Shown here piece after piece: positions 1 to 64,000 of a stretch of DNA of 64,000 nt (the stretch's first letter is position 1; each line of letters starts with the position of its first letter). The position numbers and the translations under genes were made by a program. The notes below the pieces were generated by a model. The model saw nothing but the letters and a program-made list of their open reading frames with translations. It made no database searches and had not been told where the DNA came from. Source of the stretch: Kudoa neothunni (Eukaryota > Animalia > Cnidaria); contig OZ199840.1 in assembly GCA_964304625.1 (NCBI GenBank), positions 115,795-179,794 of the forward strand, in the 5' to 3' direction.

Positions 1-2303
1 GAGGAGCATGTGTTTGAATTGACCGGGCTCGCAGTTGTATCAACTGTTGTAGCTGGGGCAACATTTGTGTCAGTTTCAGTTTGAGTAATAGATTCAGCTC
101 TTGCAATTTTTAATTCATTAATTTCTGATTTTAGACTTTGAATTTTACTAGTACCAGTTTGTCCTTGGTCGGGATTAGGACTGGATTCGGCTGGTGAGCT
201 TGGTGGAGTATTTTGAGTTTCTGGCGCAGCTGCTGGTGTCTGTGATGCTTCGCAGACGTAAACATCTTCAAACCTTTCATCTTTTTTTATTTGGATTGTA
301 TAATGACAAATGGCTTCTGGGACTTTTTTGGACAATTGTGCATTCAATTCCAATCCTTGCTCAGTGTATTTTTGAGTTATTCTCAAGGTTGCCAGATCTA
401 GATTGAGTTAATAAGTTAATTTTTTGAGAAATATACTCGTCGTAACATTTTCATATATGTGTTCCTTGTAATCCTTGTCAACAATGACCTTAACGTCGTA
501 AGAAGTGTTTGGTTCAAGATCAACAATAGTTATTGGTTCTCTACATCTTCCTCTACAGGGATTGGTTTCAGTACATTTAGCGGTGTAAAATGTATTTTTC
601 CCGGCTGGACTTACGTAATACTCGCAGTTTGGCTCATCATATTTATTAGATTCTGCTGTGCCTCCGATAGCTGTTAGTATAGTTGTTGATTCTGTTTTAG
701 TAGGGGCGGCTGCTTGAAAACTTTTATTATCCTCATTATCTTGTAAATATTATTAGTTAAGTTAATATTAAATTATTAGTTATTACTTGTTCTTATAAGT
801 ATTTTTTCTTTGAAGGAAGCTGGATCTGTTATACCAGATTCAATTTCGATGATGTATGGTTTCCCTGCAGACAGCCCTTCAATTACTAGTTTTTCGCAAC
901 CAGTTTTGCATTCACCACCTTCACTACCATCATTCTCCTTTTTAGTGGCCGCGTTACATGAAGTAGTTGAAGACGTGGGGTTGACTTTGTCAGCAGGATA
1001 ATGTTTTAGAGTGCATGTATTGAACTTAGGTTCCCGATGATGGATTTAAAAATCCCCCATCTAACGTTAAACCTTGTTTCGTATAAACAGATAATAAACC
1101 ATCTCCAGTCTCAGATATCGCTATAAGATTTATAATAAAATAATTATAATTATTGACTAAATAAATTACGAAATTTATTTTGGGAAAATCCATCAAAATC
1201 AGCAGATGTTTTTGAAAGATCGTGATTCCTGGTTTGAATTAGAACATTATATATCTCTTTTTCTGCTGTTACAGTTAGCTCAACGTCTTTGCATGGTGCG
1301 TAACACTTTCCTGCAGTATTTCCACAGTTTGATTCGAATTGTTGGTTATTTCCTGCAGATGTACCATCTTTAATACCAAAAACACAGATCTCAGATGATA
1401 GTGTTAAATCTGTGAATTTAAGGACAACATGATTAGCAGCTCCTGTCTTTTTAATAATATAATACTGAGGTTCATAAATAGCCATATTTTTCTTCATATA
1501 CGCATTTGGCATATAGTAAAAGAAACTTGGATAATTAATACATCTCATCTCATAGTGAGGAACCAATAAGTCAAATTCAACCTCATTATTAGTGTTTTCT
1601 GTGTCGCATGTTCCTCCATAGGTACCCGCTTTGAATTGTGCGTCTTTATAGTGAATAGGGCACGCAACTGGAGGACAAGTTTTAGTTAAGAGTTTTAGTT
1701 TTTTGCTCCCATCAACAGATATTGTTGCTTGGGGATTTACCAGTAACGCTAAATTAAATGATGATTTATCGATTCAAAATTATTTAAATTACGTATAGCC
1801 AAACCAAATACTTTCCCACCTTTTGGATAAGTCGCAGCTTTGGCAGCATTCGTATCAGTACTATCGAATACATATATGTATTTTGTTCGTGGGGTGAGTT
1901 TATTATATGTTTCTTTACTAGCTTGACTATTGCAATCTATCACACATTTGGTGTTACTATTAGTACTATCGTACTCGGGACAGTTTTCGATTTCTTCTAA
2001 GCCAGCTGCTGATGTTGAACCGAAACTGTTTGCGGATGCATTGGATATCAATATACGACACTTTTTTCCTTCGCCATAACTTGACCCAACAAGTATATGT
2101 TTTACTTTATTTGAATTACTAGCATCACCGTATTCAATTTGGTATTTGAGTGTTGCTGTGGGAGTAGACGCAGCTTGAGTTCCCGATACTGTTGCATTTT
2201 TTATCATACAAAATAATGCGACTTGCATGACTAACAAAAATTCATGATTGATAATAAGAAAATAAATACATAAGAGGAAATGCAAAAATTTATCTTTAAC
2301 CAT
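1..2303 (-). CDS. Surface-protein paralogue A, 3' end cut by the window edge; one +1 frameshift as assembled
   Basis: Exons 2270-2303, 1793-2230, 1170-1748, 787-1120, 437-739 and <1-397, separated by phase-1 GT-AG introns of 39-49 nt. Spliced N-terminus MVKDKFLHFLLFMQVALFCMIKNA is signal-peptide-like. An extra base in the ccc run at 1033-1035 makes exon 4 334 nt and gives a premature TAA; the frame is restored by comparison with copy C. Confidence 0.85.
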
Positions 2304-3497
2304 ACTAAAAGGTAAAAAAAAACAAATAGAAATGAATAAATCAATACTATAATTAGCCGATACTTGTATCGAATAAAAAGCCTATTGAAACGACTATATA
2401 CTTAAAGTCTTAATTCTTATTTACTATTAAATTAATAATTATGAATTTTATATAGCTATTAAAATGCTGAAAATTGCAAATTGAAACAATTATTTTATTA
2501 TATAGCTCAAATAAATTCGATAATACTTATCTCTCGTTCGCTTCTCCATAATAAATGCAAGGAAAAAATTAACGGATTGGACTAACCCTTACTGGATTAA
2601 AAAATAAGTTAAATATTGTTAAACTTCATAAACGATATTTACATTGACGTCATGCAAGGTCATCCTAGGTATAAATAATCTGAATAATTGGTAAAAATAT
2701 TTATTCGTATTCATTACGAATAAATCAATCATCTAGATAATTATAAATGTTAGACGACATATATTACGTTTGTGGTTTAATTTTGAGATCATTATAAATT
2801 TTGAAATTTTTTATTGTAGACATTATTTCCATTAAATATACTTGTAATAACCTATAGTTTTAAGTAATTATAGATCAACATGTTGCAACCTTAATTTCTA
2901 ACCATCATACATACAACATAAAGTAATTTAGTCATATTTTTCCTTACCAGAATTAATTATGGTCGCGACTTTGGTTTTTGGGGATTACTTTTATAATATT
3001 TTGATTAATTATATCCATAAGTATTTTAAAAAAATTATATAGCCAGAAATGGAAGAAACCCAATTTTTATGGAAATATCAAAGTATTGTCGTATGGTTGG
3101 AAAATAAAAATGAAGTTGTTTAGCGGATCCTATTTAATCTTGTGATTTCCGCCGTTTTTATATGCACATATAATAACTTCCATGATATTCTATCATAATT
3201 TTTCCTTTTATATTAATTCCATTTTTATAAATATAAATTGAATTTTACTTTAATTGAGATGGTTAACATTATTTCACAATCCGTTTATACACTTACCTAA
3301 ATAGCTTGGTCTAATTTATTTGTCACATCACATTCCAAGTATTGTTCCAATTATACTTTAAAGCTATTTAAAGTGTTACTATATCGAGCTCTTTTATATT
3401 CGAAAAATAATTATATTTTTTTTAATATCCCATGAAAAGATCAATAAACTGGATGCTCAAAATAATTTTAATCCAGTTAAAGTTTTAAAACATAATT
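2304..3497. repeat. Upstream flank of A, duplicated upstream of C (about 20744-21946)
   Basis: Colinear non-coding similarity visible by eye, e.g. aattaattatggtcgcgactttggtttttgggattac in both copies. Confidence 0.9.
2358..2371. promoter_or_regulatory. Palindrome CGATAC-TT-GTATCG about 55 nt upstream of the ATG
   Basis: Variants lie at the same distance upstream of C (~20800) and E (~58394, ccgacacttgtatcgg), with degenerate forms in B and D. Function is inferred only. Confidence 0.4.
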
Positions 3498-4613
3498 GTT
3501 TTTTTGCAAAAATATTGACCAGAAAAACGAAATACATTCCATAGGTCAAATATTTCATTCAATAATTCCTATACTCGAAATCATATCGGCCATTGTATTT
3601 CCAATCTGAAGTAATATTAGGTGTAGACAACAATTAAAAAACAGTTCCTATGTAAAGCTAAAATGATTTATGATATTTCTTATTAGATTACTGCGACTCC
3701 AACATTATTGCGAGACAATTATTACAATGTAATTTGTATCCAAGCGATACTACAGAACGTTAGCTTGAAATAATGACAAAATATTGTTTTTTAGTATTGA
3801 AAATCCAAACCAAAATACTCTTGAATATGAAATAAGTCATAAATACATATTAAACATACATTTATCAATTAAAAACTGTTTCATCAATGATCATTGTAAC
3901 CTTATGAACCGTAAACAATCGCGTATTATAGGTCGCATCCATAAAAATAAATGTTCTGTTGGATTTAGATTCATTTAAAAAATCTTCTTGTAAATATTGG
4001 AATGCTTTTAAGATAACTACAAATTATAAGACTATAAAACGTAATTAAAATAAAAGATTTTATTTCTTTATAATATGATCAGTTGTTATTAAAAGTCAGC
4101 AGAACTGGACTTTGAGAATTCATCATTATTATTATTATCACTTTCAGGATTCAGCAACAGTTGGTCGTTTGATATTACATTGTCATTAGTGACCATATCA
4201 CAGTACATTCAAACCCGGATTATCCAGAAAATTTGGGGCCGGCGAGGTTCCAGATAACCGAACATAAACAATTTCGTTCTCGCGCGCATTTTTTAAATTT
4301 CTACTTAAAGGATTCTTTACTTGATTAATAATCAATTTTTTACTATTTATATAATGAAATTTTTTAATTTCTTACACTTAAATTCAAAATGTTGACATAT
4401 CTATTAATGAAGAATAAGGAGGCTTGATTTAAAGGAAAAATAGTACATAATAATGGCAGTTTTTACACGTCTACAGAGGAGTAACGTATTTTTTTAACAA
4501 TCGATATTTAATTTTTGTTTATTATATCTACAGGCATGTGCTTAGATATAGTAAAAATTAATATAAGAACTGGATGCTTAATTTAAGTTTTAAAAGATAA
4601 ATTTATTACTAAA

Positions 4614-5819
4614 CTAGCTGGAACTGCCCAGCGTTGCTTGGGGATGATTTCGCCTAGAGGCATTTTTTAATAGCATTCAAAAAATATATTGAAATCTCGA
4701 ATTAATCCATAGAAACAAAATAACTAAAAATTTTTAAGCAAATTACTATAACGATTTGGATTTTGCAATTTAAATTATGGTAATTTTCTGTGAAGGAAAG
4801 TATCAATCCCTGTGTCCATTTAAAAATTCCGTGACTCGGCCCCAACTCTAAACAAGTTAAGGTCAGCGTTGTATTTTTTTCATTCCTAATTATTTAAATC
4901 CCGTTAAAGTGTTATCTAAAACGTTATTTTTTGGCCTGGAGGATTTTTAAAAGTCGAATTCTGATCCGGCTCGGTAACTGTGTGTACCACTAACTTTTTA
5001 AGAGATAAAAAAATAGAAAAAATAACAGAGATAGAAGAAAACTTATGATAATTAGCCGATATTGCTAAAATTAGCATCGTTTAGCTCGGCATAAACCTAC
5101 ATGCGCTTTTATCATAAACAACCACAAATCGCGTCGACTTCAACATAAACAATTTAAATAATTTGGTGAAATAAAAGTACAACCATCCGCATTGAATTTA
5201 ATCTCGTCAACTAAAACTTAGCAGACGATCTAATGAAACCTATGAACGCAGTATTTCCATTAAAACGCTTCAATCAATGTAACTTTAACGTTCTCCACGA
5301 ATTCGTTATTTATGAAACATATATAGATTTTTTACCACATTGAAAACAATTAATAGAACTTATAAAATATACTTATCAAGTCATATACGTTAAAACTCCG
5401 CAAATAAGGAGTGTGTTTAAAACAGACATCCAAATTGAAACGCCAACCTTATATATAAAGATAGACAGAAGCAGTTAATGAACATATGATGGAGCATATA
5501 AAGGAAGTAGTTAACTTCAACCGACTATAACCATGAAATAAGCAAGTGCTAATCCTATAGTTGAGCTCATTTAATCCGAAAAACAAACTTTAAATCGACA
5601 AAATCACTATTTCATAAATACTTTTTGGAAACTTTCGTAGTCCAAAAACAATTAAACGATTTTTGTAAATATCAAAAATTTATAAAAATTTTATATATGG
5701 TTCTCTATAAGGAAAAAATTATCCGCACATGCGTACTTAGGGGAATACATATACACACTGACACACACAAACAAACATACCGACAGTCCTCTTTTATATA
5801 TAAATATATATATAAAGGA
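4614..5819 (-). mobile_element. Non-autonomous Helitron-like element
   Basis: On the minus strand: 5' A|TCCTTTATATATA followed by a GTTT/GT microsatellite; 3' hairpin CCCAAGC-AAC-GCTGGG then CTAG|T. Inserted between A and T with no TSD. Confidence 0.7.
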
Positions 5820-6037
5820 TTTCTTAGATTGATTGTAATTTTTAGGACGAATTTTAAGGATTTTGATATTTTATACCTTAATGGTATTATAATCACGCGG
5901 GGAAGAGAAATATTCATAAAAGTCTAAAAATTTAATTATACTATATTATTAAAAAACAATAATAGTTATTTTAAAATAAAAAGGTTTTGAAAATATAACA
6001 CTATTAGCCGTATAATCTAAATTTTTATGGTTAGATT

Positions 6038-9000
6038 TTAGGGTAATAATTCGTAAATATGAGCGTTTATTTTTTTCTTCCTGAAAACCACGAAACCAAT
6101 AGCACCCATGATCATAGCTCCAATAGCGGCTACTGCAATGATTCTAAAACAATATCAGTTAAATTATAAAAACACAATAAATTAATACATGACCATGGTT
6201 TTAGAACTAAATGTAAAATTTATTTATGTTAAAAATATTAATTAATAAACCTTGAACTGCTTTTTGCTCCTAAAAGTTACAATTTAAATTATTTTCGAAC
6301 TAATAATGTTTTACCTTGCTCAATCGTAGCCGTCCCATAAACTGTTTTATCGGTGGAACTGTACACAGTCAAGTGATAATTGTTGCCATCTGCTAATCCA
6401 CTGATAGTGAATGATTTGCATGAAGGGTACGTTCTACATCCATTGTCATTTCGTCTCATGCATTTTTTAATAATTGCAATCGATTTGGTACTCGCATTAC
6501 GTAATTCCCACTTACATTTGGATTTTTCATTAAGACTAGATGGTAGGGTGTTTTCTATAACAAATGATTCACCATCCCTTGTTATGGTCACATATATTAT
6601 TTTGTCGTTTTCTGTGGGATTCCCCTTTGGAGCAGCTATTTATTTTAAATATAATAATAATATTGAAAATATTTTTACTAGCTACTAAAGTAATTTCATT
6701 TCGCTCTGATTTTCCCACTGCAGTAATAGACACTTTGTACTCTTCATTTGCATCATAGTCGTTAAATTTAATAGAACTGCACAATGGAAATGAGGAGCAT
6801 GTGTTTGAATTGACCGGGCTCGCAGTTGTATCAACTGTTGTAGCTGGGGCAACATTTGTGTCAGTTTCAGTTTGAGTAATAGATTCAGCTCTTGCAATTT
6901 TTAATTCATTAATTTCTGATTTTAGACTTTGAATTTTACTGGTAATAGTTGGTTGTTGGTCGGGATTAGGACTGGATTCGGCTGGTGAGCTTGGTGGAGT
7001 ATTTTGAGTTTCTGGCACAGCTGCCGGTGTCTGTGATGCTTCGCAGACGTAAACATCTTCAAACCTTTCATCTTTTTTTATTTGGATTGTATAATGACAA
7101 ATGGCTTCTGGGACTTTTTTGGACAATTGTGCATTCAATTCCAATCCTTGCTCAGTGTATTTTTGAGTTATTCTCAAGGTTGCCAGATCTAGATTGAGTT
7201 AATAAGTTAATTTTTTGAGAAATATACTCGTCGTAACATTTTCATATATGTGTTCCTTGTAATCCTTGTCAGCAATGACCTTAACGTCGTAAGGAGTATT
7301 TGGTTCAAGGTCAATTATTGTTATTGGTTCTCTACATCTTCCTCTACAAGGATTGGTTTCGGTACATTTAGCGGTGTAAAATGTATTTTTTCCAGCTGGA
7401 CTTACGTAATACTCGCAGTTTGGCTCATCTTTCTTATCAGTTCTTGCCGTATCTCCAATAGCTGTGAGTGTAGTTGTTGATTCTGTTTTAGTAGGGGCAG
7501 TTTCTTGGAAATTTTTGTTCTCCTCATTATCTTTTAATGATTATTAGTTTTGTTTATTTTTAATTTCAAATTATTACTTGTTCTTATAAGTATTTGTTCT
7601 TTGAAGGAAGTTAAATCTGCCATGCCACTGGACTCAATTTCAATTATATATGGTTTTCCCGGAGCCAGCCCTTCAATTATTAATTTTTCGCAACCAGTTT
7701 TGCAATCACTACTACTATCACCACTCTTTTTAGTGGTCGAATCACATTTAGTGGTTGATGCAGCGTGTTTGATTTTGTCAGCTGGGTAATGACTTAGAGT
7801 ACAACTAGTGAACTTGGTTTCTGATTCTGGCTTAAAGACTGCTGCGTCAAAAGATACACCTTTATTGGTATAATCTGACAATAAACCGTTTCCAGGCTCC
7901 AATATCGCTAATTATTAAATATATAATCTTATTAAATTTAATGATACCAAATTTTTTTTGTGAAAATCCATCTAAATCACCAATAGAAGTCTTTGAAAGG
8001 TCGTGATGCCTGGTTTGTACTAAAACGTTGTAAATATCTTTTGTTGCAGTCAAGGTAAGCTCAACATCTTTGCATGGTGCGTAACATTTTCCATCCTGAT
8101 TTCCACAGTTTGATTCGATTTGTTTGCTATTTCCTGCAGATGTACCATCTTTAATACCAAAAACACAGATCTCAGATGCTAGTGTTAAATCTGTGAATTT
8201 AAGAACAACTTGATTTGCAGCTCCTGTCTTTTTAGTAACATAATACTGAGGCTCGTAAATGGCCATATTATCCTTCATATACGCATTTGGCATATAGTAA
8301 AAGAAACTTGGATAATTAACACATCTCATCTCATAGTGAGGAACCAATAAGTCAAATTCAACCTCATTATCTCTGTTTGCTGTGTCGCATGTTCCTCCTA
8401 CAGTACCCGCTTTGAATTGTGCGTCTTTGTAATGAATAGGACACGCAACTGGAGAACAGGTTTTTGTTAGGAATCTCAATTTCTCGTTATTCTTAGACAT
8501 TGTTACTTGAGGATTTACCAGTAACGCTAAATTGAATAATATGATTTATTGATTAAAATTTGTTTAGATTACGTGTGGCCAATCCAAACACTTTTCCACC
8601 TTTTGGATATGTGTCTGCTTTAACTGTAGCCTCAACAGTATTATCATATACATATATATATTTTGTTCGTGGTGTGAGTTTATCATAAGGAACTTTACTA
8701 CCTTGACTATTACAAGCAATTATGCAATATTGGTTGTTATTCTCGGTGGTACTATATTCAGGGCAGGCCGTTATTTCTTCATATGCAGCTGCCCCTGTTT
8801 GGATACCATCGTTTGCGGCTCCATTGGACTTCAATAATCGGCACTTTTTATTATTTGAATAAGTAGAGCCGCCAAGTGTGTGCTTTATTACATTTGAGCT
8901 AGTGCCACTATCATATTCAATGTGATATTTGAGGGTTGCTGGAGGATCGGGTGCTGCATTATTTTCAATCAAATAAAGAAATGTGATTTGTATAACTATT

Positions 9001-9071
9001 ATTTATTAAATAACTATTACAAAACATTATATACAGAATAAATGATGTAGGAATTTTTGTATTGCTATCAT
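6038..9071 (-). CDS. Surface-protein paralogue B, 10 exons, type I membrane protein with FN3-like Cys-rich modules (881 aa as assembled)
   Basis: Exons 9035-9071, 8573-8995, 7948-8526, 7578-7907, 7228-7530, 6679-7188, 6315-6635, 6251-6269, 6189-6206 and 6038-6143 join in frame through GT-AG introns of 39-47 nt. N-terminus MIAIQKFLHHLFFIQITFLYLIENNA. C-terminus ..SSSKTMVIIIAVAAIGAMIMGAIGFVVFRKKK. FN3-like strands DLEPNTPYDVKV, GLAPGKPYIIEI, GLADGNNYHLTV. Confidence 0.9.
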
Positions 9072-11812
9072 TAACGAGATGGGGAAAACAATTACAACTG
9101 AATATATGAATGCTATATTAATGTCGATATTTGCGTCCGATAAGAAAATGAATTGGAACGAAAAATTTTTTTAATAGTATTATTTTTCTTTAATAATAGA
9201 TTTATCCAATAAATATTATTTTTTTCTTAATATTATATTATATAGTAACTTTAGAATTAAAAAATGAACTATGACCTAAAATTATGAAAGATTTGGAAGA
9301 TTATGACAATATTTTTGACTTACTATTAGAAAAATAAGAAAATGTAAATTCTAAGGTTCAACACTTATTTTTTTATTAAAGTAAATTGATTTGAAAAATC
9401 GCATACCGTACAATTTATAATGATCCATGATAAAATCATTTTTCCTTCACGTGTTTTTAGGAAATGCACGTTTCAAAAATGACAAATATATATAATTTTA
9501 ACTGTTAGCAATGATAAATTGATTAATTCCTAGATTATTTCGGTACCGACTGACATAGTTTATACCCGGAATGGTCGCACATAATCAAATTTTTACTTTA
9601 CTTTACTTTTCTTATCTATGTTATTATTATCATTTTTTAATCTCCCGATTTTTAAAAGTTGCAACAAATAATACTTTTATTATAATGGAAATGATAAATG
9701 AATCAAAATAATTGTTCAACAACACTAATTAATAAAGGTACTCGTTTTTATTGATAATCTCTAAAAAAGTAAAGGAATATTGAAAGAATCATATCTTTGT
9801 TAGAAAATTATCATAGAAGATCATTCAAAATTAATCCATTCATCAATATAGTTATTTATTAACAAAAATATTTACTATATACAAAATTATGAAGTAGAAT
9901 TTACTTATAGATTAATTTATAAATATTATTACAAAATCAAACATTTTGTTATACGAAACAACCAATTTTTGGTTTATTCGGCATCAGAAATTTAACATTT
10001 ATTAACTAAAAAAATTCAAATAGGTTGCTAAAAACTTTATTTTTATAATGAATACATTATCAACAACAATACTCGTTTATTTTATTATTTAATGTTGAAA
10101 AACTAAAATATCATTTTAACCGTGACAGTAAAAGAAAAATAATTCGTTTTATAAGTCAAGAATACATAAAATAAGAGATTATAAGACATAAATATTACAA
10201 ATTTTTGTATTACATTAAATTATAAAAAAATTATTTAGTTTAAAATATCCTGTATTGACATAGATGGTGAATCGTATTAGAGAAGTCGTTCAAATTAAAA
10301 TAATTTCTTGATCTAAAATATGCAGTAATAAAACGAATTCTTTTTAATTTCAAAATTAAACAACAACAATGATATCTCTACGAATAAAAATATATTCTGG
10401 ACAAAATGTGAAATAATTCCACTGTTGTTTTCTATATATGAAAGTAGTCTATTTCCTCAGTTAATCAAGTTAACCAAATTATTTTAATATAAATTAAATT
10501 ATGATTTTTATTTTGGGCAGTTTAGAAGTGAATGTTTTTCCTCTCAGTAAATTTTTAACTTATTAAAACATCTGTACTTCTCATATTTCTGAATAAACCA
10601 ATAGATTATTGATTACAAATATTATTTATAAAAAATAAAAATTTATCAGCCGTAGTTTTTTGAATGTCTGAATTAAAATTAAATATATTAAATAGCATCC
10701 ATGTTAGACTACTGAAATAACCCAAACCTGCAATATATTGTATCGATATTAAATAATTGAAATATTTTTATAGATAGGATAAATCAAAATTGAAATTTTT
10801 GTTATCTAAAACACAATGTTTGTTATTTCATTAAGCAGGAATATTGATTTAATAAAGATTAAACTAAAAACTTCTCTACGCAATTCTAATTAAAATTCAT
10901 TTTTAAATGATATATTTAAAATAACATTAATATAAATTTTTCAATAATACATCAACTCAAATGCCGAAAATGTCATTCCACGTTAAATGATCTTATCTCC
11001 ATTTTTTTAGTACATAATTTAATAAAATATACCATTCTTGACTTTATGGTGCCGTCAGACGTAGGAAACATGAGGCATTATTAAAAATATCCGTTTATGG
11101 ATCAATATCCGATCAATGTAAGTATTTCATTTTGTGTACATTCTTGCTATTGTATAACTCATAGGGTAGATGTTTCTTTGTATAATTTTTATTTTTTTCT
11201 GATAAATAACTACTTAATTTGTAAAATATATCTACTTATCAAAGTATAAAATTGTTATTCAAAATTTTTTTATGAATTTAACTTTATACTCAATGAAATT
11301 ATAAAAAATTTATTAAATGTCATCAATATTAATTAACTAAATGTATAATTATCTTATATAAGTATGAGATGAATTAAAGAATTTACCATAATTAGCATAA
11401 AATGATTAGACTAATCAAAAATTAATGCTTATTATTTAATAAAAATTTTGTATTAATATCTCTCATAACATAAAATGAGATAATAATGTATGAAAATAAA
11501 TTCACTGAATTTATTAAAAAATTTTGTTAGAACATACCAATCCGAAATCAATAGAGAAATTAAAGAAGGTAATTCTGACCTATTTAAATTTTTACAAAGA
11601 TTAAACATAACAATACTATTTATATAATAAATCTATTAAATTTATTTTAATCCTCTAACTACGTGAAATAAACGTACCCCTAACGACATTAGGGTAGATT
11701 TAACCCCAGATTTTCGTTGGATCATTATATTTGTAAAATTAATATATAGTAAAATGCGAAGTTTTAAAAAATTCATAAGAACAGATTTCTAGGAAAATAC
11801 AGAATATTCATA
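9072..11812. repeat. 2.7 kb upstream flank of B, duplicated upstream of D (about 31182-33925)
   Basis: Colinear similarity through to tctaggaaaatacagaatatt(c/g)ata in both copies. Confidence 0.95.
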
Positions 11813-14800
11813 CAGTCGAGATTGGATATTGCATGATTCGGTATTGGGTAATTTAAGATTTTCGATATGAAGATATTTACATTGGGACTTAATTTTAGAG
11901 TTATATCATTACTTTACTTATTAAATTAATAATATAGAATAAAAATAAAAAAATATTTTTTCTATGTGCCTCTGATTTAGTATTGTGTCAAAACTTTTTA
12001 TTGCGTAACGTAAATTACCAACGTGACTCGATATTGCGTGATTTCATCTTCAATATATCCAGGGAGCAGCGTGAAATTTCTGAGAAAATTAGAATAATAC
12101 AATATTACAATTCAATAAGATCAATAAAGGGCGCAAAGAAAATGACGTTTGAAAAGTTTAAACTTAGTGGTATGATTATTTTTAATCGATAACAATTTAT
12201 TTCTTAAAGGACATCCAACGCTTGACAGAATACTTTCTCATGAAACCATGCTGAAAAATTCAGATGTTGTAGGAAATAGGAAGAGGCATCCAAATGGAAG
12301 ATTTATCAACATAGACGAATAAGTTTATGAATGGTTTATCAAAAAACGCACCAATGGTCACATTATTTCTGGTGACGTAATACTTGAAATGGCCACCATA
12401 ATTTTCAGAAAGAATGTAGTTCAAAATTTTAAAGCAAGCAGGGGTTGGCTAGCGGGGTTTAAAAAAAGGTTTGGAATCATTTTCATGGTGAAGCTGCGAG
12501 CGCTAACGCTGCGTCTATTGATTCGTGCATCTATGAAAATAAAAATTTGATAAGCATATATAGCCCAAAAAATATCATCAATATTGACGAAACTGGTTTG
12601 TTTTATGAGCAATTACAGAACAGTAGTTATTAAAAGAAGAAAATGACATTAAAGGTAAAAAGCTATCGAAAAAAAGAGTAACGATTTCGGTATCGTGCTC
12701 TTTAAGCGGAGAAAAATTGCCCTTAGTCGTAATTGAGAAATACCAAAACCCCAGGTACTTCAAGGTGGTAAAAAATTTACCTTATGAGTATTATGCCCAA
12801 AAAAATTATTTGATGAACTCTGCTATTTTTTTCCAGATAATGAAAAAATTAAATTTTAAAATGGAGTCAGAACAACGAAAAATACTAATCTTGCTGGACC
12901 AATGTCCAGCACATCCCAAAGATATCACTTGCTTTAGTAATATAAAGTTTCTCTTCTTACCTAAAAATACTACAAGTGTTTTACAGCCACTCGATCTCGG
13001 AGTGATTAATTGTCTTTAAAGTAGATATAAAAAAATATTGTGTAGCCATATGGCATTATGTGATGATCCGTTAAATAATAGATATACATTACTTAATGCA
13101 ATTTTGACACTCCAAGAAGCATGGAACAGTATTCCACCCGAAATTATTGTCAACTATTTTAAAAAGTGGGGCATATTTAACAAAAGTAAAAGCTAATGCG
13201 AACTTCAAAAATTAATCCATTATCATAGGAGATACAGAGACGGAAACAAATGATAAAATTTTCGAAGATGAACAGAGTATATATATATATATATAATAAA
13301 ATTTTAATATTTTTATAGTCGAGGAGGAAACATGGGAGTCCAACTTTGATGATGATAACTTACCTACTTGTGAGGATGATAACGGCGGTGTCTTAACCCA
13401 TTCAGGGTTTTCATTGCGTTTTCGCAACAAAATGTATTTGATTATATAACAACATATAAAATTATTATTTTAAATGTATTCTGTTATTTTAAATACCCAA
13501 ACATATTAATTTATGGAAACAAATATTATTGGAGTTAATTCATATTTTAAGGTTGAACAAAATATGATTTTATGTGCTATTTTTGAAATTCCAACTAAAC
13601 GAACATCAATTAGAGTTTCGCCTAACACAGATCATGAAAATCTTATTAAAAAACATACCAACTGCCATTTGTCATTTAATATCTATATATGATAATGAAT
13701 GCATCAAAGGATTAATGAATAAATATTTATTTGTAAAAAACATGTGTTGCGAAAACGCAACGAAAACCCCGAACGGGGTAATTGTGCGCGCTGCTTTAAG
13801 TATCACTGTATAATGGATCCAAAATCGTACATGAATCTTTTTGATGCAATCAAAGAATATGAAGATAACGAAAATCTAGAGTTGACTGATTTTGTGTTAT
13901 TACCCCCTGAAAAAGTCGACACTCTTACAGATACTGAGGATAATTTTGAATCCAATTTTAATGGCATATGTGACATCAATTTAATTCCTGAGACGTGTGG
14001 AGAAATTGAAGTATTTTCTGAGGCTCTTGAATCCTTCGTAAATGATGATACCTTGATATGGACTGATAAAACTAATGTCGATTCTACTAAAGAAAAATCA
14101 AAATTTTTATGTCAGAATGAGACTATATTAATCAATCGGAATATGGATAATTTTTCCATCAATACTTGAAGGGAACTTAAATTCTTATGGAACTTTTTTG
14201 GAGTTATTTGATGAAAATTTATTTACACGCATCGTGAAACAATCTAATTTATATGCGAGCCAGAATAACAACCATGATTTTCATGTTACGATTAGTGAAA
14301 TGAAATCATTTATCGGTATTCTGATTTTGTCTGGTTATCATAGATTAGCACGCCAGTCTATGTATGGGGAATCTTCTCCAGACGCTGGTGTTGAACTCGT
14401 TAAAAGTTCAATGACCTACAAACGCTTCGAATCTATAAAAAAAATCATCCATTTTAATAATAATTCAAATATTGACACCATCGATAGATTTTTCAAGGTA
14501 CGCCCTTTAATTCAAGAATTTAACAAAAATTTCAAAAAATTTGGAATATTCGAAAAATATATATCTGTGGACGAGCATATGGTACCTTATACTGGTAGGC
14601 ATTCCGCTAAAATGTTTATGAAAAATAAACCAATTAGATTTGGCTTCAAGCAATGGGTTATGTCATCACCCTCCGGTTACATGTATAGTTTTGACGTGTA
14701 TAATGGAAAGTCAGCAAATTATGATAAAAAATATGGTTTGGGTGGTAGTGTAGTAATCTCTTTTGCGGATGAAGTAAAAAAATGAAAAAGATCTCAATAT

Positions 14801-16663
14801 GTTCTTCGATAATTTTTTTATTTCTCATAAATTATTACAAGAGCTCAAAAGAAGAAATATCAAGGCTACTGGAACCTTAAGATTAAACAGAATATCAAAT
14901 TGCCCTGTTACTCCCCAAAAAGTAATGGCAAAAAAACCAAGGGGAGAATTTGAGATGTTTTCTGATGATCAACAACGTATTCATTGCATTCAATGGAATG
15001 ATACAAAACCTGTTATCGCATTGAGTAATTGCTACACCGCTCACCCTCTCCAAAGCATCAAAAGATACTGTAGGTCGAAGAAAAAAGAAATTACTATTTG
15101 TCAGCCATTTATGATATGTGTATATAATAAGTTTATGGGTGGAGTAGATATTGCCAATAATTTAATTTCTTGTTATAGAATTAACATAAAAGGAAAAAAA
15201 TGGTATTGGCCCATTTTTACGAATATGATATCAATGGCAGTAGTAAATTCATGGAGGATTTATAATATTGTAAATAACACACAAATTGACTTGTTGAAAC
15301 ATGTCAGGAATATAGTGACTGACTTGGTAACATCCGCAAAAACCAGCATTGGCCGAAAGTCTCTGTTGGGTAAATTGCAGAACGCTAATCTATGTAATAA
15401 ACCAACATTGGTGTCTCATCCTCACAAAATAAGACGTAGGTGTGTGGTATGTAAAAATATTACCGTCCATATTTGTAAAAGTTATGGAAATCATATTCAT
15501 ATAAAGTGCTCGGGGTTGTTCCACAAGTAAATGATTAAAATTATAATTTTCTTGTAGATAACTTTTTTTCCTCATGTATTTGACAAATATTATTTATGTG
15601 CGTTGTAATCTTATTCCCATACAAGGAAAGTTTTTCATTGCATTTTTGGAATCTAAATACTTCTCGAATATACTCTTTTATAATTTAATTTTTTTCGATT
15701 ATTTTTTTAGATGATTATTATAATCCTTATTAAGTCTAATACCAGATATGTAAAAACTACAAAATTGTAAGTTAAATGGGTTAAAGGGGTAAAATTTAAT
15801 CTCACATGGCATAATAAGGGATTAGTTAGAGGTTTTGTTACTAGTAAGGAAATATTGTTGAAATATGAACCAAAAATAATTTTTTATCGCTAATCTGGGT
15901 CAAGAATACCGAGTGACACTCAAACGTACTACAACCCATATCATTAAAAAATATAGAAAACAAAAAAATATAAATTTTTCTATAATATGTCACATAGGTA
16001 TTACTAAATTGTTGTTTAAAATTCATTGTTTTTGTTAATTTCATTTGTCACGTGACACGCAAATTTATATACCACAAGTTTTTCGTTGCGTTTTCGCAAC
16101 ACTGCAAAAAACTACGTATCTTTGTAAGGAGATAAAATTTTAAAATAGTTTTTTTTAAATCAATAATAATATTGTTAGTTTTACTTTATATTATAATCTT
16201 ACAAAAATACAAAATTGGAACCTGAATGGGATAATATCTATAGTGAATCCAATTCAGAATGAAATCGAATCTGATGAGGAAGAACCAAAAGTTCCAATAA
16301 AAGATATAAAGTATGCCGTAAGTACATTAAGGAAGGTGTTTATTCAGGAAGATCCATCTGGACTCATCGATCTTCATCCGATAATGGATCGAATTTTAAA
16401 AATATCATCTCAAAGATTGCACCAAACTAAAATTACTTCATTTTTTCATAAAAATTAATAATTTTGTCTGGCTGAATTAAATAAAATTCCTCATATTTAT
16501 TTTATTTCACTAGCAATGATTTAAGGTAGGATAAACGCACAAAACAAGTTTAAATTGAATATTTTTACAAGTGCGCATTTGCATGATTCGATATTGCGTA
16601 AAACCTTTTTATTACGTAATTTTTGTGACCTAGGTAAAATTACGCAATATCGAATCTCGACCG
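11813..16663 (+). mobile_element. pogo/Tigger-like DNA transposon with decayed transposase, interrupted by a piggyBac
   Basis: TA-flanked TIRs CAGTCGAGATTGGATATTGC / CGGTCGAGATTCGATATTGC. CENP-B HTH-like segment (VYEWF, FKASRGWL), NIDETG, LLLDQCPAH, PKNTTSVLQPLDLGVI. C-terminal PCNA-binding-like QTKITSFF at 16243-16458. Stops and frameshifts present. Confidence 0.9.
13397..16230 (+). mobile_element. piggyBac element with near full-length transposase (13813-15530, two frameshifts)
   Basis: TTAA|CCCATTCAGG ... CCTGAATGGG|ATAA. Subterminal repeat TTGCGTTTTCGCAACA occurs three times. Catalytic motifs SVDEHM, FFDNFF, YNKFMGGVD, KKWYW and a C-terminal Cys/His-rich region. Confidence 0.95.
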
Positions 16664-16769
16664 TAATAGTTTAACTTTTTTGCGAAAAAATCATTTATTA
16701 TAAAAACGAAATTGAAATTTTTATATACATGTTAGTTTTCGAGTTATTTCCTCCCTTTGCAATAGCCAC

Positions 16770-17720
16770 TGCCTTATAATTACCGTCCCTTGTACATTAA
16801 TTCCAAAACTCATTCAAAGAATTCTTTTTTAATTTCATTTTATTGAGATACTAAGAATCTTGTTGATTTTTTCGATTGTGGGATTTCTTTAAGATTATAT
16901 TTTCGCTTTCTCCATCGTCTCACTAACTCCCGCGGAACTCCAATCTCTTTTCTCATAAATCTTACATTCATGTTCATTTGCATGGTCAATCGCTTTAAAC
17001 TCATAGCTGTCTAATTGACTCTTTGTTTATCCATAACAAGGATTTACGAGTATCAAAAACGAATGCTCAAATTATCGTATAGTTCCCTATGATCTGAATG
17101 TAAAGAGGTTTGTGCTAGTACTGATAAAGTATATTAAATATAATCTTAATTTTGTTACGAAACTGATACATTACATATGTTCTACAAAATTTTACAGTCA
17201 GACCTACACGGAATTTGAAAAAGTAATCATACTACGTGTAAAAAAGAATCAAATATATTGCTCTATACATAATATAGATGTCTAATTCCAGCTGTAAACA
17301 ATGTGAAATATAAAAGGATTTTAAATGAATTTATACTGCATTTTTATTATAATAAATGTATATATTACTAGTGGCATCATTTTTAACATAACGCTCTGGT
17401 TCGGTAGGATCACTTCATATTCGATTTGTGCAGAGGACACCTTACCAATATATAACGAACCCAATCTGATACTTGAATCTAAGTATACGCACAATCATAG
17501 TAACATTTTTGGAAAAGTTAATGTCAATCTTCAAAGTATGGCCGATAAAAAGTTTTCGACCAAAACGAGATTATATACAATAAATATTAAATCATATTTT
17601 TTGATTTGAACACTTAATAGTTTGAATTATTGATAAATAAAAGCAGGATTAAAAATATCGGAGCATGAATTAAATAATCGAAATTTCTCTAACTAGATAG
17701 TAGGGAAAAATTCGTAAATA
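16770..17720. repeat. Downstream flank of C, duplicated downstream of D (about 27302-28165)
   Basis: Colinear similarity, e.g. ctcactaactcccgcggaa and agtatggccgataaaaagttt in both copies. Confidence 0.9.
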
Positions 17721-17726
17721 TAGGGT

Positions 17727-20700
17727 TTAATTTTTCTTCTTGAAAACCACGAAACCAATAGCACCCATGATCATAGCACCAATAGCCGCCACTGCAATTA
17801 TTCTAAAACAATATTAGTTAAATTGTAGGAACATAATAAAGTAATACATGACCATGGTTTTAGAACTAAATAAAAAATTTAATTATTTTAAAAATATTAA
17901 TTAATAAACCTTGAACTGCTTTTGGCTCCTAAAAGTTACAGTTTTAATTATTTTCGAAGTAATAATGTTTTACCTTGCTCAATAGTGGCTGTCCCATAAA
18001 TTGTTGGATTGATAGAACTGTACACAGTCAAATGATAATTGTTGCCATCTGCTAATCCACTGATAGTGAATGATTTGCATGGGGGGAACCTTTTACATCC
18101 TTTATCCCTTGGACTCATGCATTTTTTAATAATTGCTATCGATTTGGTACTCGCATTACGTAATTCCCACTTACATTTGGATTTTTCATTAAGACTAGAT
18201 GGTAGGGTGTTTTCTATAACAAATGATTCACCATCCCTTGTTATTGTCACATATATTATTTTGTCGTTTTCTGTGGGATTCCCCTTTGGAGCAGCTATTT
18301 ATTTTAAATATTAATATAATAATAATATCGAAAATATTTTTACTAGCTACTAAAGTAATTTCATTTCGCTCTGATTTTCCCACTGCAGTAATAGACACTT
18401 TATACTCTTCATTTGCATCATAGTCGCTGAATTTAATAGAACTGCACAATGGAAATGAGGAGCATGTGTTTGAATTGACCGGGCTCGCAGTTGTATCAAC
18501 TGTTGTAGCTGGGGCAACATTTGTGTCAGTTTCAGTTTGAGTAATAGATTCAGCTCTTGCAATTTTTAATTCATTAATTTCTGATTTAGACTTTGAATTT
18601 TACTAGTACCAGTTTGTCCTTGGTCGGGATTAGGGCTGGATTCGACTGGTGAGCTTGGTGGAGTATTTTGAGTTTCTGGCGCAGCTGCCGGTGTCTGTGA
18701 TGCTTCGCAGACGTAAACATCTTCAAACCCGTCATCTTTTTTTATTTGGATTGTATAATGACAAATGGCTTCTGGGACTTTTTTGGACAATTGTGCATTT
18801 AATTCCAATCCTTGTTCAGTGTATTTTTGAGTTATTCTCAAGGTCGCCAGATCTAGATTGAGTTGAATAAGTTAATATTTTGATATATATATATATACTA
18901 GTTATAACATTTGTATATATGTGTTCTTTGTACTCTTTGTCAGCAATGACTTTAACGTCGTAAGAAGTGTTTGGTTCAAGATCAACAATAGTTATTGATT
19001 CTCTACATCTTCCTCTACAGGGATTGGTTTCAGTACATTTAGCGGTGTAAAATGTATTTTTCCCAGCAGGACTTACGTAATATTCACAATTGGGTTCTTC
19101 ATTTTTATTTGCCTCTGCGTTGCCTCCAATAGCTGTTAGTGTAGTTCTAGATTCTGTCTTAGTAGGGGCAGTTTCTTGGAAATTTTTATTATCCTCATTA
19201 TCTTGTAAATATTATTACTTAAGTTAATATTAAATTTTTAGTTATTACTTGTTCTTATAAGTATTTGTTCTTTGAAGGAAGCTGGATCTGATATGCCACT
19301 GGATTCAATTTCAATTATATATGGTTTTCCCGGAGCCAGCCCTTCTATTATTAATTTTTCGCAACCAGTTTTACATTCGCCGCCATCACCACTACTACTA
19401 CTACCACCACTATTCTTTTTAGTGGTCGAATCACATGTAGTGGTTGATGCAGTGTGTTTGATTCTGTCAGCTTGGTAATGATTTAGAGTACAACTAGTGA
19501 ATTTAGGATCTGATGATGGATTTAAAAATCTCCCATCAAACGTTAAACCTTGTTTCGTATAAACAGATAATAAACCAACTCCAGTCTCAGATATTGCTAA
19601 AAAATTTATAAATTAACACCGAATTAAATAAATTACGAAATTTTTTTTGAGAAAATCCATCTAAATCACTAAGAGAAGTTTTTGAAAGATCGTGATTTCT
19701 GGTTTGAATTAGAACATTATATATTTCTTTTTCTGCAGTTAGAGTAAGCTCAACGTCTTTGCATGGTGCGTAACACTTTCCTGCAGTATTTCCACACTTT
19801 GATTCAAAGGCATCACCCGATGCTGCACTTTTAGCGTCTTTAATGCCAAAAACACAGATCTCAGATGATAACGTTAAATCTGTGAATTTAAGACCAACTT
19901 GATTAGGAGCTCCTGTCTTTTTAGTCACATAATACTGAGGCTCATAAATAGCCACATTTTTCTTCATATATACGTTTGGCATATTATAGAAGAAGCTTGG
20001 ATAATTCAGACACCTTATTTCATAATGGAGGAATTAATAAGTCAAATTCAACATCATTAATTGTGTTGTCCGCGTCACATGTTCCTACAGCGGTACCCGC
20101 GTTGAATTGTGCGTCTTTATAGTGAATTGAGCAACCAACTGGAGGGCAAGTTTTAGTTAAGAGTTTTAGTTTTTTCTCTCATCAACAGATATTTTTGTTT
20201 GGGGATTTACCAACAACGCTAAATTTAAAGATGATTTATCGAATAAAAATTATTTAAATTACGTATGGCCAAACCAAATACTTTTCCACCTTTTGGATAT
20301 GTCTCTGCTTTAGCAGTGGCCTCATCACCATTATCATATACATACATGTATTTTGTTCTTGGAGAGAACTTATTGTATGAAACTTTGCTAGCTTGACTAT
20401 TGCAATCTATCACGCATTTGGTGTTTTCATTATTATTCCCAGGGCACTCAGTTATTTCTCCATACGCGGCTGCTTCTGTATTGGATATCAATATACGACA
20501 CTTTTTTCCTTCGCCATAACTTGACCCAACAAGTATATGTTTTATTAAATTTGAATTACTAGCATCACCGTATTCAATTTGGTATTTGAGTGTTGCTGTG
20601 GGAGTAGACGCAGCTGGAGTTCCCGATACTGTTGTATTTTTAATTATACAAAAGAATGCGATTTGCATGGCTAATAAAGATTCATTATTAATAATAAAAA

Positions 20701-20743
20701 AATAGATACATAAGAGGAAATGCAAAAATTTATCCTTAACCAT
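17727..20743 (-). pseudogene. Surface-protein paralogue C, three 1-nt indels as assembled (pseudogene or sequencing error)
   Basis: Same 10-exon layout, ending GAIGFVVFKKKN*. Indels relative to the other copies: -1 in the T run at 20170-20175, +1 near 20027, -1 in the T run at 18585-18587. No independent nonsense codons were noticed. Confidence 0.8.
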
Positions 20744-21994
20744 TATAAAAGATAAGGAAAAACAACAAATAGAACTGAATAAACGAATACTATAATACGC
20801 CGATACTTGTATTGAATAAAAAGCCTATTGAAACGACAATATAATTAAAATCTTAATTTTTATTTACTATTAAATTAATAATTATGAATTTAATATAGTT
20901 ACTAAAATGCTGAAAATTGCAAATTGAAACAATTATTTTATTATATAGCTCAAATAAATTCGATAATACTTATTATCTCTTGTTCACTCCGCCATAATAA
21001 ATCCAAGGAAAAAATTAATCGATTGGACCAACCATTAGTGGATTCACAAACGAATTTAATCATGTTAAATTTCATGAACTATATTTACATTGACGTCATG
21101 TAAGGTCATCCCAGGTATAAATAATATGAATAATTGGTAAAAATATTTATTCGTATTCATTACGAATAAATCAATCATCTAGATAGATACAAATGTTAGA
21201 CGACACGTATTAAATTTGTGTATCAATATTGAGATCATTATAAATTTTGAATTTTTTTACTGTAAACATTATTTTCATTAAATATATTTGTAACAACCTA
21301 TAATATTAAGTAATTATAGATCAACATTTTGCAAACTTTATTTCTAACCATCATGCATACAAGATAAAGTAATTTAGTCATATTTTTCCTTACAAGAATT
21401 AATTATGGTCGCGACTTTGGTTTTTGGGGATTACTTTTATAATATTTTGATTAATTATATCCGTAAGTATTTATAAAAAATTATATAGCCATAAATGGAA
21501 GAAATCCTATTTTTATAGAAATATCAAAGTATTTTCGTACGGTTGAAAAATAAAAAGGAAGTTGTTTATCGGATCCTATTTAATCTTGCGATTTCCGACG
21601 TTTTTATATGCACATATAATAACTTCCATGATATTCTATCATAATTTTTCCTTTTATATTAATTCCATTTTTATAAATATAAATTGAATTTTACTTTAAT
21701 TGAGATGGTTAACATTATTTCACAATCCGTTTATACACTTACCTAAATAGCTTGGTCTAATTTATTTGTCACATCACATTCCATGTATTGTACTAATTAA
21801 TATTATAAAGTTTTTTTTAAATATTACTATATCGAGCTCTTTTATATTCGAAAAATAATTATTTATTTTTTAAGAAATCCCATGAAAAGATCAATAAACT
21901 GGATACTCCAAATAATTTTAATCCAGTTAAGTATTAAAACATAATTTCCAAATTTATGCGTACAAAATAACGTTTTCATTTTAAATTAAAATTG

Positions 21995-24900
21995 TGCTAA
22001 TTATAAAGCCTGTGACTCATGAAAAACATCCCTTTCTGCATCTTTTTTGTCTCTAATTTTTTAACGATTCTTATTGATAAAATAAATAAATATAGAAAGG
22101 AAAAATTTAGGTATAAAAAATAACTTCTAAATTTTAACCAAATCCGATTTCGAGCAAAATCGTCCCCACGTGTAATCTCCCTGTTGTTTACAAAAACTTG
22201 CCAATCTCATTATTTGTCACATATTTTAACATATTCGCTTTATTAAATCGCCTAAATGATTTTTTGGCATTAAGAAATAAACGTATTTGCTAATTCCGCG
22301 TTTATTAACACGTACTAGTCCAAAATGGAGTCGTTAAGTTATAAAGTCGATGGTGACTTTTATTTACTCATTAATGATTACGAAAAGTTCTTCCATGTAC
22401 GTGCTGCTAAGGGTTATCTTCACAAAGCTCCAACTCGCTGTAGAAATTACAGGAATTTCGATTGCTTCATCCTTAGAAAGCTCAAATTAAATGATGTCAG
22501 GCCGATAACTGAACTGTCCGCCAGTATTGGTATAGTATACGACTACGAAAATTCGGCCTCATATCGTTCTAATTTTTTATTACTTTATTATAGGTCGTTA
22601 TCATTAGATTTAAAAATGACGAAAACAACAAATTTGTTTAAAATTTAAAATTCTACCGCTTTCTCATCATTCTACCTTAATCCTCATTATGTTAGTGTAA
22701 GTTGAATTATGTCAACGTTCTTTGTTTTTAATAAGTTTTTTTAAATTAATCTAATAGCTCGTTTGGATTCTTATAAAAATTAAATATATTGAAGAATTTT
22801 TTAATGTCATTTTGAGTTGCACTCAATCATCCTCTCTACATCTTAAGTGAATTTGAGGTATGAAGAAAGCTTACAATAGCAGATAAAAGTCATCTAAAAT
22901 TTTTAATTTATATATTTTTTATGACAATTTTATTGTTTATTTGTGAAGTTATTGAATTATTTTTGCTGAAAAATTCGTTGGAGTTTTTGTAATTATAATA
23001 TTTTTCATCATTTAATGTTGTATTCGGTAGATTATCATTAGAAAAAAATCTTACGCCATAATTTATGTTATTTTGTCGTACGAAAGTACGAAACCTATTC
23101 AAGGTCATGAATTCGAAATTCATTATAATTCTTATGTTTTAGTTTATTCGTAGTATATAACATTACACATTCAATGTGTGATTTTTTTTAAATAATATAA
23201 TCCCTCGAAAATCATTGAGCTTTAAAATTTTCATTTTATATAGATTTTTCAATAATTATAAATGTAACAGTTTTATTATTCTTGATTTATTATTTATTTT
23301 CTCATTATCAGTTTGATTAAATCATTATTTCAATATATAAATTAATTAAATTAATTGTTAACATTTTGTCGAATTTATTTCGCGAATATAAACATTATTT
23401 AATAATTTTAATTTTAATAATATTTATTTATGTTTTCAAAAAGATTGTTTAATAATTGGAACTTATTTCCATATATTTAGCGGACCCATTCTTCTTGTAA
23501 ATAGCTCTCAAATTCGATATCACTTACTCCTCTTCTGATTCCCAATATTTTAAGTTTCAATTTGCCTCAACAGGATTCTATCGTATTTGAGTGCTTACCG
23601 TTGATACAATAGCGTAATGAATGATTAACAGTAATGTGATTGTAACCCAATTCATCCAATTTTTGATAGGCTTTCCATTCATCACAGTAGATCGTAGTAC
23701 CCCTGATAACTTCGTTTTGAATAATAGGAAGTAATGCTTCCTTATTTATTCTTTCAACCTTAAAATATCTGAACTCCTTAAGTTGTCTTTTCCCGTGGCT
23801 ATCGACAGAGCATAAACATAGGCCAAAGACCCACAGACCACCAATCGTATCACCGTATTTTACGCGGCGCAAACAATGAGTTAATTAGTTTTTAGAGAGT
23901 AAGATTAAAATCATATATACACATTCCCTCCTCGGATAATTCTTCAGCATTTGGTTGATATTCACTGATACTACTATTTAACTAAAAATAGTCTAGTTAA
24001 TCTTTTCGCATGTAATACTCGATACATCGGCTTTATGAGACAAGATTTCCTTACTTACAGAATACTACCATTTATCTCCTTTAAGATATTTACCCCTGTT
24101 ATTATTTCTTTTCCCTTGAAGTAAGCTTTCGTCGATTTCGACCACAAATCCTTCTCCGCCAAACGGTCTCCTATCCTTAAAGCCGCCCGAACAAATATAT
24201 CGTACATTTTTAAACCAGTTTATCCCCGTAATTTTGGATATATGTACCAATGAGCATGTGGATTCTATTTTATTATTCATAAGCCAATAATAAATTACCT
24301 TCATTATCTGTTTTACGGTTATTTTAGAAATTTTTTTCCGGCACCTCTCGAAAAGAAAGTATCTTTAGGGGATGAGACCTAGGTTTTACAGCTATTACAT
24401 ATTGAAAAAGTATAAAATCGAATTATTTTATTACTTTCTACATACATGAATAGTCTGGTACTTATTAGTGCCAACAGAAAAATAGTCCTCACTAATAGTG
24501 GTTTCTTTCCTATTATTTCGTCTGGAAACATAGATCGAATTGTGACATCTACAATTTCTATATCCCGTTGGAATCCTATTTAGGAAATTTTTCGAACAAA
24601 GAAAATTGTATAGAAGATCTCTATTATTAATTAACACAAAAAACTGATCGTCACTATCATCATTAACCATTGCGAATATATACCATTTAAAAAACTCTCA
24701 CTACATTCCAACTTTATTTCAAATAATGAAATACTAAAATAATATAATATTTAAAATTATTAACCTCAAATAAAAGTTTAAAAAGCTAAATTACGAAGTT
24801 CTATCGAATTAAATGAAAATTAAAAAGACGCACGAATTAATTCGTTGAAGGTCATCGCTGTTCCAAATACACATAATGAGGATTAAGGTCGAATTTTGAG

Positions 24901-27320
24901 CAAACTGAAGAATTGTAGATTTTAGACAAAATTTTTGGCTACACCATTTTTAAAAATCAAATAATAATGATCTGTAACAAAATCGTAAAAAATTAAGACC
25001 CTATGAAGTCGAATTTACGTAGTTTCATATTACATCAGAACGAGTCCGCCTATGACAGAAATAACGTCGATTATTCTTTCACATATTTATTTAAAAAGTG
25101 ATAGTTTATCTCAAGTCCCTGCTTTTAAAAAGAAAAGGTGTAAAACTATTTTTTCTTCTAAAATGAAACATTTTTTAAACTCTCCTATAGGCGGTACGTC
25201 CCAAAACCCAACATTGATATAATATTTTAAAAATATTATATCGCTGGTGTATGAATGAAACTATTTTAACTACAACCAAAAAAGATAAGTTAAGTATGCC
25301 TAAAGTTTCAGCGTGATTCAAAAAAATCCGACAACTCTGCAAATCACCCTTCGAGAACAGAAACAAGCTTAATGGGAAGGTTTCATTGCAGAAATTGATG
25401 AATTTGTCCTCCACGAAAAAAGAAAAAAATAATCGGGGTAGGCATCTTAAAGAAGACGTATGGAAAACTTTTCAAAATAAAGAATTTTTAGAATCAAGTA
25501 CTAAATCTCGAATTTTATATAATTATGTATATAACGTATTTCTTTTACTTAATAGACGCTGACGATAGAAATGGTAGCGATTATTTCCCCACAGAAGTTG
25601 AATTTTTTGATAAATCCCTCGATAGTATTTTATCATGTCACTACTTTATTAAATAATGTAACTAGATGTTGCAATAAGAAGAGGAAAATATGATGAAAGG
25701 GTTGACGGTCCTTGGATTTTTGGATTGTCTCAATGTAAACTTGACGACATGGGAAAGAGGAAATTCATAGAATTAAGGTACTTCTATGTATAGAAGAAGA
25801 TTTCGGTGACACTTTTGCCCATTATCGAAAGAGAAATCCACGGAGGGTCAGCCATATCCAATGACGAATGGTCCACGTGAGCTTGGCTATGACTATGTTA
25901 AGGTCAACCACTCGAAGGGATACGTGCAGAATGGCCCCCATATAAATAGTATCTATCGATTCTGGGGAGGCTAAAAACAAAATTTATTCGCATGAAACGG
26001 GGGGTATCATTCTCAAATCTTGTGGAATACCTTATTGAAGAATGGTACCAATTCATCATGGGCGAGAAAATAAATCTTTTCAACAACATTTTAAAAACAA
26101 TTTATCTTTGTTTTAATTAGATTATCGTATATTTGTTTTTAAAAATATTCATATTTTAGTCTTTTTTTCTATGTACAAAAAATCGAATAAATGGACAAAT
26201 AAACTATTCCAATAAAGATAGGTTAGTTATTTAAGAATTCATTAGATAAACTAATATTTACTACACAACATTTTCTGAATTTAATTAGGGCAAAATTTTA
26301 ATAAGTGAACAATTTTTATATAAAAATAATTAAATGCTTGGGTACACTTAGAAAATCGATTAGCTGAATAATTTTATTAAAAAAATATCCCAGAGAATTT
26401 GTTATAGCGGTAGAATTATTCTTATAAATTCACTAAAATGGATATTATGAAATCAGATAAGGATTATTTGAAGATAAATTCAAAAAATTATATTTTTCAT
26501 TTACGGAACTTGAATAATTCAATATTCACATTCTCGACAAAATATCACGTTTATAAAAAATTAGTTATTAAATATTATTAAAAAATCTTTTTTCCAACAT
26601 TTGAGATTTTTTAAATTTACTCAAATAGAGTATTTTGAGAAATTTGCATATAATACTTTATTATCCTGATTGAATTTATTTACATAACCTTAAAAATATT
26701 CTATTTAATATTTTGATAAATGCTGTATTATATTTATTATTTTATGACATATATAACAATTAATAATTTTTTTTGAAGATAATGGACACATTTAAACGGC
26801 AACTTTAAAAAAATAAATAATATTAAAATTTTTCATGATCGCATTTTCAAACAAATTCAGTCATATGACTTTATCCAGTAAATATAAATTTACGAAAAAA
26901 AATAAAAACTAAACATCATTTTTTTGCCTAATAAATCGCAATGAGATTTACATTTCATCAATTGGATATAAACAAATTGATTTTCTCAGTTTGTAAAATG
27001 TAGCACCATTTATAATGAGCACTTAAACTTTTTTTGTTCAAATAATTATCTTAAAAAATAATTCAGGTGATTTAACATAACGAATATGTTAAAATATGTG
27101 ACAAATAATGAAATTGGCAAATTTTTGTAAACAAAAGGACATTAGACGTGGGGATGATTTTGATCAAAGTGGGATATGGTTAAAATTTAGAAGTTATTTC
27201 TTAAGGAAGAATTTTTACTCAACATATTTATTGAATTAATAAGAATTATAAAAAATTAGAGACAACAAAGACGCGCAAGGGGGTGTTTTCAGGTGTTACA
27301 GGCTTTATAATTACCGCCCC
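21995..27320 (+). mobile_element. Outer Merlin/IS1595-like element with long TIRs and decayed plus-strand transposase
   Basis: About 250 bp imperfect inverted repeats (21995-22240 and 27075-27320; taattataaagcctgt / acaggctttataatta). N-terminal ORF at 22325. Remnants at 25300-26100: EIDE, KNNRGR, GPWIFGL, TLLPIIEREI, NDEW, VNHS. The left end is degenerate, so the boundary is approximate. Confidence 0.75.
22510..25050 (-). mobile_element. Inner Merlin/IS1595-like element nested in the outer one
   Basis: Imperfect inverted repeats of about 180 bp (ccttaatcctcattatgt / acataatgaggattaagg). Minus-strand fragments GGEGFVVEIDES, GGLWVFGL, TTIYCDEWKAY, HITVNHS, HSNTIES match the ISXO2/Merlin DDE signature. 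Boundaries approximate. Confidence 0.85.
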
Positions 27321-28169
27321 TTGTTTATTAATTCCAAAGCTCATTCAAACAATTCTTTTTTTAATTTCTTTATATTAAGATACTAAAAATCTAGTTGATT
27401 TTTTCGATTTTGACATTTCTTTAAGATTAGCTTTTCGCTCTCTCCGTCGTCTCACTAACTCCCGCGGAATTCCAATCCCTTTTCTCACAAATCTACATTC
27501 ATGTTCATTTGCATGGTCTAAGGCTTTTAACTCATAGCTGTCTAATTGACTCTTTGTTTATCCATGACAAGGATTTACGAGTATCAAAAAGTGCTAAAGT
27601 TATCGGAAAGTTCCCTTTGATCTAAATGTAAATAGTTTTGTGCTAGTACTGATAAAGAATATTAAATATGATCCTAATTTTGTTACGTAACTGATACATT
27701 ACACTTGTTCTACTAAATGTTACAATCAGACCTACATGGAATTCGAAATTGTAACCATACAACGTGTAAAAAAAAGTATCAAATATATTGCTCTATACAT
27801 ATTATAGATGTCTTAATTCCGGCTGTACACAGTTTGGGATATAAAAGGATTTAAATGAATATATTATTAGTAGCATCAGATTTAACATAACGCTGTGGAT
27901 CGGTAGGATCACTTCATATTTGATTTGCGTAAAGGACACCATACCAATGTTTAACGAACTCAATCTGATACTCGCATCTAAGTATACGCACAATTATAAT
28001 AACATTTTCGGAAAAGCTCATGCAAATCTCCAAAGTATGGCCGATAAAAAGTTTGCGACCAAAACGCGATTATATATGGTAAATATTAAATCAGATTTTT
28101 TGATCTGAACACTTAATAATCGAAATTTCTCTAACTAGATAGTAGGGAAAAATTCGTAAATGGGGGAAA

Positions 28170-31100
28170 TTAATTTTTCTTCTTGAAAACCACGAATCCA
28201 ATAGCACCCATGATCAAAGCTCCAATAGCTGCCACTGCAATTATTCTAAAATAATATTAGTTAAATTGTAGGAACATAATAAAGTAATACATGACCATGG
28301 TTTTAGAACTAAATAAAATATTTAATTATTTTAAAAATATTAATTAATAAACCTTGAACTGCTTTTGGCTCCTAAAAGTTACAATTTTAAATTATTTTCG
28401 AAGTAATAATGCTTTACCTTGCTCAATCGTAGCCGTCCCATAACTGTTTTATCGGTGGAACTGTACACAGTCAAATGATAATTGTTGCCATCTGCTAATC
28501 CACTGATAGTGAATGATTTGCATGGGGGGAACTTTTTACATCCTTTATCCCTTGGACTCATGCATTTTTTAATAATTGCTATCGATTTGGTACTCGCATT
28601 ACGTAATTCCCACTTACATTTGGATTTTTCATTAAGACTAGATGGTAGGGTGTTTTTCTATAACAAATGATTCACCATCCCTTGTTATTGTCACATATAT
28701 TATTTTGTCGTTTTCTGTGGGATTCCCCTTTGGAGCAGCTATTTATTTTAAATATTAATATAATAATAATATCGAAAATATTTTTACTAGCTACTAAAGT
28801 AATTTCATTTCGCTCTGATTTTCCCACTGCAGTAATAGACACTTTATACTCTTCATTTGCATCATAGTCGCTGAATTTAATAGAACTGCACAATGGAAAT
28901 GAGGAGCATGTGTTTGAATTGACCGGGCTCGCAGTTGTATCAACTGTTGTAGCTGGGGCAACATTTGTGTCAGTTTCAGTTTGAGTAATAGATTCAGCTC
29001 TTGCAATTTTTAATTCATTAATTTCTGATTTTAGACTTTGAATTTTACTAGTACCAGTTTGTCCTTGGTCGGGATTAGGACTGGATTCGTCTGGTGAGCT
29101 TGGTGGAGTATTTTGAGTTTCTGGCACAGCTGCCGGTGTCTGTGATGCTTCGCAGACGTAAACATCTTCAAACCCGTCATCTTTTTTTATTTGGATTGTA
29201 TAATGACAAAATGGCTTCTGGGACTTTTTTGGACAATTGTGCATTTAATTCCAATCCTTGTTCAGTGTATTTTTGAGTTATTCTCAAGGTTGCCAGATCT
29301 AGATTGAGTTAATAAGTTAACTTTTTGAGAAATATACTCGTCGTAACATTTTCATATATGTGTTCCTTGTAATCCTTATCAGCAATGACCTTAACGTCGT
29401 AAGAAGTATTTGGTTCAAGATCAACAATAGTTATTGGTTCTCTACATCTTCCTCTACAGGGATTGGTTTCAGTACATTTAGCGGTGTAAAATGTATTTTT
29501 CCCGGCTGGGACTTATGTAATACTCGCAGTTTGGCTCACCATTTTTATTTGTCTCTGGTTCGCCTCCAATAGCTGTTAATGTAGTTGTTGATTCTGTTTT
29601 AGTAGGGGAGGTTGCTTGAAAATTTTTATTATCCGTTTTATCTTTTAAAGATTATTAGTTTTGCTGATTTTTAATTTCAAATTATTACTTGTCCATATCA
29701 ATATTTGTTCGTTTAAAGTAGCTGGATTGCTGCCACCAGTTAATGCGATTTCAAGAATATAAGGTTTTCCTGCAGTTAATTCTTCAATTACTAATTTTTC
29801 GCAACCAATTTTGCAATCACCACTATTATCAGTCTTTTTAGTGGCCGTGTTACATTTAGTGATTGATGCAGTGTGTTTGATTTTGTCAGCTGGGTAATGT
29901 TTTAAAGTGCAACCAGTAAACTGTGTGCCTGATCCTGGCTTAAAAACTGCTGCGTCAAAAGATACACCTTTATTGGTATAATCTGACAACAAACCGTTTC
30001 CAGTCTCCGATATTGCTTAAAAATTTATAAAAGTTAATATTGACTAAAATAAATTACGAAATTTTTTTTGAGAAAATCCATCTAAATCACCAATAGAAGT
30101 CTTTGAAAGATCGTGATGCCTGGTTTGTACTAAGACGTTGTAAATATCTTTTGTTGCAGTCAGGGTAAGCTCAACATCTTTGCATGGTGCGTAACATTTT
30201 CCATCCTGATTTCCACAGTTTGATTCGAATTGTTTGCTATTTCCTGCAGATGTTCCATCTTTAATACCAAAAACACAGATCTCAGATGCTAGTGTTAAAT
30301 CTGTGAATTTAAGAACAACTTGATTTGCAGCTCCTGTCTTTTTAGTAACATAATACTGAGGCTCGTAAATGGCCATATTATCCTTCATATACGCATTTGG
30401 CATATAGTAAAAGAAACTTGGATAATTAACACATCTCATCTCATAGTGAGGAACCAATAAGTCAAATTCAACCTCATTATCTCCGTTTGCTGTGTCGCAT
30501 GTTCCTCCTACAGTACCCGCTTTGAATTGTGCGTCTTTGTAATGAATAGGACACGCAACTGGAGAACAGGTTTTTGTTAGGAATCTCAATTTCTCGTTAT
30601 TCTTAGACATTGTTACTTGAGGATTTACCAGTAACGCTAAATTGAATAATATGATTTATTGATTCAAATTTGTTTAGATTACGTATGGCCAATCCAAACA
30701 CTTTTCCACCTTTTGGATAAGTCGCTACATTAACAGTGCTCATTTCAGTATTATCATATACATATATATATTTTGTTCGTGGGGTGAGTTTATCATAAGG
30801 AACTTTACTATCTTCACTTTCGCAAGAAATTATGCAATAACGACTGCTATTTTCGGTGGTACTATATCCAGGGCAGTCCGTTATTTCTTCATATGCAGCT
30901 GCCCCTGTTTGGATACCATCGTTTGCGGCTCCATTAGACTTCAATAATCGGCACTTTTTATTATTTGAATAAGTAGAGCCACCAAGTGTGTGCTTTATTA
31001 CATTTGAGCTAGTGCTACTATCATATTCAATGTGATATTTGAGTGTTGCTGGAGGATCGGGTGCTGCATTACTTTCAATCAAATAAAGAAATGTAATTTG

Positions 31101-31181
31101 TACAACTATTATTTGTTAAATAATTATTATAAAACATTATATACAGAATACATGATGTAGGAATTTTTGTATTGCTATCAT
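28170..31181 (-). pseudogene. Surface-protein paralogue D, four 1-nt homopolymer indels as assembled (pseudogene or sequencing error)
   Basis: Same 10-exon layout, ATG at 31181, stop at 28170-28172. Indels at 29508-29510 (+G), 29208-29211 (+A), 28653-28657 (+T) and 28442-28443 (-A), all in homopolymer runs. Confidence 0.8.
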
Positions 31182-33937
31182 TAAAGAGATGGGAAAACAA
31201 TTACAACTGAATATATGAATGCTATATGAATGTCGATTTTTGCGTCGGATAAGGAAATGAATTGGAACGAAAAATTTTTTAATAGTATTATTTTTCTTTA
31301 ATAATAGATTTTATCCTTATAAATATTATTTTTTTTTCTTAATATTATATTATTCAATAACTTTAGAATTGAAAAATGAACTGTGGCCTAAAATTACGAA
31401 AAATTTGGAATATTATGATAATACTTTTGACTTACTATTAAGATAATTAAAAAATATAAATCCTAAGGTTCAACATTTATTTTTTTATTAAAGTAGATTA
31501 ATTTGAAAAGCGATAACCGTACAATTTAGAATGACCCATGATAAAATCATTATTATTTCACGTAGTTTTAGGAAAAGCACGCTTCTAAAACGACAAATAT
31601 ACATAATTATAACTGTTTGCAATGGTAAATTGATTAATTTCGATAATATTTTGGTACCGACTGGCACAGTTTATACCTCGAATGGTCGCACATAATCAAA
31701 TTTTTACTTTTCTTATCAATATTGTTATTATTTTATAATATACTCGTTTTTCAAAGTTGCAAAAAATAATATTTTATTATAATGGAAATGATAAATGAAT
31801 CAAAATAATTGTTCAACAACACTAATTAATAAAGGTACTCGTTTTTATTGATAATCTCTAAAAAAGTAAAGGATATTGAAAGAATCATATCTTTGTTAGA
31901 AAATTATCATAGAAGATCATTCAAAATTAATCCATTCATCAATATAGTTATTTATTAACAAAAATATTTACTATATACAAAATTATGAAGTAGAATTTAC
32001 TTATAGATTAATTTATAAATATTATTACAAAATCAAACATTTTGTTATACGAAACAACCAATTTTTGGTTTATTCGGCATCAGAAATTTAACATTTATTA
32101 ACTAAAAAAATTCAAATAGGTTGCTAAAAACTTTATTTTTATAATAAATACATTATCAACAACAATACTCGTTTATTTTATTATTTAATGTTGAAAAACT
32201 AAAATATCATTTTAACCGTGACAGTAAAAGAAAAATAATTCGTTTTATAAGTCAAGAATACATAAAATAAGAGATTATAAGACATAAATATTACAAATTT
32301 TTGTATTACATTAAATTATAAAAAAATTATTTAGTTTTAAAATATCCTGTATTGACATAGATGGTGAATCGTATTAGAGAAGTCGCTTAAATTGAAATTA
32401 ATTTGTTTATCTAAAATATGCAGTAATAAAACAAATTCATTTTCTATTCAAAATTAAATAAACAACAATGATATCTCCACGAATAAAAATATATTCTGGA
32501 CAAAATGTGAAGTAATTCCACTGTTATTTTTCTATACATGAAAATAGTCTATTTAATTATTTAATCAAATTAACCAAATTATTTTAATATAATATAATAT
32601 AAATTAAATTATAATTTTTATTTTGGGCAGTTTAGAAATGAATGTTTTTTCACTCAGTAAATTTTAAACTTATTAAAACATCTGTACTTCTCATATTTCT
32701 GAACATACCAAAAGATTATTGAATAAAAATATTATTTATAAAAAATAAAAATTTATCAGTTGTAGTTTTTTGAATGTCCGAATTAAAATTAAATATATTA
32801 AATTGCATCCATGTTAGAATACTGAAATAACCCAAACCTGCAATATATTGTATCGATATTAAATAATTGAAATATTTTTATAGATAGGATAAATCAAAAT
32901 GGAAATTTTTGGTATCTAAAACACAATGTTCGTTATTTCATTAAGCAGGAATATTGATTTAATAAAGATTAAACTAAAAACTTCTCTACGCAATTCTAAT
33001 TAAAATTCATTTTTAAATGATATATTTAAAATAACATTAATATAAATTTTTCAATAATACATCAACTCAAATGCCGAAAATGTCATTCCACGTTAAATGA
33101 TCTTATCTCCATTTTTTTAGTACATAATTTAATAAAATATACCATTCTTGACTCTATGGTGCCGTCAGACGTAGGAAACATGAGGCATTATTAAAAATAT
33201 CCGTTTATGGATCAATATCCGATCAATGTAAGTATTTCATTTTGTGTACATTCTTGCTATTGTATAACTCATAGGGTAGATGTTTCTTTGTATAATTTTT
33301 ATTTTTTTCTGATAAATAACTACTTAATTTGTAAAATATATCTACTTATCAAAGTATAAAATTGTTATTCAAAATTTTTTTATGAATTTAACTTTATACT
33401 CAATGAAATTATAAAAAATTTATTAAATGTCATCAATATTAATTAACTAAATGTATAATTATCTTATATAAGTATGAGATGAATTAAAGAATTTGTCATA
33501 ATTAGCATAACAAAATAATAAGACTAATCAAAAATCAATACTTATTTTTTAATAAAAATTTTGTATTAATATCTCTCATAACATAAAATGAGATAATAAT
33601 GTATGAAAATAAATTCACTGAATTTATTAAAAAATTTTGTTAGAACATACCAATCCGAAATCAATAGAGAAATTAAAGAAGGTAATTCTGACCTATCTAA
33701 AATTTTACAAAGATCAAAAATAACAATACTATTTATATAAAAACTTTATTAAATTAATTTTCACCCTCTAACTACGTAAAATAAACGTACCCCTAACGAC
33801 ATTAGGGTTGATTTAACCCCAGATTTTCGTTGGATCATTATATTTGTAAAATTAATATAAAGTAAAATGCGAAGTTTTAAAAAATTCATAAGAACAGATT
33901 TCTAGGAAAATACAGAATATTGATACTATTAAGATCC

Positions 33938-34450
33938 TTTAATCCTATCGGATTATTTCGCAAACTGTTCGAAACCTTATATAAACGGGGCCAGCGTATG
34001 AAATGTGTATTTTTGGCTAAAATAAGTAGACGACTAAATAAAATAAAATATAAATTAATTGTTTATTTTGATCAATCCAAACAGGGTTTGACGAGTAATC
34101 TTTACAATAATATCGTTGGCAGATTTCACAACATAAGGTCGTTTTCTTGTCGTTTTTCCAAGTACATAATTGGCATCTTGATTGTGATTTCGAATTTTGA
34201 GGAAAATTATGTTTAATTCGAATGGATGTAAGCATCTTTTTGATTATTTTTTCAGTTTTAGTATTTCTACTAAGAAGTAGCCTATGCAATAATTTTGCCA
34301 TTTCATTAAAAACTCTTCTTTTTGGGGGTTTTCTAGAAAAATGTTCTTATAAATAGAGAGGCGTTGATTAATGAGATATCAATCACGTTATAAAATGTTA
34401 CGACTGGTCATCTTCTACAGAACGTACGAACGGATACTGAAAATATCATC
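33938..34450 (-). mobile_element. piggyBac transposase 3' fragment
   Basis: RR*PVVTFYNVIDISLINA-like segment and Cys-rich tail RCQLC...CCEICQRYYCKD (ORF 34017-34301). Confidence 0.65.
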
Positions 34451-34539
34451 TCATCGAAATGGATAAAACTCGTATGCGACCGCGCGGTGGGCACAGTTGA
34501 CAAACAAAGCTATGGCGAGAAAGGATAATTCCAATAATA

Positions 34540-35760
34540 AGCATTTTCTATTAAAAACACAACGCGAAAATGATAAAATTCTTCAGATGGATTTTTTTAC
34601 GTTAATGATTACGATATGAATAACACACAATATTGGAGATGTGACGTCAGTAAATGTAAGGGCCGATTATCGACGACGCTTAGTGATAAAATTGATAACA
34701 TCGAGAACAGAGGTTATCACGACCACACAGTATCTTATGAAAAAATCGATAAAAATATTTCCAACTGTGACGTAAAATTACTGACTGAAAATAATCATTA
34801 TCCAACCTTCAAAATTTATTCAATAATAATTTCATCAAACAGAATAAATGAAATACTCATAATTACCCCAAAAAATATTTACAAAAATATCCAGAGCGCT
34901 CGAAAGAGAAATCATGTTAATGTGGATTTGGAACCGATTTAAATAAACAAAAATTTCTTACGCATAGGCAAGAACAGTGTTGTTTGTATGATTCTAGGTT
35001 CAAGTCGAGTAACAGAATTATAATGCTCACAACAAGTAATAATACATTACACCTAAATAATCGCCAAACGTGGGTATCTAGTGATACGTTTAATGTGACT
35101 CTAATACATTTTATCAAGTATACATAATCCACGGAAAAATATTTGGCAGAATTTTCCCGTGGATTTTTATCTAAATGGCTGATAAATCCCGTGAGAGATA
35201 TGAAAAGGTTTTGTTGATATTAAAAGACAAAACTAACATTCAATTCCCCAAAAGTATTATAATTGATTTCGAACGTCCCGCTTTCAATGTTTTTAAAAAA
35301 ATGAAAACACTCTAACATATTTTACTATTTATGTAATTTTGGGAAATGTATATGAGGAAAAATCCAAATTTAAGTTTGAACACCAGATATTGCAATGATT
35401 CTGATTTCGCCTGTTTATCAAGTGTTTTATGTCGTTAGTCTTTGTAACTCCCCATAAAATAAAGCACGAATTTGAAAAAATAAAGGGAAAATCCAACAAT
35501 CTTGAGATAAGTGAATTATCTTCATTTATTAACTATTTCCACAATAATTTTATTCAAACTTACAAGTATCAAAATTTATCATGGAATGTGCATGAAAGAA
35601 TAGTGGATGGAACTGATCTAACAACTAATGCTGTCGAGAATTTTCACCGTCATTTTTAAGGCCGTTTTGATCTAGTGAATCCTTGATTACCAATATTCAC
35701 TGAGAAAATAAAAGAGACGCTGAGCCTTGTTTAACAATATATTAAATTTCTTATGTGAAA
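34540..35760 (+). mobile_element. Decayed MULE (Mutator-like) transposase with FLYWCH-like domain
   Basis: YWRC..KCKGRL..HDH, IIIDFE, FINYF, WNV and TTNAVENFHRHF spread over shifted frames. Confidence 0.8.
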
Positions 35761-35941
35761 TCCTTCCTCCTCGGACAATTTAAAGAAAGAAGAAAAGTTT
35801 ACCAAATTAAAGGAAATAATGTCGAATTTTCACCGATATTATGGATTATTCTATCTGGATAGCATTGCAAAATCTTATAATTGGAAATCAATTTAGTTTC
35901 ATTCATTATATATTTGGATTTTTTTTGTCGTTTAATAATTA

Positions 35942-37909
35942 TCTCTATATATGTATATATAAAATCTTTTGTCTGTCTGTGTCCACAAGTGCGCTTGTGC
36001 CACGGAGAAACTTTTTTTAAATACAACTTATGGTTTGCATTTGAATAGATGATACCATTAATAACAATCGTTCATTTACTTAGAAGTATAAATATAATCA
36101 ATATCGTTATCAGAAGTAAGGAATTTTCTGGTTGTCTATTCAAATAGCAAATTAAAAAGTACCCAGATAATATTGATGTTTGTTTTGCATCAGAGTAATA
36201 GTCAATTAGAATGAACTTTTTTTCATTAAACAAAAAGAAAATCTGTTATTTATGGTATAGAATATTTTAAAAATTTTACATTGCCTGTTCGGAGTAATTT
36301 TAAGACGAATAAGAATATTAACGTCATATTTACAAGAGTTGTTGCATTTCCCTTAAATTTAAGGCATAATCAGATTATTTAGGATGTATTTTCATTTTTC
36401 AAATGCTGAAGATACTTTTTAAGCGAAAAAGATTATGATCATTTTAAATAAAACATAATTCGAGATTTAAGTTGTTGCCATGTTGGAATAATTTGGGTCT
36501 CTATACGAACTCTAAAATGGATGTAAGATGTGTGATGTGTGTAGAGTTTTTAAATAAATATATTTTTGTGATAACTTCTTAAATGAAAATTATGCTCTAT
36601 TGAAATTTTCTAAGATGTGAAAATTCATTCTATCAAATTTATCGATTGAGATTGAAAATATATTCGTCTTTTCGATAAGTTTCTATATTTGATGAGACAA
36701 TTTTTAAATAATGTCTAAGTTCTTAGTAACCTAAGTATTTCCTACCCCCAGACCTTAAGATTAATATTCAAATCAATATACTGTTTTCTTTAGACTCGCA
36801 TTAATTCATTATGATATAAAAGCTGCATAAAAATATGCGACATCTCATGCTATATATAGTTTTAAAAATTTATGTTCACGATTACTTTTGCATAAAAATA
36901 CAGTCCCTTCTCAATACGTGTCATGTAAATTAATAAGAAATTAATAGTCTATTCGATCTAACCTATATTGCCAAAAAGTTTTCGTTAACCTAAGAATAGT
37001 TCAATACGAAGAAATTATTTTAGGGCAATCAAACGGTACGTTCATTTTTACAAGGGTGCATTCCTTCGAGAAAAACAGTTGATATTTAAGCATTATTGTA
37101 ATTTTTCAAACCAAAAACACCTTTATTTTTTAGATTTAATCGTATTTTGATAATTAAATTTGTATACTTTTTTTTAAAAAGAAAGGTTTTATTTATTTAA
37201 AAATCGGAAGATTAGGTTAAAATAGTGAATACGTATGTTACCGCTCACAGCTTTTTAAAACATCATTAACATCCTTTATAAAATTGAAAAAAAGGAGTAA
37301 CAATTAATATTTTTATATCTGACGCATCTGACGCATCTTACGTTGATTTTGTTTTTTTATCGTTTGTAGACTAATAATAAATTTTATAACTAGAAGGATT
37401 AATTTTTATCGCAATATTTTGAAAAGAACTGAGTCCTATTAAAGTTACTTAATGATTTTGTTTATTAAATAAATGAGCTTTAATCGTTATTACATTTTAT
37501 TGCTCATAAAAATAAGGTCATTATATTTTTGGTTATTAATTTGTAAAATAAACTTAAAAATACTCATTAATTTCTCTCAATACCTCTATTTATATTTGAA
37601 TGGAAAGTGCGCGCATAATTTTGTTTATCTAAATCATTACATTGCAAAAAGAATGGTAAGCTTTAAAATGCATAAATTAAAATAGAATAATAAAATTTAC
37701 AGGGTTAACGTACTAATTAGATTAAATCTTCCGTAGAATTTATCCATTCAAAAATAATACTAAAAGTTAAAATTTTACATCACATAGTAGGACACAAAGC
37801 TGGGCATTAACACAATTTACTCAAAAATCAATAAGGCTTTAGTCTGCGTCAGGTTTTATCCCCCTTGGCTGGGTAAGGTAGCCTTCGCGAAGCGGGGCTT
37901 GTACGCTAG
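35942..37909 (+). mobile_element. Non-autonomous Helitron-like element
   Basis: 5' A|TCTCTATATATGTATATATAAAATC followed by GTCT repeats. 3' GC-rich palindrome gccttcgcgaagcggggc followed by CTAG|T. Pairing of these two ends is inferred. Confidence 0.65.
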
Positions 37910-38019
37910 TATAAGTAAAAAATATTTTCAAAATGAGTATAGATACATCTCATGAAAATTGACCTAGTCCAATAAATCGTTCTTTCACAAGTTTAGCACG
38001 AGTTGATTATACCAGGAAT

Positions 38020-38530
38020 GGACATTTCGTTCGTTCGTTCATTCATCAGTACTTTGTGCAAATTTGGAGTCTTGGAGCGAACACGAACTTACCATCTTCG
38101 CCTTAGACTATTTGAAGATACTAAATAACGATATCTAAGAAAGTTGTTAACAGTTATTTTTTCGAGACCTACCGGCATCTCGAGATCCAAGAGGGTTTTT
38201 CCTAATAACGAAAATATCTACAAAAGAGATCGTTAACACATGAACTCATTGACCTTGTTTGAAACTGCCGGTCTATTCCAACAATAAAGTTGATAAATCT
38301 AACTAATAATTATGTCCAATATGAAATATTTAGTTATTCCTTTTAATTTCACATCATAATCAATCTTTTTAACAATTAAAAAAATTGACTGTTTGCCTCC
38401 TTAGTCATAACTTTGATACTCAAATATTTCTGTAACCACCTGAGTCATTGGTTGTGGGAGCTCTTATGCAGTTTGCTTATGTCCGCGTTGGAAAATATAA
38501 GGCGGAAATGATAAAATAATATGCTATGAT
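38020..38530. repeat. Unclassified ~500 bp dispersed repeat; second copy at 60330-60576 plus 63128-63370, split by a piggyBac
   Basis: Shared blocks gagcgaacacgaactta, ttccaacaataaagtt, taaatctaactaata and gcctccttagtcataactttgatact. Confidence 0.85.
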
Positions 38531-39186
38531 CGTCATAAAATAATCGAAAAGTTGTTACGACCAAGATTGAAAACGAAATTATTATCCTCCAATATTGATC
38601 TAGCAATCACCTAAATGCTTCAGGTATAGTTGAGGGAATATTAGAAATCATATTTCTCACTCAGAACCGATAAAATATCTATTGCATCAATTTAAATCGT
38701 TATTCAGCCTACAAATATAAGATTTAATTTAAATACAATTTATTTTTAGAATTAAATACAGATATCGTTCGTCAATATCCAATTAATTGTTTCTAAAAAC
38801 AAACACGTTCTTAAACGACCGATATATTTAGATTTTCTCAGAGCGAAGATCCGTTTGGACGAAAAAATTTAAAATTCTGACTTTTTTCCAAAATCTTAAA
38901 ATTAAAATTTCGCTTGTTTTTATTCGTAACAATTTTTTTTCGTGTGAAACAACACGAACGAAACTCACGAATATGTCACCCCTGGATTATACTGCAAGTG
39001 AAAATTATTTGAATATAATACTTTTGATTTGACGTAATTTTAGAGTTTAAATGACTTTTATAAATTCTTATTTATGCTTTTAAATTAAAAATTCGAATTA
39101 AAAAAAGATAAACATTTTGGTAGATTAATTTTAATACGACCCCGCTTTAAAGTTAGGGTATGTCTGTTTGGCCCGTCACTCCGAAT

Positions 39187-39201
39187 GGTTGCCGACCCCT
39201 G
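39187..39201 (-). mobile_element. Solo hAT (Charlie-type) terminal inverted repeat
   Basis: Reverse complement CAGGGGTCGGCAACC resembles hAT/Charlie termini. No partner end was found. Confidence 0.45.
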
Positions 39202-42200
39202 TTGAAGAGCCATGGAGCATGATTCGTTTAATGACTAGCAACATTTTTATTTAGTCTTTATAAAAACGTAAAATTATTAATCTTCAGATAATAAAAGTAA
39301 AGGTGTAGATGTTTTCATTTAATATTTATTAGTTTAATTTTATTTTATTTCACTCTAATTTCGTATGCTCATATCATAAATATTTATTTAATAAATTGTT
39401 ACAATGTTTTCAAACATTAATGACATTACATCGAACCGATATAAAGTTTATTTGAGATTACATTAACGTATAAAATAGACGAACGATTATTAATTTAGAA
39501 ATGTTAACCAGAAAGCTACATTTTATGAATATAATAAGTTGAAATAAAACCGATACTCTCATTTATTACATTTTAGTTTACTTTAATTAATTTCTCATAA
39601 TATAAAATAAATTTGAATATTTCTTTGGGGAATAAGTATTTATTTGAATGACTTCGGCTGCCTGAAATATATTATTTTAGATTGAAATGTTCTATAAGTA
39701 TGTAATTAAAGTATAGCATTCAAAAATCTTCATTAACGCATTTTTAACGCGTAAATACTTCTATCAAATTATTATTAACATGAATATATTTATAATTTAC
39801 AAAAAAATTCAAACTACTATTTAACAGACAAAAAAATCCAGTTATTATTATATTTTATTAACTAATAGTTTTAAAGGTCGGTCTTAACAAGATCTATCAG
39901 AAATTCCACATATTCATCCATTTATATGTATTTCGATTTGAAGTTCAGGAATTTTCTTTCATTCCGTATGTCAAAAACGAAAAAGAATGAAAACTAGAAA
40001 TAATCAGAGATGTAACCATAGGATAGATTTACCTTGAGACAATTACAATAACCATAACAAAATACAAGATATAATGAATTTTTCTAAACTTTCTGAAATT
40101 ATTTATTAATTCTGCGATCCATATTCCTAAATAATAAATCCAAAAATGCCGTAAACAATGTTAAACCAGTTATGATAGACGAGAGATGATAGCAAGGTAT
40201 GTAATGATGGAAATAAAGAACTCGACTCATAAAGAAGTATGGCGCGTAATTGAATATCCAAAACGCGTATATTGGCCAAGATTTACGAATCGGTGAATCT
40301 AAAAATTACTGAATTCTTTTTATAAATTAATCAATTTACCATCCCAAACGTTCGTGTTATGATTTATCTCAGTGCTTCGTAAGAACTGAATTTTTTTGAA
40401 AAGGAAACTAATAGGATACATCGCAACTATAATAGCACAATTTATCCGCCACAGCACCTAAGTTTTACGAAAAATAATTGGTGATATATTTATTTATTTT
40501 TATATGAAAAATTCACTGGATTTCCAAGAAGAATAATCTTGAAATCTGCCACAGAAGACATTGAAGCTCCCTAAGATAAAATAAGGCGAAAATGTGATCA
40601 AAGATTACCCTAGCGCTTATTAGCCATTCCAAAGGATGAATTGGCACTTCATCAATCCTGGCAGTCAACTTATTGTTCATCTAGTTTTATTATGTTTAGA
40701 ATGACTACTTAATCTCTGGCCGAAATACGTCAAATGCAACTTTATGGTACTCTATTAATTTCGAAAAAAAGTTTGGTTTGATAATCTTCTCGATATCGGT
40801 GTTGGGATCTATATTCTTTCGTTTAGATAAAAAAATAAGTCAAATACATTTTGGATTGTAGTTGTCGGAGAATGTCCAGCAACTCTGTGGATGATGATGT
40901 TCAAAGTTACAAACAACTTCATGGTCACTTTTTCCACTATTTGAATCAAATTAGAAGATTTTTAAAAATTAAAATGATATTACAGATAATGAACCCTTTC
41001 AAGAGTTTGCATCAGATCGCAGTTTAGTTTGTGATGTCTAAGAGCGACTTGCGATGAAAATGGAATAAGACCTCCATTTTTGTGACCATTCTTTAGAACA
41101 ACCACGTTCCATAATTCATAAAATGGCAATTTATTCTAAAATGGTATACATTTCAAACGAATATTTAGTTTAAAAAATATAAATTAATTATTTGAATATT
41201 TATGATTCTAGTTTTATGTGGATTATTCCCAGAAATTCTTAAATATATTAATTATATGGCATTACGTAAACAAAAATGCTACAAAGGGATTGTTTAGGGG
41301 TTCTCGATTACGTCTTCGCTGCTAAAAATTACTCCCTATGTAGACAAATATTTATGAAACTTTTATGGTTCGTAATATTTCAAAAACTTATTTATTTATT
41401 TGCCATCAAATATCACAAACTACTAAGAAAATGGAGGTTTTACCGATTTTAAAGCTATGTAATCAATTATAATATTAAAATTTAATATTTCAGAATAATA
41501 CTTTAGGGAGAAACTATTCGCAGGGAAAACTTTAATCCTAAACGGCATGTCCACAGGCGCAATAAGAACTTTTAATGATATTTTCTTCACTGATTCTTGA
41601 TGTTATCGGTTTATTAAAACTCCACATAATACCATTTAACCGATATTTGGGTCTTCAGTATTACCACATTCCACCAATTCAGTCGACGTTTCGGATGATT
41701 CCGTATAGTTTTCTTCAAATTCACTTCCCAAAGATTGAAATCCATTAATACACTCATCAGTTTCGCTCATATTTTATACAGGAAAAGCGGGTTCGCGTGG
41801 CATTATTTGAGCAGTATAACAATATGCTCATGAACAATCATTTAAAATATTAAATTGAATATTTTCATCAAAAAACATTAATCATTAGGTCAATTCACTC
41901 GAATTCTTCATTTCTTAAAAATTTAAGATTATTCTGCAACGGTTTTATACAACGATTAATTGTGATCCAATTCGACATAGTGCCGATGAGACTATAACGG
42001 ATTAATAACACAAATATTCGGTTTTTTCTTCAAATTTAAACGACAGTAATTTTTTAAGCTGAATCAAATAATATATCTATATTTACTAAGTTGATTCATC
42101 AAATAAAAAACTGGGATCTTCTGGACCGTAAATGTCCTTGGAGGTTGGTCGTTCTCGCCGACCTTAGAGACAAACATTTAAGTACATCTTTTTCTGATAT

Positions 42201-44253
42201 AAATTATACCGCTCCTAAATATTCGGTTTCAAAATTAGAAAACTAAACAATGAAAGCAGTAAGCTCGTCAAAGTGTTTTGATGTAGGTATAATGGGTTCC
42301 TCTTGAATCATCTCAAAATTTCAAGCGGAAAATTTTTTATTGTTTAAATTAATATTTAATGGTCTATTGCATTTATCGACTCCAGGAAACTCATATTTTC
42401 TGAAGCAGGTAAATAAAATATCCTTTGAAACGCCGTCTCATGATTTTTAAGAGCAATGTTTGAAGCAATTCTTGGGAGGAGGTATTTATATCATTGCTAA
42501 CTGCAGAAATATGGCTTTATATTTAATTATTTTTGTAGCTTGATTTGAATAGGAAAATGATTGCATGGTCTAATAGTTGAAAAACGCTAGTTGGATTTTT
42601 TGTAAGGAATATAAGAGAGATATTGGAAAAATGAATTTCGGCGTGTTAATTAGCATTATTAAGAGGTAGTAAAACTTACTTGTACTTTCTTCTGAATACA
42701 TTGTCAAAATTAGAAAGATATTTGTTAAATGTCTCCTTAGTCATCCATTTTTTCCTGTTTGATTTATATTTTATTAGAAATGTTTTATTTAGCATTTTTA
42801 AAAATAACGTAATTTTTGTGATTTCCAATCACAAGAGATTCAATGAAACCTCCAGGCATAAATGCATGCCTCAAACAGTAATTATTTTTTAGCTTTTTTT
42901 TCTCACAAAACATGGCTTTAAAAATAATGGACCTCTATATTGTTAGTAAAATAATGCAGTTTCGTTAAGATTATAGACACAACCATCGTTGTTATCTCTG
43001 ACTTAGTCATTCAATTTAGATTACCAATTTTCTACAAAACTTTAATCAACGTAAGTAGCATCACTATGGGCAATGATATTTTTAAATTCCATCGTGATTT
43101 AAAACCCAGAAATAAATCATGGGTCATTACTACGCTTTGGTTCAATTCTTTTGTCAATCGAATCCTTTAATGTATATCATAGGCAGATAATTCAATTTTT
43201 TTCTCTCAAGTAATCCTCCCAGCCATATATTAAAGTATCAATGTCGTGATTTGAATACCGTTTAAAATTTTTTCTCTCTCCAGAAACCAAGCTAATTTAT
43301 AAGATAAAACTATATCTTTCTTCCCAATCAAGATGATATCTAGAGTAGAAATAGAAGGAAGTTTAAATTGACAAAAAGTAGTATTTTTTTCACTCCTGTT
43401 TAGAATACTTTAATAAAGTAAATAAATTTATATTTTAGTTTTATTATTTCATCTTTTTTAAATTTTCCAGATATTATAAATGTAAAAAAGGTACATCACT
43501 TAATCTGTCTATAGCTGAAAAGTTACGGAAAATCGGTTTAGCGCTAATAATAGGAAAATACTATTTCAAAATATTCAATTTTTGTAAATTATTTTTAAAT
43601 CCAAATAATAAAATATACGGTTTAAAATATTAAAACAATATATCAATGGAAGAAAGTCCGAAGTTACCAAAAATCGGTTACTATGGAAAATCAGTTACCA
43701 ACTGTATAGTCATAACTAATGTCACCTGAATATTATTTACAATGTCAATAGTCACTTCCAATATTTTATTGAAATTAGCATTCCATCTATTATGCTTTTA
43801 TCAACATATTGTTAAACGATTTCATGCATCTATTTATCTATATATTAGTTTTTTGAAAAAATTCATTTTTAATACAAGGACTTATTGATATATTTGGTCG
43901 GATATGTACACTTTAAAAATTCTATTAATGGTTTAAAATGTGACGAAAAGTCCATAATTGTGTAAATATTGATTAATGTGTAGTGAATTTTATAATCAGA
44001 TGTATTAAAGCCCAATGCTATGATATTTTGTTTATTTCGTTGAAATCTCCCATTAAATGTAATTTTCAACAATAAATTCAATAACGACGTAGCGCTTGCG
44101 TTATATAATTATTTAAATTTTTTAAGTTGACATTAAGGGTATGCACACATATTATTGGAGAATAGTGTAGCAATAATTTTACCGAACGGAAGGATATAAA
44201 TTTGACTAATACAAATTAATTGTCATTAGTTTTATTATGGCTATATAGTTTAA

Positions 44254-46943
44254 CCCTCGAATACCTGGAGTGGACCACGCTGGTCCACGATAGACAAAAT
44301 TTGTAATATCTTTTTTCACACGTATTTTTAAACCTTTTTATGTATTCCAATTTTATGCTGTGAATATTCTTTATTACATTATAAAATAATAGACCTTTAA
44401 ATTTTGAGAATTTTTGAAGAAATAAGTAAATAAAAAAAGTTACGTAAATACCTGTGATGGACAATTTCGGTCCACGTGTAATTGTTAACGAAATTAATGT
44501 TTTGTACTATAATTACATCATTCTAAATTTAATATTATATTTCGTAAGAAATTTAAAATATTCTAAAACAATTTATGATTAATAATATGTTTAATGAAAG
44601 ATTTATATCGAATTTATTTTATGATAAGTTTGAACGCACAACGAGAATTTGCTTAAAAAATGAATTCTGGCGGAGAACATATACTTTTTTAAAAGGATTA
44701 TGAAAGTTCTGACAATACACCATAAATTAAAAGTGGTTTAGAGGACTTGGGTGAAATAATTAATGAGCCAGTCAGTAATGGCGACGTTGATGATGCTTAC
44801 GATAACGATGCTAACATTGAAGATATGACCTATGTCTCTTTAGTTGTCTCTCAAGTTAGAGAAACATGGCATAACTTCCGACTAGATTTGAAAGGAGGTT
44901 TAAAAAGTAAAATATTTTTAATGTAAAAACGGAATTTAAAAAAAAATCTTTCCAGAATGGCCGAACTCCCATGAGGTCTTTTAATAATTTATTGACCAAT
45001 AAAATGTTGGAAAAGATCCAATATTGTAACAAAACATTTATTGAACAAGAAAAAACCTACTGCGAAAAAGATAAATATGGCCTAGTTGAAAGTTTTTTTC
45101 GGAGCTATCATTAATTGGCGTAATGAAAGGCTAAAATGAAAAAATTCGATAATTTTCAACTGAAAAATATGGCCTTCAATCGCTTATTGCAAAAATTACA
45201 AGAAATCGCTTTGAAGATTTTGCAGCTTGTCTCAGATTCGACAAGGGAAGAACCAGGGTTAGAGAGGGTAAACATTCCCCCATCAGATATATATTTGATG
45301 AGTTTATAAATACGTATAAAGAAAGTTACAACCCATCTCCCCCTTTGACTGTGGATGAACAGCTTGTCACATTCAGAGGTCGCTTCCCCTTCAAAATGTT
45401 CATTCCTTCTAAGCCTAGCAAGTATGGGATAAAAATATGGGCGTTGTGTGATGCAACAAACGCACATCTATGCAATGCAAAGATATATATTGACAAAGAG
45501 AACGGCGTTGTTGAAACCAACCAAGATGAAAATATAGTAGAGCATCTAATTACACCTTATTTAAAATAATGTCGTGACGTTACCACTAACAATTTTTTTA
45601 CCACACTGTCACATGCGAGATACCTAATGTATCACAAAACAATAATTGTGGTAACTGTTCGTAAAAATAAAAAATTTTTCATCCCAGAATTTTAATCATC
45701 AAAAGGAATACCAGACGATATGAAATTTTTATTTCAGGATAAATTTACCTCGATAAAATACAATCTCAAAAAAAAATAGATCCGTGGGTACTTTTAAGTT
45801 CTATACATCGAGGTTGTGATATTGACCATGAGTGGAAAAAACCGGAGATCATAAATTATTACTACCAAACTAAAGGAGGGGGTGGATACGCTCGACCAAA
45901 TTGCCCCCTGCTATTCCCCAAAAAGAGCCACCCGTCGTTGCCCAATGGCAATTTTATTTAACATTATCGATATGGCCTCCTATAATGCGTATCTTTTGTA
46001 TGTTTATCGAAACCCGCAATTCAAAAATGCTCATAAAAAACGATCCCGAAGAGAGTTTTTAAAAATGTTAGCGGAAGAATTGTTCGAAAACGATGGCATG
46101 CATTTTAAAACCATCCAAATAAAAAGGAAGGAACCTACATCTGGAAGAGAAAGATGCCAAATTTTCTCAATAAACAAGTAAAAAACCACGACAATTTGTT
46201 CAAGTTGCAACAGATTTTTCTGCAAAACTCACAGAATTGAAAATACAGGATGCGATGTGTGTAACAAAAAATAAAATAAATTGTATTATTTATATATTTA
46301 ATTTCACAATATTTTTATCCGAAATTAAATTTTTACATTAAATTTGAGTATATCCGCAAAATATATCATATAGTGTAATTTACCTATTTAGATTTTAGAC
46401 GAAACGATTAGAATTAATGTCATTATAATGAGATGGTATAGATAGTTTGAACATGAATCTCAGTTTCATATTGTAAAGTATTAAATTTTTTTAAAGTTAA
46501 ATTATCGTTTGTAATCACAAACAAAAACATTTAATGATTATATGTTTATTATAATGGTTTTTTTCCAATACATTAAAACACCATTTAAATTAAACCGCTA
46601 ATTACACTCATAAAATAACAATTATGAAAATGATAAACTTATTTTAAGTATAAAAATTATATAGGCTAAAGTTATTTTGGCTCATTTTTACGATATCGAT
46701 TTTATATAAGTTTATATTTGCAAATTATTTATTTTTTTTATGCGTGCGTGCGTCAAAGAATTTGATTTTAATGTTTTAATTCAAATGTTCTTTCCTTTTT
46801 TGTAACTTAACAAAAAGCTATTGGGTTGTTTTATTTATCTTCATAATTAAATAGTTTCAAATATAATTATGCTATGACTAAATTCATAATACCATAGCGG
46901 TCCTCTTCAGGAATTCGTGTAACTTTTTCCAGGTATTCGAGCG
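44254..46943 (+). mobile_element. Decayed piggyBac element
   Basis: TTAA|CCCTCGAATACCTGGA ... TCCAGGTATTCGAGCG|TAAA. Motifs TVDEQLVTFRGR, PSKPSKYGIKIW, TKGGVDTLDQ and a Cys-rich tail. Many stops. Confidence 0.92.
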
Positions 46944-49599
46944 TAAATTAATTATTAGAATTAGAATTTTGCTATTTAAAATCGTTAAAATCGTTCAAAT
47001 TATGATAATTTAAATAAATTTTAGTTTAACTTCATCTGCGGGTTAATATAAAGGTTTTATATATATTTTTGAATAATTTAAAAGATTTTTCAATGAAAAA
47101 CATCTTCAATTTTAGGTAATAGTGAGAAAATTGGATTATTATTCCAATATTTATATAAAAATATTGAAATACACTCATTTGACTATTTCTTCAAAAAGAT
47201 TTCAATAATAACTTAAGAACGACAGTATTAATTAAATGAGAGTTAGTTACTTAAGAATCAATTATTAATAGTTATATTTCTTATACATATAAAATTACCG
47301 ATTCCGTCATGGAAACTCTTAATGTGTGAGATGTAATTGGTGCTTTGTATCCGATGGATATTAGACGTCGATTTGTTCTAATAATATTTTATTTACATGA
47401 AAAAAATAAAAAACCACATGTTATGATGAATTCTAATAAGATCGCCATCTTGAATCATGTCAGTTTTTGAGCCGGAAAACTTTTCAATGCGCCAAAAGGC
47501 AGAATCTTGTTTTTTAAAGATATTTGTCACCTACGTAAAAATATAATTAAACGAATTTCGAAATTTCAAGGCATCCTTTACCGCGTAGTCATCGGTAGCA
47601 TTATTTTTCAAATATGTTGTATTTTTTCCATTCAGAAATAACTCATATGAAGAACATGGACTCATAGAAACAACACTATTATCCCCAACAACTATTTGGA
47701 TAATTTAGATGCGTATCAAATTTGAACTATCACATTGAGATATATTTTTTAACCTATTTTCAAAAATGTTGCCTTTTAATGTAGAAGAAAATGAATTGGA
47801 AAACTTCAGGTAGAATTGCCCACTAATTAATTTATTGATAATTAAAGTTTTGATATATTTGGAAACTTACTGATTATTGGTTATTTTAAATCTTAATCCA
47901 TTAATAGCACAATATACTGACAACGAGAGTATCAATAGATAGGAGACCCTCGTGATTATAAATTTGAATATTTTAACCTTTAGTTTCAATTAAATGAAAA
48001 ATAATTTATTACAAATTGTACCAAATTGTTGTTACGGTCACAAACCAACCACCACAAATCTGAACATGTTATTACTCCAATAGCTAATAACATGAATAGT
48101 CCACTTAATTTCACACTAAATTCAATCAGTAAAACCCAAATATTACATTTATTTCACCTTATACATAGACCAATACCAATACCAGTCATAACGAGTTCAT
48201 AAATCCCAGAGTAGATGTTTTTTGTATTGCTTTTCGGAAAATTAATACATATATTATCAATTTATTTCTAAAAGTACTATTTGTTTCTGTATCGCATGTA
48301 ATAATAAACAGTTAACAACATAAAAAATATGTGTGGAGAATCGAGAAGAACATATCTTGTGATTGTGCAGCTTGCAGTATCTAAAAATAACTAATGAAAA
48401 ATATAATACATTAATTACCGAAAATAACAAATAAAGTGCATAAAAATGACGTCATTGTTGATTTTGTAATTTCAAATGAAATTAAAAAGATCAAAATGAC
48501 AATCAATACGCCGATCAAACATGAAAACTAATCTAAATTATCAACTAACAACAACACTAAATCTACTTGTCGCAATGGAACATAGAAATCACTTGGATAC
48601 TTCATTCCTGGGGTTAAAAATGTAAAATTTCCATCATATCCAGTATACCATGCTACCCCCGCATACATCATCTAACAATTAAACTCTGATAATACCACAA
48701 AAATTAATTAACTAACAATTCCTAGAGGAGGGTGCACGTCCAAATAAAATTCCCTTTTAAGAAAACTGTTGATAAATTTTCCAAAATGTGTTTCATCCCA
48801 ACTAAATATAATGTTGTAATAAAAAGTTAATGTCAATTTTCTACCATATCCAGTCAGGTTCCTCCACTTTGTAGAATCTGGTCATTATAGCCATCAACAC
48901 CACAGCACTAATTGTTCCATAAAAAAATGTTTTATCAACTAATGCCATCTTTTTTGAACTTAAATTTATTTTTTTTATTTCTCACTATATAACAATATGA
49001 ACTTCTTCAATAATGAATAGTGTTAAAGTTCGAGATTTTTCGACACACTCAATCTTCTTTACAACAGGGACTCACTCCACTCGACTAATTTCATTCATAA
49101 CAAATTTTATTTATTTTAATTAATTTGTAAAATAACAAGATACTTGTAATTAGTTCTTAAAATGATTGAAAAAAATGTTATTTTGAACTCATTAATTTTA
49201 CAAATATTAAATAATAATTTTTCCTCGTAAAAATTGGATGTAATCTAAACCTTACCTCCTTCGGATGCTTTTTGAATTTCCGAAAGGAATAATAAATAAT
49301 TGTTTTTAATTATGATTTCTCTAATTTTTCGAAAATATTAAAATATTTTGTTATATAAAAATATTTAATACCGTTATCATTAATTAAAATGATAGTAATA
49401 TATTTAATAAATGACGACTAATTTATGTTTATTATATTTGCAGATTAAATTAGTTCGAATAAATACTCATTTTATTTGTAAAGTTTTATGACATAAGTTA
49501 TTAAATTAATATATCTAATTTTTACACTTTGTGCGCATGCGCAGACAGCATATTTAAACAATAAAGTAAATATAACGTCTCACATGATTGATGATTGTC

Positions 49600-50451
49600 T
49601 ATTATTTTGTTTTAAAATAGTTTTTAATTTTTAATATAATGTAATTTATTTCTTCCTCGAATGAAGAAATCTTAGAATATTGGTTAGATCCATGATGCAT
49701 AAAGTAAGCTTTTATCTTCGATAAAAAATCCAACGCTTCGCTTTATGTGGGTATTATATCGTTGTGAGATTCATTGTCCTCAACATGAATTGCTAACCGA
49801 TTTCCATATGGTATCAGCCTCGGTATCTTTGAAGATGTTGATGATATCTTCTTCCTCAATCATTTCTCTTATTTCATCCGTTAATGGACAAGAATAATCA
49901 TTCTGGATGTGGATCGGGCATTCATCAAATTCTTGAGGATTTTGCTGGAATTTTCGGGGAAAACCCCGACTTTTTTTAAAACAATTTTTAATTGTATCCA
50001 CGTTTAAATTATTCCATACCTCTCCAGTCATCAGTGTTGCGTCAAGAATGTCTGCAACTTTGGGTGTCACATCAGCTTCAACCGATGATATAAATTGTTT
50101 AATCATATTTTTTATAATGACATTTAAAAGCATGGATAATGCCCTGGTCTAGTAATCGAAGAACACTGGTTGTGTTTTTCGGGAAATATATTAACTGAAT
50201 GTTCGAAAGATTTAAGAAGGTGTAGCAGGTAGCAGTGTCGAGAAATATTACAATAGTTCCAACTTTGTTTCTAAAATGTGAATTCAATTCAACCATCTAA
50301 GACTTGGAAATTTGAATGGACATCCAGGCTTATTTATTGCCTCTAGAGGGTAACGATGATTTAATGTTTTTAAAACATTTGGGATTGTTGAATTTACCAA
50401 CTACTAAGGGGATCAATTTTTCGCCTGTCAATGACGCACCTAAAAGCAACG
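49600..50451 (-). mobile_element. 3' half of a pogo/Tigger-like transposase
   Basis: TLLLGASLTGEKLIPLVVGK, IFLDTATCY, YFPKNTTSVLRLLDQGIIHAFKCHY and DTIKNCFKKS. Confidence 0.85.
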
Positions 50452-50453
50452 TA

Positions 50454-52383
50454 CAGTAGTAGTAGTGCAGGGTTATTGCGTAGCAGGGGTACTACGCACT
50501 TTATGATATTATGGCACTGTGCCCTGATATAAATACACAGTGTTGTTATTTAAAGTAATAAACACTTAAAAATGTTTAATTGAGTGAAATTATTTTTGAA
50601 AATATGACTCAGAGTCAGAAAATTTGGCTGCATGCTTACTGCGCACAAAAAATCCCCCAATTCGATCCAACGACATGGTTAGTACGAAATTAAGAAATCT
50701 GAGAAAGTATCCATAGTTAGATAACAAAGTTAAAATAATAAACCATTATGATGATATAAAAAAGTTCAGTGGCTCAAAAGCTAAAACTGTTGAGAAATTT
50801 GAATTAAAATCGAAATCTTCGTTAAGCAGCATAATATTAAAAAAAAACAGTATTCTGAAAGATTATAACACCGGGAACCTCAAGAAAAGATAATTTCAAC
50901 GTTTTAGATTCTAAGGTTAAAGGGTGGATTGAGCTAGTGAAATCACCTAGTATCGAATTCTCTCAGGATGATGTAATTGAAAAGGTCTACATTTATTCAT
51001 ATGAAGTTAAAACACAATTAATAAGGTTGGTTTTAAGGATTTTCTTCGAGAGTTGGGTTGATAACAACAAGTTCATTGATGAATACAATAATGTTGTTCC
51101 TGAAATAATTTCCTCTTGGAAAGATCAACCGTTAGAGTTTATCAGAAATTATGATCCGAAAGATATTTTTCATATGGATGAAACTGGATTTTTTTGCCAG
51201 AAAAAAGATAAAATACCATTTAAATTTACATCTCTGAGAAATGTAATGTATGGTTATGCATTTGAAATGGAGGAGAATTTGCGCGGTTCTAAAAAATCCA
51301 AAGAGAAAGTAAAAATCGTTGCGATCTACTCGATGTCAGAATAAAGACTCGTATTAATAATTCGCAATCATGAAAAGCCTTGGTGTTTGCATATAATAAA
51401 AGGCCTCCCACTTCCCTATTAAACTAACAAGAAGACTTTATTTTTTAAAAATATCTGATGGTATAAAAGCTGAAACTTCTCAATGTAAGAGAAGAACCAT
51501 ATGATTTGGTAAAAATTTCCCAGTTCATCCCACACTAAATTTTTCAAATATTCAACTCTATTTTCCACAAAAGAAACAACCAGCGTATTGCAACAATTAG
51601 ATCAAGGAATTATTAATGGTTCTTAATACATGTACAAAAATAATCTGACGAATTATTTGATAAATAAAGTTACTGTTAATTCTGTTAGTATATTGATATC
51701 AATTTAAATAATGATCCACCAGATTTACTTGATGATATGTACATGATGAAAGAAGTGTGGAAATTAGTGAGTGAAGAAATAATCAAAACCTGTTTTAAAA
51801 AATCATTTTTGTTAATAATTGCAGATCAGGAGACATTATGCTTTCGATTGGGAGTAAATCCCTGGAAAAATCAAACTGAAGGTCGGGTTAATATAGAAGA
51901 AATTACTTCATTTAAAGGTCCAGAAGGTAAATATGTTAACTCAATAAATAATGAAGTCGTCGCAGTGAATAAATCGTTTACTGATGAAAATTATTAAAAA
52001 ACTAACAACACTAGTTCCATTGATGAGGTCATTGGGAATTTTAATAAATTAAGAGAAAATATTTTTGCTCGTGGTTTACCTGTGTTAGAAAATAAAACAA
52101 AATTGAACTTTTCCATCTGTAAAATAAGACACGGTTCGTAAAAGAATGATAAAATGGCTGACTGTTTAAAAAAATCCACATATTTTCGAATAATTATAAT
52201 GTATTTATTCGACATTTGTTGTTTTTCGTTTAACATTCAACTTTGTATGAATATCTCCTAGTTATCATTAATGTAAAAAAGAAAGTGTAACTTTTAAATA
52301 CAAAATATGACCGCGCGCGAGCTTGGATACTACGCACCTAAAAGGTTTATCCCAAAAAAGTGCGTAGTATCCCTGTACTATTG
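50454..52383 (+). mobile_element. Decayed pogo/Tigger-like element
   Basis: TA-flanked ends sharing CAGGG(G/A)TACTACGCACTTT in inverted orientation. Motifs YDPKDIFHMDETGFF, GSKKSKEKV, TTSVLQQLDQGII and IIKTCFKKS. Confidence 0.85.
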
Positions 52384-52389
52384 TATTTT

Positions 52390-53200
52390 CATTAAAATAA
52401 AAATTTCTTTAATGAATTAATTTCAGCTGAATCCTTATCAACAAAAATAACTTTTGTTATTTCTGTTTCTTCCATTCATTTACGAAACGAAGATATTACA
52501 TTATCAACCAAATTTTGAGTTTCATTTTTAACGAAAGCGAAGAAGTTTGATCGAGTTCGTCCATGAGAGTCAACTAATGCAAAGTTTTACAATGGATATT
52601 TTGTTTTGTTTACTTTGTAGGTTTCATCAATATGTAAAATTTCACCATAGTTAGCATAGTGACTGCATATTTTTCGTAGTGAAACAGAAAACGTTTAGTT
52701 GATCCGATTCTGCTTCTTTGTAGACGTTGAGCAAGAGTTGACCATCTTGTTTTTTAGAAAGGTGTTCCATAGAGAATGATTCTTGAGTATTCTTGTATAT
52801 GCGATGTTTCAGATTTCTAATTTGCTTTAAACTGAAAGGGATGTTCAAATCGGATTCAAGACTTTCTTTGCTCCTTTGTTATCTGCACCCCAATAAAAAC
52901 ACAATGTTAACGATCGTTTCATCTCATTCGATACATTTTGATTATATTGATAGAAGGATATGTCGTATTTTACGTGATTTCGAGTTATATTGTAATTAAG
53001 CACATATACCGCTTCGTTTTGAGTAGATATGGTAATAAATGCTGGACAAATTTTGATAACGAGGACTGAGGTGCAGATGTACTTTTTTTGAATGGTTAAC
53101 GTCGCCATGTGGGCAGATATATTTAATATATCCGCAAATTAATTTTTCTTCGTTATTATTAACATTATCCGACTGATTATCTTCATTTTTATATTCGATG
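52390..53200 (-). mobile_element. MULE-type transposase fragment
   Basis: Minus-strand YGEILHIDETYKVNKTKYPL..LVDSHGRTR..FAFVKNET..IFVDKDSAEINSL is the MULE DDE first-Asp region. An upstream C..CPAFI zinc-finger-like piece is also present. Confidence 0.75.
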
Positions 53201-54009
53201 CTCCTACCATTTCTGTAAGAGAAACCAGATCCTTAATTTTAGTGTAAGAACATAACATTTTATAACAGTACTTTAATACAATTATCAAGACATTGTTTCA
53301 TCTGGGTATACGAAGAAAATTGATTTTTAATAATCTGTGTACACTCCCCGCCATATTAATTTATTAAGACCGACTCCCTACCACTACACGTGAGCCCAAT
53401 AATAATATAAACAAATCGTCGCCAAATCATATTGTTAAATAAATTTCGTAATTTCAATTTTATATGTTGAACTTTATTTATCGATTTCAACTTACATTGT
53501 TGATTATAAGAGAAGACACTCGGTTGACTATTGTGAATTCTAACTGAAAATTCATTTTCATAAAATATAAATTATCTTTTTGTATAAATAAGGAAAAGAA
53601 TTCTTTTTCTGATAATTATCGCATTCTTAAATCATAAACCTTGTACATATACATCGACAATATGTTTCAAATAATGACAGTTAAGTTTTTTAATCTGTAA
53701 TCATTTTATGTACATAAATAATATCTAAAAAATATAATCCTATGACCATCGCGCGTGCACCGGTGTAGTGGAAAGAGACATCGTTAGGTAATGAGTAGTG
53801 AAAAGATAATGTTCATCCTTTTTCAATTATGCATAGAAAACTGAGTTAACCAAAAAATTTTAGTTTTAATTTATTTTAGAATTAATTCGGGAAATTCTCA
53901 AGTTAAAATATAAACTAAAATAGTACAGATTATAATTTTAAGACAGTTTTTATTGTTATTATTATTTTCACACTTCAATAAAAAGTATAATTGAGTCTTG
54001 ACATTCAAA

Positions 54010-54083
54010 TGAAGGAGGGGGTGCGAATTGAAGGTGGAAATTAGGATTGGGGAACGGGTGTAAAGTTAATAGGGAAACACTGC
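54010..54083 (-). mobile_element. hAT-like terminus (CAGTGTTTCCC...TCGCACCCC); related terminus in opposite orientation at about 63367-63430
   Basis: Similar terminal and subterminal motifs at both sites. They point away from each other, so they belong to separate elements. Confidence 0.45.
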
Positions 54084-55337
54084 CCTATACTATAACTTTT
54101 ATAAATTTACAAAAATTCTATTGCCTCACATTTTTCGTCAATACTGAATAGTTCCTTGATAATTCCGAACCCTCGCTAACCCAGTCACCAAACATAAAAT
54201 GTCACGCCATATGAAGGAAACTCGATATCGGAGAACATTAGACTTGAAAACATTTTTAAACATTTTTCCTCCGTATGTGTTATTGCAAAAAAAGTAAAAT
54301 TAACTACGAACTTTGGTGAGTCTAAAATTTATAAAATCGATGTCAAAATTTATAATCACGTTATATCCAATTTTGAACGTAGATGCAAAATGATTTTAAG
54401 GGATTTTTTGAAAATAATTTTAGTACAGTAGGTGACCACTCGTTTGTAATCTCCACGAGTATTGAAAAATGTACGAAAAATTGGTCATTAAGAAAAGCAC
54501 GTAAAAATAGCAAATGTAAATTAAAATTCGTTTTATTAACTTGATACATTCCATTATAAAAAAATACGGTATATCATTTAAAAAAAATTAATACAGCATA
54601 AATCTACTTTTTGTTAAAAGTACAAACGAGTCGACAGTGCGAAAAACTGGTCACCCACTGTGTTAAATAATCCAATAATTAATTTATTTATTAATATTTT
54701 CCACATAACATTAGCTTTTAAATAGCCCAAGATTTCATTAAAAACTGGAATAAGTACTAAAACCACAATTATAGTTCCCAAGAAATGAGTTTGCATTGAT
54801 TAGTGTTGAAAATCCTAGATGCCAATACACAAGCCGTTGAGCTAATTTTTTTAATAAACAGCAACAAAATATTAATCATATCTTGTTATCTAGTTTTTCA
54901 GATATTTATATTTCACATCAATTTCAGTACCGTTATTTAGTGTATAATTTATAAAGTAACCGAATACAACATCCAAATATTTTGGAGATTAATCAACGTT
55001 TAAAACTATTTTTCGATAAATATATTCAATTTATTATAATTATTTCGTTTAACAAAATAAATATTATGCGTGCATCATATTTCATTAAGTTTTAGCAATT
55101 TCTAATAATTATAAAAAAAATTTTAAAAGTTTATTAACAATCCCACATTTTTATCCGAATCATATCATCCCTATCAAGTTTTATAATAACGTTGGAACAT
55201 ATCAAAGATAAAATATTTTTATTTTATTAAGTATCAATAAGTTTTAATTATTGATAAATCATATATATCACACCATTAGTTAAAAATATAAATTTCTATA
55301 GTTAGATTAAAGGATAATAATTCATAAATGCGGGAAA

Positions 55338-58336
55338 TTAATTTTTCTTCTTGAAAACCACGAAACCAATAGCACCCATGATCATAGCTCCAATAGCCGC
55401 TACAACGATTACTCTAAAATGATGTCAGTTAAATTTTAGGAATATAACAAAGTAATACATGACCACGGTTTTAGAACTAAATAAAAGAATTAATTTATTT
55501 CAAAAATATTAATTAATAAACCTTGAACTGCTTTTGGCTCCTAAAAGTTACAATTTAAATTATTTTCGAAGTAATAATGTTTTACCTTGCTCAATAGTGG
55601 CCGTCCCATAAACTGTTTTATCGGTGGAACTGTACACAGTCAAGTGATAATTGTTGCCATCTGCTAATCCACCGATAGTGAATGATTTGCATGAAGGGTA
55701 CGTTCTACATCCATTGTCATTTCGTCTCATGCATTTTTTAATAATTGCTATCGATTTGGTACTCGCGTTACGTAATTCCCACTTACATTTGGATTTTTCA
55801 TTAAGACTCGACGGAAGCGTGTTTTCTATAACAAATGATTCACCATCCCTTGTTATGGTCACATATATTATTTTGTCGTTTTCTGTGGGATTCCCCTTTG
55901 GAGCAGCTATTTATTTTAAATATAATAATAATATCGAAAATATTTTTACTAGCTACTAAAGTAATTTCATTTCGCTCTGATTTTCCCACTGCAGTAATAG
56001 ACACTTTATACTCTTCATTTGCATCATAGTCGTTGAATTTAATAGAACTGCACAATGGAAATGAGGAGCATGTGTTTGAATTGACCGGGCTCGCAGTTGT
56101 ATCAACTGTTGTAGCTGGGGCAACATTTGTGTCAGTTTCAGTTTGAGTAATAGATTCAGCTCTTGCAATTTTTAATTCATTAATTTCTGATTTTAGACTT
56201 TGAATTTTACTAGTACCAGTTTGTCCTTGGTCGGGATTAGGACTGGATTCGGCTGGTGAGCTTGTTGGAGTATTTTGAGTTTCTGGCGCAGCTGCCGGTG
56301 TCTGTGATGCTTCGCAGACGTAAACATCTTCAAACCTTTCATCTTTTTTTATTTGGATTGTATAATGGCAAATGGCTTCTGGGACTTTTTTGGACAATTG
56401 TGCATTCAATTCCAATCCTTGCTCAGTGTATTTTTGAGTTATTCTCAAGGTTGCCAGATCTAGATTGAGTTAATAAGTTAACTTTTTGAGAAATATACTC
56501 GTCGTAACATTTTCATATATGTGTTCTTTGTACTCCTTATCAGCAATGACCTTAACGTCGTAAGAAGAGTTTGGTTCAAGGTCAATTATTGTTATTGATT
56601 CTCTACATCTTCCTCTACAGGGGTTAGTTTCAGTACATTTAGCGGTGTAAAATGTATTTTTCCCGGCTGGACTTATATAATACTCACAGTTTGGCTCATT
56701 TTTCGGATTGCTTTCGTTGTTACCTCCAATGGCTGTTAGTATAGTTGTTGATTCTGTTTTAGTAGGGGCAGTTGCTTGAAAATTTTTGTCATCATTTTTA
56801 TCTTTGAAAACTTTTAGTTACTGCTAGTTAATTTTCAATTGTTACCTGTCCTTATAAATATTTGTTCTTTAAAATTATCTGGATCTGTTATACCAGATTC
56901 AATTTCGATGATGTATGGTTTTCCTGGTAATAGTTGCTCAATTACTACCTCAGTGCATTCTATTTTACAGGTATCAGCTCCACTGACACTCGTACTGCTA
57001 TTGCATTTCGATACCGTAGTTGTAGCCGGCTTAATTGTGTCAGCAGGATAATGCTTTATAGTACAAGTAGTGAATGCAGTCCCTGATGGTTTATATACGG
57101 CAGCATCCAATTTTACACCCCCCTTTTTCAAATCAGACAAAAGACCATCTCCACTTTCCAAAATGGCTATAAAAACGAATATACAATATTGTTACGAAAA
57201 ATAAAATACCAAACTTTTTCTGAGAAAACCCATCTAGATTACCGGTAATGGTTTTAGATAGGTCGTGGTGTTTGGTTTGAATCAAGACTTGGTAGAATGC
57301 TTTTGCTTCAGTTACAGTAAGTTCCACATCTTTACAAGGTACGTAACACTTTCCGGCAGTATTACCACATTTTGATTCAAACACAGCGTTAGCTGCTTCC
57401 CGTTTACCGCCCTTAATGCTGAATATGCAAATTTCAGCGGATAATGTTAAATCTGTGAATTTAAGAGCAACTTGATTAGCAACTCCCGCCCTTTTTGTTA
57501 CGTAATACTGAGGTTCATAAATAGCAATATTTTTCTTCATGTATGCATTTGGCATATAGTAAAAGAAACTTGGATAATTCACGCATCTCATCTCATAATG
57601 AGGAATCAATACGTCAAACTCAACATCATTCTCTGTGTTTCCTGTATCGCATGTTTGCCCTGCATTACCCCCTTTGAATTGTGCGTCCTTATAATGGATT
57701 GGGCACGCAACTGGAGAGCAAGTTTTTGTTAGAAGTTTCAATTTTTCTGTAGCCATAGAGATCGATACTTGAGGATTGACCAATAATGCTAAATTTGATG
57801 AAATTATTTATCAATTCAAAGTTATTTAGATTACGTATGGCTAAACCAAACACCTTTCCACCTCTTGTATACTGCTGTGATTTAACAGTCCCATCTTCAC
57901 CAACATATACATACATGTATTTTGTTCTAGGAGAAAGTTTATCATATGGTACTTTACTTGTTTGGCTATTGCAATCGATTATGCATTTTGTGGTTTCGGC
58001 AGTTTCATGTCCAGGGCATTCTGAAATTTCTTTAAGATCAGCTGGAGTACTTGAGTCGAGTATAGTTTCTGCTTCGTTTGACCTCAATATACGACATTTT
58101 CCTGTAGCATAACTTGTTCCGCCAAGTGTATGCTTAACTACATTGGAGCTAGCGGAGCTATCATATTCAATTCGATAATTTAGAATAGCTAATGGAGTAG
58201 ACGTTGATGGAGAAGCGGGCGCCGTTGCATTTTCCATCGTACAAAATAATGCGATTTGTATGACTAATAAAGATTCACTGATGATAATAAAAAACTATAT
58301 ACATAGGAGGTAATTCAAAAATTTATCCCTAACCAT
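55338..58336 (-). CDS. Surface-protein paralogue E, intact, 10 exons, 869 aa type I membrane protein
   Basis: Exons 58303-58336, 57835-58263, 57210-57788, 56846-57166, 56499-56801, 55950-56459, 55586-55906, 55522-55540, 55459-55476 and 55338-55413 total 2610 nt in one open frame. Signal-like MVRDKFLNYLLFIQIALFCTMENA; TM VVIVIVVAAIGAMIMGAIGFVVF followed by KKKN*. Intron 1 has an in-frame TAG, supporting that it is spliced. Confidence 0.92.
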
Positions 58337-60576
58337 AATGAAAGGAAAAGCAAAATAACAAATAAAACTGAATAAATGAATACTACAATAAGCCGACACT
58401 TGTATCGGGTAAATAGCCCATCTAAGAGACAATTGATTTAATAATCCAATTCTTCATTGATTTTAAGTTTCTGATTAGTTTATGTTTTTTTTATTATTAA
58501 AATACAACCTAATTATTAATTTAAAAATTTTAATAATACCAGATACAAAATATGAAAATCATAAGAGTGGATTTCATTTTATTAAGATTACCATGAAATC
58601 CAAGGTTTACCTGATGACGTATGATGGATTCTTTAGAATTTGAAGCCATTTTTATCTATATCAATTTTCTATTGAATTTCATTACAAAATAGATCAGATA
58701 TTTGTATTATTACATTTTTTATACATATTAGAAATCAATCTTTATTATCTCTACCACACTCAAATGGATATTGGTCATAATACAAAGATATTTCCTATTA
58801 TAAAATTTTATAAATTTACATAAGGAAACTAATTTTTCAAAATATAAGATAGAAAAACGTTTTTTTTGATTAAAAATGAAGTACGTTACATAACGTTAAA
58901 TGACCGAAATCCATGAAGCAGCGTCATACAATAATGTGTCTTTAAACTCTTCTTAATCTTAGAAAATGTAATAAAAAATCAACCTTTTAAATTTAAATTT
59001 TGGATATTTGATTTAACATTATAAAAGGAAGATTACACACAAATAAAAATGTAATCTAATACATGATAATAACTTTAAATATTCCTCATTTTGATATTTT
59101 AAGAAGATTTTTTTGGACTTCATATAAAAAATTCGAGCTAAATATAATATTTAGTCAATAAAACAAAATGTTTTTCAAAGTAAATTAATTGATCCTGCCT
59201 AAAATTTAATATAATTATTTCCTACCTAAAATCGTAATCAAAAAACAAGATTTGATTCATTTGTAAATTGGGTTATTTATTTGAAAAATATTATAATCAT
59301 TAACTTAAACTATTTTTTAAAGTTTACCATCATTTGCAGCTTAAACTAATTTTATAGTTATTAAAGATATTTCCTAAATTAATTAATTCTCAAATTTGAG
59401 AATTCATGTATTATTAACTTTTTAAGCTAAAAAACTTAAATTTCGATTGATAATAAAATGATGCATTTTAAGAGTTAATCACAATTTTTTGAATGAGGCA
59501 AAAGCTGCTCATTCTAAAATTCCCTTAAATTAGGCAATACAAATATATATTTACTATTCAAGTACCACTTTGATTTATTTAACATTACAAATGATCCAAA
59601 ATTGATTGAAATAATTCTTTCTGACCTTCAGACATGAAAATTTTTCAGATTATATTTAAACTCAAAATTTGCATCACCATATCTTATGTTAAACATCACG
59701 TCATCTAATGTAGTCATTAATATAAACTTTTCTTATCGTTTATCAGGGTTTCCTTTTTTACCTTAATTTAAATATTGAACAAAAATTTATTTTTAAATTA
59801 ACTTTTCTGCGTATAATAAATATAAAAATGTCAAATAAAATTTACATATTTATTTGAATGTGCTTGTTTTTAGTAAATTTCTCCGTTGTGAAAAAAATTA
59901 TTAATATTTAATTATGATTATATTTTGTAAAATGATTATAAATTTAACATTAGAGTTTTTACAGATTGACAGAAAATTAATTATATATCTAGTAAAATCA
60001 TTCCATGGAACAAAGTTAAGATGGATGCAAACCTTCCGTGTATGTATATTTTTAGAAGTTTCTGTTGTAGAAAAGTAATTCCAATTTCTTTGTTTAGTAT
60101 TTAAATGACCTATCATTGCTTAAAACGCAGATAACTCTTATCTGGCGAAATCTTGCCGGAAGCGCGATCAAAAGTTAAATTTATTATTCGGCATCCTATT
60201 CAAGCCGTGTGTGAAAGTTAATATTGCAGTGAAAATAAAGAAAAAATTTGAAATAAAATAACAATTTATTAATTATATAATATTCTAAAGTTTGGTTACA
60301 TACTGTGGAGATTATTTCTAAGAAGGATGGCAATTTCGTTCGTTCAAAAAATTTGAAGTCTTGAGAGCGAACACGAACTTATCACCCTCGCCTTAGACTA
60401 TTGGAAGATTCTAAATATCGAAATCTAAGAAAGTTGGGTAACATTTTTTTGAGATATAGCGGCCACTTGAGCTCCGAGGTTTTTTCTAATAGCGAACAAA
60501 TCCTCAAAAGTGATTGTTCACACATGAACTCATTTACCTTGTTGAAACTGCCAGTCAATTCCAACAATAAAGTTAA

Positions 60577-63127
60577 CCTTCTAAGTAACAATTAGGCAGA
60601 TCCTCTCGGAGTATAATTGGGGTCCATTTTGACCCTAGATTTTATTTATCATTTCATTGAATAATATAGTATTTTATCAATCTGTAAAATTTTAATTTTA
60701 AAAAGTGTTCTTTTCGTTAATAATTTCACGTCTTGTTTTCACCGGGCGCGTGCGTCTACGTGCATTGTTCCTTTATAAATATTACGACTGATTATTTTAA
60801 AATGACTGTTACTAGAATTCTTTAATAACTCCATAAACACATAATATATCTGTTTAAATTATTCTTAAAAATAAATAAAATGGGCTGAAATTTATTTTAA
60901 TGATTGAATCACGAATTTCAATTAAGCTCTACACGAAAATTTATCAAATCTACTATGGATTGCAAACGAATATAATTAGTAAATCCCTATAAATATAATT
61001 TTTTCTTTCATTATCAAAATGAAAACAGGACAATTTAAAAATCACGTAACCAATAAATTAAATGGTTTGCAAATAATTTTAAATTTGGACAAGCATATAA
61101 TTTCCATGACAATACAATAAAAAATGGCAAATAACTTGAATCAGTATCAAATAGAAAGAATAAGTAATTCATTATATTTGAGAAAAATACGGTAAGAAAT
61201 TGGTAAAAACATACATTGCATGTTGTTTGCAGCATGGAACCTCACAGAGCTTGCATTTTAAATGTTTTTTTATCTTTGTCTCGACTACATAAAACACATC
61301 AATTTTAGGGTTACGATCAATGATATTCTTTTTTGGAGATTTCATGCTTAGGGTTACTTCATTCGTGGCTAGTTGGATATTTGGGTTGTTTTTGCATCTC
61401 AATGGTTCGCATAGCTCATATGCTACTTTTTTAAAGAAATTGCGCCGTTTGATACTAGGATCGTTGAATATTTCTTTTTAAACAACAAAGGCATTTATCA
61501 GAGATATGCCGACCATATTATAAAAAAAATCAAAGGCAATCGTCTGGCAAATCTTCCGACGGAGACAGAGGCCAGCATGCGGTCAACTGTATCAACGCCT
61601 CTTCTAGCAGCGTTATACTCTAAGATGACCTCAGGTTTATGTGGGGATTTCCTAGAAATAGATGTGTTGGGGTACAAAATAGATAAAAGTAACACTGGTT
61701 TTTTTCTAAAAACGAAACTAACATTTTTTGTCTCTAAAAATAAACTTCGATTCGTTGACAGGAGTTTTTCTATCGGGGAGGAGAAATGGAGGAATATCTC
61801 GCTTTTTTATTCAGATGATACCGAGTAATGTCATTGTTCTTTTAAGTAACTTTTCAGCCAAAGGAATAGAAGTAAAATAATTATCACACACCAAATTGCA
61901 TCCTAAGTTGACCAAATTTTCAGTTAATTTTAATGCAAAATTTTTCCCCACATCATAAATTTTGATATCATATCTAAAAGACATTTTTTGTCGACGTAAG
62001 CATCAATATTTAACACATATGAAGATGCTGGATCAACCAATAGGAAAAATTTTAAGTCATAATTTGCTATTTTTTTTTTATAATCGTCTAAAATAAGCCA
62101 ATTGCTCATCAAGACGTACATTCTCTCCGGGGTTATTACATTTTTTCGCCACGTTGACCCAAATGTCCCATATTTCTCTAATTGGGCAAAATTGTTCGTG
62201 CTACCGCCGTTCCTTCCTAGATTCTGCATTATCAATGTGGGATGCTCTTGTTAATTGCCTGAATATGTACAAGGAAAAAAGATATTTGTATATTTTCCTA
62301 CTTTCGTCACAACTAAACATGTCAATAATAGCGTCTTGCCTATCCTTATGGATTGCCACGTACAATAAACAGCCAATAAAACCATGCATTTCATCGACTT
62401 CAACATCTCTCCATTTATTACCATAATGATTCTTACCACATTGATTGGTATACTTAATTGTTTGTTCCACTATTTCTATTGGGAAGAAATGATGAAAACA
62501 TCATACAATACTAGAGATCTTTTGAGTGGCGTACACAGTCACACCTCGAAGAAAATTCATTTTATTTTCTGCAGCCACGTTGGTTTTTTTGGTTTTATTA
62601 CACTTCATAGACAGTTATTTTTGTCTACAAGCGAATCGTTATTTTTATCACGCACAAGATTTTCTTCCTTCTCATTGCTGACAGTTTCCTTCAAATCCAC
62701 TAGGTCCTCTGTTTCAGATTCATTAGTGTCAATACTCTCCTCGCTATTTCCTAAGAAGAAATCCATACTCTCACAACAGAAACTTGCACACTCACGTATG
62801 CGCGAAATAAAATTGTGTGTTTGATTTTGGTATGTAAAATATTTTTAATGCCAATTTCCATCTGAAAATTAATATAAATAATAATATTCTTTTAAAATAT
62901 CAAAAAAAAAAATGTTGGAATCCAAATGGATCCCAATTATACTCCGAAGGTGTTTTTGTTATAAAAATTTCTATGACGGATGAAAATTCCAATAAATCTA
63001 TTCCTTTAAAGATAAACATGTTTTACGGGAACAGAAGAAGTTTGAATTCTAATAATTATATAACGGCTGAGAAAACGGGGTGGAAATCTCGTTTGGGGTC
63101 CAAATGGACCCCAGTTTACTTTGAGGG
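60577..63127 (-). mobile_element. Decayed piggyBac element
   Basis: TTAA duplication on both sides, with an empty site at about 38288. Ends CCTTCTAAGTAA / CCCTCAAAGTAA and subterminal IR GGAGTATAATTGGG(G/A)TCCATTT. Motifs NLVCDNYFTS, KPEVILEYNAARRGVDTVD and a Cys-rich tail. Confidence 0.93.
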
Positions 63128-64000
63128 TTAATAAATCTAACTAATAGTTATGTGCAATAAGAAATAGTTATTTATTCTTTTTAATTTTACACTATAATTG
63201 ATCTTTTAGCAATTAAAAATTTATTGTTCGCCTCCTTAGTCATAACTTTGATACTACAAAATTTCTGTAACCTTCTGAGTCAGTGGTTGTGGGAGCTCTC
63301 TCTTGCAGTTTGCTTAAGCCCAAGTTAGAAAATATACGGCGGAAACGATACAATAATATGTTATGACAGCGTTTCCCTTTTATTTTTTCCCCACACCCCC
63401 AAACGATTATCAAGTTCACTCTCGCACCCCTATGTTAATATTTATAAAAATATTAATGGTAAAGTTGTGTTTCCTTTTTTTTACTTTAAGTTTATATTCC
63501 AAATAATGCATTTTAATTTTGTAATTTTCAAAGAAATATATTAAAATAATTTTCATGAGTTTAGTCGATTAATCGCTACTACTTTATGAATAAAATTAAA
63601 AAAAGCATTCCTATGATAATCATACATTTTAAAAAGAAAGCCAAAACTCAGCATTTTTATTTTATATAACATTATTAATGAAAACTTTATTTATTTTATA
63701 AAACAATTAATAAAATATTGCGTATAGACAGATATCTAGTTAATATATATATATATATTAAGTTTTATATCAAATTCAGTCACTTTAATAGGCATATAAG
63801 AGACCAAAATTCAAAAAAATGATAACACATTTAAAAACTATTGAGTTTAATTTCGATTTATCGGCTTTCCCTCTCTTGGCGTTCTTCCACTAATAATTCA
63901 AATCGCGGTTCCACATTTGTCAATGCGATGCGTAAATCATTTTCTGTATTCAGTAAATTTCTATATTTATTTTTTAAATACAACGAAAGTGAAAATCCTG

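Follow-up and report, generated by a model that had tools for sequence, protein, structure and literature searches.

The trypanosome VSGs form a family of hundreds of copies, diversified by gene conversion, in which a variable distal part is carried on a conserved membrane-proximal part. In myxozoans, antigenic variation has been observed with its mechanism stated as unknown, and the surface families that have been put forward are Sphaerospora-specific (bioRxiv 10.64898/2026.02.11.705288). VSPs are defined by a Cys content above 10% and more than five CXC/CXXC motifs, and both the diplomonad VSPs and the VSP-like proteins of Sphaerospora molnari are multi-copy proteins with a signal peptide, a large ectodomain, a single TM and a short basic tail (bioRxiv 10.64898/2026.02.11.705288; PMC11792419). 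The taeniid (cestode) oncosphere antigens EG95, 45W and TSOL belong to a multigene family of parasite FN3 proteins that enter the secretory pathway; a pseudogene is among the members, and a role in adhesion has been proposed. In EG95 itself, three exons encode a protein with a single FN3 domain and a GPI anchor, which is under positive selection (PMC2671473). The Alr proteins of Hydractinia are clustered, divergent, single-pass and mostly built of one domain per exon, and combine V-set/I-set Ig domains with one FN3-like ECS, with extra disulfides and without the EF-loop Leu and the Tyr corner, six invariant Cys and tails that often carry ITAM/ITIM (PMC9546547).

In the stretch of 64,000 nucleotides analysed here (the window), self-BLAST and exon tBLASTn identified exactly five copies of one gene, all on the minus strand and with no extra fragments. 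These are copy A (1..2303, exons 1-6, truncated within exon 6 at the window boundary), copy B (6038..9071, open through the TM), copies C (17727..20743) and D (28170..31181), both compared as assembled, and copy E (55338..58336), an intact 10-exon gene of 869 aa. With five copies in 58 kb the genes are clustered, as in Alr, and they are a small repertoire. We give about an even chance to the reading that they represent, in a compact-genome animal parasite that is most likely a non-myxobolid myxozoan, a type-I membrane multigene family which provides a variable host-facing coat or adhesin. The product of each gene would then be rod-shaped, its seven FN3-like domains stapled by disulfides, carried on a short stalk rich in Ser and held in the membrane by a single TM helix followed by a basic stop-transfer stub. 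Tandem duplication would have given rise to the copies, in a region rich in DNA transposons where unequal crossing-over and gene conversion may hold the membrane-proximal half near-identical and reassort the distal modules as mosaics, and the resulting repertoire of differing outer tips on a common base could act as the variable coat or adhesin. Surface location, a host-facing role and any switching are what we infer. The array is a concrete candidate, open to testing, for a part in how fish parasites attach to the host or evade its immunity.

Spliced copy E is a single open frame of 869 aa that starts with a signal-like N-terminus, continues through seven FN3-like 4-Cys modules and a Ser-rich stalk, and ends in one TM segment and KKKN. 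On the minus strand, exon 1 (58303..58336, 34 nt) encodes the first half of the putative signal peptide and exon 2 (57835..58263) its end together with module 1, being the most variable exon (66-91% nucleotide identity among copies). Exon 3 (57210..57788) holds modules 2 and 3 with 8 Cys, exon 4 (56846..57166) module 4 (63-85%), exon 5 (56499..56801) module 5, with the clearest FN3 signal, exon 6 (55950..56459) module 6 (97-99%), with an insert of about 80 aa that is Ser/Thr/Pro-rich with a short heptad-like part, and exon 7 (55586..55906) the membrane-proximal module 7 (92-97%). Micro-exons 8 (55522-55540, 19 nt) and 9 (55459-55476, 18 nt) encode the Ser-rich stalk, and exon 10 (55338..55413) the TM helix, KKKN and the stop. 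The aligned positions of the 10 exons and 9 introns are identical across copies. The introns, 39-49 nt long in all 41 cases from the five copies, run from GT to AG without exception (41/41), mostly with a GTA start (37/41), and have a GC content of 15% vs 38% in exons. Introns 1-7 are in phase 1 and introns 8-9 in phase 2, the phase 1-1 module exons holding one module each, except for exon 3 with two, and retention of any copy E intron leads to a stop or a frameshift. Because the introns are only about 40 nt long, ORF-based annotation misses the family. The five same-strand, 10-exon copies of a gene of about 870 aa proposed in the initial annotation were thus recovered by self-BLAST, tBLASTn and splice-site inspection.

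The model of copy E is also consistent with two relatives from other samples. L004, with 22-35% aa identity per exon, has introns at 9/9 positions, a 34-nt exon 1 as in the window, micro-exons of 43 and 9 nt with phases as in the window, and a TM with a KKK tail, and in L002, which has no intron 2, exons 2 and 3 are continuous exactly where the junction was predicted; together they provide independent support for the predicted gene structure. An intron located right after the copy E ATG was rejected, its acceptor being present in E alone, and the adopted intron 1 was preferred because every copy, and L004 too, shares it. The pattern and conservation of the N-terminus suggest a signal peptide, which in a 19-residue scan of copy E stays under the 1.6 hydropathy cut-off.

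At the other end, a hydrophobic segment leads into a basic tail, to be compared with the GPI anchor of EG95. A TM with only a basic stub would imply display or binding and not signalling, and the earlier argument that a 4-residue tail favours display or adhesion over signalling is supported, as there is no signalling tail in C, D and E. The TM with KKKN tail was found in these three copies as predicted, but B as assembled has an 18-residue tail. A C-terminal KKXX motif, with Lys at -3 and -4, serves in ER retrieval. KKKN in C, D and E has Lys at both positions, which would suit an ER/Golgi-resident protein, such as a luminal scaffold or cargo receptor in, for example, spore or capsule assembly. 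Yet the tail of L004 is YKKK, without KKXX fit, the lysines directly adjoin the TM, an arrangement shared with stop-transfer stubs and with the basic tails of Sphaerospora and Spironucleus surface proteins, and an ER resident would hardly be expected to diversify at its tip alone, so that we assign this alternative a minimal probability. The KKXX fit of KKKN is, next to the polarity, the mosaic structure, the indels in four copies and the probable myxozoan origin described below, an observation that goes beyond the initial annotation.

Like the diplomonad VSPs and the Sphaerospora molnari VSP-like proteins, the array genes lie near DNA transposons, in what is probably a fish parasite, and their predicted products share the layout of these proteins, of which mutually exclusive expression and switching are further traits. 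Unlike VSPs, the copy E protein has a Cys content of 3.3%, with 4 Cys per module, 0 CXC, 0 CXXC and 4 CX3C, and an FN3-like fold. Membership of the VSPs was therefore rejected on Cys content and CXC/CXXC motifs, and of the seven Cys-rich modules described before, the number stands whereas the term Cys-rich does not.

Sequence searches and folding were performed exon by exon, with exons 3 and 5 being folded. The AlphaFold2 model of exon 3 (pLDDT 78.5) consists of two all-beta sandwich domains, to be set beside the seven-stranded FN3 sandwich of ~100 aa, for which Foldseek returned 30 PDB matches at E<=1e-3, nearly all of them tandem FN3/Ig ectodomains, with E-values of 7e-5 to 1e-3 and TM-scores of only 0.3-0.4. 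The single-sequence model of exon 5 was poor (pLDDT 43) and matched almost only FN3, which is a hint only. Pfam fn3 scored 14.9 bits on E exon 5 vs a gathering cut-off of 25 and matched 6/7 members of the exon-5 family (best E 9e-5), while the other E exons gave no fn3 match; a Pfam neuraminidase match of exon 2, which at E 0.001 stayed under the cut-off, was taken as chance. Alignment to fibronectin and Dscam placed the EF-loop Leu and the tyrosine-corner Tyr in exons 4 and 5 and, in degenerate form, in exon 6, whereas the strand-B Trp conserved in FN3 is lacking as a module feature, the 869-aa protein having one Trp in all. Homology between modules was significant for exons 4/5 only (E 6e-5) and weak for 5/7, and a viral fold library gave generic FN3/Ig matches. 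By these models and profiles, the modules are predicted to be FN3-like beta-sandwiches, as shown for exon 3 and, weakly, for exon 5, and the 4 Cys of each probably pair in disulfides. The FN3 surface antigens cited earlier as a precedent thus proved apt at the level of fold.

The best exon 3 matches were IL-2Rgamma, IL-10R2/IL-22R, IL-17RA and CD45 d1-d2, which likewise contain disulfide-containing FN3 pairs. This would agree with an immune decoy or mimic, in which cytokines or lectins of the host are captured by tandem FN3 pairs with disulfide bonds, and late-intron retention frees soluble forms; retained introns 7-9 indeed stop the frame ahead of the TM, and intron retention has been reported in myxozoans. 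We regard this as very improbable, since 8-14% identity with TM-scores in the range given is that of generic tandem FN3, there is no WSxWS motif (and the single Trp), no cytoplasmic signalling region, such as the JAK-binding part of cytokine receptors, is found with the 4-residue tail, and PDB sequence searches with exon 3 gave no match to any receptor.

The remaining comparisons concern membership of described families. The array resembles EG95 and its kin as a parasite multigene family of predicted secreted-pathway FN3 proteins, and differs from EG95 in the number of its modules (seven, with 4 Cys each) and exons (ten), in its TM with basic stub and in a dN/dS of about 0.3; an exon-3 profile run against 1.84 billion representatives revealed no similarity to cestode oncosphere antigens, and membership of EG95/45W was rejected on exon count, domain count and exon-3 sequence similarity. 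Alr controls allorecognition by homophilic binding. Unlike Alr, the tested modules are FN3-like, the Leu/Tyr motif is kept in exons 4 and 5 and the tail has four residues (C, D, E), so that Alr membership was rejected on Ig-domain order and cytoplasmic tail.

The divergence among copies is polarised along the rod. Amino acid identity of E vs B runs from tip to base as 56/73/62/81/97/99%, dS is mostly 0.7-1.05 in exon 2 vs 0.02-0.07 in exon 6, introns 5-6 are 90-100% identical, and the inner two modules with their adjacent introns share 92-100% DNA identity among copies. The outer tips are thus variable and the membrane-proximal base is homogenised; these near-invariant modules would be a natural diagnostic or vaccine target. 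Along 191 informative sites the grouping of copies switches from BD|CE to CD|BE to BC|DE (permutation p~1e-5), which indicates gene conversion. In its variable distal and conserved membrane-proximal parts and its recombination mosaics the array is like the trypanosome VSGs, from which it differs in an unrelated fold, five copies and an upstream region for each copy. That it belongs to myxozoan antigenic variation in a VSG-like manner, with one FN3-rod variant at a time and conversion-made tips on a constant base, all made from the fold of an adhesion molecule, we consider decidedly unlikely.

dN/dS lies between 0.28 and 0.38 in all copy pairs and never exceeds 1, so the copies are under purifying selection and diversifying selection is unsupported; variable sites of exon 3 show no significant preference for loops (p=0.28). 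The variable surface coat, adhesin or recognition system put forward initially therefore stands as to copies that vary and a type-I membrane protein, whereas its three roles are not separated, at a dN/dS of about 0.3. The same values everywhere would also fit a fixed-specificity adhesion or recognition family, in which every paralogue has a ligand of its own, from host or parasite (by stage, by tissue or in homophilic cell-in-cell contact), with old subfunctionalisation at the tip, local conversion at the base and no immune-driven switching. Against it, tracts of recombination extend from one module into the next and give rise to chimaeras, and the window copies are a young clade of their own in the family tree (99/97). 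We judge this alternative rather unlikely; a plain adhesin family would still be a new disulfide-stapled FN3 variant.

The flanks support the proposed tandem duplication of more than the gene, as the upstream flank of B (9071..11813) matches that of D (to 33926), the whole block being 93% identical, which means that the duplication unit exceeds the gene. The upstream flank of A (2303..3497) matches that of C (to 21946), whereas the downstream flank of C (16771..17726) matches that of D (27302-28169), indicating a chimaeric copy. The two resulting types of upstream sequence, A/C and B/D, suggest separate regulation and are a further point for fixed specificities. Between B and C lie plus-strand transposase ORFs (12627..15530) of decayed pogo/Tigger-type (DDE_1) and piggyBac-type (DDE_Tnp_1_7), and between C and D a long-TIR element (21998..27313; arms 21998-22265 and 27053-27313) with a Merlin/IS1595-type element inside (arms 22542-22692 and 24871-25023). 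The D-E spacer (34577..52878) contains FLYWCH (MULE-type), piggyBac and pogo-like remnants and no recognised host gene; the window has no housekeeping gene, and its Rfam search gave no match.

Only copy E is fully intact as assembled, and copies A-D, kept as assembled, were only compared. Copy A has 1 one-base insertion in exon 4 (near 1035), B a shift by one base within a run of A near 6079 that creates its 18-residue tail, C two one-base indels in exon 3 that compensate each other (near 20175 and 20028) and a third in exon 6 (near 18590), and D 4 one-base indels (exon 5 ~29513, exon 6 ~29214, exon 7 ~28660 and ~28446). These nine indels, together with the setting among decayed DNA transposons, could be taken to mean that E works while the others are pseudogenes decaying in a transposon graveyard, their mosaicism being a neutral by-product or partly a polishing artefact. 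However, 9/9 indels lie within or adjacent to homopolymers, a pattern that suggests long-read errors, and the 3264 aligned codons of A-D hold no in-frame stop, where about 5% of random substitutions would create one. The intact splice sites, a dN/dS of the broken copies equal to that of E-B, and copy-specific variants that persist in the 3' half, against collapse, likewise make decay very unlikely. A dN/dS of about 0.3 and the lack of in-frame stops in A-D imply that function was retained.

The exon-3 profile, the search run at the 1.84-billion scale, gave 14 matches, none with a name and none from NCBI/UniRef, in line with the lineage-specific family expected from the start; P0013, a low-complexity repeat, was excluded. 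PDB sequence searches with exon 3 and a JGI metagenome scan gave no match, word-index searches started from exon-3 alignments recovered a single protein each, by a method blind to full-length kin of an exon-sized query, and a literature search retrieved no paper describing such a family. In raw genomic data the family is present in at least five other samples, two of the five with circumstantial fish links (run SRR33849666, 19 numbers away from SRR33849685, is a skate WGS), and is thus an undescribed family with a conserved exon structure in several unrelated samples. Deep paralogues of 15-35% identity coexist within samples (3 in RIIS20-1, at least 4 in SRR31175926 and 3 in SRR33849685) and do not cluster by sample in the tree, which again speaks for fixed specificities. 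One relative adjoins a SNF5 gene with an INI1 winged-helix domain, reported only in metazoans (PMC4509781), which speaks for an animal genome. Exon and intron GC in the window are close to Kudoa values (PMC12239612), and the piggyBac/pogo/MULE landscape fits myxozoans (bioRxiv 2026.02.11.705288). The GTa..AG signals match the myxozoan pattern, and introns of 39-49 nt exceed the medians of 22-27 nt in myxobolids (PMC13644364). Intron length speaks against myxobolids and dicyemids as the source, and the use of TAA as a stop against ciliates. These features and the AT-rich sequence are all consistent with Myxozoa but circumstantial, and the source is probably a non-myxobolid myxozoan. A point against this is that, among myxozoans, transposons are most abundant in the myxobolids, which have shorter introns than those found here.

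Self-comparison of the window (29% GC) revealed five long repeats, all on the minus strand, and exon-wise tBLASTn across it recovered exactly five copies of one gene and no extra gene fragments. Copy A extends from 2303 to <1, the window edge cutting its exon 6, and both analyses place copy B at 9071-6038, C at 20743-17727, D at 31181-28170 and E at 58336-55338. When aligned, the copies agree in the placement of their 10 exons and 9 introns. GT..AG borders flank 41/41 introns, which measure 39-49 nt and contain 15% GC, versus 38% in exons; introns 1-7 are in phase 1 and introns 8-9 in phase 2, and retention of any single intron of E introduces a stop or frameshift. Spliced copy E is a single open frame of 869 aa, confirming the initial annotation, which had proposed five same-strand copies of one gene of ~870 aa split into 10 exons by mini-introns. 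Relatives from other samples agree with this gene model: locus L004 has an exon 1 of the same 34 nt, introns at 9/9 positions, two micro-exons in matching phases, a TM segment and a KKK tail, and locus L002 lacks intron 2, with exons 2 and 3 fused at the predicted junction. At L002:67-1068 this loss is precise and introns 3-5 are kept. Exon 6 of L004 is closed within its insert, reflecting an extra intron or a break; a short tandem duplication in this insert (L004:3180-3400) closes the reading frame. Kudoa introns measure 49-61 nt. Medians of 22-27 nt in myxobolids and reduced GTa..AG splice signals in myxozoans have been described (PMC13644364), and Kudoa GC content is 37% in exons and 19-26% in introns (PMC12239612). 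The contig, which is not human, probably comes from a myxozoan outside the myxobolids.

The E protein starts with a basic and then hydrophobic stretch that scores below the hydropathy cut-off used, a putative signal peptide judging from its pattern and its conservation in L004 and another relative, L003. It continues with seven modules of four Cys each (two of them in exon 3), a Ser-rich stalk encoded by two micro-exons (19 and 18 nt), and the previously noted single TM segment and KKKN tail. The modules had been called Cys-rich; their number holds, but Cys content is only 3.3%, Trp occurs once, and a sequence scan found no CXC/CXXC, WSxWS or RGD motifs. Pfam fn3 matches exon 5 of E under the cut-off (E 0.03), and exon 5 in 6/7 family members (best E 9e-5). 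Run against the PDB, a profile of exon 5 picks up mainly FN3 proteins, via an EF-loop Leu/Tyr-corner motif. The AlphaFold2 model of exon 3 (17 sequences, pLDDT 78.5) comprises two all-beta domains, for which Foldseek returned tandem FN3/Ig ectodomains including IL-2Rgamma, IL-10R2, IL-17RA and CD45 (E to 7e-5, TM 0.3-0.4, identity 8-14%); these matches to a predicted model assign a fold and no particular family. Profile comparison identifies modules 4 and 5 as homologous (E 6e-5) and links modules 5 and 7 weakly (0.009), the others being alignable through Cys spacing alone. The protein is best called an FN3-like rod, presumably stapled by disulfides. In exon 6 of E (55950-56459), and likewise in A-D, an insert of ~80 aa lies between the second and third Cys of module 6, with two Ser/Thr/Pro-rich arms flanking a short heptad-like stretch. 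L002 has no such insert and L004 a different one; the loop might serve oligomerisation or be O-glycosylated. The tail (55338-55352) fits the KKXX ER-retrieval pattern yet abuts the TM segment, and L004 ends in YKKK. That the protein is an ER resident held via KKXX is very improbable, the motif being absent from L004.

As assembled, only E is intact. One-base indels number one in A, one in B (in the A-run of the tail, giving a longer tail), three in C (two compensating) and four in D, and 9/9 lie in or next to homopolymers. The 3264 aligned codons hold no in-frame stop, and random substitutions would be expected to make one in about 5%. The dN/dS of the broken copies, compared as assembled without repair, is similar to that of the E-B pair. 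These indels more probably stem from errors in the long-read consensus than from recent inactivation; that the array consists of decaying duplicates we regard as improbable.

Amino acid identity between E and B rises from tip to base (56, 73, 62, 81, 97 and 99% for exons 2-7). Synonymous distance drops from mostly 0.7-1.05 in exon 2 to 0.02-0.07 in exon 6, and the copies show 90-100% identity in introns 5-6, so that protein selection alone is insufficient to explain this gradient. Informative sites among B-E switch grouping along the gene (p~1e-5): BD|CE prevails in exons 1-3, exon 4 shows mixed and BC|DE patterns, and CD|BE takes over in exons 6-7. In agreement with these switches, B and D have 2.7 kb of upstream flank in common, A and C 1.2 kb of upstream flank, and C and D 0.9 kb of downstream flank, which together point to a duplicated two-gene unit remodelled by unequal exchange and gene conversion. 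Overall dN/dS is 0.28-0.38 and below 1 for every exon and every pair, and exon 3 shows no significant enrichment of its variable sites in loops (p=0.28). Diversity among the copies is thus established, whereas diversifying selection is unsupported; the proposal of a variable surface family is upheld in part.

A variable surface coat or adhesin repertoire is the likeliest reading of the array, with, in our estimate, about an even chance of being right. The proteins would be displayed as rods at the parasite surface, with a constant base and differing tips, recombination dealing new tip combinations into a repertoire without signalling of its own. The phase 1-1 module exons could permit in-frame exon skipping, and retention of introns 7-9 could yield soluble forms. 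Adhesins of fixed specificity are possible though clearly less probable, and antigenic switching is unlikely. The array proteins have their fold in common with taeniid EG95/45W, their topology with VSP and their variable-tip/constant-base logic with VSG, but lack features tested for membership of EG95/45W, Alr, VSP and the cytokine receptors. EG95/45W stands as a precedent in fold, and membership of either EG95/45W or Hydractinia Alr, both cited as precedents in kind, does not. A cytokine decoy, which the receptor ectodomains matched by exon 3 might suggest, is quite improbable. A literature search found no paper describing this gene family, an apparently undescribed one of FN3-like putative surface proteins whose mosaic array is driven by gene conversion.

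Within the window, the spacers between copies contain decayed elements of the piggyBac, pogo, Merlin and MULE types, and no host genes were found in them; piggyBac/pogo/MULE expansion is typical of myxozoans (bioRxiv 2026.02.11.705288). Between C and D, an element with long inverted arms (21998-27313; arms ~270 nt, 82% identical) encloses a Merlin/IS1595-type element (22542-25023; arms ~150 nt). A 37-nt inverted repeat (89%) starting TTAACCC (13393-13429 and 13745-13781, 315 nt apart) lies just upstream of piggyBac-type ORFs (14198-15530) and probably represents piggyBac terminal or internal repeats. Two dispersed ~250-nt repeats (82-84%; 38060-38312 with 60349-60594, 38289-38529 with 63127-63366) surround a piggyBac remnant at 60.3-63.4 kb and lie side by side at 38.0-38.5 kb, where they look like an internally deleted element. 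A CGA-N8-TCG-like inverted motif occurs 40-75 nt upstream of the ATG in 5/5 copies (degenerate in B and C) and a TCAGTT-like motif in 4/5 (E region ~58370-58410); the A/C and B/D upstream regions differ apart from these short motifs, a possible core promoter.

Searches were made per exon, and large protein collections were queried with exon 3 only, so a full-length relative already described but similar solely in the remaining exons could have escaped them. Against 1.84 billion representative proteins of any length, the exon-3 profile found 13 real relatives (identity 19-45%), all singletons out of ENA or Logan raw assemblies, and no annotated protein. Twelve were traced to five samples: ERZ795007, RIIS20-1/SAMEA5316497 (three paralogues), SRR31175926 (four), SRR33849685 (three) and SRR33529766. 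The copies of the window form a separate clade (99/97) and the paralogues elsewhere are deep and intermixed across samples, implying that the family is old and its expansion in the window recent. Two relatives depart in architecture and module order: in L005:1-520, exon 3 is preceded by one more module and a spacer and module 4 has reduced Cys, and L011:620-1370 leaves the family pattern once exon 3 ends and runs on as a non-Cys region. On the gene-dense contig L003:1-5424 (21% GC) the family member is surrounded by housekeeping genes, in contrast to the transposon field of the window. It adjoins SNF5, which carries a winged-helix domain of INI1 type (E 1e-17 against human) reported from metazoans only (PMC4509781); the other neighbours are a tRNA-binding domain, an adenylate-kinase-like gene, a 380-aa low-complexity ORF and mitochondrial S14. 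Such neighbours might allow sample SRR31175926, the origin of L003, to be positioned in a phylogeny. RIIS20-1 is probably from a codfish gut study (PMC7054092), and a run number neighbouring a relative-bearing run belongs to skate WGS.

Follow-up and report, generated by a model that had tools for sequence, protein, structure and literature searches.

We identified five paralogous genes, copies A to E, that lie as neighbouring membrane-protein genes on the minus strand of a 64,000-nt stretch of DNA (the window) from Kudoa neothunni, a myxozoan parasite of tuna, and in which a near-identical part encoding a predicted membrane-proximal stalk is joined to strongly diverged 5' exons, the tips. Concerted evolution through gene-family recombination is very probably the best overall explanation for this combination of uniform stalks and mosaic tips. 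As judged from the sequence, recombination among paralogues, by gene conversion and/or unequal crossing-over, best accounts for the uniformity of the stalk as well as for the discordant relationships between gene parts, because the identity gradient extends to silent sites and introns, is specific to gene clusters, and is accompanied by reassortment of flank types. This is a reading of ordinary gene-family recombination; a use in immune evasion would be an analogy to antigenic-variation arrays that is unsupported so far.

On scaffold C3 the array occupies the interval 36-172 kb from the scaffold start. A 10-exon architecture and every GT-AG site were kept in all five copies, which, like the blocks and flanks described below, are given on the minus strand. 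Reading frames were intact in the assembly only for copies B and E. Copy B (6038-9071) is a 10-exon gene of 881 aa, with exons 1-5 at 9071-9035, 8995-8573, 8526-7948, 7907-7578 and 7530-7228, and exons 6-10 at 7188-6679, 6635-6315, 6269-6251, 6206-6189 and 6143-6038, exons 8 and 9 being predicted micro-exons. Copy E (55338-58336), also with ten exons, encodes a protein of 869 aa whose cytoplasmic tail is shorter. Copy A (1-2303, ATG at 2303) comprises exons 1 to mid-6, its 3' end being cut by the window start; the remainder is separated from it by a scaffold gap of 200 N whose end falls immediately before position 1. Single-nucleotide homopolymer frame breaks were present in exon 4 of copy A (one), in exons 3 and 6 of the 10-exon copy C (about 17700-20743), and in exons 5, 6 and 7 of the 10-exon copy D (about 28142-31181; four breaks, two of them in exon 7). 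These single-base homopolymer differences are probably consensus errors. We doubt that A, C and D are pseudogenes, as 18 copies together had a single nonsense codon but about 45 one-base indels, most of them in homopolymers, and short-read contigs had the frame-keeping length at all four break sites in D. Many family members will be mislabelled as pseudogenes when this low-coverage assembly is annotated.

The copy B product has a signal-peptide-like hydrophobic N-terminus, a Ser/Thr/Pro-rich linker, one transmembrane helix and a 14-aa tail, RKKKINAHIYELLP. The hydrophobic N-terminus and single transmembrane helix suggest that proteins of this type are exposed at the surface. Its 28 cysteines (3.2% of residues) fall into seven groups of four. 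Searches were run exon by exon, and exons were joined only for frame checks and dN/dS. No large exon of copy B had a significant match in Pfam, and a word-based protein search with exon 3, in which candidates were limited to proteins of 106-338 aa, returned no match. One of 16 exon 7 modules gave a match to fn3 (Pfam PF00041) that was below the gathering threshold (12.9 bits against a cut-off of 25; E 0.13). AlphaFold2 models built from paralogue alignments predicted an all-beta fold for exon 7 at low confidence (pLDDT 63), and reached a pLDDT of 48 for exon 3. With the exon 7 model, the best Foldseek match in the PDB had an E-value of 0.08 and the best hit of a wide VIA search a Z-score of 5.3, and the hits formed no coherent family. 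Because neither structural search gave a coherent match, we do not endorse an 'FN3-like' label for this module as shown.

Identity between the copies changed sharply along the gene. Exons 2 and 4 had been described as strongly divergent and introns 5-7 as almost identical, and both descriptions held: identity among A-E was 66-92% in exon 2 and 63-85% in exon 4 (exons 2-4 differed by 8-36%), and introns 5-7 were 90-100% identical whereas introns 1, 3 and 4 ranged from 55 to 96%. The accompanying claim that exons 6-10 are almost identical was correct for exon 6 (97-99%) and exon 7 (92-97%), but exon 10 was only 83-91% identical. The predicted low-diversity block does exist, but it begins not at exon 6 but in mid-exon 5, where nucleotide diversity falls from 0.15-0.31 to 0.02-0.09. 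This homogenised core extends to intron 9 at 6144-7375 in copy B, with equivalents at 17803-19046 in C, 28246-29486 in D, 55414-56646 in E and 1-584 in A; it is about 1.2-1.3 kb long, and its part from mid-exon 5 to exon 9 was, with introns counted, 92-100% identical among copies. Values of dS for exons 2 to 7 were 0.75, 0.69, 0.79, 0.36, 0.04 and 0.13. The dN/dS ratio was 0.17-0.43 throughout these exons, and in the stalk (0.29-0.43) was not below that of the tips. Low silent-site divergence together with this range of dN/dS indicates that the stalk has been homogenised rather than constrained. We found no GC enrichment, a mark of biased gene conversion, in the core, and set aside biased gene conversion on this ground.

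Copies A-E belong to a very large, unnamed K. neothunni family of single-pass membrane proteins, with at least 150 scored matches among 359 candidates on all three chromosomes, and the family occupies a visible share of the 40-Mb genome. The stalk type of the window was common to at least 17 copies, with 91-100% identity among 17, and the homogenised block was common to two clusters separated by 2.7 Mb. The same gradient was present in an independent tandem cluster at C3:5.00-5.03 Mb, which had a stalk of its own, 96-99% identical within the cluster and 69-86% identical to that of copy B. Six dispersed copies had no gradient, their stalks (68-86%) being no more alike than their tips. This control of clustered against dispersed copies is decisive for homogenisation: the gradient is cluster-specific. 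Likeness within clusters exceeded that between clusters, silent sites and introns were homogeneous, and incongruence was beyond chance, which are the marks of concerted evolution. The family is a very clean case of concerted evolution confined to one part of a gene, in which the genome itself supplies the control.

Different parts of the genes gave conflicting relationships. Over the upstream flank and exons 1-2, the pairs A~C (85-93%) and B~D (92-97%) stood apart from the remaining pairs (50-70%). The upstream flank of A (2304-3497) is common to C (20744-21946), and with the adjoining gene end (2037-3497 against 20477-21946) was 91.6% identical; the upstream flank of B (9072-11813) is common to D (31182-33926), and gene and flank together (6012-11813 against 28116-33926) were 93% identical. 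In exon 7 the pairs were instead B~E (97.2%) and C~D (96.9%), compared with 92.8% for B~C, a split driven by a 45-nt Cys-bounded loop. This loop has the form CMRRNDNGCRTYPSC in B (6418-6462) and E (55689-55733), and the form CMSPRDKGCK[RK]FPPC in C (18077-18121) and D (28520-28564). The downstream flank of C (16771-17619) is common to D (27302-28118) at 88% identity. Copy D is B-like in its 5' half and upstream flank, and C-like in exons 6-7 and downstream flank. All these pairings had been foreseen in the original prediction; a further grouping of B with E by intron 6 was not borne out, as C, D and E were identical there and B differed by one base.

The predicted conflict between trees was confirmed by AU tests, with exons 1-3 supporting BD|CE (alternatives dlnL 45-97, p<0.0001) and exon 7 supporting BE|CD (alternatives dlnL 31-33, p≤0.0002). 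A PHI-like permutation test along the gene gave p≤0.0002 with 4-5 copies, and on 14 copies z reached -37 in the tips and -9 in the core. Neither exon 7 by itself nor the stalk compared among just the four window copies (p=0.13) gave a significant PHI result. Exons 2, 3 and 4 each had significant internal recombination. Under a copying model, exons 2-5 contained the majority of switches and donor tracts measured about 30-900 nt, and the nearest neighbour of every copy shifted from segment to segment. In a type matrix of 17 copies (93% threshold), the region from the second part of exon 5 (5b) to intron 9 was a single type, while the tip segments each had 8-16 types that reassorted; upstream and downstream flank types were also recombined among copies. 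The original prediction held that exchange in the stalk swaps tips between loci. Recombination between paralogues was upheld by these results, but it mainly involves short tracts inside exons 2-5 and not swaps of whole tips. Exon shuffling with breakpoints at introns was rejected as well, as the switches were mostly within exons and roughly proportional to exon length.

We propose that repeated non-allelic gene conversion and/or unequal crossing-over homogenises the block from mid-exon 5 to intron 9, and that this near-identical block may serve as a homology anchor that sustains exchange. The 5' exons hold old sequence types (silent divergence about 0.7) as patchworks of tracts shared with different paralogues. 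Tip diversity could persist either since tips are too diverged for efficient conversion or since selection removes homogenised tips. Because the product would sit at the host interface as a surface glycoprotein, the outcome would be a standing repertoire of ectodomain combinations. As parasites of fish, myxozoans are of economic importance, and to our knowledge almost nothing is known of how they present themselves to the host. The family offers concrete candidate surface antigens and a model for the origin of their diversity.

That a parasite encodes a large set of predicted surface proteins, with hypervariable Cys-bounded loops and with mosaic tips on a constant membrane-proximal part as in the var, VSG and VSP families, raises the possibility of antigenic variation, in which expression at any one time would be limited to one or a few members of the family (at least 150 genes) and segmental conversion anchored in the stalk would yield variants that escape fish antibodies. 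By analogy with those families this is conceivable, but we regard it as unlikely. Kudoa plasmodia develop inside muscle fibres, where exposure to antibodies is limited. No window of 12 codons in exons 2-5 had pN>pS, a comparison weakened by silent-site saturation in the tips; windows with pN>pS were confined to the stalk linker and exon 7 loops, regions of very low pS. There was also no recognisable expression site, and the first 3 kb of scaffold C3, the nearby scaffold end, had no telomere-type repeat of the motifs counted; (TAAACC)n, the telomere motif reported for this species (Kudoa neothunni genome preprint), was not formally among these. That a cnidarian should have protozoan-style antigenic variation, limiting expression in each plasmodium to one or a few genes out of 150 or more and using the homogenised stalk as a recombination anchor for new mosaics, likewise appears rather improbable. 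Antigenic variation is, however, reported in some myxozoans, its molecular basis being described as unknown (bioRxiv 10.64898/2026.02.11.705288).

Comparison with known systems gave partial likenesses. Plasmodium falciparum var genes (PfEMP1) and other apicomplexan variant families are likewise large and clustered and encode single-pass surface proteins (here predicted), with variable ectodomains of Cys-containing modules, a conserved part beside the membrane and mosaics arising by non-allelic recombination. However, the conserved part of var is the intracellular exon 2, whereas in Kudoa it is a predicted extracellular membrane-proximal block and the exon for the transmembrane helix and tail is less conserved; the Kudoa genes have ten exons, belong to an animal (Cnidaria), and have no sequence or Pfam similarity to var. 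Trypanosoma brucei VSGs share the variable N-terminal and more conserved C-terminal domain, and form mosaics by segmental gene conversion in arrays, but they are GPI-anchored helical bundles expressed from telomeric sites, unlike a predicted transmembrane protein with a tentatively all-beta exon 7 module and neither expression site nor telomere seen. In the tandem receptors of primates (KIR/LILR) and in the MHC, concerted evolution is confined to part of the gene and exchange is domain-wise. Some exons and introns are homogenised within clusters there too, and the ligand-binding exons are diverse and reassorting; the protein family and organism differ, as do the at least 150 members in 40 Mb and the block common to clusters 2.7 Mb apart. 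Candidate variant surface proteins of a myxozoan, the VSP-like and RIFIN/STEVOR-like families, have been reported from Sphaerospora molnari, where VSP-like proteins have >10% Cys, CXC/CXXC motifs and a basic C-terminal signature (bioRxiv 10.64898/2026.02.11.705288), unlike the Cys content and tail of copy B. On these same features, a Giardia-type VSP was also rejected as an identity for B. The Kudoa family appears to be described in neither preprint, since gene-family and surface terms are absent from the K. neothunni genome preprint, and gene-conversion, cysteine-rich and fibronectin terms from the S. molnari preprint.

The genome is a low-coverage HiFi assembly (GCA_964304625.1) with a k-mer coverage of only about 7, and mosaics could in principle be made by mis-joins, over-correction between paralogous reads or haplotype switching. 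Consistent with this, residual haplotypic duplication is reported by the authors of the assembly (Kudoa neothunni genome preprint), the homopolymer indels far outnumber nonsense codons, the 3' piece of A beyond the scaffold gap was 100% identical to C, and two near-duplicate copies lie 2.7 Mb away, the pairs n36k/f2791k and n49k/f2804k differing almost only by indels. Given the low coverage, homopolymer errors, the gap in A and these near-duplicates, the fine detail of the mosaics may be unreliable in places. As an explanation of the mosaics themselves, however, an artefact is very improbable. Loci with common gene segments have flanks that are 7-12% diverged, showing that they are separate genomic sites rather than a single site duplicated by the assembly, and tips differ by 15-35%, too much for reads of different copies to be merged or cross-corrected in that part. 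The 1.3-kb stalk is, moreover, far shorter than HiFi reads. Blocks separated by tens of differences underlie the main conflict, and the gradient recurs in the independent cluster and is absent among dispersed copies. Several independent Illumina-derived contigs, from the same single fish as the assembly, matched the D-specific tip without difference, and two of them bridged an inferred D breakpoint, the only one bridged; at 150-640 nt these contigs are too short for long-range structure.

Selection without exchange between copies, purifying on the stalk and diversifying on the tips, could alone yield a constant membrane-proximal and variable distal pattern at the protein level, but is scarcely credible given a stalk that is constant also at silent sites and in introns with dN/dS not below that of the tips, dispersed copies whose stalks are as diverged as their tips, and significant topological conflict among gene parts.

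Two discrete forms of the exon 7 loop occurred among the 17 stalk-sharing copies, one in 11 copies and the other in 6, with the surrounding sequence otherwise identical. In the loop pS and pN were both about 0.25, compared with 0.05 and 0 across the preceding 60 codons.

The window carries five paralogous ten-exon membrane-protein genes on the minus strand, A (1-2303), B (6038-9071), C (about 17700-20743), D (about 28142-31181) and E (55338-58336). The ten-exon model was derived on B using open frames and GT-AG sites, and encodes an uninterrupted product of 881 aa; E is likewise intact, at 869 aa. All donor and acceptor sites are kept in the five window copies and in 13 more from the same genome. 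The B protein has a hydrophobic N-terminus, 28 cysteines arranged as seven groups of four, an exon 6-encoded linker rich in Ser, Thr and Pro, a single transmembrane helix and a tail of 14 residues. As read from the sequence, the signal-peptide-like start, together with Cys-stapled modules, a linker resembling mucin and the lone transmembrane helix, suggests that the family encodes a surface glycoprotein. Micro-exons 8 and 9 (19 and 18 nt, B 6189-6269) directly precede the transmembrane exon, with splice sites kept in 18/18 copies, and skipping of exon 9 would likewise preserve the frame.

We measured identity between the copies in sliding windows and per segment, which confirmed the original prediction of a constant stalk and variable tips. 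Most pairs are 63-92% identical in exons 2-4, with exon 3 of B and D reaching 98.6%, and identity is 84-93% in exon 5 and 90-100% in exons 6-9 and introns 5-7. The near-identity proposed for exons 6-10 thus held for exons 6-9, but not for exon 10 (83-91%). Nucleotide diversity drops sharply near the middle of exon 5 (at about 7400 in B), then climbs again past exon 8. Flanks are unrelated save in specific pairs. The conflicting pairings that had been proposed were also seen: exons 1-2 and the upstream flank pair A with C and B with D, exon 7 pairs B with E and C with D, and C and D have a downstream flank in common. Directly adjoining the D copy of this shared flank is a candidate DNA transposon (21998-27313), in which inverted repeats of about 270 nt (21998-22265 and 27313-27053, 82.5% identity) lie on either side of a fragment of an ISXO2/IS1595-like transposase (23567-23872, E 8e-14). 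Between B and C lie three adjacent plus-strand ORFs (13744-15530), two of which strongly match a piggyBac-type transposase (DDE_Tnp_1_7, E 2e-43 and 2e-28). Short dispersed repeats of 84-85% identity, probably mobile-element fragments, link 38060-38529 in the gene-poor interval separating D from E with 60349-60574 and 63127-63366 beyond E.

A uniform stalk could reflect either constraint on the protein or homogenisation of the DNA. Mean dS (Nei-Gojobori) for exons 2 to 7 was 0.75, 0.69, 0.79, 0.36, 0.04 and 0.13, and introns follow the same gradient as these silent sites. dN/dS was 0.17-0.43 throughout, and was not lower in the stalk than in the tips. In a separate four-copy tandem cluster at C3:5.00-5.03 Mb (C3 being the scaffold on which the window occupies 115795-179794), the tips are 73-90% alike and the stalks 96-99% alike, and these stalks are only 69-86% identical to that of B. 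Six copies dispersed on three chromosomes show no gradient, their stalks being 68-86% alike and not above the tips. Since stalks are cluster-specific and dispersed copies lack the gradient, the stalk is not intrinsically conserved. Its uniformity is local and within-cluster, a signature of concerted evolution.

Per-segment trees bore out the conflict between gene halves. The splits backed by informative sites change blockwise along the gene, from AC and BD in the 5' part to CE in exon 3, DE at the end of exon 4, BE in exon 5 and BE|CD in exon 7. Permuting the order of sites in a PHI-like four-gamete test gave p<=0.0002 with five and with four copies alike. In AU tests of all 15 five-taxon trees, the 5' segment accepted AC|E|BD only, a tree that exon 5 rejected (p=0.004). 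With four taxa, BD|CE was backed both by exons 1-2 and by exon 3 (dlnL 45-97, other trees p<0.0001), and BE|CD by exon 7 (dlnL 31-33, other trees p<=0.0002). Most of the exon 7 signal derives from a Cys-bounded loop of 45 nt with two discrete forms. Both pS and pN stand at about 0.25 in this loop, compared with 0.05 (pS) and 0 (pN) over the preceding 60 codons, a pattern that fits two old forms carried around on a homogenised background. In distant paralogues, too, this inter-Cys loop is where an otherwise conserved module varies.

A DNA search with the B stalk found 16 other copies at 91-95% identity, 11 of them in the same array (C3:36-172 kb) and five in a second cluster (C3:2.79-2.84 Mb). 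In an 18-copy alignment typed at a 93% threshold, the block from exon 5b to intron 9 was of one type in 17 copies, whereas the tip segments fell into 8-16 types each, reassorting between copies; upstream and downstream flank types were recombined too. The nearest relative of every window copy differs segment by segment. Copying-model paths gave donor tracts of about 30-900 nt, with switches mostly within exons 2-5 and not at introns. Among 14 non-redundant copies, the PHI z value was -37 in the tips and -9 in the core, and exons 2, 3 and 4 were individually significant. The tips themselves are therefore fine-grained mosaics. The exchange between copies that had been proposed is supported, but an account in which whole tips change places at the stalk oversimplifies it. 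The original prediction had also likened the array to antigenic-variation systems. We found pN>pS in no tip window, and saw no expression site and no telomere-type repeat in the first 3 kb of C3. The locus turned up in no RNA run, and nothing in this analysis shows antigenic variation for this family.

We also considered whether assembly error could account for these patterns. The K. neothunni assembly (40.2 Mb, comprising three chromosome scaffolds plus a mitochondrial contig of 18,219 bp) was built with hifiasm-meta from the HiFi reads of a yellowfin tuna, with k-mer coverage near 7, followed by YaHS scaffolding and purge_dups (bioRxiv 10.1101/2024.11.01.621499). As assembled, the reading frames of A, C and D are broken. 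Across the 18 copies, nearly all frame breaks are one-base length changes in short homopolymers, errors that we attribute to the low coverage, and about 45 mostly homopolymeric one-base indels stand against one nonsense codon. Illumina-derived contigs from one fish (150-640 nt), the same fish as the assembly, carry the frame-keeping length at 4/4 break sites in D. Given these contigs and the excess of indels over nonsense codons, it is doubtful that A, C and D are pseudogenes, and their broken state is probably an artefact; automatic annotation of this assembly will probably label many intact family members as pseudogenes. Stalk depth in the short-read contigs is 5-10x flank depth, which fits a block present in many copies. 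Several tip pieces specific to D match contigs without any difference and, among the pieces listed, exact contigs bridge one inferred breakpoint only. A 200-N scaffold gap (C3:115595-115794) lies inside copy A directly before the window start. The 3' piece of A past it (C3:115096-115594 plus flank) matches the 3' end of C and its downstream flank at 100% identity, and so may be the end of a contig that was misplaced or duplicated. Two further copies at C3:36-51 kb recur with the same 12.8-kb spacing at C3:2.79-2.81 Mb, 2.75 Mb apart; the counterparts (n36k/f2791k and n49k/f2804k) are 99.2-99.6% identical, with 1-3 substitutions and otherwise many indels. They represent a segmental duplication of very recent origin or else duplicated (haplotypic) sequence left over in the assembly. 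These caveats leave the main result untouched, because it rests on blocks of tens of differences, locus flanks diverged by 7-12% and the control of clustered against dispersed copies.

Pfam, protein and fold searches were run exon by exon, with exons joined in local scripts only. Pfam gave nothing above threshold (fn3, 12.9 bits against a cut-off of 25), and AlphaFold2 models were of low confidence, with no informative match in fold searches. From 359 candidates in this genome, an exon 3 profile picked out at least 150 modules, which are spread over all chromosomes and mostly have open frames. Against 1.84 billion proteins it found only 15 representatives, and the seven clusters looked up were unnamed singletons from run or metagenome assemblies, one of them combining exon-2-like and exon-3-like parts within one open frame. 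A Logan contig from run SRR33849685 (L046) encodes a 333-aa open frame with exon-2-like and exon-3-like modules and no intron between them, and is a family relative from another sample, either a transcript or an intron-lost copy.

What the first reader, a model, noticed from the sequence alone, without database searches (positions are those of the whole stretch)
6315..8995. Repeated FN3-like module with a 4-Cys staple enclosing a hypervariable loop
Seen: six modules share C-x(~16-30)-C-[loop]-C-x(3-5)-C followed by an L-x-P-x3-Y-x-hydrophobic strand or a degenerate form of it; the first half of exon 3 is a seventh 4-Cys variant. The C2-C3 loop is where the copies differ most. Exon 2: PEYDSTNSNTK / PEYSTTENNNQY / PGNNNENTK / PGYSTTENSSRY / PGHETAETTK. 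Exon 4: NAATKKENDGSEGGE / DSTTKKSGDSSSD / DSTTKKNSGGSSSSGDGGE / NTATKKTDNSGD / NSSTSVSGADT. These cysteines are invariant. Known: canonical FN3 lacks disulfides. Inference: a beta-sandwich scaffold presenting CDR-like disulfide-closed loops, possibly an undescribed domain variant.
Basis: partly seen in the sequence, partly recalled or inferred. Interest (0 to 1): 0.8.

Follow-up and report, generated by a model that had tools for sequence, protein, structure and literature searches.

The report
Disulfide-stapled FN3 modules, Kudoa surface protein
The stretch is the ectodomain of an intact membrane-protein gene of the tuna-muscle parasite Kudoa neothunni, built from seven fibronectin-III-like modules that each carry four near-invariant cysteines and variable loops; it belongs to an undescribed family of several hundred genes that may form the parasite's host-facing surface.

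Summary
Window 6315-8995 (minus strand) is exons 2-7 of a 9-exon, 875-codon gene for a type I membrane protein. Six modules carry C-x16-25-C-loop-C-x3-5-C followed by an LxPxxxY-type strand, and the first half of exon 3 is a seventh 4-Cys variant.

- **Fold:** AlphaFold models of exon 4 (pLDDT 80) and exon 3 (pLDDT 74) match only FN3 or tandem-FN3 structures (Z 6.7-7.8). No Pfam or PDB sequence match reaches threshold.
- **Organism:** the genome matches the published Kudoa neothunni assembly.
- **Family:** at least 150 scored copies of 496 candidates, on all three chromosomes, with a fixed exon order. The only relatives elsewhere are unnamed short contigs from four public samples.
- **Variability:** it is concentrated in loops, but not only in the C2-C3 loop. 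That loop ranks first in 2 of 6 modules, and the BC- and FG-like loops are about as variable.
- **Selection:** loop dN/dS is 0.2-1.2, so diversifying selection is not shown.
- **Recombination:** the copies are gene-conversion mosaics and about half are broken.
- **Untested:** disulfide pairing (only one C1+C4 co-loss lineage bears on it) and expression (no usable RNA data).

Earlier agents of this scan reported the same family on other DNA of this genome.

The parts
9035..9071 (-). Exon 1: start codon and first 12 codons of a predicted signal peptide (MIAIQKFLHHLF)
   Evidence: The ATG and the GTAT donor are conserved in all five window copies. The model keeps the frame through all nine exons. 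This exon is inferred; there is no RNA support.
8573..8995 (-). Exon 2: rest of the signal peptide plus module 1 (C-x25-C-x12-C-x3-C, LTPRTKYIY). It is the most membrane-distal module and the most diverged.
   Evidence: Identity to paralogs is 53-87%. Pairwise dS is 0.74 and dN/dS 0.31.
8727..8762 (-). C2-C3 loop of module 1 (PEYSTTENNNQY)
   Evidence: Mean entropy 2.42 against a module mean of 1.69; rank 5 of 114 windows, with the FG-like segment TVEATVKADTYP higher. Loop dN/dS is 0.36.
7948..8526 (-). Exon 3: two beta-sandwich domains, a 4-Cys variant (C-x4-C-x17-C-x21-C) followed by an FN3-like module (C-x19-C-x6-C-x3-C). This is the best-conserved part of the family.
   Evidence: AlphaFold model: pLDDT 73.6, pTM 0.48. 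Residues 92-193 match FN3 at Z 7.0, rmsd 2.7 A, 81 aligned. Residues 2-80 match Ig-like domains at Z 6.8. The whole model matches tandem-FN3 cytokine-receptor modules at Foldseek E 4e-4. 150 genomic matches were scored out of 496 candidates, all at E < 1e-53.
7578..7907 (-). Exon 4: FN3-like module (C-x18-C-x13-C-x3-C, LAPGKPYII)
   Evidence: AlphaFold model: pLDDT 80, pTM 0.71, seven strands. All top 50 VIA matches are FN3, Z 6.7-7.8. Foldseek top hits are all FN3, probability 0.9-1.0. At least 152 genomic matches.
7705..7743 (-). C2-C3 loop of the exon 4 module (DSTTKKSGDSSSD). In the model it is an enlarged C'-E (DE) loop.
   Evidence: It is the most variable window of the module (rank 1 of 97, entropy 2.47 against 1.53). 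Its length ranges from 6 to 19 residues. dN/dS is 0.85 against 0.29 for the rest of the module.
7228..7530 (-). Exon 5: Thr-rich linker plus FN3-like module (C-x16-C-x5-C-x3-C, LEPNTPYDV)
   Evidence: Sub-threshold Pfam fn3 hit, E 0.07, 13.8 bits against a cut-off of 25. The loop TETNP is nearly invariant among close paralogs.
6679..7188 (-). Exon 6: module whose C2-C3 loop is an 81-residue insert rich in Pro, Ser and Thr, with a helix-like stretch (KIQSLKSEINELKIARAES)
   Evidence: Loop dN/dS is 1.17 against 0.39 for the rest. Loop length ranges from 2 to 96 residues across the family.
6315..6635 (-). Exon 7: membrane-proximal FN3-like module (C-x17-C-x7-C-x5-C, LADGNNYHL), nearly identical among paralogs
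   Evidence: Sub-threshold Pfam fn3 hit, E 0.14. Identity to paralogs is 86-100%. dS is 0.19.
6251..6269 (-). Exon 8: inferred 19-nt micro-exon, needed to keep the frame between exon 7 and the transmembrane exon
   Evidence: Splice-site and frame logic only. Not verified by RNA.
6038..6143 (-). Exon 9: transmembrane helix (IIAVAAIGAMIMGAIGFVVF), short basic tail and stop codon
   Evidence: Paralogs end KKKN or KKKK straight after the helix. This copy alone reads on for 10 more residues.
3..2195 (-). Paralog copy wA, cut by the window start; its exon 4 is disrupted
17730..20632 (-). Paralog copy wC, with frameshifts in exons 3 and 6
28173..31082 (-). Paralog copy wD. It is 93-100% identical to this gene over exons 1-3. 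It has frameshifts in exons 5, 6 and 7.
55344..58237 (-). Paralog copy wE, intact at the exon level

Best explanation
The region encodes the ectodomain of a single-pass (type I) surface protein of the myxozoan Kudoa neothunni.

**Architecture.** A signal peptide is followed by a chain of seven beta-sandwich modules: one Ig/FN3-like variant and six FN3-like modules, each on a phase 1-1 exon. A transmembrane helix and a 4-14-residue basic tail follow.

**Cysteines.** Each FN3-like module carries four near-invariant cysteines. In the exon 4 model they lie at the N-terminal pole of the sandwich:
- C1 at the start of strand C
- C2 at the end of strand C'
- C3 and C4 just before strand E

The C2-C3 segment is therefore an enlarged DE loop. 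The most likely pairing is C2-C3 closing that loop and C1-C4 tying strand C to strand E. This is inferred, not measured.

**Variation.** Sequence and length variation sits mainly in the BC, DE and FG loops of the outer modules. It arises from relaxed constraint plus duplication and segmental gene conversion among several hundred paralogs, about half of which are broken in the sampled subfamily. Conversion keeps the membrane-proximal modules nearly uniform.

**Function (inferred).** A host-facing coat or adhesin family whose outer modules differ from copy to copy.

**Shown:** gene structure, fold class, family size, loop-concentrated variability, mosaicism.
**Inferred:** disulfide pairing, surface location, role at the host interface.
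For: - **Gene model.** Nine exons in frame, 876 codons, all module exons phase 1-1, introns of 39-107 bp. A predicted signal peptide and a transmembrane helix are present.
- **Fold.** The exon 4 model has pLDDT 80 and the FN3 strand order; all top 50 structural matches are FN3. The exon 3 model is a tandem FN3-like pair. The module profile hits the E-F region of real multi-FN3 proteins in a scan of 1.84 billion proteins.
- **Cysteines.** Nearly invariant in about 50 paralogs and present in the fragments from other samples. One lineage (L042, L039, with L043 having lost C4 only) has lost C1 and C4 while keeping C2 and C3.
- **Variability.** Strand entropy 1.07, BC+DE+FG loops 2.16, AB+CC'+EF loops 1.59.
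- **Real coding genes.** Scaffold dN/dS is 0.18-0.45.
- **Family.** At least 152 matches for exon 4 and 150 scored of 496 candidates for exon 3, on all three chromosomes. Exon order is fixed in about 45 sampled loci.
- **Mosaicism.** The nearest paralog switches at least eight times along the gene, including to copies 2.7 Mb away. dS falls from 0.7 in exons 2-4 to 0.18 in exons 6-7.
- **Broken copies.** 7 of 15 subfamily copies carry frameshifts or stops.
- **Organism.** 40.26 Mb in three chromosomes plus an 18-kb contig, a (TAAACC)n tract at one chromosome end only, and about 45-bp introns all match PMC12239612.
Against: - No RNA or protein evidence exists. Three metatranscriptome runs carrying the host's species label held no read at all, which is no test of expression.
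- Surface location rests only on a predicted signal peptide and transmembrane helix.
- The paralogs' C-terminal KKKN or KKKK tail also fits a di-lysine ER-retrieval motif.
- Loop dN/dS is never clearly above 1 (0.22-1.17). The loops may simply be unconstrained, low-complexity Ser/Thr/Asn/Pro segments.
- Structural Z scores of 7-8 are middling, and sequence similarity to FN3 is confined to the E-F region (hhalign probability 19%).
- The frameshifts could partly be errors in a low-coverage long-read assembly.
- Disulfide pairing is untested.
Confidence: 0.6

Rival explanations
1. The family consists of structural or cell-cell adhesion proteins of the parasite itself, for example holding together the cells of the plasmodium or sporoblast, or forming part of the spore coat. 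The loop variation would then be neutral drift shuffled by gene conversion, with no role in dealing with the host.
For: FN3 arrays are typical of animal adhesion and matrix proteins (hits). Loop dN/dS is at or below about 1, so nothing requires selection for diversity. Exon 3 and the membrane-proximal modules are strongly conserved.
Against: Several hundred copies in a genome with only about 5,300 predicted genes (PMC12239612) is far more than a structural role usually needs. The distal-to-proximal divergence gradient, the mosaic structure and the many broken copies resemble contingency families more than housekeeping adhesins.
Confidence: 0.22
2. The family is a self/non-self (allorecognition) or mate-recognition system. 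The membrane-distal variable modules would bind like or unlike partners, as the polymorphic Ig-like Alr proteins do in the cnidarian Hydractinia. The comparison with Hydractinia comes from my own knowledge and was not tested here.
For: The same general design is present: type I membrane proteins made of beta-sandwich modules, with the most variable module furthest from the membrane, clustered in arrays. Myxozoans are cnidarians (PMC12239612).
Against: No sequence or specific structural link to Alr proteins was found. Several hundred paralogs with about half broken is unlike known allorecognition loci. No population data are available to test for allelic polymorphism.
Confidence: 0.07
3. The copies are non-functional repeat debris, for example cargo of a transposable element, and the apparent modules are relics that make no protein.
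For: About 45% of the genome is annotated as repeats (PMC12239612). A split PiggyBac-type transposase lies between copies at 14198-15530. About half of the sampled copies are broken. No RNA evidence exists.
Against: This gene and 6 others of the 15 sampled are open through all exons, with conserved splice sites and phases. Scaffold dN/dS is 0.18-0.45 at dS up to 0.74. The cysteines and fold-defining residues are nearly invariant across about 50 paralogs and in other species' contigs at 27-57% identity.
Confidence: 0.04

Closest known systems
Fibronectin type III domain (Pfam PF00041, E-set/Ig-like beta-sandwich)
   Same: Seven-strand sandwich of about 100 residues. The EF-loop and F-strand motif L-x-P-x3-Y (tyrosine corner) is present. 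There is one module per phase 1-1 exon, arranged in tandem in a type I membrane protein. Structural matches reach Z 6.7-7.8, and the profile hits the E-F region of true FN3 repeats.
   Different: No module reaches the Pfam cut-off; the best score is 13.8 bits against 25. There is no PDB sequence match. The strand-B tryptophan is replaced by Phe. Four near-invariant cysteines sit at the N-terminal pole, and the DE loop is enlarged to between 5 and 81 residues.
First FN3 fold of the class I cytokine-receptor homology domain (two disulfides, CX9-10CXWX26-32CX10-15C; PMC1963337)
   Same: It is an FN3 fold that naturally carries four conserved cysteines. The tandem-FN3 pair of exon 3 has cytokine-receptor chains as its best Foldseek matches (E 4e-4).
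   Different: The cysteine spacing is different (C-x16-25-C-x5-81-C-x3-5-C). There is no WSXWS motif and almost no tryptophan. There are seven modules rather than one pair. No sequence similarity was detected.
Monobodies / adnectins (engineered FN3 binders diversified in the BC, DE and FG loops)
   Same: In the exon 4 module the three most variable segments map to the BC, DE and FG loops, which lie at the same pole. Monobody structures are among the best Foldseek matches.
   Different: Those are man-made libraries selected for binding. Here no binding partner is known, and the loops show no excess of amino-acid-changing substitutions.
Variant surface protein families of parasites (Trypanosoma VSG, Plasmodium var/rifin, Giardia VSP; the VSP-like genes reported in the myxozoan Sphaerospora molnari, bioRxiv 10.64898/2026.02.11.705288)
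   Same: A very large family in arrays, with mosaic gene conversion, many broken copies, variable outer parts, conserved membrane-proximal parts and a very short cytoplasmic tail.
   Different: The fold is unrelated (FN3). There are no CXXC motifs and cysteine content is only about 3%. Switching or one-at-a-time expression is unknown. The host is a metazoan parasite, not a protist.

Membership tests
Fibronectin type III fold | Seven-strand beta-sandwich (A-B-E / C'-C-F-G) of about 90-110 residues | tested here: met
   The exon 4 model (pLDDT 80) has strands at residues 8-13, 16-19, 34-41, 50-54, 75-78, 85-93 and 102-108. All top 50 VIA matches are FN3, Z 6.7-7.8, rmsd about 3 A over about 83 residues. 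Foldseek top hits are all FN3. The second half of exon 3 matches FN3 at Z 7.0.
Fibronectin type III fold | Sequence match to Pfam PF00041 at the gathering score (25 bits) | tested here: not met
   Best scores are 13.8 bits (exon 5, E 0.07) and 12.8 bits (exon 7, E 0.14); the other exons give nothing. Only 1 of 43 exon 4-type paralogs gives a weak fn3 hit.
Fibronectin type III fold | EF-loop Leu/Pro and F-strand Tyr (tyrosine corner) motif | tested here: met
   LTPRTKY, LAPGKPY, LEPNTPY and LADGNNY are present, with degenerate forms in exons 3 and 6. L80, G83 and Y86 are invariant or nearly so in 43 paralogs. This stretch aligns to the FN3 E-F region.
Fibronectin type III fold | Conserved Trp in strand B | tested here: not met
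   Exons 2-6 contain no Trp and exon 7 has one. The equivalent position in exon 4 reads GVSF, so Phe replaces Trp.
Class I cytokine-receptor homology domain | CX9-10CXWX26-32CX10-15C in the first FN3 fold and WSXWS in the second (PMC1963337) | tested here: not met
   The spacings differ and WSXWS is absent from all exons. The resemblance is limited to the tandem-FN3 shape.
Immunoglobulin superfamily domain | Disulfide between strands B and F, with a Trp in strand C | tested here: not met
   In the model the cysteines lie at the start of strand C, the end of strand C' and before strand E, with none in strand F. The Trp is absent.
Parasite variant-surface-antigen system (functional class) | Large multigene family with segmental gene conversion and a pool of broken copies | tested here: met
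   At least 150 scored of 496 candidates. The nearest paralog switches at least eight times along the gene. 7 of 15 sampled copies are broken.
Parasite variant-surface-antigen system (functional class) | Excess of amino-acid-changing substitutions in exposed loops | tested here: not met
   Pooled pairwise NG86 dN/dS for the loops is 0.22-1.17, with the highest values 0.85 (exon 4) and 1.17 (exon 6). Site models that allow for recombination were not run.
Parasite variant-surface-antigen system (functional class) | Surface exposure, and switching or one-at-a-time expression | not testable with these tools
   No run with parasite RNA was found. Three RNA runs gave zero reads, which is no test.
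Giardia-type VSP | [quoted passage not shown] | tested here: not met
   There are 28 Cys in about 816 ectodomain residues and no CXXC motif. The tail is KKKN or KKKK.

The most novel reading that the evidence does not exclude
The several hundred FN3-array genes are a true surface-variation system of an animal (cnidarian) parasite. Few copies would be expressed at a time, and new mosaic outer modules would be assembled by gene conversion from intact and broken donors. Natural FN3 modules would present disulfide-framed BC/DE/FG loops as the variable face, a metazoan counterpart of VSG or var built on a monobody-like scaffold.
Probability: 0.2. Interest if true: 0.85.

Novelty: new variant of a known kind. 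Interest (0 to 1): 0.6.

Why it matters
Myxozoans are damaging fish parasites, and the molecules at their host interface are almost unknown. The paper that published this genome does not mention this family (PMC12239612; zero occurrences of 'gene famil' or 'surface'). My literature searches found no description of it either.

Several hundred copies would be a sizeable part of a gene set of only about 5,300. That makes the family an obvious candidate for immune evasion, adhesion or diagnostics.

For protein science, it offers a natural FN3 scaffold with two conserved cysteine pairs framing an expandable DE loop. Its variation falls on the same three loops that protein engineers randomise in monobodies.

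Tried and rejected
- **Pfam** on all six exons and on 43 paralogs gave nothing above threshold.
- **PDB** sequence search with the module profile gave no hit at E <= 1.
- **Word-based protein search:** exon 4 gave no hit; exon 3 gave one unnamed 163-aa fragment.
- **ESM Atlas** by features: best score 0.81, not informative.
- **RNA evidence:** no holder run is recorded as RNA, and three metatranscriptome runs with the host's species label gave zero reads, so expression remains untested.
- **Larger sample:** The cysteine co-loss and variability statistics therefore rest on about 50 genes.
- **Apparent loss of C1 alone in exon 5-type modules** was an artefact. The exon 5 model had cross-hit exon 4-type modules and left C1 outside the aligned part.
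- **A YxxL sorting motif in the tail (YELL)** is rejected as a family feature. Only this copy has the extension; the paralogs stop at KKKN or KKKK.
- **Cytokine-receptor membership** is rejected: wrong cysteine spacing and no WSXWS.
- **Disulfide geometry** could not be read from the models, because only summaries are returned, not coordinates.
Full report
**What is there.** The finding lies on the minus strand of an AT-rich eukaryotic window. Three-frame translation and the splice sites give a nine-exon gene:
- exon 1: 9071-9035
- exon 2: 8995-8573
- exon 3: 8526-7948
- exon 4: 7907-7578
- exon 5: 7530-7228
- exon 6: 7188-6679
- exon 7: 6635-6315
- exon 8: 6269-6251
- exon 9: 6143-6038

All introns are GT..AG and 39-107 bp long. 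The exon lengths sum to 2628 nt, exactly 876 codons including the stop. Exons 2-7 all start and end in phase 1, which is the usual arrangement for shuffled extracellular modules in animals.

Exon 1 and the start of exon 2 read as a signal peptide (MIAIQKFLHHLF / IQITFLYLIENNAAP...). The ATG and donor site are conserved in all five window copies. Exon 9 encodes a transmembrane helix and a short basic tail. Exon 1 and the 19-nt exon 8 are inferred from frame and splice logic only.

Every search used single exons by reference, and the script only summed lengths.

**Observation check.** The cysteine pattern is real. The spacings are:
- exon 2: C-x25-C-x12-C-x3-C
- exon 3, second half: C-x19-C-x6-C-x3-C
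- exon 4: C-x18-C-x13-C-x3-C
- exon 5: C-x16-C-x5-C-x3-C
- exon 6: C-x17-C-x81-C-x5-C
- exon 7: C-x17-C-x7-C-x5-C

Each is followed by an LxPxxxY-type strand or a degenerate form of it. The first half of exon 3 is a different 4-Cys arrangement (C-x4-C-x17-C-x21-C).

**Organism.** The window is G000:C3:115795-179794, in a 40.26-Mb genome of four contigs (17.15, 12.04 and 11.05 Mb, plus about 18 kb). PMC12239612 describes a 40.2-Mb K. neothunni assembly recovered from yellowfin tuna data, with three chromosomes, a circular mitochondrion, 49-bp introns and a (TAAACC)n tract at one chromosome end. In G000 that repeat occurs at one place only, the last 535 bases of contig 2. I take the identification as sound.

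**Family.** Exon 4 has at least 152 matches in the genome. Exon 3 has 150 scored matches out of 496 first-look candidates, all at E < 1e-53 and at least 47% identity over the full length, on all three chromosomes. The densest cluster is the first 0.46 Mb of chromosome 3, where the window lies.

In about 45 loci that I fetched from all chromosomes, the six module exons occur once each and in the same order. In some loci two or three exons are fused into one open frame. This is therefore a gene family with a fixed seven-module ectodomain, not a free-running repeat.

**Fold.**
- *Exon 4.* With 43 paralogs as the alignment, AlphaFold gave a model with pLDDT 80 and pTM 0.71 and seven strands. The exhaustive structural search returned only FN3 domains in its top 50 (Z 6.7-7.8, rmsd about 3 A over about 83 of 109 residues). 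Foldseek's best hits were also all FN3 (monobodies, insulin-receptor and fibronectin modules; probability 0.9-1.0, E 0.007-0.1). The ESM Atlas shape search agreed (TM 0.5-0.62). These scores are middling, but the lists are uniform.
- *Exon 3.* With 35 sequences the model had pLDDT 73.6 and pTM 0.48. It is a tandem pair. Residues 92-193 match FN3 (Z 7.0, rmsd 2.7 A, 81 aligned). Residues 2-80 match Ig-like sandwich domains (Z 6.8). The whole model matches tandem-FN3 cytokine-receptor modules (Foldseek E 4e-4).
- *Sequence level.* The link to FN3 is weak. There are sub-threshold Pfam fn3 hits for exons 5 and 7 only and no PDB sequence hit.
- *Profile scan.* The exon 4 profile, run against 1.84 billion proteins, found 34 proteins at E <= 0.001. 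Eleven are short fragments matching most or all of the profile. Nearly all of the long hits I examined are named or Pfam-confirmed multi-FN3 proteins, matched repeatedly over profile positions 64-100, which is the strand E / LxPxxxY / strand F region. One example has Pfam fn3 at E 1e-119. hhalign placed EKLIIEGLAPGKPYIIEIESSG on RELVIIDLQTDTAYTIEVRAQN of such a repeat.

**Where the cysteines sit.** Reading the model's strands as A 8-13, B 16-19, C 34-41, C' 50-54, E 75-78, F 85-93 and G 102-108:
- C1 (residue 35) opens strand C.
- C2 (residue 54) ends strand C'.
- C3 (residue 68) and C4 (residue 72) precede strand E.

All four cysteines therefore lie at the N-terminal pole, and the C2-C3 segment is an enlarged DE loop. 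The second module of exon 3 has the same layout, with C1 at residue 121 at the start of strand 120-127.

I could not measure the cysteine distances, because the tools return no coordinates. The only evidence on pairing is evolutionary. In the exon 4-type module, two paralogs (L042, L039) have lost C1 and C4 together and a relative (L043) has lost C4 alone, while all three keep C2 and C3. That fits C1-C4 and C2-C3 pairing, but it is one lineage. In the exon 3 variant, one copy has lost its first and third cysteines together.

**Variability.** Across about 45-50 paralogs, variation is clearly concentrated in loops. In the exon 4 module:

| Region | Mean entropy |
|---|---|
| Strands | 1.07 |
| BC+DE+FG loops | 2.16 |
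| AB+CC'+EF loops | 1.59 |

The BC+DE+FG loops exceed the strands at p = 2e-7 and the other pole's loops at p = 0.047.

The C2-C3 loop is the single most variable window in exons 4 and 6, and fifth in exons 2 and 7, where the FG-like loop equals or beats it. It is unremarkable in exon 5 (16th of 96) and in the second half of exon 3 (29th of 88). Its length ranges from 6 to 19 residues in exon 4 and from 2 to 96 in exon 6. It is enriched in Ser, Thr, Asn, Pro and Ala.

The hotspot is the loop pole as a whole, not only the stapled loop.

**Selection and recombination.** Pooled pairwise Nei-Gojobori estimates on 12-13 close paralogs:

| Exon | Scaffold dN/dS | C2-C3 loop dN/dS |
|---|---|---|
| 2 | 0.30 | 0.36 |
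| 3 | 0.21 | 0.41 |
| 4 | 0.29 | 0.85 |
| 5 | 0.45 | 0.22 |
| 6 | 0.39 | 1.17 |
| 7 | 0.18 | 0.53 |

The scaffold is under purifying selection, so these are real coding genes. The loops evolve at roughly the silent rate, so 'CDR-like' positive selection is not shown.

Silent divergence itself falls from about 0.7 (exons 2-4) to 0.38 (exon 5) and 0.18 (exons 6-7). Along this gene the nearest paralog changes at least eight times:
- wD, at 93-100% identity, over exons 1-3
- L013
- wC across the exon 4 loop
- L005, at 99% identity, although it lies 2.7 Mb away
- L007 and L010
- L002 and L007, at 100% identity, near the 3' end

That is segmental gene conversion, and it also explains why the membrane-proximal modules are so uniform.

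Of 15 subfamily copies, 7 are open in all exons, including this one, and 7 carry frameshifts or stops. Some of these defects could be errors in a low-coverage assembly.

**Relatives elsewhere.** No named protein in NCBI or UniProt matches the whole module. The only relatives are unnamed fragments on 0.6-2.4-kb contigs from two ENA metagenome assemblies (ERZ795007, ERZ28624939) and two SRA runs (SRR31175926, SRR33849685). They carry the same four cysteines. They also carry the same exon order, at 27-57% identity and 19-36% GC. They probably come from other myxozoans.

**Literature.** I found no paper describing the family. The genome paper has no occurrence of 'gene famil' or 'surface' in its text. 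The Sphaerospora molnari work reports unrelated VSP-, RIFIN- and ETRAMP-like families.

**Expression.** This is untested. The runs that hold the DNA come from one study and one sample and are not recorded as RNA. Three metatranscriptomes with the host's species label gave zero reads.

**Interpretation.** The structural reading is well supported: a type I membrane protein made of disulfide-bearing FN3-like modules. The function is inferred. The size of the family, its arrays, the distal-to-proximal divergence gradient, the mosaicism and the broken copies point to a host-facing coat or adhesin family. A purely structural or adhesion role, or a recognition role, is not excluded.

Four-cysteine FN3 folds are already known in class I cytokine receptors, with a different spacing and a WSXWS motif that is absent here (PMC1963337). 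The module is therefore a new variant of a known fold, not a new fold.

**Earlier notes of this scan.** Several earlier follow-ups described the same family on other DNA of this genome. My independent tests agree with them on species, fold, mosaicism and the lack of demonstrated positive selection.

Noticed in passing
window 14198-15530 (+): Two adjacent open frames together match a PiggyBac-type transposase (PF13843, E 2e-43 and 2e-28). It is a split or broken transposase lying between two copies of the surface-protein gene.
   Followed up: partly
window 6038-6143 (-), and the TM exons of paralogs (e.g. window 17730-17813, 28173-28256, 55344-55424): Paralogs end four or five residues after the transmembrane helix (KKKN, KKKK, KKKRD). 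Formally this is a C-terminal di-lysine KKxx motif. This gene alone has lost that stop and reads on to RKKKINAHIYELLP.
   Followed up: partly
330 modules from the window and loci L002-L048: N-x-S/T glycosylation sequons are more than two-fold depleted: 223 observed against 479 +/- 18.5 in composition-matched shuffles. This gene has only 2 in about 816 ectodomain residues, despite being rich in Asn, Ser and Thr. The paralogs are not independent, so the z-score overstates the case.
   Followed up: partly
window 6679-7188 (-), exon 6: The C2-C3 loop of this module is an 81-residue Pro/Ser/Thr-rich insert with a heptad-like stretch (KIQSLKSEINELKIARAES). It could be a mucin-like stalk or an oligomerisation helix. 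Its length ranges from 2 to 96 residues in the family.
   Followed up: no
G000:C2:12039536-12040069: The (TAAACC)n tract occurs at this one chromosome end only, matching the telomere motif reported for Kudoa neothunni (PMC12239612).
   Followed up: yes
L052 (SRR31175926 contig, 2419 bp, GC 19%) and L053 (SRR33849685 contig, 2166 bp, GC 29%): Short contigs from unrelated public runs carry the same exon order at 27-41% identity. They probably come from other, unsequenced myxozoans present in those samples.
   Followed up: partly
L014, L024-L031, L038, L040 and others: In many distant family members, two or three module exons (3-4-5 or 6-7) form one open frame. This points to intron loss, or to in-frame introns, within the family.
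   Followed up: no
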